40,062 bases of DNA from a virus (IMGVR_UViG_3300032216_000143:1-40062), one strand, 5' to 3'. Shown: positions 1-40,062, counted from the first letter of the stretch. Made by a program: numbers and translations. Notes: generated by a model from the letters alone, not told the origin.

Positions 1-291
1 AGCATTTTTAGAATTAGAACTTACTGCACGAACAACTTGGAGATTGTTACCGTATGCCAAGAAACTGGCTGCTGTAAAGAATGATGTTGCAGTGTTGCCC
101 TGTTGAGCGTTTGCTGATGGTTCACCGAAAAAACTAACTAATTCTGTCTCGTGCGTCACGAGTTTTACTTTTCCTGCTGGACCCCATGTGAAGTCTCCAG
201 CAAATGCACCGGCTGTAGTTGATACTGAAGGGACAACTGTGGTTAAGTCGATTTCAGAAACATTTACACCTGGAGATAATTGAAATGCCAT
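1..291 (-). CDS. gp18: Tail sheath protein (T4 gp18-like), 3' truncated by the window edge
   Basis: Not in the ORF track. Manual translation from ATG at 291 gives MAFQLSPGVNVSEIDLTTVVPSVSTTAGAFAGDFTWGPAGKVKLVTHETELVSFFGEP, the typical gp18 N-terminus (SPGV..EIDLT, F.WGP). AAGGAG SD just upstream; follows gp17 as in T4. Confidence 0.95.
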   Translation of the reverse strand, partial: MAFQLSPGVNVSEIDLTTVVPSVSTTAGAFAGDFTWGPAGKVKLVTHETELVSFFGEPSANAQQGNTATSFFTAASFLAYGNNLQVVRAVSSNSKNA

Positions 292-342
292 TTTATTCTC
301 CTTGTTTTATACTGATATAATTTGCAGTAATAATCTATGTTC

Positions 343-350
343 TATTTATC
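343..350 (-). promoter_or_regulatory. T4-like late promoter (GATAAATA) for gp18
   Basis: + strand tatttatc at 343-350, intergenic, about 50 nt upstream of the gp18 start; matches the T4 gp55 consensus TATAAATA except at position 1. Confidence 0.7.
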
Positions 351-374
351 AAACACTAGATTTGTAGATATCCT

Positions 375-2033
375 CTAGAAAACATTCTGCATTTTACCGT
401 ATTCTTCGTTGGTTAACCATACATCGCCACCTTCTTGGATGTATGGAACATCAAGTCCGTCATCAAAGATTCCAAACGATGGGACTTCATCATTAGACTG
501 ATTTAACATTTCCAACTGCATTTGCTTTCTCAAATCATGATTCACAATCTCTCTAAAGAAATTCTGAGTTGAAAGCCACGCGAAAAGAACAAGAGTCATC
601 ACTAAGTCATCATTCGCAGTCTCTTCTGCTTTAAATGTGTTGTTGACAGAAACGAAAGTAGTGAGTTGAGATATCGTGTCAAAGTCATGCACTAATAACT
701 TATCTGATTCTATTAGTGTCTTTAGATTAGAACATCCAATTCTTTTGACAAGGGGTGACATCCGAACGCCGAGTTGAGTGCCTCGATCAAATCCGGCAGA
801 CACTGCCTGTGCTTTTTTATTACCAGTTGCAACTTTCATCAGATTCTCATACTCCAAATCTTGATGAAGAATGTCTGCAATTTGAGGAGTATTATTTATC
901 TCAACCAACACATATGCATCATTGTATAGTCGTGCCGTATTATAAATGATGGTTGGATATAACATTGGTGATATAATCGAACTATTATATTTTGCCACCT
1001 GTTTATAGGGCATCGTAGAAACATCAAATACAGAGAATGCAGATGCGTCTAGATTACGTCCTTCTGAGACATCAACTGTAATTGCATAGATGTGATCTTT
1101 GTTGACTTCATCATCACCTTTAATTGGATACTCATAGATATCTAGATTCTCATGTTTTGTAATTGGATCATTATACACGAGCATGCCAAGTTTAGAACCA
1201 GAGATTAATGTGTTTGTTGAACCTAAAAATTCTGTCTCAAACTCTTGCCTAAACTGTTCGATTGATGTATTCTTGATTGTCTCTTCTTTCCACTTCTCAT
1301 CTCGACCAGGCACCATCGACCAGTGAATCTCGAATGTCTTGTATCCGTTTCGTTTATTGATAGCATCAACCCATAACTTGTAGAACAAGTTCATACCATT
1401 AGGAGTAGAAACAATAATAATCTTTGTCGTTTTACCAGATGAGATAACTGGATAAACTGAGTTGAAGAACTCGTGCGCTATGTTTGCAGGAACGAATGCA
1501 AACTCATCTAAGAACACTACGTTGAATGATCCTCCACGAACTGCCGATGATGACGTAGATGCAGCAATGATCTTAGAACCATTCTCTAGTTCTACGTTAC
1601 CTTTGTTCCATGTGATAACGCCTTGTTGCATCCACATAGGTAGATTTTCATATGCAAGTTGATACTTTGAAAGAATATCTCGTGCAAGAGATCCTTTGTT
1701 AGCAAGAACAGCAATGTTCTGTGAGTGTTCAAATAGAGTTAGCCAAAGCAGATATGCAACAGATGTTGTTGTCTTACCAACCTGACGAGGACATTTAGTT
1801 ATGACGAATCGATTCTCATGAAATGTTTTAATCATTTCTTTCTGAAAACCCCACATATCAAAGTTCATCAAACCTTTATCGACGTTGACAATTTTGATAT
1901 ATTTTGATGCAAAGTACACTGGATCTTTAGAACATTTGATGTACTCTTCTACTTGATCTTCAGTATAAGATAGTTCTACACCCGCACGTTTAAGTAATGG
2001 ATTATCACGGTACGAATCTTTATTAATCGTCAT
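375..2033 (-). CDS. gp17: Terminase large subunit (T4 gp17-like)
   Basis: 552 aa; Walker A PRQVGKTT, Walker B VVFLDEFAF, STPNG coupling motif, FRQEFE, nuclease-domain VDVSEG and DDLVM. No intron or intein apparent. Confidence 0.98.
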   Translation of the reverse strand: MTINKDSYRDNPLLKRAGVELSYTEDQVEEYIKCSKDPVYFASKYIKIVNVDKGLMNFDMWGFQKEMIKTFHENRFVITKCPRQVGKTTTSVAYLLWLTLFEHSQNIAVLANKGSLARDILSKYQLAYENLPMWMQQGVITWNKGNVELENGSKIIAASTSSSAVRGGSFNVVFLDEFAFVPANIAHEFFNSVYPVISSGKTTKIIIVSTPNGMNLFYKLWVDAINKRNGYKTFEIHWSMVPGRDEKWKEETIKNTSIEQFRQEFETEFLGSTNTLISGSKLGMLVYNDPITKHENLDIYEYPIKGDDEVNKDHIYAITVDVSEGRNLDASAFSVFDVSTMPYKQVAKYNSSIISPMLYPTIIYNTARLYNDAYVLVEINNTPQIADILHQDLEYENLMKVATGNKKAQAVSAGFDRGTQLGVRMSPLVKRIGCSNLKTLIESDKLLVHDFDTISQLTTFVSVNNTFKAEETANDDLVMTLVLFAWLSTQNFFREIVNHDLRKQMQLEMLNQSNDEVPSFGIFDDGLDVPYIQEGGDVWLTNEEYGKMQNVF

Positions 2034-2457
2034 TACTTCTCTTTAACAATTTGGATAATTCTGATGTTGATCCAACAAAGATTGCTTTGTCAACTGTGAC
2101 ACTTGATTCTTTGTTCTTTAGACCTTTTAATTCACGAAATGATTTCTGTAGGTTCATCAACTTCTCATTCGCTTCTGCTGTATTTTTAATCAGCGTTGCA
2201 ACAACTTCAAATGCACGAGGATGTTCAGTCTCAGATGCAATTGCTAATAGATGATCTATGGCATCGTTGCCTTTTCTTACAAGAGACTGAAGTGTTTTTC
2301 TTGAGTCGGCATAGTCTTTCTCAAGTTCTGATTCCAGATCTTTTGAGATAGATGCAATCTCGACGATATCTTTGGGTGTTTCTTTTTGCACAACTGGTGT
2401 CTTGATAGTGGGTGCAACATCAAAGATTTCTTCCATAGATTTTTCAAATTTAGACAT
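2023..2457 (-). CDS. gp16: Terminase small subunit (T4 gp16-like)
   Basis: 144 aa; DY..SR..L, HPRAFEVVATLIK and AIFVGSTSEL motifs typical of gp16 in T4-like phages; overlaps the gp17 start. Confidence 0.93.
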   Translation of the reverse strand: MSKFEKSMEEIFDVAPTIKTPVVQKETPKDIVEIASISKDLESELEKDYADSRKTLQSLVRKGNDAIDHLLAIASETEHPRAFEVVATLIKNTAEANEKLMNLQKSFRELKGLKNKESSVTVDKAIFVGSTSELSKLLKRSNDD

Positions 2458-2460
2458 AAC

Positions 2461-3162
2461 TTAATAACCAAATCTTGTTTTATATGTAGCATGTAATGAT
2501 TGAATATCGGCAAGAGATAACAAACCATTATATACTTTGACAAATCCAATATTGCCTGATTGAACTTCAGTTCCTGCTGCCCGGCTGAATAATCTTAATT
2601 GATTAAATCCACCACCGCCAGCATTCGACACAGAATAAGCAGCACCGCCTGGTGCAGTATTTGTTGCTGTGTAAAGTTTACCCGTACTTGTAGTAGTATC
2701 CCACGTAGCACAATCTAAATGCCAAACTGTATCTGCGCCAGATGATGGTAGATTAACCGAAAAGTTTGGATAGAAAGTATTTGGAAATCCATTATACGCA
2801 CCCATCAACCAATCTTTCGATGCTTCACTCTGAGTGTTTAATAATCTACCAGCAGATGTTGCAGATAGTTTATATGCGATGAATACAGAATAGCTTTGTC
2901 CGGTTACATAACTTGGACCACCGTAGATGTAGTCTGTACCAACGCTGTTTGATTTAGCGAATGATCCACCGTTCGCACTACTATATGAAATAGAAGATCC
3001 GGCGTTAGCAACAGTTAATGTAAATCCACTGACTAATGAACCATTAGTTGGTACAGCAGCAAAGTTAGCAGCATCTAAATCGTACACTAGAGTTGCTGAC
3101 AAAGCAGCAGCAACTCCAGATGATTTCACATTATTGGCAGCAATAGCCATCATAGCACTCAT
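2461..3162 (-). CDS. LamG/ConA-like lectin-fold protein with short hydrophobic N-terminal peptide (putative adhesin passenger)
   Basis: 233 aa; LVYDLDAAN...WHLDCATWD...GNIGFVKVYNGLLS..DI...KTRFGY fits the phage LamG-like type; ATG overlaps the upstream stop (TAATG). Confidence 0.7.
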   Translation of the reverse strand: MSAMMAIAANNVKSSGVAAALSATLVYDLDAANFAAVPTNGSLVSGFTLTVANAGSSISYSSANGGSFAKSNSVGTDYIYGGPSYVTGQSYSVFIAYKLSATSAGRLLNTQSEASKDWLMGAYNGFPNTFYPNFSVNLPSSGADTVWHLDCATWDTTTSTGKLYTATNTAPGGAAYSVSNAGGGGFNQLRLFSRAAGTEVQSGNIGFVKVYNGLLSLADIQSLHATYKTRFGY

Positions 3163-4691
3163 TACACTACTCCAGTACCGTTAATCATCCATGTGTTTGC
3201 AGCGACTTGAATGAGTGTAGCCATACCGTATGTTGTTACGTTGCGGGATGCTGATACTGTGTTGCCTGCGAGATACATTGTGACGCCAGTGTTTGGAGTA
3301 ACAACAACGTTTGCACTTGATGTTGTTCTCGATACAATCATTATTGTAGTGCCGTTTGCAAACGAAGCATTCGATGACCAAGGAATGTACAAGTTAACAG
3401 CAGTCGCTTGTGTGTAGTATAAATGTTTACCAGCATCAGATGCTAGTAGAGTGTAGTTCGATGTCTGTGCATTTTGTGGAACAGTCTGTGCCGTTGTATT
3501 CGCTGCGTTGAATGCTGCGTTTGCTGTTGTGAATACGATTGCGATACTATTAATTTGTGGACCAGCATCTTGACCAGCAATTGTAATCTTGGGTGTAACG
3601 ATGTTTCCTGCAAAAGTTGCAGTGTTTCCAGAAATTCTTAGTCTGACGTTAGATGAATCTAGACCGCCAGTCGTAATGATAACGTCATTGTTAACAAGTC
3701 CTGTGCCGACGATTAGATTACCGCCTCTTGTGGATGTATTTCCCGTGACAAATAAGTAACCATCATTTGGTTTGATTAGACTATAACCTGGATAATTGTA
3801 TGTACTGCTTCCCATACCTAAATCTAGATATCCATCTAAAGAAGTTCCGTTGTCAGCAGTTATGAACAAATCGAACGATGAATTTGCTCCAGTATTAATA
3901 TTTTGCATATTAAGTCCGGAGTATCCATCATAATTCGAAGAAAATTGTGTAACAATCTGAGGTTCAACCAAATAACCAACCGGAATACCAGCATAAAATG
4001 CATTAAATCCGTTAGCTGTATATCCAAAGAATTGACCAGTGTTTCCTGATATCGCAAGAGATGTTACATTACCAACATATGTGACGTTGCCTTGAACGGT
4101 TAAGTTTTGTTGAATGGTTACGTTACCAGAAATCGTACCACCTGATGATGTAAATTTAGTATTAGCAGCGTCAAATGCAGCTTGAGCAGTATTGGATGCA
4201 GTGTTTGCTTTTGTGAATGCTGCTTGCGCAGTGTTAGATGCTAAGTTGATTGAAGTATTCTGTGATGTATTAATTGTAACAATAACGTTTGCTGAATTAT
4301 ATGCAGCATTGGCGTGAGAAAATGCAATGTTGCCTTGATTGTATGCAGATTGCGCTAATGTGTTTGCAGAGTTTGCTTGTGTAAAAGCTGATTGTGCAGT
4401 ATTAGATACTGTGTTAATCGATGCATTCTGTGATGCGTTAACTCCGTAAATGAAAGATATGTTAGCGGATGCAACGTTTGCAACATTGAATGATGCATTC
4501 GCATGAGTGAATACAAGATTCGATGAGTTTGCAACATACGATTCGGAAGTCATTCGAACGCCACCAGCAATACTGCCTGTGTGAACAGTAACAATATTGT
4601 TAGTTGTTTCAATAATTATTTCACCTGCAGCACCAGTTGTGTTTGCAACTACTGTGTTTGCATATCTTTTAAATTGAAGCGTTCTTGACAT
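3162..4691 (-). CDS. Fibre protein: Mtd_N-like N-terminus, Ala/Asn coiled coil, beta module, C-terminal DAGKH...TWxIxGxG domain
   Basis: 509 aa; N-terminal LQFKR...TGAAGEIIIET...VHTGSIAGG resembles the major tropism determinant N-terminal domain; AFxxAN heptad-like repeats; C-terminal domain paralogous to those of 21348..22232 and 30918..31763. Confidence 0.7.
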   Translation of the reverse strand: MSRTLQFKRYANTVVANTTGAAGEIIIETTNNIVTVHTGSIAGGVRMTSESYVANSSNLVFTHANASFNVANVASANISFIYGVNASQNASINTVSNTAQSAFTQANSANTLAQSAYNQGNIAFSHANAAYNSANVIVTINTSQNTSINLASNTAQAAFTKANTASNTAQAAFDAANTKFTSSGGTISGNVTIQQNLTVQGNVTYVGNVTSLAISGNTGQFFGYTANGFNAFYAGIPVGYLVEPQIVTQFSSNYDGYSGLNMQNINTGANSSFDLFITADNGTSLDGYLDLGMGSSTYNYPGYSLIKPNDGYLFVTGNTSTRGGNLIVGTGLVNNDVIITTGGLDSSNVRLRISGNTATFAGNIVTPKITIAGQDAGPQINSIAIVFTTANAAFNAANTTAQTVPQNAQTSNYTLLASDAGKHLYYTQATAVNLYIPWSSNASFANGTTIMIVSRTTSSANVVVTPNTGVTMYLAGNTVSASRNVTTYGMATLIQVAANTWMINGTGVV

Positions 4692-4702
4692 TTTAACTAC
4701 CT

Positions 4703-5797
4703 TTAATTAAGTAAGTCTATTACTTTTTCGTTTTCTATTTGTAGATCATCTGCACCCATCTCAAACGGTAAGTCGCCAGAGAAGTCAGTAGATGTTGTGA
4801 TCGTTTCTGGTAATTCTGGATATTCAAATATCTGTGTAGTATATGTATAATCATTATTACCAGTAGCATCTGTTGGCGTTGGAGTAATAATAGTCTGTAC
4901 AAGTTTGTTCGGTTTCAAGTCGATGTTTGATGGTGTCCAGTTTGCATCAGTTGACATTCCAATCAGAGGTGTTCCTGACACAAAATGTCCATGAGTGAAT
5001 CCAATTTCTAATAGATGAGATTCGTTATTCCAATGGATCACAGTGCCTGTTGCAGTTGCAGTGTCTAGTGAGTATCCCTGGTATACTTTTTCGCCATATT
5101 TGTACTTACCGAAACCACCATCTGCCATTGTCATAATTATATTTCTATCAGTCAGAGTATTATCATCATAGATATTTGTGATTGCTGCACGAATGATCTT
5201 AGGTTCACGAATCGCACCATAGATATATGCTTTGACTGTAAAGTTTAGAGTCCAAATAACAGTTCTAATCTTATTGTTATAGTCGCCTTCATACTCGATA
5301 TCATGTGACATACTTTTGTATATGATAGGCACTTCTTTAATTAAACCTAACTCTTCGACTAGATTCACATTGATCGTATAGTCTGGAGTAAAATAAGGCA
5401 TGATCTTCTCAATAATCTGCGCCGAGTCTTCAAAGTTGCGAACATAAAGATACAGTGAAAAATCAAAGTCAAATGGTACTGGATTGTAAACTGATAGTGT
5501 TGTACCACCCTCAGAGTGTTTGTTTCTATAGTTTGTGTTTAACTTTCTTGACGAATCATAACTCATATCTGTCATTTCATACGACAACATAGGCAACGTA
5601 ATCTGAACTTTCTTATCGAGTAACGGATCACTCTCTAGTCTAGAAACATACTTCTCTTTTGGACCATATATAATTGGCACTAAAAAGTTCTCAAACTCGA
5701 CACCAGTTTCTGTGTATCGTGTGAGTTTAATTTGATTAAAGAAATCGCCAAATGCTACGATTATCTTTCTGATAGTTTTATGATATGAATAACTCAT
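4703..5797 (-). CDS. gp15: Tail sheath stabilizer / tail terminator (T4 gp15-like) with C-terminal extension
   Basis: 364 aa; YHKTIRKIIVAFG..FN.I, VPI.YGPKEK, LP..SYE, PVP, QIIE.I.PYF.P and WTL.FT.K motifs. Confidence 0.95.
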   Translation of the reverse strand: MSYSYHKTIRKIIVAFGDFFNQIKLTRYTETGVEFENFLVPIIYGPKEKYVSRLESDPLLDKKVQITLPMLSYEMTDMSYDSSRKLNTNYRNKHSEGGTTLSVYNPVPFDFDFSLYLYVRNFEDSAQIIEKIMPYFTPDYTINVNLVEELGLIKEVPIIYKSMSHDIEYEGDYNNKIRTVIWTLNFTVKAYIYGAIREPKIIRAAITNIYDDNTLTDRNIIMTMADGGFGKYKYGEKVYQGYSLDTATATGTVIHWNNESHLLEIGFTHGHFVSGTPLIGMSTDANWTPSNIDLKPNKLVQTIITPTPTDATGNNDYTYTTQIFEYPELPETITTSTDFSGDLPFEMGADDLQIENEKVIDLLN

Positions 5798-6672
5798 TAT
5801 AATCTACCAAAAGGATTGATTTCTATCGTATCATCGACGTAATTAGTCGCTTCAACTTGAATGACTTTGTTGTCGTACATTTCTCTTTCTTGTGGATCAA
5901 CTAATTCATCCGCTGACGATGTTGTGATGTGGAACGCATTCGACGTATTACCACGAATATACATTCCAGAACCAAATGTGCCTACTAGATCTGTAATCTT
6001 AATTACGCCTTCGTTTACGTCCCAATATGTGCATAGACCAAATGCAGTGTTAGATGAATTGTGGACGAATTCACCAATCAAATAGTTTCCATTACCAGAT
6101 GCAGTATTGACATTCATAGAGATTGTGTAAGAGTCCTGAACAACGATATCGTCAATACGTGGTACGCCAACATCGATTGTCTCTTGTGAATATTTGTATT
6201 TCTCTAATTCTAATTTATAGAAATATGGATACTTGTTACCGAGCACATAGAATGCATCAGTGTAGTTGACATATTTGATCTCATACATTTCACCAGTCTG
6301 AGACATGAATGGAATGTAGATTAGATCACCTTCTCGTGGACGCGCATATGTTTCTCGTGGCACCCATCGAGTAAACGATCTCTTAGAGATAATGACTGAC
6401 ATATTGTTACGAATTTCGAGACCAAACTTAGAGAAAAACTCACGTTCGCCTTCATATCCATCTACGTTTGTGATGTACAATTCTAATGGATATGCAGCAG
6501 TAAACTCTTTGAGTGGATCTTCACCGTAGATTAGATCTCGTGCTTGATCATTAGTGTTAGGAATATAATAACAGTCCACGCCATAAATCTTGATGGACTC
6601 AACCATCAAATCTTCGATGAGTCTTTGCTCAGGATTTGATCCGTAATTATTAAAATAGACGTTCGTTGGCAT
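5797..6672 (-). CDS. gp14: Neck protein (T4 gp14-like)
   Basis: 291 aa; EQ.LIEDL..ESIKIYG.D.YY.P, FSKFGLE, RPREGDLIY.P and a C-terminal NPFG. Confidence 0.95.
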   Translation of the reverse strand: MPTNVYFNNYGSNPEQRLIEDLMVESIKIYGVDCYYIPNTNDQARDLIYGEDPLKEFTAAYPLELYITNVDGYEGEREFFSKFGLEIRNNMSVIISKRSFTRWVPRETYARPREGDLIYIPFMSQTGEMYEIKYVNYTDAFYVLGNKYPYFYKLELEKYKYSQETIDVGVPRIDDIVVQDSYTISMNVNTASGNGNYLIGEFVHNSSNTAFGLCTYWDVNEGVIKITDLVGTFGSGMYIRGNTSNAFHITTSSADELVDPQEREMYDNKVIQVEATNYVDDTIEINPFGRL

Positions 6673-6673
6673 A

Positions 6674-7453
6674 TTAGTTCAGGTAGAAGTCAACAGGTAA
6701 CGAATAAGAATCAAGCATTTCTTGTTCTAACTTTGTGATCTCTTCAGATGCTTCATCAAAGATCTTATCGCCGTTCAACATTACACCACCAGGTAATTGA
6801 ACACCTTGAAACTTCTTTAAGTTTGCACCCCAATTACGTTTGATAAGTGCAGTTGCGTATTCTTTTAACCAACGATCATTCCACACAGAAACATAGTCTT
6901 CTGGTTTAACTAATGCATGACACTCTGCAATCACAACAGTTCCTGCGTTGACTGCTGTGCCCCAACCCCAATCACAGAATAGTTTATGCATATGGCGTTG
7001 GAATCGAATGGGCACTTCACCCGTAAACATCAACTCTAGAGATCTAAGGTGTTGCATCGTCAGTGTATAGTTAATGTATGATGCAGAAGTGAAGTCATAT
7101 AGTTCGTTCAATCTAAGTTGATATCTTAGATCAAACATATTGTTCTGTGCAATTGAATCAGAGATAGGGAATATTCTCGTAACACCAATGATATTAACAG
7201 ATGCGTTTGTCGTATCTCTTGTCACATCTGGTGACATATTGATGTATTTGTTTGTAATATCAGTAGCGTCTAATCTTTTGATGTAATATACTTTCTGAAG
7301 TGCATCAAAGTGATAGTCTTGCCAATACTGAAGTGCATCGTCGATTCTGTCCTCCACTTGATCATCATCAACGTTAATTTCAATAACAGGAAACCCCAGT
7401 CTTCTTAGACAATAAGATTTGAATAGATCTCTTGTAGATACTAATGTTGCCAT
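6674..7453 (-). CDS. gp13: Neck protein (T4 gp13-like)
   Basis: 259 aa; YCLRRLG.PVIEINVDDDQ..DRID.ALQY..DYHFD and WLKEYATALIK..WG.NL.KF.G.QLPGG..LNG motifs. Confidence 0.96.
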   Translation of the reverse strand: MATLVSTRDLFKSYCLRRLGFPVIEINVDDDQVEDRIDDALQYWQDYHFDALQKVYYIKRLDATDITNKYINMSPDVTRDTTNASVNIIGVTRIFPISDSIAQNNMFDLRYQLRLNELYDFTSASYINYTLTMQHLRSLELMFTGEVPIRFQRHMHKLFCDWGWGTAVNAGTVVIAECHALVKPEDYVSVWNDRWLKEYATALIKRNWGANLKKFQGVQLPGGVMLNGDKIFDEASEEITKLEQEMLDSYSLPVDFYLN

Positions 7454-7481
7454 GTTGCATTTCCGAAAATAGTTATTATAC

Positions 7482-7489
7482 TATTTATC
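7482..7489 (-). promoter_or_regulatory. T4-like late promoter (GATAAATA) for the gp13 operon
   Basis: Minus strand reads TAG-ATAAATA; the motif overlaps the stop codon of the upstream gene, about 30 nt before the gp13 ATG. Confidence 0.7.
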
Positions 7490-10400
7490 TACCAACTAAT
7501 TGTACCTGTACCAGCAGTAAACTTATACACCGTGTAACCAGATCGAGTGGTTGTATCGACAGTATATGTTAATCCAGAACTTACCGTGGATAGTGTTCCT
7601 ATAGATGATGGATAAGCGATGATCACTATGCCTGATCCACCAGTTCCACCTGTACCTACACCTCCCTGGAAACCGCCAGCACCACCACCAGTGTTTGTTA
7701 ATCCAGATCCTCCTGGCGATGGACCAACTGCTGCTGCACCACCGCCTGTTGAAAGTGTTCCTGCTCCAAGAGTTGTTTGTCCCCATCCACCGCCGCCGCC
7801 AGCATAGTATGTTGACACGCCAGAAATGCTTGATTGGATACCAATACCACCAGCGCCACCAGTTTGAGAACCAGCAGCAGCACCAACTGCTCCAGCACCG
7901 CCGCCACCGCCAGCAGCGCCGTTGCCGTCTTGTGCGAAGTTATTACCTCCAGCGTTTCCTTGTCCAGAAGTACCAGCACCTCCTGCTCTACTTTGTCCAC
8001 TTCCTCCATGTCCAGCGCCGCCACCAGAACCGCCAGAAGCACCGGCAGTTTGTCCAGCAGTAGACGTATAATATCCGCCTAACCCACCACCAATAGATGT
8101 TATAATACTAAAAACAGAATTTGAACCGTTGCTGCCGCCTGTCGGTGCAATAGATGTGCCATTACTACCACTACCTCCTGGTCCACCAGCACCAACTGTT
8201 ACGATGTATTGAGTGCCTTGATTGATTATGAATGTTGAAGATGTTTGATATCCACCGCCACCACCACCGCCACTGAACGCACCGCCACCACCAGCAACAA
8301 CAAGATATTCAACAGTTCGAATAGGTCCTAGTAAAGCACGGCCAGAAGATCCAAAAGGTAAAGTTGGTGCAGAAAAGTTTGAAGTGTATCTGCCGATTTT
8401 AGATAATCTAAAATCTTGAATGAAACCGTTAAATACATAACCAGCAGATAATGGAACATTAGAATCTGAACCAATTGCTGGACGATTTGCTCCAGAAGAT
8501 AGATTATTTGAATCTGCGTATGTTGATCCAGTTTGAGTTCCATTTATGAATAATCTACTGCTTCCTGACGATCTACACAATGCAACATGATACCATACGC
8601 CTAAACTTAAATTTGAACCGGCTGTTATAACTGTTGTAGCAGCAGTTTGATATGTCAATGTGCCTACGTTACTCATTCCAAGAACTAAGTATCCTGAAGT
8701 CGATGCTGTGCCTGCAGGTCGAGTGTCGTATAAGGTGCCTAACGATGCAGAATATGCGTTCACAAAAACCCACATTTCAATTGTGAAATCTCCAGTGCCA
8801 AACGTAAACGGAGGATTAGCGGCAGGACCGGGAACGTAAAGATAATCTGTACTACCATTAAATCTCATGCTTGTGATTGATGGAAACTTAGATGGAGTAT
8901 TACCAACTTGTGAACTACCAATAGTGACTACATCATTTTGAGTTGATGTATCATAGATAGCAGTATTATTAAAATTAGTTAATAGAACAGTTTGTGATTT
9001 ACCAAAACTTGTATTCACGTTAGCAGTGTTTGCATAACTCGATGCACTAGTTTGTCCATCGAACGTTAATGGTGCCAACGTTGGTGGAGTAAATGTACCT
9101 GTGTAAACTGCTGTTCCTATAACGAATCTAAAATTGCTGATATAACCGTTGAAATAAGGTCCAGGAGAAGCAGTATCCCATCGACGACCTATGTAAAAAC
9201 CCGCTTGACTAACGACTTGCCATGCTGCAACTGATGCTGTTGCAATCGAGACTCCGTTTGCATATATTGTTGCAGTGGATCCAGTGTAAACACATGCAAT
9301 GTGATACCAAGTATTGAGTGATAAACTTGTTGAAGATTGGACGGTTGTTCCCCACGCTGACCCAGTAAAGAATCCAAACCAAGGAGTAGCACTAACTGTG
9401 CCTCCATTTCCAGATCCCATTCCCATCACGAATGGTATTGGTCCACTACCTGCATATGCACTTGATGCAATCGTCACGGAACTGAAAGTTGAGAAATATA
9501 CCCACGCTTCCATCGTGAACGGAGTTGTTGATGTGGGCAACGCAAAAGTTTGACTTGTTGATACTGAATCCGAACTACCATTAAAGTACCCGCTTCCACC
9601 ATACAGTGATGGACTATACGCCTTAGAAGGAATCGGTTGAAAGTTTTGAACTTTAGGTGTTCCAGTTAACGTAACAGATGCATTGTTCACACTATTATCT
9701 ACAAATCTATTACTCTGAGAAGTGAGTAATGAAGTACCAGATATTGCTGTTAGAACATCTGGTGGCGTAAATGTACTTGTATAAACTGCTGCATTATTAA
9801 CAATTCTAAGATTTGAAATGTATCCTGTATATTGATTGTATGTGCCACCATCTGCCACATGTCTACCAAGTTCAGTTCCTCTGTAACTTGTTCCAGAGTT
9901 TAAATTAAAACTAGCCGAGTATGTTACAGAACCGCCACCGTCTACACCATTAATATAAATTCTACACACATTTGATACATCTCTAACAAATGCTATATGA
10001 TTCCAAGTCCCAGTAGTTATCGTTTTAGTTGTTGTGACAACGTTTGGAAAAACGTTGAATGTTCCAGTTGATGCATTGAAATAAACTCTTCCATCTGTTC
10101 CTATATTTAAAAACCATCCACAGTTTTGTCCAATATTCCAGTTAGCATTATCAATAATAATAGGACTAGTAGAAAACGAAGAACAATTAATCCACATTTC
10201 AACAGTACAAGGACCAGTTGTTAGATAACTGTTTATTCCAAAGTTTACATAAGAACTGCCGTCTAAGTAGTTACTCCAACTTCCATTTGGTAGATACGGA
10301 GTGAAAGATCCTTGTGTTGGAGTTCCATTTCGAGTTAGTGTTAATGCATATGGACTACTATCGATAAAGACGTTATTATTAGCACCATCAGTAATAGATG

Positions 10401-11961
10401 TTGTGTTAGTGTCTGAGAAATTTAAAAGTAAAGTTGTATTAGCAACAGCAGTTAATTGTGACGTTGGCGCAGTAAATCCAGTGACGTTATACACTGCTGT
10501 ACCATTGACTACTCTGAAATCAGAAAAGTAACCTAATGCACCATATCCAGCAAGACCATTATCTTTAGAGTTTCCTATATAAATTGTACTAGAACCGCCA
10601 GTGATGGTTCCTGCAAGCGTGAATGTTGTAGCATCTACTACACCATTGATAAATGTTCTGAGTGTTGATCCATTACGTTGAAGAACAACATGAGTCCAAA
10701 CATAAGGTAAAACTCGTGATGTGAAGTTATAACTTGTTCCTGTGAAAAAACCTGTAATCCATCCAGCGGAAGTGTATGTGCCCATACCCCATACCCAAGG
10801 TGCGGCAGTTGCTCCACCTGTGCGTGTTTCTATGAATGCAAAAGAAGTTGCAGTTGCACTTGTGTCTGTTGGATACACCCACGTTTCGATTGTAAAATCA
10901 CCAGCAAGTGTTGTTATTGCAGCAGTATTAGGGATACTATAAAAATCAGTTTTTATTCCATTGTAACCAGCACCAATACTAGGAGTGATCCCTGAGAATG
11001 TAGTTGGATACCAATCAGAAAATGTTCGTGGTGTGCCAGCCACAGTGACTGCAAAATTATTACCGCTATTATCAATAAATCTATTAGATTGACAAGTGAG
11101 AAGGTTAACTGTACCAGTTATAGAGGTTGCTGCATTTGATCCTGTCCAGCCAACCGTATTAAGCAAAAGTGGCGCAGTTGGTGGTGTAAAATTGCCACTT
11201 GTTAGTGCCTGACCTTTAATCCACCTAATATTTGATAGATAACAAGTTGAACCATTGTTTCCTAAACCATTATTATCATATAAACCATTTACAATAACAC
11301 CACATCCTGATGCTATAGTTGCAGTAACATTTGTTGCAGTACCAGCAGATATTCCATTAATATATAAAGTAATATTATTACTAGAATCTTTAACACATGC
11401 AAAATGATACCAAGCATTTGCAGGATAATTAGTAGCAGTTCTAATGACTACTGGATTCGCATTCGAACCATTTCCTTGAGCAAACTGAAAAGAATTTGTA
11501 GACCATTCACAAGCAATAGCATTTCCATAAATACCTCCGCTTCCAAATCCAAAAAAGTTAAAACTTGATATTGGATAAACCCACATTTCAATTGTCCAAG
11601 TACCAGTATTACCTGGGTCAAATTGACCGCCACCTGGATTAGATTTATAAAGATAATTTCCAGACCCACCAAAATAATTACTCCAATATCCTACAGTCTG
11701 ATACGGACTAGTCCATCCAGCACTCTGATTACCGTTTTTAGTAACTACAAGATTATTGACACTTGAATCTGTTACTGTTGTTTTTGGTGACGCTTGTGGT
11801 CTAGTTTTAAGAAGTAGTGGTGTGTATGCAAAATTTGAATCTGGCCCAGAAGGCCAGTATACTGATGCACTCTTCTCTTGTTGTTCGTAAGATGAATACA
11901 TTCCACCAACAACAGATGTAGAATTCTTTTTACCAAAAATACCACCGTTTCCTCTATTCAT
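7489..11961 (-). CDS. Putative adhesin: NGG...WP N-terminal tag, five LamG-like domains, C-terminal glycine-rich domain
   Basis: 1490 aa; five FT(I/V/M)ExW...W.H.A..R...(L/I)(F/Y)ING...G(Y/F).S..R-type units; C-terminal VEYLVVAGGGG...GGSGIVIIAYP...YKFTAGTGTISW glycine-rich domain. Confidence 0.85.
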   Translation of the reverse strand: MNRGNGGIFGKKNSTSVVGGMYSSYEQQEKSASVYWPSGPDSNFAYTPLLLKTRPQASPKTTVTDSSVNNLVVTKNGNQSAGWTSPYQTVGYWSNYFGGSGNYLYKSNPGGGQFDPGNTGTWTIEMWVYPISSFNFFGFGSGGIYGNAIACEWSTNSFQFAQGNGSNANPVVIRTATNYPANAWYHFACVKDSSNNITLYINGISAGTATNVTATIASGCGVIVNGLYDNNGLGNNGSTCYLSNIRWIKGQALTSGNFTPPTAPLLLNTVGWTGSNAATSITGTVNLLTCQSNRFIDNSGNNFAVTVAGTPRTFSDWYPTTFSGITPSIGAGYNGIKTDFYSIPNTAAITTLAGDFTIETWVYPTDTSATATSFAFIETRTGGATAAPWVWGMGTYTSAGWITGFFTGTSYNFTSRVLPYVWTHVVLQRNGSTLRTFINGVVDATTFTLAGTITGGSSTIYIGNSKDNGLAGYGALGYFSDFRVVNGTAVYNVTGFTAPTSQLTAVANTTLLLNFSDTNTTSITDGANNNVFIDSSPYALTLTRNGTPTQGSFTPYLPNGSWSNYLDGSSYVNFGINSYLTTGPCTVEMWINCSSFSTSPIIIDNANWNIGQNCGWFLNIGTDGRVYFNASTGTFNVFPNVVTTTKTITTGTWNHIAFVRDVSNVCRIYINGVDGGGSVTYSASFNLNSGTSYRGTELGRHVADGGTYNQYTGYISNLRIVNNAAVYTSTFTPPDVLTAISGTSLLTSQSNRFVDNSVNNASVTLTGTPKVQNFQPIPSKAYSPSLYGGSGYFNGSSDSVSTSQTFALPTSTTPFTMEAWVYFSTFSSVTIASSAYAGSGPIPFVMGMGSGNGGTVSATPWFGFFTGSAWGTTVQSSTSLSLNTWYHIACVYTGSTATIYANGVSIATASVAAWQVVSQAGFYIGRRWDTASPGPYFNGYISNFRFVIGTAVYTGTFTPPTLAPLTFDGQTSASSYANTANVNTSFGKSQTVLLTNFNNTAIYDTSTQNDVVTIGSSQVGNTPSKFPSITSMRFNGSTDYLYVPGPAANPPFTFGTGDFTIEMWVFVNAYSASLGTLYDTRPAGTASTSGYLVLGMSNVGTLTYQTAATTVITAGSNLSLGVWYHVALCRSSGSSRLFINGTQTGSTYADSNNLSSGANRPAIGSDSNVPLSAGYVFNGFIQDFRLSKIGRYTSNFSAPTLPFGSSGRALLGPIRTVEYLVVAGGGGAFSGGGGGGGYQTSSTFIINQGTQYIVTVGAGGPGGSGSNGTSIAPTGGSNGSNSVFSIITSIGGGLGGYYTSTAGQTAGASGGSGGGAGHGGSGQSRAGGAGTSGQGNAGGNNFAQDGNGAAGGGGGAGAVGAAAGSQTGGAGGIGIQSSISGVSTYYAGGGGGWGQTTLGAGTLSTGGGAAAVGPSPGGSGLTNTGGGAGGFQGGVGTGGTGGSGIVIIAYPSSIGTLSTVSSGLTYTVDTTTRSGYTVYKFTAGTGTISW
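11671..11716. repeat. 46-nt near-identical direct repeat, copy 1 (partner 15214-15259)
   Basis: aaaataattactccaatatcct(ac/ga)agtctgatacggactagtccat; 44/46 identical; encodes WTSPYQT(V/S)GYWSNYF. Confidence 0.85.
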
Positions 11962-11970
11962 TTGTTGTGC

Positions 11971-14900
11971 CTACAAAGTTAAAAATGGTAAAACCGGTGG
12001 AGTGAAGTTTGCAGTATATCGAGCAATCGCGTTAGTGACACGCAAATCTTGTATGTATCCATTTAAATAATAATTTGCACCTTGACTTCCAACGTTGGTA
12101 CTGGTAGTAGATAAATCGTATGCTTGTGAAGTAGTTTGTGTTGTTCCAACTTGAGTGCCGTTAACAAATATTCGCATACTTGTTCCACTTCTACACCATG
12201 CGAGATGATACCAAACTTTTGGGATTATACCACTTGCTATATTATAATCCCAAGCAACAGCTGTTCGACCATAACCTATGTTTGTGCTGCTGGTAAATCC
12301 AAAAAACGCACCTCCACTTCCACTGGCGCTTATCACAAAATAATCTGATGAAGTTGCATTTAGATATACCCATGCTTCAACAGTAAAAGATCCTGTACCA
12401 AGATTTAATGCTGAGTTAGTTGGAATAGTCAAATAATCACTACTGCCATTGAATCTCATGCTAGTTGAACCAGCCCACTTAACTACTGTATTACTGGCTT
12501 GTGCGTTGCTGACGGTGATTAAATTATTTTGAATCGTTGCGTCATAGATGCCAGAATTTGAAAAGTTTTGAAGTAACGAAGTGCTAGAAGAACCAAAAAC
12601 TGTGTTAACGTTAGCAGTGTTTGGATAAGCAACTGCACTTGTTGATCCAGAATTTGTTAATAAACCTAAAGATGGTGGTGTAAAATTACCAGTATATACT
12701 GATACACCTTTGATATATCTCAAGTTGCTAATATATCCAGTCCATATTCCAAATGATGCAGTGTGTGAATACCGACCTATAGTTGGAACATAACTTAGAT
12801 TCGATAAATCTGTAGTATTACTGGTTGGAGTGCCAGAAACGCCATTAACAAAAACTCTAACAGTTCCACTAGATCTAGTAACTGCAACATGATGCCATGC
12901 GTTTAATGGTAAAGAGGTTGTAGGTCCGTTAATTGGAGTGCCTCCGCCACTTGCCGTCATATAAAAATAAGCGGTAGTAGCATTAAAACCTAAAAGAAAA
13001 TAATTTGTACCGCTAACAGATTGTGTCCAAATATAATTGTCTGTGCCTGATGTAGCATAAACCCAACACTCTAAAGTGAAATCACCGGTGCCAGGAGCAA
13101 AGGCTGAACTAACTGGAAATTGTAAATAATCTGATTGGGATAATGGAAAATATCCACTTCCCCCATACGCCGCAGTGTTGTACGAAGCCTTGGGCGAGAA
13201 CGGTTGGAATGCTTGGACTTTGGGAGTGCCGCCACTAACAGTCATTGACAAATTGTTGATGCTATTGTCCTTGAATCTGTTACTTTGGTTGGTGAGCAAC
13301 TGAACAGTTCCTGTCAATGAAGAAGCAGCGTTTGCTCCAGTCCATCCCACTGTTGTTGATGTTACTGGAGATGTTGGCGGTGTAAAGTTTCCCGTTGCTA
13401 ATGCTTGTCCTTTTACAAATCTAATATTTGATATATAACCAACATTTTTATATGATGCGCCTTCATATGATCCAATATAAAATCCTGATGAATTATTAGG
13501 ATTTCTACTCGACGCAGTTGACCCCTGTGACACTCCATTAATCCATAAATACATCGTGCCCGAACTTCTAGTCATAGCGACATGATACCAAGTGTTTATT
13601 GTTAATGTTCCATTGCCAATCCCATCTGGAGATGTGTTTCCGTTTGTAAAAAGTTGTGAGTTAAGTACACCATTATTGGTATACATACCAAATCCTCCGC
13701 CCGAGACTGAAGGATGATTTGATAATATTCCTAATATACCGCTAACCGATGTTAGATAAACCCAACATTCCAATGTTAAATCACCAGTTCCTACATCAAA
13801 ACCGGATACGTATGGAGTGGTCAGATAACTAGATCCATCAAAATAATTACTCCAATAACCATCGGGCCAATACGGAGTTATAGAACCCTGAGTGGGAGTT
13901 CCTAATCTTGTAACAGGAAAAGCATATGGACCACTATCAATAAACGCATTATTGTTAGATGTATTAGCAAAAGAAGTGTAATTACTATCTGCTAAATTTA
14001 ATAGTAGACTTGTATTAGACGATGCGATTGATGTAACTACGTTTGATGTGCTAGGATAAGTTCCACCAGTTGTTGTTAGAAAATCAGTTGGTGGTGTAAA
14101 GTTACCAGTGTAGACTGCTGTGCCTTTAACAATACGAAAGTTGGAAATGTAACCACCAAATGGGAATTCTCCCGTTGATCCTACTGCACCTATGGTAATT
14201 GGTTGAGCAGATTGATAATCCAATCCTCCAGTTAGTGCTATTTTAGTTCCACCAATACCGTTTATATAACATGTGTAACCAGTTGCATCTTTAACTAATG
14301 CAATATGTGTCCAAGTGTTACCTAAAATTGCATTAGTGTTTAATTGTCTGTTTGCATATGCGTTACCGACAATGACACCATTGAGATATGGTATTCCAGA
14401 AGCATCAGTCGATAAACCCCATCCAGTTGTAGATGCATTGGCACGAGCACCTATTATACCTACGGAACTTCCAAATTTAGCATTGTATACCCAAGCTTCT
14501 ATAGTAAAATTCACAGATGATGAACTGAGATCGAATGTGGATGTGTTTGGTGTTTGAATCCAATCTGTCGTACCATTGAAGTATCCACCACCAACACTGG
14601 CAGCAGGCGCAGAAAATGTACTAGGATACCAATAAGGCGTTGTCTGTGGTGTACCAGTTAATGTGACTGCAAAATTGTTTGTGCTATTATCAATGAATCT
14701 ATTATTTTGACAGATAAGTAAAGATGTATTGGTAATCGCAGTTAGTGGAGAAGTAGATGGAGTAAATGCTGATGTATAAATTGCTGTGCCTTTAATGACA
14801 CGAAGATTTGATACATAACCAGTAAATTTACCTCCTCCAGCAGCACCAGCAGAGCCTATACCAAATTGAGCCGTTGTTACGTTTGGATTAGATTGAGACC

Positions 14901-15513
14901 CAGCAGTTACATCAACTCCGTTCATCCACAATTTCCAAGTACCGCTAGCCCTTGTAAAAGCAATGTGTGTCCACACATTTGCAGTCATTACTGTATTTGT
15001 GTAAACTGGCCAGTTTGCACTAGATGAACAATAAGGAACTCCAGTTGCAAGAAAACCAAATGCTATATCCGTAGACGATGCGCCTGGTCCACCGCATACA
15101 AAAGAAAGTCCCGGCACACTTGGGCAATAAACCCAATACTCAACTGTAAAATCAGCAGTTCCAAAGGTAAAAGCAGAACTAGAAGCATTTGAAAGATAAT
15201 CCGTAGTTCCATTAAAATAATTACTCCAATATCCTGAAGTCTGATACGGACTAGTCCATGCAGTACTAGGTGTACCAACTCTACTAACAGTTAAATTATT
15301 GACACTAGAATCAATTGCAGTTGTGCTGCGTATCGATTGATTAGATGTTTTCAATAATAGAGAAGTGTTTGCAAAGTTTGAATCTGCTCTATCAGGCCAA
15401 AGACCTGCTAATTTATTCTCTTGTTGTTCATATAGTGGATAAACACCAGAGAAAGGATATACCGATGCATCTTCTTTAAGGATGCCAATATATCCTCCGT
15501 TGCTTCGATTCAT
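11971..15513 (-). CDS. Putative adhesin: NGG...WP N-terminal tag and five LamG-like domains
   Basis: 1180 aa; collinear paralog of 7489..11961 without the glycine-rich tail; ATG overlaps the upstream stop (TAATG). Confidence 0.85.
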   Translation of the reverse strand: MNRSNGGYIGILKEDASVYPFSGVYPLYEQQENKLAGLWPDRADSNFANTSLLLKTSNQSIRSTTAIDSSVNNLTVSRVGTPSTAWTSPYQTSGYWSNYFNGTTDYLSNASSSAFTFGTADFTVEYWVYCPSVPGLSFVCGGPGASSTDIAFGFLATGVPYCSSSANWPVYTNTVMTANVWTHIAFTRASGTWKLWMNGVDVTAGSQSNPNVTTAQFGIGSAGAAGGGKFTGYVSNLRVIKGTAIYTSAFTPSTSPLTAITNTSLLICQNNRFIDNSTNNFAVTLTGTPQTTPYWYPSTFSAPAASVGGGYFNGTTDWIQTPNTSTFDLSSSSVNFTIEAWVYNAKFGSSVGIIGARANASTTGWGLSTDASGIPYLNGVIVGNAYANRQLNTNAILGNTWTHIALVKDATGYTCYINGIGGTKIALTGGLDYQSAQPITIGAVGSTGEFPFGGYISNFRIVKGTAVYTGNFTPPTDFLTTTGGTYPSTSNVVTSIASSNTSLLLNLADSNYTSFANTSNNNAFIDSGPYAFPVTRLGTPTQGSITPYWPDGYWSNYFDGSSYLTTPYVSGFDVGTGDLTLECWVYLTSVSGILGILSNHPSVSGGGFGMYTNNGVLNSQLFTNGNTSPDGIGNGTLTINTWYHVAMTRSSGTMYLWINGVSQGSTASSRNPNNSSGFYIGSYEGASYKNVGYISNIRFVKGQALATGNFTPPTSPVTSTTVGWTGANAASSLTGTVQLLTNQSNRFKDNSINNLSMTVSGGTPKVQAFQPFSPKASYNTAAYGGSGYFPLSQSDYLQFPVSSAFAPGTGDFTLECWVYATSGTDNYIWTQSVSGTNYFLLGFNATTAYFYMTASGGGTPINGPTTSLPLNAWHHVAVTRSSGTVRVFVNGVSGTPTSNTTDLSNLSYVPTIGRYSHTASFGIWTGYISNLRYIKGVSVYTGNFTPPSLGLLTNSGSTSAVAYPNTANVNTVFGSSSTSLLQNFSNSGIYDATIQNNLITVSNAQASNTVVKWAGSTSMRFNGSSDYLTIPTNSALNLGTGSFTVEAWVYLNATSSDYFVISASGSGGAFFGFTSSTNIGYGRTAVAWDYNIASGIIPKVWYHLAWCRSGTSMRIFVNGTQVGTTQTTSQAYDLSTTSTNVGSQGANYYLNGYIQDLRVTNAIARYTANFTPPVLPFLTL
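15214..15259. repeat. 46-nt near-identical direct repeat, copy 2 (partner 11671-11716)
   Basis: Direct comparison with 11671-11716; a shorter partial third copy lies near 13841-13857. Confidence 0.85.
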
Positions 15514-15866
15514 TAACTGATGTCCTCATATGAACATACTGCTTCTAGTTTAGACGCTGTGCTACCAGTCAATCGAAGAACGTCACCCTCCTCTAGATAA
15601 AGAGGTTTGTTGATAACATCTAGTGTAGATGCTGCTGGTACTACTATCGCAAAACCAATTCTATATGCAACACTTGATCTAAAAATGTCCATGTTGAGAG
15701 TATAGTTAGTTGTACCATCAACATTAGAAATATATAGTGCATTAACTTTAAGAACTTTACTACTAGATGCTGCATTAGTAAGTATCGCAGTTGCTGTTGC
15801 GGGAACAACCAGTACAGCAGTCTTGCCGTTACATGTTGTTGCTCCGAATATATTTGGTGCTGCCAA
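15513..15866 (-). CDS. Conserved 117-aa MAAPNI protein, copy A (putative adaptor)
   Basis: TTG start; MAAPNI...KVLKVNALYISNVDG...VPAASTLDVI.K..YLEEGD.LRL...KLEA.CSYEDIS; paralog of 23597..23950 with the same length. Confidence 0.85.
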   Translation of the reverse strand: MAAPNIFGATTCNGKTAVLVVPATATAILTNAASSSKVLKVNALYISNVDGTTNYTLNMDIFRSSVAYRIGFAIVVPAASTLDVINKPLYLEEGDVLRLTGSTASKLEAVCSYEDIS

Positions 15867-15867
15867 T

Positions 15868-16101
15868 TTAACCTCCTGCGAATACTAAAGATATGCCAGT
15901 TATTTTGGCTTGCGATAATCCACCACCAGTTCCACTTGTAGAAGATCCTAGTCCAGAAATGTTAACCCACTGGACACCAAGAGATGATGCTATTCTTTTA
16001 TATAGAATACCAGTTGAAGGGTTGTACCATTCGTCGCCCACCGTAACACCGATGGGCTCCGTCGTAGAAACAAAATGTTGGAGACTGACTCTTGATGACA
16101 T
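15868..16101 (-). CDS. Small protein with hydrophobic C-terminal ...ITGISLVFAGG tail (77 aa)
   Basis: Start reassigned to ATG at 16101 (MSSRVSLQHF), 1 nt after the upstream stop; contains a P...VGDEWYNP..G.LY fibre-type motif; C-terminus resembles 23957..24157. Confidence 0.75.
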   Translation of the reverse strand: MSSRVSLQHFVSTTEPIGVTVGDEWYNPSTGILYKRIASSLGVQWVNISGLGSSTSGTGGGLSQAKITGISLVFAGG

Positions 16102-16102
16102 A

Positions 16103-19100
16103 TTATGCTTGTGCTTCCGTCCAGTTGATTCGAGCAAGTATCGAGTTAGTCGTAACTGATGTCACGTTAGTAGCACAAATCGTAACAATGTCAGGACCAT
16201 CTGGATAGATGTTTGCAAATGTCGTTGGGCACAGATTAGTCGTGCCGCCACCAAGAATAGAAGTACCTAGATCTCTAACTGTCGAAAGATCTTCTTCCTG
16301 AATACCAGCAGTGGTGTAGAAACCGTAAATGTTTTCACCACCAGTGATTGTTGTTCCAGAAGGATGTACAGCAATTTGAGCAAGACTTGATCCACCAACA
16401 GAAGCAAACTGACCAGCCGAAACACGACCATTCAGACGAAGAGTCATCAAGAATGTGACGCCAGTACCAGTTGTAAATGTCGAGAGTGTACGCATAACTA
16501 ACTGCATACGATTGATGATTTCTCTTGAGCCGAGAATACCTGTTAGTCCGTTATCAACAGATGGAGAAATACGAAGACTTAACAGAGGTACAACAACGTC
16601 TTGACCAATGTTAGAGATCGTTTGTGTTCTGTTCATACCGCCGACGAACACTAGAGATTTATCATCGTCGAATCTACCATCCATGATAACGCTAGAACCC
16701 CAGTGACTGATCGAACTAGCCTGACTCGGACCATACAACTCAACTTTAGTTGGTGCTGTAGCCGAGAATGTGAACGATGTTGCAGAAGCATTACCACCAG
16801 CAGCAGTACCAGCGCCAGTGATAGTTAAGTTCTGAATATTTCTCGTGAGCCCGACTAATGTGTTTCCAGTATTAGAAGAAGTCTTACTCGTGTAAGAAAT
16901 GTATTCAATAACACCACTCGTGTCACCGGGCTGCGTGACTACTACTGTTCCTGCATTAGGTAACGCAGACACATCATTTACTGACATGAATGTAGTCTGT
17001 GCAGAAGGCAGTGTAGATGTTAAGTAAGTGTATGGCGCTAAAGTGTTTGTCTCGTATCTGCCGACCATGTTACCAGAACGCATGTATGCTTCTGTATTCA
17101 CGTTGTTGTTAGGAATTCTATGACAGTAGACAACTTCACCACGATTGTTCTTGAAGCCAAATCTAATAGCACCAGCGCCGTACCATGTGAAGTCCATGTA
17201 GAACATTTGCATCTTCGTTAGATCTATGTTCATTAGACTAGCGCCAGTGCCGTCCATCTTGTCGATATTCCAAGAACTCTGGATATATCGCACATCAATC
17301 GTCTTACTAACAATTGTGTTTGTGACGTTAGTGCCACCTCTGTATTCAGGATAAATCGTCATTGCTGTGTCAGAAGTAATCGTTTGAACGATATATGACA
17401 TACCACGAATGACGATGTAGTCGCCTGGTTTTAGCTGTGAAGAGAACTTGGTGCTAGTTCCAGTTATAGCATTTGATCCTGCGTTTACAGAGATGTTTCC
17501 AGTGATTTGTGTCGTGCTGCTACGCTTAACGCAGTATACGTTTTGACCATCAAATTCAAAGAAGAATCCGTTCTGTTGATCAAACATACCAACACGATTT
17601 GCACTGCCGTACCAAGACGCTGGACTCACTGAGATTGGAAAGCCAGTCGCTGTCGAGTTAGTTGGAGTTCCCAACATCGTGTACGAAATAGTGAGCGGAG
17701 TCGTAGCAGTAACTAAGAAAGTGCCATTGTAATAGCCATCAAGCAGTGTAGTTGATGTTCCAGCAGTTACGCCAGAGACAACAATGAAAGAGCCAGGAAG
17801 AAGTCCATGCGTGTACTTTGTCGTGATAGTAGCAGTCGTACCAGAACTTGTGATACCTTCTAAGAACACAGATGGCTTTAGAATACTACCAGTTGAGAAT
17901 TGAATACCTTTACCAGACTGATATCTAAACTGTCTACGTGTTTGACGAATGACTTGATAGCCATGAAATGGACTCACATTCGAGAATTGAACACCACCGT
18001 CGAATGGACGATGCTGCACATATCCTAATGGACGTGGATAGATACATGCATTTGATGGTGTCGTGTGCGTCGTTGCTGCAACAGCAGTCAAGAAAGTAAA
18101 TGTGTTTGTTGTAAGCGTTCTTTCTACAACATAGTTGCCGTTAAGTGCAGTGTTAGTAGATGTGCCAACGATAAAGATGCCGTCACCGACACGAAGTCCA
18201 TGACCATTTGTTGTTGTTACTGTAGCACGAGTACCGTCTGTGACGATTGCAGTAGTGCCAGCAGGAATAGCAGCACCAGTATAGAATTGTCCGTAGTAAA
18301 CATATGTCTTTGATGCATCATATAGTGCTGCTGCTGGTGCAGTAGTTGTTACATACTGAAACACACCAGTCGATGCTGTCGAACTTGTACATAACCACCA
18401 ACCGTCAGCGTTTGCTACGTCAAGAGAACCTTGAACGAAGATTGGCTGTCCAACTGAAGGTAATGCTAACGTAAACACCAAAGCACCAGTTGTCATTGCT
18501 GCTGATGTCTGAACAGTAATCTGTGTAGCAGAGTCAATAGAAAGAACTGTTGCAACAGCACCAGCACCGAATGTACCAGTACCACTTTGTTTGATTAACT
18601 GTGCACCGGGATAAAGACCAGCAGTAGATCCGATACCAGTAATTGTCGATACGATAGCAGCAGTCTGAATACCAGAAGATGCTGTGTATGCAGTTGCAGT
18701 GACAGAAACTGTTGTCGAAGAAGCAGTCATTGCAGAAATGACGCTCGTGATAGTCGGATCATAGAATGCAGAAGCACGGTTGTTCAATAGATTTAAACTT
18801 TCCCACTTCGTTGGCTGCTGTCCATATTCAAAGTCAGTGTCGATTAGAGACTGCGGAGTACTAACTCTAAGTTTATCAACAGGATCTCGCATCACTTCAG
18901 AAGGGATAATCTCGTGATAAGTCTCTTCGACTAGAATACTAATCTTATTAGTGGAAGCCATTGACGAAGTGTTATATGCTAACACAATCGTAGTAGTCTC
19001 AGTACCAGATACTGGATCAACAGCATTCGTGTAACTAGTTGTTCCTAGTGCAGGATCAGAAAAGTTATACAGAACAGTACCAGTTGATGTGTTCGTGATG

Positions 19101-19198
19101 AGAAGTAATTGCTCTCGACGGATGTTCTTACCAGTAACAACAACAGTTCTTGTTGATGGTGTAAAAGTGTATCCTTCTAATATTACATGCTTTGCCAT
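16103..19198 (-). CDS. Large virion structural / fibre-associated protein
   Basis: 1031 aa; N-terminal YTFTPS...EQLLLITN...LYNFSDP, DPVDKLRVSTPQSLIDTDFEYG.QPTKWE, repeated T.TT...HGL..G..I.(I/V).G units, RQTRRQFRYQSGKG and WYGAG motifs that I recall from aquatic-phage structural proteins. Confidence 0.7.
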   Translation of the reverse strand: MAKHVILEGYTFTPSTRTVVVTGKNIRREQLLLITNTSTGTVLYNFSDPALGTTSYTNAVDPVSGTETTTIVLAYNTSSMASTNKISILVEETYHEIIPSEVMRDPVDKLRVSTPQSLIDTDFEYGQQPTKWESLNLLNNRASAFYDPTITSVISAMTASSTTVSVTATAYTASSGIQTAAIVSTITGIGSTAGLYPGAQLIKQSGTGTFGAGAVATVLSIDSATQITVQTSAAMTTGALVFTLALPSVGQPIFVQGSLDVANADGWWLCTSSTASTGVFQYVTTTAPAAALYDASKTYVYYGQFYTGAAIPAGTTAIVTDGTRATVTTTNGHGLRVGDGIFIVGTSTNTALNGNYVVERTLTTNTFTFLTAVAATTHTTPSNACIYPRPLGYVQHRPFDGGVQFSNVSPFHGYQVIRQTRRQFRYQSGKGIQFSTGSILKPSVFLEGITSSGTTATITTKYTHGLLPGSFIVVSGVTAGTSTTLLDGYYNGTFLVTATTPLTISYTMLGTPTNSTATGFPISVSPASWYGSANRVGMFDQQNGFFFEFDGQNVYCVKRSSTTQITGNISVNAGSNAITGTSTKFSSQLKPGDYIVIRGMSYIVQTITSDTAMTIYPEYRGGTNVTNTIVSKTIDVRYIQSSWNIDKMDGTGASLMNIDLTKMQMFYMDFTWYGAGAIRFGFKNNRGEVVYCHRIPNNNVNTEAYMRSGNMVGRYETNTLAPYTYLTSTLPSAQTTFMSVNDVSALPNAGTVVVTQPGDTSGVIEYISYTSKTSSNTGNTLVGLTRNIQNLTITGAGTAAGGNASATSFTFSATAPTKVELYGPSQASSISHWGSSVIMDGRFDDDKSLVFVGGMNRTQTISNIGQDVVVPLLSLRISPSVDNGLTGILGSREIINRMQLVMRTLSTFTTGTGVTFLMTLRLNGRVSAGQFASVGGSSLAQIAVHPSGTTITGGENIYGFYTTAGIQEEDLSTVRDLGTSILGGGTTNLCPTTFANIYPDGPDIVTICATNVTSVTTNSILARINWTEAQA

Positions 19199-19202
19199 TT
19201 AA

Positions 19203-19754
19203 TTAATCTCCAAGAGCAATCGTTGTTGCTGAAAAAGGGTATCTAGTTGTCTGAGTCGTTGAAAGAGGCGTTCTAAGTAAAATTGTAGATGAATCTCCAA
19301 CATACGGTGCATTATAAATTGTTATATAGTTAGAGGAATTATTAGACGAATCTTGAAATATTCTAACTCTAAAACCTTTAAACGAATCATATGGTGTTAT
19401 CCATGGATAAGTATATCTAGCCACATAAGGACTTAATCTTCTTCCGTCAATCGCTACTTCAAAATCTTTACTATCTGTTGCTATATTTATAGAAGTCTGA
19501 TCTGTTTTTAATTGGAAGTGTGAAGTCGAGCCATCAAATTGATTTGAGATATCATTGAGAACTGTAGTACCGAATGGTAAAGCGGCATTCGTATAGTAGT
19601 AATTAGTAGCATATACTGCTGTAGCATAAAGATTACCAGCAACGCCAACACCGCCAGCAACAGTAAGAGTACCAGTCGTGTTACTCGTACTGATCGTAGT
19701 GTTCGATAGATTTAGAACATCTATACCATTACTATTAAATTTTCTTAATGCCAT
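19203..19754 (-). CDS. Putative virion structural protein (183 aa)
   Basis: Contains the fibre motif STSNTTGTLTVAGGVGVAGNLY and LNDISNQFDG...F.L; first gene after a late promoter. Confidence 0.7.
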   Translation of the reverse strand: MALRKFNSNGIDVLNLSNTTISTSNTTGTLTVAGGVGVAGNLYATAVYATNYYYTNAALPFGTTVLNDISNQFDGSTSHFQLKTDQTSINIATDSKDFEVAIDGRRLSPYVARYTYPWITPYDSFKGFRVRIFQDSSNNSSNYITIYNAPYVGDSSTILLRTPLSTTQTTRYPFSATTIALGD

Positions 19755-19778
19755 TTTCTACTTTAAAAGTTTATTATG

Positions 19779-19786
19779 TATTTATC
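19779..19786 (-). promoter_or_regulatory. T4-like late promoter (GATAAATA)
   Basis: TAG-ATAAATA overlapping the stop of 19786..20145, about 25 nt before the ATG at 19754. Confidence 0.65.
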
Positions 19787-20145
19787 TATACCATATCTGG
19801 AGTAACAAATTGATAATTGTAAGTTCTTCTTATGCCGTCGTTCTTACACCAGAGTTCTAATGTATAAGTTGTATTTGCTTCTAGATAAAGTCTTGTTGTT
19901 TCGATCCAATTATCAAACAATGTATTTTCACACGCAACAAATCTTTTAGTTTCGCCAAAAGTTTCATTGAAGAGTTCATCTGTACCTCTTTTGAGTTTGA
20001 CACCAAATGTTAAATTCTTGAACATCACAAGTGGTTCATTGTCAGAGAAGTAGAATCTCACATCAGTATAGTGAGATTGCATGTCTTCCTCTTTGACTGT
20101 CCAATCGCCACTTTGCAGATTATAATTAACTAGAATTTTACTCAT
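19786..20145 (-). CDS. Hypothetical protein (119 aa)
   Basis: Fills the gap between neighbours; strong AGGAGG SD upstream; globular, charged composition unlike the fibres. Confidence 0.75.
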   Translation of the reverse strand: MSKILVNYNLQSGDWTVKEEDMQSHYTDVRFYFSDNEPLVMFKNLTFGVKLKRGTDELFNETFGETKRFVACENTLFDNWIETTRLYLEANTTYTLELWCKNDGIRRTYNYQFVTPDMV

Positions 20146-20167
20146 ACGAACCTCCTACACTTTAAAA

Positions 20168-21346
20168 TTATGGGTAAGGATATCTAATGACTACGATGCC
20201 TGAACCACCATTAGTGCGAGTCGATGGCCCTCCTGTTCCTTGTGTGAGTCCGCCGCCACCGCCCCCTTTTGAACCGGCGCCAGATGAGTCTGATCCGCCT
20301 CCACCATATGGACCAAAATCTCCTGGATTAGATTCTGGAGTATATCCATTAGTTCCAGAACCGGATGTACCTCCACCACCACCTCCACCATATTGAGTAC
20401 CATCTATTGATGATATAACTCCAATTCCACCTCCACCATTATATCTACCTGGTGGAGGATACGGTGGTCCTGGTGGATATCCTTTAGGTGCGTAACCTGG
20501 AACTCCTATTCCAGGGGGATACCAATATCTGGAATCATTTCCGTTCGCTCCAGCACCACCGCCTCCTCCACCCCCCATGAACAGAGCAGAGGGTTCAAGT
20601 CCTGGTCTGTTTACAACGCCACCACCAAATCCGCTTCCACTGGATGCTCCGTTTCCAGTGGTTGCTCCGTTCGGAGCAGGAGCACCAGCACCTCCAGAAG
20701 CACTGCCTCCAGCCCAACTTGATGGACTTCCGTCTTTAACAGGAAAAGATGAACCTGATCCTCCAGGACCAACAGTTATTGGATAAGCAGTGTTTGTCGT
20801 TAATGATATACCGGTAACATTTGTTACCTGACCACCTCCACCTCCACCTCCACCGGAAGAAGGTGGTCCATTACTACCACTACCACCGCCTCCAACTATT
20901 AAGGAAGCAAATCCTAAATTACCATCATTACTCGTAACTGTAAATGTTCCCGGCGAAGTGAATATGTGAAATCTGTAACCAGTATATGATCCAGTGCCGT
21001 CGTAAATAGTTTGACCGCCCGACGCTGTGATGGGTGGCACAACAGGAGTTATCTGATTAGAAGATGTGCTTGATAGACTATAACCATTAGCGTTTCTTGC
21101 TTGTACTGTGAAAGTGTAAGCAGTACCGTTACTGAGTCCAGTAATAGTAATAGGTGATCCAGATCCAGTTGCAGTAACACCACCCGGCGATGATGTCACT
21201 CGATAATCTAGTATTTGACTACCACCATCAGAAGCAGGAGCAGTAAACGTAACTGTTGCTTGTCCGTTACCAGCAGTTGCAGTTCCAATAGTCGGTGCAG
21301 AAGGCACTCCTGTACCACCGACGAACATTCCTAAAAAACCAGACAT
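20168..21346 (-). CDS. Putative adhesin passenger: hydrophobic N-peptide, FN3 and glycine-rich domain
   Basis: 392 aa; MSGFLGMFVGG, then PSAPTIGTATAG...GLSNGTAYTFTVQARN (FN3), then ASGG...YRFHIFTSPG...GGSGIVVIRYP. Confidence 0.8.
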   Translation of the reverse strand: MSGFLGMFVGGTGVPSAPTIGTATAGNGQATVTFTAPASDGGSQILDYRVTSSPGGVTATGSGSPITITGLSNGTAYTFTVQARNANGYSLSSTSSNQITPVVPPITASGGQTIYDGTGSYTGYRFHIFTSPGTFTVTSNDGNLGFASLIVGGGGSGSNGPPSSGGGGGGGGQVTNVTGISLTTNTAYPITVGPGGSGSSFPVKDGSPSSWAGGSASGGAGAPAPNGATTGNGASSGSGFGGGVVNRPGLEPSALFMGGGGGGGAGANGNDSRYWYPPGIGVPGYAPKGYPPGPPYPPPGRYNGGGGIGVISSIDGTQYGGGGGGGTSGSGTNGYTPESNPGDFGPYGGGGSDSSGAGSKGGGGGGLTQGTGGPSTRTNGGSGIVVIRYPYP

Positions 21347-21347
21347 A

Positions 21348-22232
21348 TTACGTTAATCCTAATCCAAAAATATACCAAGTATCTGTTGCTACTTTCAAAA
21401 GTGTAGCGATACCGTTTGATGCAAGAGTTCTATTACCAGTTGATGCAGAGTTTGCCCACTTCAGAGTGACACCAGAACCTTGTGTAATAGTGAGTGATGT
21501 TGCGTTACTAACGACAGTGATTACAGCACCAATCTCAAATGGTACTGAAGAATTTGGTGGCACTGTAACGCCAGAACTAACATAAACATGTTTACCTGAA
21601 TCACCAAGTGCTAAGTTACCTGATGTAGTGCCACTCTGAGGCATGTTTCTGAAACCAAATTGATACTGACTGCCAGAGAAATCTAACACTGTACTTACGT
21701 TTGCGAGTCCAGTGATTGTTTTATTCGTTAACGTCTGAATTCCAGTAAGCGTGACTGCTACGTTCGGATCAACAGATATTGTTGTGCCAGTTGTTCCGTT
21801 ATAAGAAGAACCGACAGTAGAATTAATGCCACTACCAAATGTCAATGTAGCAAGCGTGAAACTGTTGCCAAGTGAAACAGTAGAACCATTAATTCTAACA
21901 TTACTATTCGCTAACATCGAGTTAGTAATAGTACCAACGTCATTAGATGTTATGATTGTACCAGATGTTGTCGGAAACGTGATTACATTACCACTTGATG
22001 TAGAAATACTTGATACGTTTACTGTAGTTGCAGAAATAGATCCGTTACTGACGATTGAGTTACCAGTAATACTTCCAAGCACAGTTACATTAGAGAATAC
22101 TGTCTGTGTGATCGGTGCACCATTAGCATAGAAGTATCCATTCGCATACATGCGATCAGTTATAGCAGCATTAGATGCAACTATAGTGCTTGCTATATTG
22201 ATGTTGTCTGTAAGAAATGAATAATTTGCCAT
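21348..22232 (-). CDS. Short fibre protein with C-terminal DSGKH...TWYIxGxG domain
   Basis: 294 aa; paralog of 30918..31763 (ITN.MLA...INGx.VSLGNSFT, Q.LTNKT, VTVPPNS..PF..G.VIT, GNRTLA, KVATDTWYI). Confidence 0.75.
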   Translation of the reverse strand: MANYSFLTDNINIASTIVASNAAITDRMYANGYFYANGAPITQTVFSNVTVLGSITGNSIVSNGSISATTVNVSSISTSSGNVITFPTTSGTIITSNDVGTITNSMLANSNVRINGSTVSLGNSFTLATLTFGSGINSTVGSSYNGTTGTTISVDPNVAVTLTGIQTLTNKTITGLANVSTVLDFSGSQYQFGFRNMPQSGTTSGNLALGDSGKHVYVSSGVTVPPNSSVPFEIGAVITVVSNATSLTITQGSGVTLKWANSASTGNRTLASNGIATLLKVATDTWYIFGLGLT

Positions 22233-22244
22233 TTTAGTTTCTCG

Positions 22245-23597
22245 TTATGTGAACGTGACAGTTCCTGATCCTGCCGTAACATCATATACTTTTGTTGATC
22301 CTGGTGAGTATTGTGTAACAGTTAATCCTGGTGTAAACGTCGCAGTATTCGTCAATGGTATCTGAAGAATGAGTCTTCCTGATCCACCATTTCCACCACT
22401 ACCGGTTGGACCACCACCTCCACCTCCACCGCCGCCAGAATTAGTTCTGCCAGGATTGCCATTACCCGCAACTGGTGGGGCTGCTGACGGAGATGCGTTT
22501 CCACCACCATAACCACCGCCGTATGGATTACTTGTTGATCCTGGAAACCAAGGTCCTGTGCCACCACCGTAACCTCCACCAGCGACAAGTTGAGTTGGCG
22601 CAGGCGCAAATGGAATTGTTATTCCTGTTCCACCAATTGCTCTAGAACTATATGGATTAGGAGTTCCGCCCGCCGATCCAGCACCGCCACCACCACCAGC
22701 AGTCGTATATATACCAGGAAATCCAGTTGGAAATTCAAAGGAAGGTGGTGCCGATGCTCCAGGATTTCCATATTGTATAAAATTTGGAAAGGAGCTAGAA
22801 GAAGGTTGTGAAGCAGGTCCAGAAGAACCTCCTCCTGAAGGTGACACTTCCGCAGCTCCTCCACCAGAACCACCTGGTCCACCTGGTGCAGCAAAGGAAG
22901 AAAACATTATATATCCACCGTATCCACCACCAAATGCTGAAAATGAGGAAGTTCCTGTGAATGATGTACCTGTTCCGGAACCACTTGGACCAACTGCTCC
23001 AGATACTCCAGATCCACCACCGCCAATTGAAATTGGTATTGCAGTGTTATAACTTGTAGGATAAGCTGGCACGTATACTACTCCGCCAGCACCGCCACCG
23101 CCACCCATAAAAGTACCAGGACTACTGTTGTATCCACCACCAGCACCACCACCACCTGCAATCAAATAAATATCAACATTTGTTGCTTGAACTTGTGGAA
23201 CTATACTATTGCTTGCTGCACTAAAAGCACTAGATCCATCAGAGTTTGTAGCATACACAGTAAACGTGTATGTTGTTCCTGTTGTTAATCCAGAAATTGA
23301 TATTGTACCAGAACCTGATTGACTTAATGATGCAGTGATTCCATCAGGAGATGAAACAGCAGTGTAAGATATGATAACGCTTGCACCAGTATAAACTGGT
23401 GCAGTAAATGCAACAGTTGCGGTTGTTGTACCAGTTGATGTCGCTACACCAATAATAGGAGCGTCTGGTTTATTAGATGGCCAAACAGAAGCGCCTTTAG
23501 CAATTTGGGCTTCTTGTACTGACCAAACTCCAGAACCACCAGTCGAAGTCGTGGTTACTTTTCTTGGTCCAATAATGCCGCCATTGCCTTTACGCAT
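22245..23597 (-). CDS. Putative adhesin passenger: NGG...WP tag, FN3 and glycine-rich domain
   Basis: 450 aa; MRKGNGGIIG...SGVWSVQEAQ...VWP, an FN3 unit, then VDIYLIAGGGG...GGSGRLIL; TAATG overlap with the upstream gene. Confidence 0.8.
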   Translation of the reverse strand: MRKGNGGIIGPRKVTTTSTGGSGVWSVQEAQIAKGASVWPSNKPDAPIIGVATSTGTTTATVAFTAPVYTGASVIISYTAVSSPDGITASLSQSGSGTISISGLTTGTTYTFTVYATNSDGSSAFSAASNSIVPQVQATNVDIYLIAGGGGAGGGYNSSPGTFMGGGGGAGGVVYVPAYPTSYNTAIPISIGGGGSGVSGAVGPSGSGTGTSFTGTSSFSAFGGGYGGYIMFSSFAAPGGPGGSGGGAAEVSPSGGGSSGPASQPSSSSFPNFIQYGNPGASAPPSFEFPTGFPGIYTTAGGGGGAGSAGGTPNPYSSRAIGGTGITIPFAPAPTQLVAGGGYGGGTGPWFPGSTSNPYGGGYGGGNASPSAAPPVAGNGNPGRTNSGGGGGGGGGPTGSGGNGGSGRLILQIPLTNTATFTPGLTVTQYSPGSTKVYDVTAGSGTVTFT

Positions 23598-23950
23598 TAA
23601 CTAATATCCTCATACGAACATAGTGCTTCCAACTTACTAACCGTGTTTGCAGTAAGTCTAAGTGCATCACCTTCTTCAAGATAAAATGCTTTAGATATAA
23701 CATCTAAGGTAGAAGCAGCAGGAACTATAATCTGAGAACCTAATCGATATGCAACCGAACTTCTAAAAAGATCCATAGTTAATGTGTAGTTGTTTGCATT
23801 ATCAACATTAGATACATATAGTGCATTAATTTTAAGAACTTTATTACTACCACCAGCATTAGATACAATCGCAGTAGGCGAAGTTGTCACTAACTGTACT
23901 GATGTTTTACCTGCAATCGCTGTTACGCCAACAATATTTGGTGCTGCCAT
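23597..23950 (-). CDS. Conserved 117-aa MAAPNI protein, copy B (putative adaptor)
   Basis: Paralog of 15513..15866; GGAGG SD at 23961-23965. Confidence 0.85.
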   Translation of the reverse strand: MAAPNIVGVTAIAGKTSVQLVTTSPTAIVSNAGGSNKVLKINALYVSNVDNANNYTLTMDLFRSSVAYRLGSQIIVPAASTLDVISKAFYLEEGDALRLTANTVSKLEALCSYEDIS

Positions 23951-23956
23951 TTTTTA

Positions 23957-24157
23957 TTAACCTCCGAATACTATTGACATTGCAATAGCCTTGCCCGTAG
24001 TGAACGGTGTTGTTATGATAGATGTTCCATTTGCATAACAGAACGTGTTAGCATACACTACATTAGATGTTACTGATGTGTTTGCAGTAACAGTCGCTGA
24101 AGTGACTGCGTTTGATGTCAGTGAACCAGTAACATTTAATGAATTTCTTAATGGCAT
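23957..24157 (-). CDS. Small protein with C-terminal ...TTGKAIAMSIVFGG tail (66 aa)
   Basis: Fills the gap exactly; contains a YANTFCYANG motif shared with the fibres; hydrophobic C-terminus like that of 15868..16101. Confidence 0.75.
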   Translation of the reverse strand: MPLRNSLNVTGSLTSNAVTSATVTANTSVTSNVVYANTFCYANGTSIITTPFTTGKAIAMSIVFGG

Positions 24158-24169
24158 TTTTTATTCTGT

Positions 24170-24553
24170 TTATGTTGGAATTACAAACTCTTCCCAAGCG
24201 AGTGTGTCTTCGTTCCATGTGTAGAACTTACCATCATCTGGTCTTGCAACTGGTGCTTCCCATTGACACGTATCTTCTACTAATGACCAAGATGGATACG
24301 GCTTTGGTGGAATAAATGCATCTCGTGCTTCATCCCATGTGAATCCAATACCAGCATAATTCTTTCTATAAGGAGTACCACCGTTTCTGTGTTCGCCTGC
24401 CATCGTGTTGTATGATGTTCTTCGACAAATCATACCTTCACGAAACTGTGCGTAATGGACTTCCCAATCAGGTTCAGTCTTATCTGATTCGTCTTTGCCT
24501 GTAATTACTTCAGTTACAATATTTTGATCATTAATAAAAGCATAATGTCCCAT
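24170..24553 (-). CDS. Conserved phage protein, MxHxA...RKNYAGIGxTxD...DAFIPPxPxPSW family (possible fibre chaperone or accessory)
   Basis: 127 aa; acidic and Trp/Pro-rich; strong AAGGAGG SD and its own late promoter. I recall this family lying next to glycine-rich genes in aquatic phages. Confidence 0.8.
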   Translation of the reverse strand: MGHYAFINDQNIVTEVITGKDESDKTEPDWEVHYAQFREGMICRRTSYNTMAGEHRNGGTPYRKNYAGIGFTWDEARDAFIPPKPYPSWSLVEDTCQWEAPVARPDDGKFYTWNEDTLAWEEFVIPT

Positions 24554-24577
24554 GTTAAAACCTCCTTGATAATAATG

Positions 24578-24585
24578 TATTTATG
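24578..24585 (-). promoter_or_regulatory. T4-like late promoter (CATAAATA)
   Basis: Intergenic, about 25 nt upstream of the ATG at 24553. Confidence 0.65.
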
Positions 24586-24609
24586 TTTATGATTCAATCA
24601 GTCTAATTA

Positions 24610-26631
24610 TTATTGAAATTGATATCTGAATACTACAGCGCCTGCATTTCCTGTGGAATTATATACAGGACTTCCTGCTGATCCTCTATATGTACTACCT
24701 GAGTTTCCAGGAGTTGTTCCTGATCCTGCGTATAATGTTGCACTACTTATAGAACCAGACAAATAACCACTTCCGCCTCCGCCGCCAGAGTTTCCATTTG
24801 GATCACCATTGTATCCTGCACCGCCACCCCAATATCCTCCACCTCCACCGCCTCCACCACCGCCGTCACCTGTGCTTCCAGCCGTGCCTCCTTGTAAAGC
24901 GGATCCTGTACCAAAGCCATTACCTCCTGCTCCGCCGGTACTTTGTGATGCACCTGAACCAAAATTTGGACCTACTCCATTTGCTCCAGAAGATCCACCA
25001 CCAGCGCCTCCACTATAACTAGAAGAATCGCATCCTCCACCGCCACCGCCCCCAGCCATAATTAATGCATTTCCTTGGCTCACGGATGAGGTGAAAACAC
25101 CAGAATATCCTCCTCCTTGTCCAGCATATCCTGATGTTGGTGCTAAACCTTTACCGCCATATCCAGTTGAACCTGTTCCTCCACCAGCGCCATGGCTAGT
25201 TCCACCACTGCCAACAACAACAATTAGTGTTGTTCCTGAACCTGCATTATAGATTCCGTATGCTGCTCCGCCGGCACCGCCATTAGGAGCAGGATTAACA
25301 ACACCAGTCGTTGTTGCACCTCCTGCCGCACCCCAAACATAGATTTCTATATTACCGCCAGCGCTAATTGAAAAATTATTTTGACCTTCTGAGAATGTAT
25401 GTATTCTAAAGTTTCCACTAGTGGTAATTGTTCCTCCTGTTGCATTAGGAAATGGTGATGATACTTGATTACTAGCAGTACTTGATGTACTATTACCAGC
25501 AGCATTAGTAGCATACACCGTGAAAGTGTATGCTGTTCCTTGAGTTAATCCGTTAACTGTAATAGTACCAGATCCTGCTTGAGATAATGTTCCTGTTATG
25601 CCACCAGGAGATGATACAGCAGTATAAGATGTGATTGGCGAGTTGCCATTTGATGCAGGAGCAGTAAATGATACTGTAGCAGCAGTTGCCGTAGTCGCAG
25701 TAGCAGTGCCGATAGTAGGTTGACCAGGAACAGATTTTGCATACCATAACAATGTTCTCGTTGCACTTCTATTTGTTGTTGCAGATGTTGCAGTAATTAA
25801 AGAAGTTGTATTTGCAACAGCACTAGGAGTACCAGTTATATTGCTACCAGAAATACTAAGTCCAGCAGGTAACGTATTTGCAGTGTATGTTATACCTCTA
25901 GTTGCGGCAGATGTTGCAGATAACGCTTGATTGACAGCACCACCAACTGTAATATTGTATAAAGTGCTATCTGCTGGTGATGCCCACGTAACAGTATCTG
26001 GATTAATAGTGACAGAGAAGTTTCTAAGTGTTCCCTGATTCTCTTGATCTTTTGCTTCAATTACAAAGTTATATGTTGTCTGTGAACTAACTACTCCAGT
26101 ATTGCCTGTGATGACACCTGTGTTTGCATTCAATGATGCACCAGTTGGTAGTGTACCAGAATTCAAAAGATAATAAACAGTCGAATCTGATGTTGCAGAA
26201 AGTGTTGTTACATTACCAGTAAAACTGGTGAATTCATATGTTGTACCGATAGAACCTGATGCAGTTGACCATGCAGGAACACCAGAGTAATTGATGCCAG
26301 GAATATATGCAGCAGATCCACCATCAGCATTGTATAGATAAAGAATATATGAACCAGCAGTCTTTGCGGGTGAACTAAAAGTTATCTGTGTATTTGAAAC
26401 ATAAGTGACAACACTCGCTTGAGTTCTATCAACATACACAACAGTATTAGGTGTGAATCCAGCACCAGTCACAGTGATTACATCACCACCAATTGTATTG
26501 GCAGCAGTGTCATCATTCAAATATGCAATAGAAGATACTTTTACACCAGTAACAGCACCTGCTTCAGTTGATAACTTTGCTGGAGTGATTGCATTATTAG
26601 CAATCGACTTTTCTTTAATCTTACTTACCAT
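24610..26631 (-). CDS. Ig-stalk adhesin: IPT/TIG, two putative Ig (He_PIG-like), FN3 and ALK/LTK-type glycine-rich domain
   Basis: 673 aa; GGDVITVTGAGF...YVSNTQIT (IPT), SGTLPTGASLNANTGVITG (He_PIG), an FN3 unit, then VWGAAGG...GGGYWGGG. Confidence 0.8.
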   Translation of the reverse strand: MVSKIKEKSIANNAITPAKLSTEAGAVTGVKVSSIAYLNDDTAANTIGGDVITVTGAGFTPNTVVYVDRTQASVVTYVSNTQITFSSPAKTAGSYILYLYNADGGSAAYIPGINYSGVPAWSTASGSIGTTYEFTSFTGNVTTLSATSDSTVYYLLNSGTLPTGASLNANTGVITGNTGVVSSQTTYNFVIEAKDQENQGTLRNFSVTINPDTVTWASPADSTLYNITVGGAVNQALSATSAATRGITYTANTLPAGLSISGSNITGTPSAVANTTSLITATSATTNRSATRTLLWYAKSVPGQPTIGTATATTATAATVSFTAPASNGNSPITSYTAVSSPGGITGTLSQAGSGTITVNGLTQGTAYTFTVYATNAAGNSTSSTASNQVSSPFPNATGGTITTSGNFRIHTFSEGQNNFSISAGGNIEIYVWGAAGGATTTGVVNPAPNGGAGGAAYGIYNAGSGTTLIVVVGSGGTSHGAGGGTGSTGYGGKGLAPTSGYAGQGGGYSGVFTSSVSQGNALIMAGGGGGGGCDSSSYSGGAGGGSSGANGVGPNFGSGASQSTGGAGGNGFGTGSALQGGTAGSTGDGGGGGGGGGGYWGGGAGYNGDPNGNSGGGGGSGYLSGSISSATLYAGSGTTPGNSGSTYRGSAGSPVYNSTGNAGAVVFRYQFQ
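25588..25637. repeat. ~50-nt near-identical repeat in FN3 modules (partner 27454-27503)
   Basis: tgttcctgttatgccaccaggaga(t/a)gatacagcagtata(a/t)gatgt(g/a)attg; 3 mismatches. Confidence 0.75.
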
Positions 26632-26655
26632 AGTGAATAGTCGCCTTTTTGTTCA

Positions 26656-26663
26656 TATTTATT
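26656..26663 (-). promoter_or_regulatory. T4-like late promoter (AATAAATA)
   Basis: Overlaps the stop of 26662..28779, about 25 nt before the ATG at 26631. Confidence 0.6.
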
Positions 26664-28779
26664 ATAGTCCATATCTTCCACGGAAAAGATTCCAATGTGT
26701 TGTTATTTCTCCAGAAGATAATGCTCTATTGTGAGCATTAATTAATCCAAATCTTCCTTCATAGTATCCATTCCATGTTTGTGAGTGTCCTATTTGAAGT
26801 TCAGCAGAATCAGATAGATTGGCACTAGTGGATCCTGTTGCATCTAACGTTGAATTTTTATACCAATATATCGTTGAACCACTTCTAACGAATGTCCAAA
26901 GTTGCCATCCATTAATTGTTACTATACTGTTTGAGAAAAAATTGTTACTGCCACTTAGTCTAGCGTTAAGTTTTGATGGTTGTCCACCGTCACAATAAAA
27001 AGTCCAACCACTTGAACCGTCGTTTGCCTTTTTATCGATAATTCCTCTACTGTTGCCGTCGTTCCATCGTGTTGGATACATCCAAACATTTACGGTAAAA
27101 TCTCCTGTTCCAAAATTAAGATTTCCATTATTTCCAAAACTAACATAATCGTTGTTAGCATCAAAATTTAAATAACTTCCAGTTCCACTAGATGTGAAAG
27201 TTGGACCATTTGTTAATGTGCCCGTAACACTTTTTCCGCTCAGATCTGTCCAAGTTGTACCGGATCCAGAATAACTTGCTGAGTTACCTGGATCAACCCA
27301 TAACACAGCATTTGGATCCATTATTATTGGATTATTACTCGAACCACTTGAAGGACCGTTACCCAACGAATTAGTAGCATACACAGTAAATGAATAATTT
27401 GTTCCTGTTGTTAAACCAGTAACTGTAATTGTGCCAGAACCTGCTTGCGATAGTGTTCCTGTTATGCCACCAGGAGAAGATACAGCAGTATATGATGTAA
27501 TTGTTAAACCACCATTGCTAGCTGGTGCAGTAAAAGGAACTGAAGCAGAAGATATGCTGGATGAAGATACTGTTCCTATTGTTGGTGCGCCAGGAACAGA
27601 CGCTGTTGATATTTGATTACTTGAGGTACTCGCAACGCTTTGTCCAGCAGCATTTACTGCCTTAACTGTAAATGTATAATTTGTTCCAGCGGTCAATCCA
27701 TTAACTGTAATTGTACCAGAACCTGCTTGATTCAATGTTCCTGTGATATTACCTGGTGAAGATGTTGCAATATATTGTGTGATTGGCGAATTGCCATCAT
27801 AAACAGGAGCAGTAAACGTCACAGTCGCAGAAGTCGATGTTGCTGCCGTTGCAGTACCAATCGTAGGTTGACCAGGTACTGTCTTAATATAAAACAAAAG
27901 TGTTCTTGTTGCAGTCTTATTCGTTGTTGCTGCCGTTGCAGTAATAAGACTAGTTGTGTTTGCTTGTGATGATAGTGTTCCTGTTATACTACTACCAGAA
28001 ATACTCAGTCCACCAGGTAATGTGTTTGCAGTATAAGTTACACTTCTACCACCTATTGCAACAGACGCACTTAATGATTGGGTGAATACAGAACCAACGT
28101 TTGCGTTATACAAAGTTCCATCTGCTGGTGAAGACCACGTTACAACATCTGGATTAATCGTAATAGAGAATGTTCTAAGAGTGCCTTGGTTCTCTAAGTC
28201 GTATGCCTCAATTACAAATGTGTATGTTGTAACACCTGCAACAGTAGTCGTAACACCAGTTATTGCACCAGTGTTTATATTCAGAACTGCATTAACTGGT
28301 AATGATCCAATATACAATCTATACTTAACTGTCGAATCACTTGATGCAGATAGTACAGTCACATTAGATGATAACTCTACAGTTTCATATGCAGTACCAA
28401 TCGATCCAGATGCAGTCGACCATGTAGGAGTACCAGAATAATTCATACCTGGAATATATATTGCAGTACCACCATCTGGATTATAAACGTATAACGTATA
28501 AGTTCCTGCACTCTTTGCGGGTGCAGTAAATGTTATCTGTGATGATGAGATAAAAGATACTACGCTTGCTTGTGTTCTATCGACGTAAACGTAACAACCA
28601 GATTTAAAGAATGAACCATTAATCGTGATTGTATCACCGCCAGCAGTGTTTGTTGCAGTGTCATCACCAACATATGCAATAGAAGATATCTTAGGAATAT
28701 CTACAGGAGATCCAGTTGAGAATTTTGCTGCTGATACTGATCCTGCACCAAATGCGCTTGTTCTTGCTTTATTGACCAT
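26662..28779 (-). CDS. Ig-stalk adhesin: IPT/TIG, two putative Ig, two FN3 and a LamG-like domain
   Basis: 705 aa; first ~390 aa paralogous to 24610..26631; C-terminal VLWVDPGNSASYSGSGTTWTDLSG...FTVNVW...NRALSSGEI...RGRYGL. Confidence 0.8.
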   Translation of the reverse strand: MVNKARTSAFGAGSVSAAKFSTGSPVDIPKISSIAYVGDDTATNTAGGDTITINGSFFKSGCYVYVDRTQASVVSFISSSQITFTAPAKSAGTYTLYVYNPDGGTAIYIPGMNYSGTPTWSTASGSIGTAYETVELSSNVTVLSASSDSTVKYRLYIGSLPVNAVLNINTGAITGVTTTVAGVTTYTFVIEAYDLENQGTLRTFSITINPDVVTWSSPADGTLYNANVGSVFTQSLSASVAIGGRSVTYTANTLPGGLSISGSSITGTLSSQANTTSLITATAATTNKTATRTLLFYIKTVPGQPTIGTATAATSTSATVTFTAPVYDGNSPITQYIATSSPGNITGTLNQAGSGTITVNGLTAGTNYTFTVKAVNAAGQSVASTSSNQISTASVPGAPTIGTVSSSSISSASVPFTAPASNGGLTITSYTAVSSPGGITGTLSQAGSGTITVTGLTTGTNYSFTVYATNSLGNGPSSGSSNNPIIMDPNAVLWVDPGNSASYSGSGTTWTDLSGKSVTGTLTNGPTFTSSGTGSYLNFDANNDYVSFGNNGNLNFGTGDFTVNVWMYPTRWNDGNSRGIIDKKANDGSSGWTFYCDGGQPSKLNARLSGSNNFFSNSIVTINGWQLWTFVRSGSTIYWYKNSTLDATGSTSANLSDSAELQIGHSQTWNGYYEGRFGLINAHNRALSSGEITTHWNLFRGRYGL

Positions 28780-28788
28780 TATATTTCT

Positions 28789-30918
28789 TTATGGATAAGG
28801 ATAACGTACAACTACGATGCCAGAACCGCCACTGCCGCCAGCAGATAATGTTCCGGCTGCTTGTCCGCCTCCACCGCCTCCTTTGTTTGATGTGCCAGCG
28901 AAACCTCTTCCACCAGGTCCAGCAGTATGTCCTGTTCCGCCTCCATCTCCACCTCCTCCTGGTCCACCAGCACCATAAACGCCAGATCCACCAAGTGGCC
29001 ATGTTCCTGATCCACCACCTCCACCACCTCCAAATATATTACCGTGAGGTGAATCAGATTGTGCAATAGATGATGTGGCTCCTGATCCGCCTGATCCACC
29101 ATCCGCCGATGGTGGATAGAAAAGACCATCTGAACCAATACCTCCTGCGCCGCCACCTCCCGAACCGCCAGCATTATTGTTACTGTTTCCTGCAGCGCCA
29201 CCAGAATTTCCATTTCCACTAGCGCCTGCAGATTGTGCGACTCCTGCTATACCAGCTGCTGCTGTATATCCTAATGGATAATCGCCAAATCTAGAAACAT
29301 ATTGTGGAACAACAACTGGTGATCCACTTATGGGTACTCCAAGACCAAGTCCTTGACCGACATAAACAGGAAGAGATGCTGGTGCGGGTGCAGGTATAGT
29401 AATTGGTATATTAAAATAATCTGCTACTGCACCACCGCCACCGCCACCTGAGCCAGCTTTAACAGCTGGACTGGCGCCACCATTACCACCACCTCCAACA
29501 CACATAACATCAAATAATTTATTACCAGGATTACTAGTTACGACAAATGATCCAGCAGCACCAAACTGTGTTGGTTGGAACGGTGCTGGCTGTCCAGCAG
29601 AAGTGAATACGTGATATCTATATCCTCTTAGATCATATATTAATTGTCCACCAGATGCTGCTACTGAAGGATAAGGTGTGTATGGACTTGACGCACCACT
29701 CAATGATCCGTTACCAGCAGAATTGGTCGCATATACTTTAAATGTGTATGATGTTCCGTCAGTCAATCCTGTTATGGTAATTGGAGAAGTCGAACCTGTT
29801 GCAGTGATGTTACCAGGAGTTGATACTACTGTATATGAAGTAATTGATCCTCCACCATTGGAAGCTGGAGCAGTGAAAGAAACAATTGCTTGTCCTGTAC
29901 CATTAGGAGCAACAGTTACACCAGTAGGTGCGCCAGGTAATGTTACACCTAAAGCATAACGAATAACGACAGTACCAGAACCACCACTGACGAATTGATT
30001 ATTAAATGCTGGTGGTCCACCAGGTTGTCCTCCAGCACCACCACCTTTGCCATTTGCGCCAGCACTGTTTGCAAGTCCGCCGCCACCATTATTGAAGCCA
30101 GTACCAGTTGGATCAGTTTCTGGAGTGTACTTGCCGTTCCAATAAGCAGATGGTACTGCTCCACCCGAATCGACTACAACACCACCAGCACCACCGCCAC
30201 CATACATGACGCCATCAATTGATGAAGTGACTCCTGATCCACCACCACCAGTATAAATTCCTGTTCCATAATATGTTGTATATGGAGTAGGATATCCATA
30301 GGTTGTAAAATAGGGAACGTATGCTGGGTAAGCTGGAGCAGGAGAACCAATAGGTCCCCAGCCTCTGTATGGAACTCCAGCACCACCAGCGCCACCACCT
30401 CCGTTTCCTAATCTAACACCAGTATGTGCTGCACCTTGTACAAGTGTGCCACCAGGATTTCCGTTACCGCTAGATGCGCCAGCTAAAGGTCCTGTTGATC
30501 GTGTTCCACCTGAAGCGCTGTATCCATTCCAAGACGAAGCTGAACCAGAATTTGATTGTGTTACTGATGGATTGCCTGGCGTTGGTCCAGCTACTCCTCC
30601 TGGACCAACTGTTGCTGCATATCCACTGTTGGTAGTTAAAGATAAACCCGTGACTTCTGTGATTGCTCCACCACCCGCTCCACCTCCACCATCCGCTGTT
30701 GCACTTGCGATACCTGAACCGCCACCACCACCAACTATTACAGCATCAAATGTTTTGTTTGTTGGATTACTAGTGACAGTAAATGTGCCTGGCGAAGTAA
30801 AAACGTGGAATCTATAGCCAACATATGAACCAGTGCCATCATAAATGTAGTTGCCACCTGTTGCTGTAACACTAAGTATAGTCTGATTACTCAACATGAT
30901 ACCTAATACACCACCCAT
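28789..30918 (-). CDS. Putative adhesin passenger: hydrophobic N-peptide, glycine-rich, FN3, glycine-rich (709 aa)
   Basis: Start reassigned from 30948 to the ATG at 30918 (MGGVLGIMLS), which overlaps the upstream stop (TAATG); two A(T/S)GG...YR(F/Y)HVFTS...GGSG.VV.RY domains flank one FN3. Confidence 0.8.
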   Translation of the reverse strand: MGGVLGIMLSNQTILSVTATGGNYIYDGTGSYVGYRFHVFTSPGTFTVTSNPTNKTFDAVIVGGGGGSGIASATADGGGGAGGGAITEVTGLSLTTNSGYAATVGPGGVAGPTPGNPSVTQSNSGSASSWNGYSASGGTRSTGPLAGASSGNGNPGGTLVQGAAHTGVRLGNGGGGAGGAGVPYRGWGPIGSPAPAYPAYVPYFTTYGYPTPYTTYYGTGIYTGGGGSGVTSSIDGVMYGGGGAGGVVVDSGGAVPSAYWNGKYTPETDPTGTGFNNGGGGLANSAGANGKGGGAGGQPGGPPAFNNQFVSGGSGTVVIRYALGVTLPGAPTGVTVAPNGTGQAIVSFTAPASNGGGSITSYTVVSTPGNITATGSTSPITITGLTDGTSYTFKVYATNSAGNGSLSGASSPYTPYPSVAASGGQLIYDLRGYRYHVFTSAGQPAPFQPTQFGAAGSFVVTSNPGNKLFDVMCVGGGGNGGASPAVKAGSGGGGGGAVADYFNIPITIPAPAPASLPVYVGQGLGLGVPISGSPVVVPQYVSRFGDYPLGYTAAAGIAGVAQSAGASGNGNSGGAAGNSNNNAGGSGGGGAGGIGSDGLFYPPSADGGSGGSGATSSIAQSDSPHGNIFGGGGGGGSGTWPLGGSGVYGAGGPGGGGDGGGTGHTAGPGGRGFAGTSNKGGGGGGQAAGTLSAGGSGGSGIVVVRYPYP

Positions 30919-31763
30919 TATGTCATTCCACTTCCAGAGATATACCAAGTATCAGTTGCAACTTTAATACAACTACAAAGTCCATATGCAGCAAGAGTTC
31001 TATTGCCTGTGGATGATGAACCAGAGAATCTAAGTGTTACGCCAGATCCTTGAGTGATTGTTATAGAAGAAGCACTTGAGTTTACGATTGTGATAACTGT
31101 TCCGAGATCAAATGGAGCAGTTGAATTTGGTGGAACAGTAACACCAGCACTCACATAAACATGTTTGCCCGCATCAGTTAGTGCTAGGTTGCCCGATGAT
31201 GTTGAACCTGGAGGTATTGCTTTAAATCCAATTGCATATGCACTTGAACCGCCATCATTAATCGTGCTTGTGTTTCCTAATGATGTTACTGTTTTGTTTG
31301 TTAAATTTTGCGTATTTGTTAGTGTAGTAACCGATGAGTCGATTGCAATAGTTACAGGCGCAGATCCATTAAAACTAGTGCCACTTAATCCTGTGCCAAT
31401 TGTTAATACATTACCAGTGTTAGCAGTAATAGTAAAAGAGTTACCTAAAGAAACAGAAGTACCATTAATAGTAATCACTGTGTTAGCTAACTTAGCATTC
31501 GAGATTGAACCAGCCAACATCGTGTTTGTGATAGTGCCAGTATCACTGGTTGAGATTAGACTACCACCACCAGTTGTCGATAACGATGATGCATTGATGC
31601 TACTTGCGATTAAATTACCAGACAATACAATGTTGTCTGCATATACGTTACCTCTAATACCAGCACCACCAGACAATAACAAAGCACCAGTAATATTGCT
31701 TGTACTTACTCTTGTATTTGTTGATACTAATTGACTGGTTATATTGAGTCTTTTAAATGGCAT
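30918..31763 (-). CDS. Short fibre protein with C-terminal DAGKH...TWYIxGxG domain
   Basis: 281 aa; STSNITGALLLSGGAGIRGN, LTIGTGLSGTSFNGS and QNLTNKT fibre motifs; paralog of 21348..22232. Confidence 0.75.
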   Translation of the reverse strand: MPFKRLNITSQLVSTNTRVSTSNITGALLLSGGAGIRGNVYADNIVLSGNLIASSINASSLSTTGGGSLISTSDTGTITNTMLAGSISNAKLANTVITINGTSVSLGNSFTITANTGNVLTIGTGLSGTSFNGSAPVTIAIDSSVTTLTNTQNLTNKTVTSLGNTSTINDGGSSAYAIGFKAIPPGSTSSGNLALTDAGKHVYVSAGVTVPPNSTAPFDLGTVITIVNSSASSITITQGSGVTLRFSGSSSTGNRTLAAYGLCSCIKVATDTWYISGSGMT

Positions 31764-31765
31764 TA

Positions 31766-34630
31766 CTATATTCCAATATAAGTTTTCTGTACTTTGACAT
31801 TACTAGTGCCTGATAAACTAGTGCCTTGTAGTAAAACGTTACCAGAAGAAATACTAGATGTGAAATTAATCAACTTAGAAGCGCCAGTGAATACAGTTGC
31901 ATATGTAACTATGTATGATGTAGTACCATCATGCACAATCATTGCTTCTGCTGCTTGATACTGAGTTCCATTTGTCACAGATATTATGTATTTACTTGTT
32001 CTATACTTAGAGATTTCAAACTGATCTATTGTTGTTGCTGTTATGCCGACAGGAACTCCAGTCGTATAAACAGAAGAAATAACGTTTGATAGATATGCAG
32101 TGTTTGCTGAGATCGTTGCTGCGTTATCAACAGTGCTGCTGCCACTGGTAGTGCCACCTGTAGTAAATGTCCTAACTTCAATTGCTGCACCATTAACGGG
32201 TGCTTCTGTAAATGTTACTGTATTACCAGAAACTGTATAGTTTGTCGTAGGAGTTTGAATCACTGAATCAACAGTGACGATCATATCATTTGCTGTTGTG
32301 TTTGCTGGTGTTACAATGAACGAAGTCTGACTGCCGTTTGCAACGAAAGTATCATTTGTGCCTGAAAGAGCGTTTGCTGAAACACTGCCGCCAGATGATA
32401 CGAATGTAATTGTATTCGTTGATGGATTGGTTGTTATTGTCATTCCAGAACCAGCAGCAAACGATAGAGTTCCTGTGTTGCTAGTTGGTGATAATGTAGT
32501 TTGACCAGCGACTGCAAAGTTTAGAAAACTATTTCCTGTTGCAGTCGATGAAATTGTAACTGAATTTGCTGGTGAGTTTGTTGAAATAGTGATACCAGAA
32601 CCAGGCACTAAAGTCAAAGTAGCGTTATTACTTCCAGCAGTCAGTGTTGCTTGTCCCGTTACTGCAAAGTTTGTCCACGAATTCGTTGTTCCACCACCAC
32701 CAGATGATGCAAACGTAACAGTCTTTGTCGTATTATTTGTAGTCAGTGTCATGCCAGAACCAGCAACAAGAGTTACTGATGTAGGACCATCGACTGTGAC
32801 TGATGACTGTCCAGATACTGCAATAGATGTTATTGTATTTTGCGTTAATGGCGAAGTAGCAGTAAATGTCCTTGCTTCAACAACAGAATTCGCTGGGACT
32901 ACTGTGTCGAATGTTAGAATGTTTCCATTAGTAATCGTATAACCATTTGTTGGTTGAATGAGTCCATCGATAGAAACTAATAGATCAACCGCAGATACAG
33001 TATTTGCAAGTGCGAATGTTGTCTGAGCACCGTTTGCAGTAAACGATTTATTGATACCAGGATTTGATGCGAATGGAGTACCATCATAGAAATAGTATTT
33101 ACCCGCATATACTGATGAAGAATATACTTTATCTGTGAATACATTACCTGTGATAGATGTGTAACCATTACCAGCGTAAGAGTTACCAAATGTACGGATA
33201 TCAATAACTGCACCATTTGCTGGAGCAGTATCAAATGTCAGATTCAAACCATTAACATAATAGTTTGTCAGTGGTTGTTGTGGCACTGTATCAACAAGAA
33301 CTAATAGATCAGTCGATAACACATATCCATTTAAAGGAAATGTTGTTTGTGATCCATTAGCAGTAAATGTCTGTGCTAGAATTGGAATCGTATTCGACAG
33401 AGGCGTAGCGGTACCAAATGTACGAACAGAGATAACAGCATTAGCATCTGGTGGTGCATCAAACGTCATCAATGCACCAGACATTGTGTAGTCAACGTTT
33501 GGAATCTGTGGAATATTCTCAACAGTTACTAGAATGTCAGTTGCAGAAACAGTCTGACTTAAAACAAAAGAAGTCTGAGCGCCGTTAGCAGTGAATGTTT
33601 GACTTAGAAATGGTACTGTATTACCATATGTCGAAGCAATAGTAATCGTATTAGATGTACCATTTGTCGATAGTACAATACCAGAACCAGCAGAGAATGT
33701 TAGAACTGCATTGTTACTATTTGCAATTGCTGATGCTTGTCCGGACACTGCAACACGAGTGAATGCATTTGATGCTCCGCCAACTGTACCACCTGAAGAT
33801 GTGAATACATTACCATTCGCATCAAAGTAATAGTTAGCAAATATTGCATTTGCTCTTATTGTTGTTGTTAATATACCAGTAGTATTAATCGTTGTGTTGC
33901 TATTACCAATTACAACGTTGCCAGTAAACGTAGATGTGTTACCAGTTACTGTGATGCCATTAGATGATTGAACACCCGATGTAACATTCAAAGAGTAAAC
34001 TGTTAATGCATTACCCGTAATGTTGCCAGATACAGTAATACTATTTGCTGTTAGAATGTTAGCAGTTAAAACTCTACCGACAGTTACGTTACCAGAGAAT
34101 ACTGAATTAGCACCACCGACGTTTAGATTTCCACCAATACCTGTACCGCCAACGACAGTCAATGCACCAGTTGAATTAGAAATAGACGCATCTGTACCGG
34201 TAACTTGTAGAACAGGACCAGCAGCACCAACATCTTTCACATAGATTGTGCCAGCCATCGAAGAATGATTCTGCGACTTATAATATAGTGTATCTGGTGC
34301 ATTAAATGGAACTGGGAACGTTATTGTCCCTGCATCAGTTCCGTTATTGATTACGTTTGCGTATGCGTTTGCACTACCAGCAGATTGATCTGTTTTGATC
34401 CAGAGAGGATCACCAGTCGATGTTACTGCAAATCTATATGTGAAACCTCGAACCAGTGATAGTGTTGGGTTATCAGCACCATTAAATAGGAATGATGATG
34501 TGCCATTGCTTGTGACGTTGTATGTGTTTGCTGCATAAAAATACCCAGTGAATTCACCCTGAGTATTAATGATACCAACATCACCTACCGCAATGCCACT
34601 ATCTATATTAAACGCTTGAATTATAGCCAA
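31766..34630 (-). CDS. Repeat-rich virion structural / fibre protein with a cupredoxin-like N-terminal domain
   Basis: 954 aa, TTG start; NPTLSLVRGFTYRF...APDTLYY...HSSMAG; four FxANGxQTxF...Q.P...Y...G...TF...VRTF repeats; four AVxGQ...LT..AGSG...TN repeats; C-terminal DQF...YRTSKY...HDG domain. Confidence 0.75.
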   Translation of the reverse strand: MAIIQAFNIDSGIAVGDVGIINTQGEFTGYFYAANTYNVTSNGTSSFLFNGADNPTLSLVRGFTYRFAVTSTGDPLWIKTDQSAGSANAYANVINNGTDAGTITFPVPFNAPDTLYYKSQNHSSMAGTIYVKDVGAAGPVLQVTGTDASISNSTGALTVVGGTGIGGNLNVGGANSVFSGNVTVGRVLTANILTANSITVSGNITGNALTVYSLNVTSGVQSSNGITVTGNTSTFTGNVVIGNSNTTINTTGILTTTIRANAIFANYYFDANGNVFTSSGGTVGGASNAFTRVAVSGQASAIANSNNAVLTFSAGSGIVLSTNGTSNTITIASTYGNTVPFLSQTFTANGAQTSFVLSQTVSATDILVTVENIPQIPNVDYTMSGALMTFDAPPDANAVISVRTFGTATPLSNTIPILAQTFTANGSQTTFPLNGYVLSTDLLVLVDTVPQQPLTNYYVNGLNLTFDTAPANGAVIDIRTFGNSYAGNGYTSITGNVFTDKVYSSSVYAGKYYFYDGTPFASNPGINKSFTANGAQTTFALANTVSAVDLLVSIDGLIQPTNGYTITNGNILTFDTVVPANSVVEARTFTATSPLTQNTITSIAVSGQSSVTVDGPTSVTLVAGSGMTLTTNNTTKTVTFASSGGGGTTNSWTNFAVTGQATLTAGSNNATLTLVPGSGITISTNSPANSVTISSTATGNSFLNFAVAGQTTLSPTSNTGTLSFAAGSGMTITTNPSTNTITFVSSGGSVSANALSGTNDTFVANGSQTSFIVTPANTTANDMIVTVDSVIQTPTTNYTVSGNTVTFTEAPVNGAAIEVRTFTTGGTTSGSSTVDNAATISANTAYLSNVISSVYTTGVPVGITATTIDQFEISKYRTSKYIISVTNGTQYQAAEAMIVHDGTTSYIVTYATVFTGASKLINFTSSISSGNVLLQGTSLSGTSNVKVQKTYIGI

Positions 34631-34659
34631 GGTCTATTCTTCCCTTTTGATTTATCTTA

Positions 34660-34667
34660 TATTTATT
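34660..34667 (-). promoter_or_regulatory. T4-like late promoter (AATAAATA)
   Basis: Contains the stop codon of the upstream gene, about 30 nt before the TTG at 34630. Confidence 0.55.
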
Positions 34668-37600
34668 TGCGAATTGTTGTTCGGTGCATCTTCAAAGTAG
34701 TTCCTGAGAAGACAGGAGTAAACTTCAGAGTGAGCGCACCAGCAACAACAGAAGCATCAAATGTACCTAAGACAACAGAACTCTTCACTGTACCGAACTG
34801 AGATATGTATGCATTAGTGTCATCATGAATCATTGTCAATTCAGTTGCATGATACTTAGTTCCAGAAGTCATTTGAATAAAGTACTTAGCACTTCTGAAA
34901 TTAGCAGCAGAGAATTGATCAACAGTAACTTGAGATAATCCAGATGTTGTGTAAGTGTTCGATGACATCCAAGAGATTGGATTCAAATAGATACCATTAT
35001 TTGCAGTAATAGCACCTACGTTTGCAGAACCAAATGTTTTGCTATTACCGAGAATTAATAGATTGCCATTTGCAGTGATGTCATTATCAGACTGAATGTA
35101 ATTCGCATGTAGATTCGAAGTAGTAGTGATGTCACCAGTTACAGATAGATCACTTTGAATTACTACGTTACCTGAGAGGATCGTATTCCCTGTAATTGTC
35201 GCTGAATCTAATGTGACTTTAACGTTACTTGTTAATACAGAATCTCTAATGATTGAGTAACTAACAGTAGACATGCCAAGCATATTGTTACCAACAGTAA
35301 CATGCTTTAGTGTCACATTGCTGATTGCACCGCCGATGATATTAACGGCATCAGCATTCTGCATACCAAGTGTGCCGATTCCTAAGTCTTCAGCAGGAAT
35401 TGATGCTACAGCAGTGAATGCACCGGCGCCATTACCTTTGATGTAGCCTGTTAGATTATTTGTACCAGTACCACCTTGAGAGACTGCTAGAGGTGTGACA
35501 AGTCCAGTCAACCGAGTAATGTCAGAGTTAACACCAGACTTTGCAGCACCTAGATTAGTTCTTGCACCACCAATCGTTGTAGATCCAGTACCACCTTTAG
35601 AGATAGGAACTGTCCCAAGTGCAAGATTAAATGTGCCAGCAGAAGTAATTGGTGATCCCGATACAGAGAATGGTTCACCCGGATCAAACTGTAGACCAAC
35701 TGAGGTTACTGTGCCGGTTCCAGGAACTGACTGCCAGTATGCATTCCCGCCATCAGTAAAGAGGACCCAACCATTCTTTTCATTAGTCTGAACAGGCAAC
35801 AGATTGTTAATTGCATTTGCTCTAGTCGTTGCACCAGTACCACCATTTGCAATTGCAAGACCAGTTACAGGAGTATTAATATAAACAGTCTGCCCAATGT
35901 TTGCAGTAGTAACTGTGAAACTTGTACTAACAACATCACGAACAACACCCTGAGAAGTTGCAGTCCATGCAAGTTCATTATTGCCTACGTGTGTCAGAAC
36001 TGTATTAGAAATTCCATTTGGTGAAGGATATGGATATTCCCATTCGAGAGAAATGTCAGAACTTCCAACATATGGATTGGCAGGTTTATATCGTAAAAAA
36101 GGAGCTAAAAGATATCTATTTGATGCACCATTAGTGTAAGTTACACCACGTGTGTTTGCAAATACAGCACTAGAAGAATCTGTATTCGGAGTCGAATATA
36201 TTGACTGCCATGTAATCTTATCTAATGTTCCTGATGCAGGTGGATTCCAATACGTTAGAACTTGTCTATGAGTAGGTGACTCGGTACTTAGTTTTAATAG
36301 ATTTGCTTTGCCATCTCTTCTATTAATATCATCATCGGCTGATCCCGAACCACCAATACCACCATTTCGTAATGGAACAACAACACCGGGAATTAATCCA
36401 CCAGCAGCACCAGAGATGTTACCGGATATTGCAGTACCTGGAATATAGATGTTCGAAGTCATTCGTGCGCCGGCAGTGTTGCCGTTCACATAGACGTAAC
36501 CTAATGAGAGTGCGCCGTTACCAGTACCACCGTTTGCAACTGGTACTTCACCTAGTTTCATTGTGATGTTACCAGCAGCAGTAATTGGTGAGTTACCGAT
36601 GATGATAGAGTTGTCAGCAGGTACATTGATACCAACAGATGTTACTGTACCGACACCAGAAACAGATACCCATTCAACATCAGTTGCAGAAGCATTGATT
36701 AGAAGTGCTTTGCCATTATTAGTTGCATACGATGGCAACAGATTGATCATAGCACCAATTCTGTTGTTAGCACCAGTACCACCGTGCTGAACATTCATGT
36801 TTGATAACAACAGATTGCCAGAGATTGTATTACCTGGAATATGAATGTTAGCAGTTACAATCGTACCATTACTGGATAGATAACCAGAACCCATACTTGG
36901 ATTACCAGTACCACCTTTGTTCATCTGAATAACTGGCAACTTCGAATGTGTAATCGTATTCAGTGCAATGTTAATTCTACCATTGCTTGTGATGTATCCG
37001 ACTGGGTTGCCAGCAGTGTTGTAATTGATTACAGTGATATCAGAATCTACTGCTTCGCCACGAACACCGATAACAGTGCCCATACCTGCCATGGTGTTCC
37101 ACTGAATCTGACCGTACTGGTCCATCATCAGTCCCATACCCACGTTAGCAGTATCGTATCTGTTGTTAGCGTAATCAAAGCCAACGTCGATTGTTGCTTT
37201 CCACTGTGCCTGACGTGTCCAGTAGTTTAGAACATTGTTGTATGTCTCTACAACAGTTAACTTCTGTCCATTCTTTCCAACCATCGTTGGATAAGGTGTT
37301 TTGAAATCAATGAAGTCACCAGTACCAGCATATGTCGATCCGATTGGAGCATCCGGCATCTTCAACGTCAGAACATAATCTGTACCGAAACCTTCTGTGT
37401 AAACAGTAGCACTGTTCTGTGATGGCCAAGATAACTGATCGCCATAGGTGCCAGAATATGTTACACCATATTGATTTGGCTTTAGTAGAAGATTCTTCTT
37501 AGCGCCCAATCTGCCAAAGTATGCTGCATTTGAATCAGATATAGCTGGACTTCCAGACTTTCTTGCATCATATGCACCAGTACCACCGTATGCAACTCTT

Positions 37601-40062
37601 ATACCAGCAGTTAGTCCAGCGAGTTCTGTAATGTTTGTATTAACACCAGAGCCAGCAACACCAAGTGCGTCGAGAAGATCTGCTGTGCTAGTTACGCCAG
37701 TACCACCATGACTAACTGGAATAACAGAGATGTCAACCATTGGGTTGCCATTATCGCCAGTTCCATTTGTGACGAATAGTCCTGCTTGTGCATTTGCAGT
37801 AATCGTGCGTTTAAGAACAGTACCATCTTGAGTCTTAGTGAGTAGACCAGCACTGTTGCTGAGATTACTAATCGAGATAACATCACGGCTAACTGTTCTT
37901 TCCCACAACAATGGGCTGCTAGTAACAAGAATTGGATCAACTGTCTTTAGTGTCCAGATTGTACTTTGATAAGATGTACCATCGGAGACAGATACCATCG
38001 TGCCGCCAACAGTGTTCGAATTAACACTCATATCAGATGCTCTGATATAGTATTGACCCTCGCCTTGGAAGACGTAGATACCGTTATCTATTGGACTATC
38101 TTGTCCAGTAAATAGAACACGATCATATTGTTGAAGAACAACACCGTCGTATTTGTCTAAATTTGATACGTTATTCGCAATAGCATATACAGAAGTGTTT
38201 GATGTTACGACAGATCTAACTGGTTGAAGCATTGCACCGAAAGGAACTTTATCCGATGTTGCAAGTGCTTTTCTACTGTTAGATCCAACTGTAATGTACA
38301 GTTGTCCACCATCGAACTCCATATCACCAGTTAATGGATCAGTCTTTAAAGTTCCTGATGTAAACTTAAACGGCGACTTTGTTGTATTACCCGCAGCAGG
38401 TCTAATCGTCGTATTGTTTGCCATCGAAAGATCACCACCGACAAACAGTGTTGATCCTACGTTTGCTTGACCATTAATGAATAACGAGTTAGCAGTGACA
38501 CGTTCTTTAGATGCAATACCGCCATCAACGATCAGTGCACCAGTTGTGATGCTACTAGAGATTGTGTTGTTGTAGATGCGAACAGGAATAAATGTCGAAG
38601 CACCTTGTTCGGTGACAGCTTGTAATGTAGGCGTTATGTTTGCCACAGCGAACGCTGCATCGAGTCTAGTGCCGATGTTTGTACCATCACTTAGTGTGAT
38701 TGACTTAGCGTTTACAGAGTTTGCAGTTACGTTACCTGTGATGATAACTGTTTTACCGTTAGCGCCTGAAGTGATACGAACAATCTCACTATTTGAATAC
38801 ATTCCATTCGCAGCAATAATAACATCATTGTGTATCGAACCAATGATTGTATTACCACCACGAGTAGTGGTATTCCCATGTGTGAATAAGTATCCATCAT
38901 TCTTTTTAATGATGTCAAATTCTTGACCAGTATAATCGTAGTTGCTACTTGCAAGACCTAGATCAAGATAACCTTCTGTTGCAGTTCCGTTATCAGCAGT
39001 AATGAATACATCAAACGATGCGTTAGCGCCAGAGTTAATATTTTGCATATTAAGTCCAGCATAACCATCATAGTTCGCAGTTAACTGCTGAACCATCTGT
39101 GGTTCTACGAGATATCCTACTGGTATGCCAGCATACAGTGCGTTGAATCCGTTAGCAGTATAACCAAAGAACTGACCAGAGTTACCAGAAACTGTGACAG
39201 ACGTTACGTTGCCGATGAAGTTGACGTTACCTAATACACTTAGGTCTTTCTGAATGATTAAGTTGCCAGAGATCGTCCCACCAGTTAATGCTAACTTAGT
39301 ATTAGAAGAATCAAATACAACTTGCGCTAAATTAGCAGCAGCATTTGCTTTTGTGAATGCAGCATTAGCAACAAGATATGCTGTATTTGCATTTGATGTC
39401 GCACTATTTGCTTGATCATATGCAGAGTTGGCAACAGTAAACGCTATGTTTGCATTTGCTATAGCATTGTTTGCTTGTGCAAATGCTGCATTCGCAGTTG
39501 TAGTATCAATATTTGCAGTGCTTACATTAGAGATTCTACCATCAGTACCAATTGTAATGATAGGAATCTGATTGTTAGCGCCATATGTTCCTGCATTAGA
39601 AAGAATTCTCGACAACGAAAGATTGATTGTTTTCGATGTTGTATTCGAAACAATTATGATGCCATTTGCTACGTTAGCATTAATGTATACTGTGTCAGCA
39701 TTTGATGTTGCAGTGATTGCATTACCGTTGGCAACGATCTTATAGAATGCAAGTGATGCTCTTGAGTTTGCAGTCTGCCTTGCATATCTATCAATTGCAC
39801 TTGGTGGTGCAGTAGAAACAATTAGATAAACAGTCTGACTCTTCGACTGAGGAACTTCATCCGATACTGTAATAACGTATGGTGAATTAACAGCAGTGAC
39901 AGTTGCAGTACCATTAATAGTACCAGTAAGAGTATCAAATACTAATCCAGTAGGTAGTGTTGGCGAAATCGAATACTTGTATGCACCAGTACCACCTACG
40001 CCACCAACAGGCACAACACTTGTTATATCGCCTTGATAAACGGCAACGTTTGAAACTTGAAG
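34663..40062 (-). CDS. Long mosaic tail-fibre-like protein, 5' truncated (>1799 aa)
   Basis: The frame stays open from 40014 to the window edge (LQVSNVAVYQGDITSVVPVGG). Contains a He_PIG-like unit, an Ala/Asn coiled coil, about nine xxxxxGG(T/I)G repeats, GTVTSVG...SPIT.AG units, a DGV.L...DRVL..GQ....NGIYV domain and a C-terminal DQF...FRSAKY...HDD domain. Confidence 0.85.
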   Translation of the reverse strand, partial: LQVSNVAVYQGDITSVVPVGGVGGTGAYKYSISPTLPTGLVFDTLTGTINGTATVTAVNSPYVITVSDEVPQSKSQTVYLIVSTAPPSAIDRYARQTANSRASLAFYKIVANGNAITATSNADTVYINANVANGIIIVSNTTSKTINLSLSRILSNAGTYGANNQIPIITIGTDGRISNVSTANIDTTTANAAFAQANNAIANANIAFTVANSAYDQANSATSNANTAYLVANAAFTKANAAANLAQVVFDSSNTKLALTGGTISGNLIIQKDLSVLGNVNFIGNVTSVTVSGNSGQFFGYTANGFNALYAGIPVGYLVEPQMVQQLTANYDGYAGLNMQNINSGANASFDVFITADNGTATEGYLDLGLASSNYDYTGQEFDIIKKNDGYLFTHGNTTTRGGNTIIGSIHNDVIIAANGMYSNSEIVRITSGANGKTVIITGNVTANSVNAKSITLSDGTNIGTRLDAAFAVANITPTLQAVTEQGASTFIPVRIYNNTISSSITTGALIVDGGIASKERVTANSLFINGQANVGSTLFVGGDLSMANNTTIRPAAGNTTKSPFKFTSGTLKTDPLTGDMEFDGGQLYITVGSNSRKALATSDKVPFGAMLQPVRSVVTSNTSVYAIANNVSNLDKYDGVVLQQYDRVLFTGQDSPIDNGIYVFQGEGQYYIRASDMSVNSNTVGGTMVSVSDGTSYQSTIWTLKTVDPILVTSSPLLWERTVSRDVISISNLSNSAGLLTKTQDGTVLKRTITANAQAGLFVTNGTGDNGNPMVDISVIPVSHGGTGVTSTADLLDALGVAGSGVNTNITELAGLTAGIRVAYGGTGAYDARKSGSPAISDSNAAYFGRLGAKKNLLLKPNQYGVTYSGTYGDQLSWPSQNSATVYTEGFGTDYVLTLKMPDAPIGSTYAGTGDFIDFKTPYPTMVGKNGQKLTVVETYNNVLNYWTRQAQWKATIDVGFDYANNRYDTANVGMGLMMDQYGQIQWNTMAGMGTVIGVRGEAVDSDITVINYNTAGNPVGYITSNGRINIALNTITHSKLPVIQMNKGGTGNPSMGSGYLSSNGTIVTANIHIPGNTISGNLLLSNMNVQHGGTGANNRIGAMINLLPSYATNNGKALLINASATDVEWVSVSGVGTVTSVGINVPADNSIIIGNSPITAAGNITMKLGEVPVANGGTGNGALSLGYVYVNGNTAGARMTSNIYIPGTAISGNISGAAGGLIPGVVVPLRNGGIGGSGSADDDINRRDGKANLLKLSTESPTHRQVLTYWNPPASGTLDKITWQSIYSTPNTDSSSAVFANTRGVTYTNGASNRYLLAPFLRYKPANPYVGSSDISLEWEYPYPSPNGISNTVLTHVGNNELAWTATSQGVVRDVVSTSFTVTTANIGQTVYINTPVTGLAIANGGTGATTRANAINNLLPVQTNEKNGWVLFTDGGNAYWQSVPGTGTVTSVGLQFDPGEPFSVSGSPITSAGTFNLALGTVPISKGGTGSTTIGGARTNLGAAKSGVNSDITRLTGLVTPLAVSQGGTGTNNLTGYIKGNGAGAFTAVASIPAEDLGIGTLGMQNADAVNIIGGAISNVTLKHVTVGNNMLGMSTVSYSIIRDSVLTSNVKVTLDSATITGNTILSGNVVIQSDLSVTGDITTTSNLHANYIQSDNDITANGNLLILGNSKTFGSANVGAITANNGIYLNPISWMSSNTYTTSGLSQVTVDQFSAANFRSAKYFIQMTSGTKYHATELTMIHDDTNAYISQFGTVKSSVVLGTFDASVVAGALTLKFTPVFSGTTLKMHRTTIRK

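What the first reader, a model, noticed from the sequence alone, without database searches (positions are those of the whole stretch)
7489..24157. Type I three-part cassette: VFxGG-tailed anchor, MAAPNI adaptor, and NGG...WP-tagged interchangeable passengers
Seen: the same gene triad occurs twice. Copy A is 15868..16101, 15513..15866, then 11971..15513 plus 7489..11961. Copy B is 23957..24157, 23597..23950, then 22245..23597. The first genes share only a hydrophobic C-tail (AKITGISLVFAGG vs GKAIAMSIVFGG). The 117-aa proteins are well conserved end to end. The three passengers share a ~40-aa N-terminal tag (NGGxxG...(S/G)G(V/M)(W/Y)xxxExQ...WP) fused to different cargo: 5xLamG, 5xLamG plus Gly-rich, or FN3 plus Gly-rich. 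Inference: the MAAPNI protein is a small adaptor that bridges an anchor peptide to any tagged adhesin, giving a plug-and-socket display system for receptor-binding modules. I know of no functional description of this triad.
Basis: partly seen in the sequence, partly recalled or inferred. Interest (0 to 1): 0.85.

Follow-up and report, generated by a model that had tools for sequence, protein, structure and literature searches.

The report
Snap-on joint for phage fibre tips
This uncultured T4-like phage twice carries a three-gene unit (a short fibre-like protein ending in an oily tail, a 117-residue protein predicted to be a jelly-roll, then one or two predicted host-binding proteins that share a 40-residue start tag) that recurs in many aquatic phages with different cargo behind the tag, and it likely works as a snap-on joint for swapping host-binding tips, although binding has not been shown.

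Summary
Both triads are real, and the adaptors are 69% identical.

The linkage holds in IMG/VR contigs:
- The tail KAIAMAIVFG was C-terminal in 117 of 117 matches, and the adaptor was the next gene in 107 of 114 testable.
- NGGIIGP-starting genes had the adaptor directly upstream in 55 of 64.
- A close relative of copy A keeps the anchor (99%), the adaptor (86%) and tag residues 1-40, but carries unrelated cargo.
- Natural adaptor-cargo fusions lack the tag.

The adaptor is predicted to be one jelly-roll (pLDDT 94) with no close solved relative. Distant paralogues are labelled virion proteins in S-TIM5 and S-SCSM1.

Corrections:
- The anchor is usually the C-terminal tip of a fibre, not a free peptide.
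- The last Gly of 'VFxGG' comes from the adaptor's ribosome-binding site.
- The tag has two halves, which cargo can split (51 of 66).
- Paralogous adaptor classes pair with their own tails and tags and can chain.

A virion joint is the best reading (about 0.7). This scan found the same system before on other DNA. I found no description of it in print.

The parts
15868..16101 (-). Anchor A, 77 aa mini fibre-like protein ending in variant tail SQAKITGISLVFAGG
   Evidence: 99% identical in relative L347; no Pfam or PHROG hit
15871..15915 (-). Hydrophobic C-terminal plug of anchor A; last two codons GGAGGT double as Shine-Dalgarno of adaptor A
15513..15866 (-). Adaptor A (MAAPNI class), 117 aa, TTG start, variant N-arm PNIFGA; stop overlaps passenger start (TAATG)
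   Evidence: phrog_1276 E 7e-4
11971..15513 (-). Passenger A1, 1180 aa: tag (aa 1-40, 15394-15513) plus 5 LamG/concanavalin domains
   Evidence: relative L347 shares only aa 1-40, then FN3 plus Gly-rich
7489..11961 (-). Passenger A2, 1490 aa: tag (aa 1-37, 11851-11961) plus 5 LamG plus Gly_rich_2
   Evidence: 39% identical to A1 over about 1200 aa; relative G003 lacks the Gly-rich end
23957..24157 (-). Anchor B, 66 aa mini fibre-like protein ending in canonical tail TGKAIAMSIVFGG
   Evidence: same slot holds a 198-aa protein with a similar start and a variant tail in G001
23960..23998 (-). Hydrophobic C-terminal plug of anchor B; GGAGGT Shine-Dalgarno in the last two codons
23597..23950 (-). 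Adaptor B (MAAPNI class), 117 aa, predicted single jelly-roll beta-sandwich with an unstructured conserved N-arm (aa 1-11)
22245..23597 (-). Passenger B, 450 aa: tag (aa 1-40, 23478-23597) plus FN3 plus Gly_rich_2
24170..24553 (-). phrog_7759 protein (MAHFAELD-like family), which often accompanies Gly-rich passengers; possible assembly helper, role untested
   Evidence: similar genes follow passengers in HTVC033P and DSL-LC04 and in IMG/VR loci
375..7453 (-). Context: T4-like head-tail adaptor Ad2 (gp13), gp14, gp15, small and large terminase directly downstream of the cassette

Best explanation
The 117-residue protein, predicted to be a single jelly-roll, likely serves as a permanent two-sided joint on the phage particle: it would grip the hydrophobic C-terminal tail of a fibre on one side and would hold the shared N-terminal tag of an interchangeable, likely host-binding protein on the other. 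Shown: gene order, tight spacing of the three genes, a tail that is always C-terminal, the tag's first half nearly always N-terminal, cargo replaced behind an unchanged tag, and tag-less fusions. Inferred: (1) Upstream partners are trimeric fibres, so three tail helices likely meet an adaptor oligomer of three or a multiple of three. (2) The adaptor's N-arm (residues 6-9) likely contacts the tail. (3) The two tag halves (GGxxG strand; G-[VI]-W-x-L helix plus W-P) likely fold together only on binding or oligomerising, with cargo hung after WP or inserted in the loop between the halves. (4) Paralogous adaptor classes, each with its own tail and tag, would let several joints work in one virion and chain fibre segments.
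For: Linkage from the tail: 117 of 117 distinct matches were C-terminal, and the adaptor was the next gene in 107 of 114 testable. Linkage from the tag: NGGIIGP was N-terminal in 108 of 113; the adaptor was directly upstream in 55 of 64 and somewhere upstream in 61 of 64. For ASGIWSLxEQ the adaptor was upstream in 12 of 12. Linkage from the adaptor: a hydrophobic upstream end in 31 of 51 against 40 of 608 other genes; a tag half downstream in 30 of 53, against 5 and 4 of 654 other genes for the two halves. Cargo swap: in L347 the anchor is 99% and the adaptor 86% identical; the passenger matches only aa 1-40 (68%) and then has FN3 plus Gly-rich instead of 5 LamG. Eleven adaptor-cargo fusions were examined. 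None shows the tag after the adaptor domain, and cargo includes LamG, Gly-rich, CBM and an S74-type fibre. Split tag: of 66 complete NGG[IV][IL]GP proteins, 13 were contiguous, 51 split and 2 had no second half; control 8 of 524. The tag alone models at pLDDT 66, with coil over aa 1-26. Arm-tail covariation: canonical tail with canonical arm 63, with variant arm 0; other tail 13 and 13; the strongest columns are 9 and 7. Adaptor classes pair with their own tails and tags and chain. Cultured phages place paralogues between a tail fibre and a tagged gene: HTVC033P, HMO-2011, HTVC010P, S-TIM5, S-SCSM1. The S-TIM5 and S-SCSM1 copies are labelled virion proteins.
Against: No binding data, predicted or measured. 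The virion labels belong to the distant MANTF-type paralogues, not to the MAAPNI subtype, and I could not confirm the S-SCSM1 label against its mass-spectrometry list. Exceptions exist. 20 of 51 upstream genes fell below the hydropathy cut-off, many with an extended variant tail. 23 of 53 downstream genes had neither tag half by regex. One cyanophage-like group has a different small protein next. S-CBWM1 gp15 has neither tail nor tag beside it. 7 of 114 tails lack an adjacent adaptor. The arm-tail covariation used patterns defined after viewing the data and dropped 6 of 95 rows. It gives only 6-8 independent pairs, all in one direction, with median p 0.06-0.125. Oligomer state is unknown: fold neighbours include trimers, pentamers and larger rings.
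Confidence: 0.7

Rival explanations
1. The adaptor is an assembly chaperone or transient cap for the upstream fibre tip. The tagged passenger docks directly on the fibre, as gp38 does on gp37, or elsewhere on the virion.
For: Fibre-chaperone gene pairs are common (own knowledge; search listing). The tail link is tighter (107 of 114) than the tag link (30 of 53 from the adaptor side). S16 gp38 docks directly on gp37 through tryptophans (PMC6851490 passages), and the tag carries conserved tryptophans.
Against: Adaptors are fused to lectin, Gly-rich and fibre cargo, or carry cargo inserted in loops, which fits a displayed virion part. Paralogues are labelled virion proteins. No sequence match between the tag profile and any solved structure, gp38 included.
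Confidence: 0.14
2. The adaptor is a permanent cap on the fibre tip, but the tag does not bind it. The tag only oligomerises the passenger or binds another virion part, and the genes travel together as a recombination cassette.
For: The second tag half also occurs mid-protein and at C-termini, as a self-association motif might. Several passengers follow one adaptor, and some use a different start (MAQFP...).
Against: The tag class follows the adaptor class, and fused adaptors carry no tag. The swap breakpoint falls exactly at the tag end. Fused adaptors show relaxed conservation at T10, G14 and T16; this is weak (11 rows, 42 columns tested).
Confidence: 0.11
3. The shared ends are only signals for translational coupling or homologous recombination, and the adaptor is an unrelated decoration or cement protein.
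For: The terminal Gly codons are the adaptor's Shine-Dalgarno in 16 of 18 FGx* forms, and the adaptor's YEDIS end encodes GAGGA before the passenger. The fold resembles cement and turret jelly-rolls (Z 8.4-8.5, rmsd 3.2-3.5, 97-105 aligned).
Against: The rest of the tail uses all synonymous codons allowed by the scan pattern, so it is kept as protein. In FG* forms the Shine-Dalgarno lies in the spacer (85 of 91). The tag's two halves stay paired across 250-340 inserted residues.
Confidence: 0.05

Closest known systems
Branched receptor-binding systems of Klebsiella podophages KP32/K11: branching domain of RBP1 plus conserved N-terminal docking peptide of RBP2 (PMC13352976; abstract and discussion section 21 read)
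   Same: A short N-terminal peptide on exchangeable host-binding proteins that docks on a socket; cargo can be swapped behind the peptide.
   Different: There the socket is a domain inside RBP1. Here it is a free 117-aa protein that would itself be held by a C-terminal tail, and it comes in paralogous classes. The cargo is LamG, FN3 and Gly-rich rather than depolymerase.
T-even/S16 gp38 adhesin capping the gp37 fibre trimer (PDB 6F45; PMC6851490 passages read)
   Same: A separately encoded Gly-rich tip protein at the C-terminal end of a fibre, with tryptophans in its N-terminal attachment part.
   Different: gp38 binds gp37 directly through a three-helix bundle, with no third protein. Neither the tag profile nor the window's Gly-rich domain matched 6F45 by sequence.
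Anabaena phage A-1(L) neck fibre gp82-gp81-gp80 bead chain (PMC10966104; abstract and section 8 read)
   Same: A fibre built from separately encoded small modules joined head to tail, with a distinct tip.
   Different: There about 14 trimers of one protein stack on each other; no tail/tag code is described. These chains were not among the listed fold matches.
PHROG phrog_1276 and BFVD 'virion structural protein' jelly-rolls (S-TIM5 H6WG40, S-SCSM1 A0A6M2ZHP5, MaMV-DC A0A075BU08)
   Same: Same superfamily: 60 of 144 adaptor sequences hit phrog_1276, and Foldseek TM is 0.81-0.84. S-TIM5 and S-SCSM1 show the same tail-adaptor-next-gene order.
   Different: Function is unassigned there. These are the MANTF-type class, with AIALG-like tails and different tags.
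Small single jelly-rolls in the PDB: nucleoplasmin cores, Bacillus Ena1/Ena2, KHP40 cement, HFTV1 and STIV turret proteins
   Same: Same fold: best Z 9.3-9.5, rmsd 2.5-2.9, 93-97 aligned.
   Different: Identity is 4-16% and no match stands above the rest, so the fold gives no function or oligomer state.

Membership tests
KP32-type branched RBP system | Conserved N-terminal peptide on exchangeable secondary RBPs | tested here: met
   Tag N-terminal in 108 of 113; cargo swap behind aa 1-40. This is an analogy; no sequence homology was tested.
KP32-type branched RBP system | Socket is a branching domain inside the primary RBP | tested here: not met
   The candidate socket is a separate 117-aa gene. 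The 66/77-aa anchors have no room for such a domain and no Pfam hit.
KP32-type branched RBP system | Peptide-socket binding needed for virion incorporation | not testable with these tools
   Needs binding assays or genetics.
T-even gp37-gp38 adhesin tip | Gly-rich adhesin encoded downstream of the fibre | tested here: met
   PF21722 in two window passengers; homology to gp38 itself not shown.
T-even gp37-gp38 adhesin tip | Adhesin gene directly follows the fibre and starts with a three-helix Trp attachment domain | tested here: not met
   An adaptor gene intervenes in 107 of 114. The tag models with one helix only, at low confidence.
GP4 gp77 fiber-tail adaptor (Pfam PF23148; accession taken from earlier finding e1-6057722) | Match to the Pfam model or the fold | tested here: inconclusive
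   No Pfam hit at E 0.01; not among the listed fold matches, which does not exclude it.
phrog_1276 / MANTF-type virion jelly-roll superfamily | Profile and fold match | tested here: met
phrog_1276 / MANTF-type virion jelly-roll superfamily | Present in the virion | tested here: inconclusive
   GenBank labels for S-TIM5 and S-SCSM1 paralogues; mass-spectrometry list not seen; none for the MAAPNI subtype.
C1q/TNF-like trimeric fibre head | Trimer around a three-fold axis continuing a stalk | tested here: inconclusive
   TNF-family matches only at Z 6-7. Fusion to an S74-type fibre suggests three-fold compatibility. No oligomer prediction was available.

The most novel reading that the evidence does not exclude
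A superfamily of free jelly-roll connectors forms an orthogonal peptide code across aquatic tailed phages. Each adaptor class reads its own C-terminal tail and its own two-part N-terminal docking module, so one phage can build branched, chained, mix-and-match adhesin trees, and phages with different tail types can trade host-binding tips by swapping only what follows a 40-residue tag.
Probability: 0.45. Interest if true: 0.82.

Novelty: new variant of a known kind. Interest (0 to 1): 0.64.

Why it matters
The family is very large: 4,118 proteins at 90% clustering among 4,132 scored and 933 clusters at 50%. Paralogues occur in abundant marine phages such as HTVC010P, HMO-2011, S-TIM5 and P-SSM2. 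Almost all are annotated hypothetical or generic structural. If it is a joint, it explains how the hypervariable host-recognition islands of aquatic phages (PMC7029224, passages read) are assembled and exchanged. The tag would mark candidate host-binding proteins in uncultured phages, and the small parts would be a testable, reusable display kit.

Tried and rejected
- PDB sequence searches gave nothing usable for the adaptor (best E 0.006 over 55 aa to an aerolysin-like protein, judged chance), the tag, the Gly-rich domain or the second-system domain.
- The ESM Atlas gave only unnamed viral clusters.
- GTDB genomes gave 1 locus, in an 8.6-kb MAG contig, so there is no sign of a cellular system.
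- Promoter and terminator scans were at chance level. TATAAATA occurred once against 3.06 expected.
- No natural tail-adaptor fusion was seen among 19 longer homologues (6 of them read) or in the loci.
- The lead that this is the A-1(L) fibre type was rejected after reading section 8. The A1002 chain-like fibre is a different design (PMC13730344, abstract and passages).
- No RNA holder was listed.
- The second-system script was faulty and was redone. Its 'C-terminal 30 of 69' counter is also unreliable; I read the rows by eye.
- The strict regex missed visible second halves and was loosened, with the control redone.
- Literature searches that found no description. One search was swamped by an author name, so it shows only that the 30 listed papers lack the other motifs. 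PMC7824862 and PMC12143355 passages mention lectin cargo and adaptors but not this unit. Subscription papers and bioRxiv supplements are not covered.

Full report
Setting. The window is a 40-kb virus record. All major genes are on the minus strand. The finding lies in a run of fibre and lectin genes directly upstream of T4-like gp13 (Ad2), gp14, gp15 and the terminases. This is the position of the host-recognition island described for pelagimyophages and cyanomyophages (PMC7029224, passages read).

Observation. All seven ORFs are as described. The adaptors are 69% identical. Cargo is 5 LamG, 5 LamG plus Gly-rich, and FN3 plus Gly-rich. A tag profile that includes the window's tags finds only the three passengers. 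Contigs of the possible source run tile the region without differences, and two other runs bridge adaptor B and its passenger. The genes are tightly spaced: the adaptor stop overlaps the passenger start (TAATG), and the anchors' last two codons are GGAGGT. In 109 tail-adaptor junctions, 16 of 18 forms ending FGx* hold the Shine-Dalgarno in the last codons and none in the spacer. 85 of 91 forms ending FG* hold it in the spacer and none in the codons. So the final Gly of 'VFxGG' comes from the ribosome-binding site, and the conserved peptide is K-A-I-A-M-[AS]-I-V-F-G.

The adaptor. It has 4,118 homologues among 4,132 candidates scored and 933 clusters at 50% identity. AlphaFold2 on 144 sequences gives a single jelly-roll, mean pLDDT 93.6, with residues 1-11 unstructured though M1, P4 and N5 are nearly invariant. 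No solved structure is close: best Z 9.3-9.5 to nucleoplasmin cores and Ena1 at 4-13% identity. BFVD gives 114 matches at E 0.001 or better, including proteins named virion structural protein in S-TIM5, S-SCSM1 and MaMV-DC. 60 of 144 members hit phrog_1276, of unknown function.

Linkage, tested from each part. From the tail: a DNA pattern for KAIAMAIVFG fetched 120 of an estimated 1,700 stretches. All 117 distinct matches were followed by a stop within two codons. The adaptor was the next gene in 107 of 114 with enough sequence, further on in 2, and not found in 5 with about 300 nt downstream. From the tag: NGGIIGP (119 of about 1,100 stretches) was N-terminal in 108 of 113. The adaptor was directly upstream in 55 of 64 and somewhere upstream in 61 of 64. 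ASGIWSLxEQ (18 loci) was N-terminal in 13 of 16, with an adaptor upstream in 12 of 12. From the adaptor (the best 80 of 136 loci): 31 of 51 distinct upstream genes ended in a hydrophobic decapeptide, against 40 of 608 other genes. 30 of 53 downstream genes carried a tag half, against 5 and 4 of 654 other genes. Exceptions: an extended variant tail followed by a different small gene in a cyanophage-like group, and an orphan copy in S-CBWM1.

What the anchor is. Upstream partners range from about 50 to 1,863 residues. In cultured phages they are annotated tail fibres (HTVC033P gp66, HMO-2011 gp43, S-SCSM1 ORF26), a hypothetical protein just behind the annotated tail fibre (HTVC010P), or an 81-aa mini protein (S-TIM5). 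The window's 66- and 77-aa anchors are the short end of this range. What holds their own N-termini is not known.

Interchangeable cargo. Metagenome locus L347 repeats copy A gene for gene down to gp13. The anchor is 99% and the adaptor 86% identical, but passenger 1 matches only residues 1-40 (68%) and continues with FN3 plus Gly-rich. G003 keeps the LamG passengers but lacks the Gly-rich end of the second. G001 has a longer anchor B and an extra cassette. Eleven proteins have the adaptor fused at the N-terminus of cargo with no tag between; they need 6 changes on the tree, at least 2 of them forced by supported branches. Others carry cargo inserted in adaptor loops. One fusion partner has an S74 chaperone domain, which by established knowledge marks trimeric fibres.

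The tag has two halves. Of 66 complete proteins starting NGG[IV][IL]GP, 13 have the W-x-L...W half straight after. 51 have it 248-339 residues later, behind an insert that looks glycine-rich in the rows read. 2 lack it. Only 8 of 524 control proteins have it internally (the regex was loosened). Alone, the contiguous tag models poorly (pLDDT 66; coil 1-26, helix 27-35). I infer a docking module that folds on binding or oligomerising and accepts cargo in its loop or after WP. A third start type, MAQFP plus the second half, also follows adaptors.

Hints at the interfaces. Among 95 adaptors under 75% core identity, I dropped 6 whose upstream gene had no tail-like end. All 63 with a canonical tail have the arm P-N-[IV]-V-x-V; the 26 with other tails split 13 and 13. 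The most associated columns are 9 and 7, also in the 32 rows not picked by tail or arm pattern. Window copy A is such a variant pair. On the tree this is only 6-8 independent pairs, never in the opposite direction, median p 0.06-0.125, and the classes were defined after viewing the data. It is suggestive, not proof. Fused, tag-less adaptors keep P-N, N48, Y-L-x-E and S-Y-E but relax T10, G14 and T16, a weak lead for the tag site.

Classes and chains. Iterated profiles pull in distant paralogues. The MAAPNI/MANPNI clade (SH-aLRT 97) goes with KAIAMAIVFG tails and GGxIG tags. MANTF-like proteins go with AIALG-like tails and mostly M-x-Y-[IL]-G starts. The MARAYK clade (97) mostly goes with FLLGGM-like tails. 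In L041, L005 and S-SKS1 the gene after one adaptor ends in the tail for the next. Kin share labels, so this shows pairing by class, not co-evolution. The tree is the quick one, since the careful search did not finish.

Mechanism and rivals. The best reading is a permanent two-sided joint on the virion (0.70). Rivals are a fibre chaperone or cap with direct docking of the passenger (0.14), a tip cap with an unrelated tag (0.11), and coupling signals only (0.05). Binding, oligomer state, virion presence of this subtype and receptor binding by the cargo are all inferred. S-SCSM1 ORF27 is labelled 'virion protein' in GenBank, and the paper reports 45 proteins by mass spectrometry (PMC9602691, passages and one supplement searched), but I did not see the list.

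Comparison and novelty. It would work like the KP32 docking peptide plus branching domain (PMC13352976) and like gp38 on gp37 (PMC6851490). It is a member of neither, because the socket is a separate protein held by a C-terminal tail. Ten literature searches showed no description of the unit. This scan reached a similar reading on at least eight other windows; those are AI notes, not independent support. Verdict: real, very widespread, a new variant of modular receptor-binding assembly; interest 0.64.

Noticed in passing
window 21348-22232 then 20168-21346; 30918-31763 then 28789-30918; 3162-4691 then 2461-3162 (all minus): A second, two-part plug and socket without adaptor. A roughly 100-aa C-terminal domain (34-66% identical among three window copies) is followed by a gene starting with a short hydrophobic segment (MSGFLGMF, MGGVLGIML, MSAMMAIA). 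In 69 distinct related rows (read by eye) the domain ends its protein and most next genes start M-x-I-Q-Q-M-L-L-G-like. No PDB sequence match.
   Followed up: partly
window 24610-26631 and 26662-28779: Two proteins share an N-terminal region (MVxK..., TIG/He_PIG-like, FN3) with different ends (Gly-rich versus LamG): a possible third attachment type. Relative G001 has both with other cargo.
   Followed up: no
window 24170-24553: phrog_7759 protein, which repeatedly accompanies Gly-rich passengers in related loci and cultured phages; candidate assembly helper.
   Followed up: partly
window 23957-24157, 19203-19754, 30918-31763: Anchor B shares a short start (M-[PA]-[LF]-[RK]-[NKR]) with two other genes, and a Y-A-N-x-x-x-Y-A-N-G-like repeat with several fibre genes: possible docking motif for the anchors themselves.
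   Followed up: no
L029:5101-5778, L046:5596-6273, L047:2531-3208; proteins P0131, P0136, P0138, P0285: Adaptors with whole domains inserted in loops: a roughly 108-aa domain, a propeller-like domain, or LamG. The inserted 108-aa domain resembles, by eye, the start of window gene 31766-34630.
   Followed up: partly
L061:2353-3086, L067:4825-5956: Three or four tandem 77-96-aa mini fibre genes, each ending in a hydrophobic tail, ahead of a single adaptor in cyanophage-like contigs.
   Followed up: no
L002:10354-12353 compared with window 16103-19198: A distant adaptor precedes a protein that starts close to the motif found at about residue 100 of the window's 1031-aa virion protein (phrog_5838). 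The window's N-terminal ~95 aa may replace an adaptor link there.
   Followed up: no
L344:8494-8889 (S-CBWM1 gp15): Orphan MAAPNI gene among non-structural genes, annotated 'putative lectin', with no tail or tag neighbour.
   Followed up: partly
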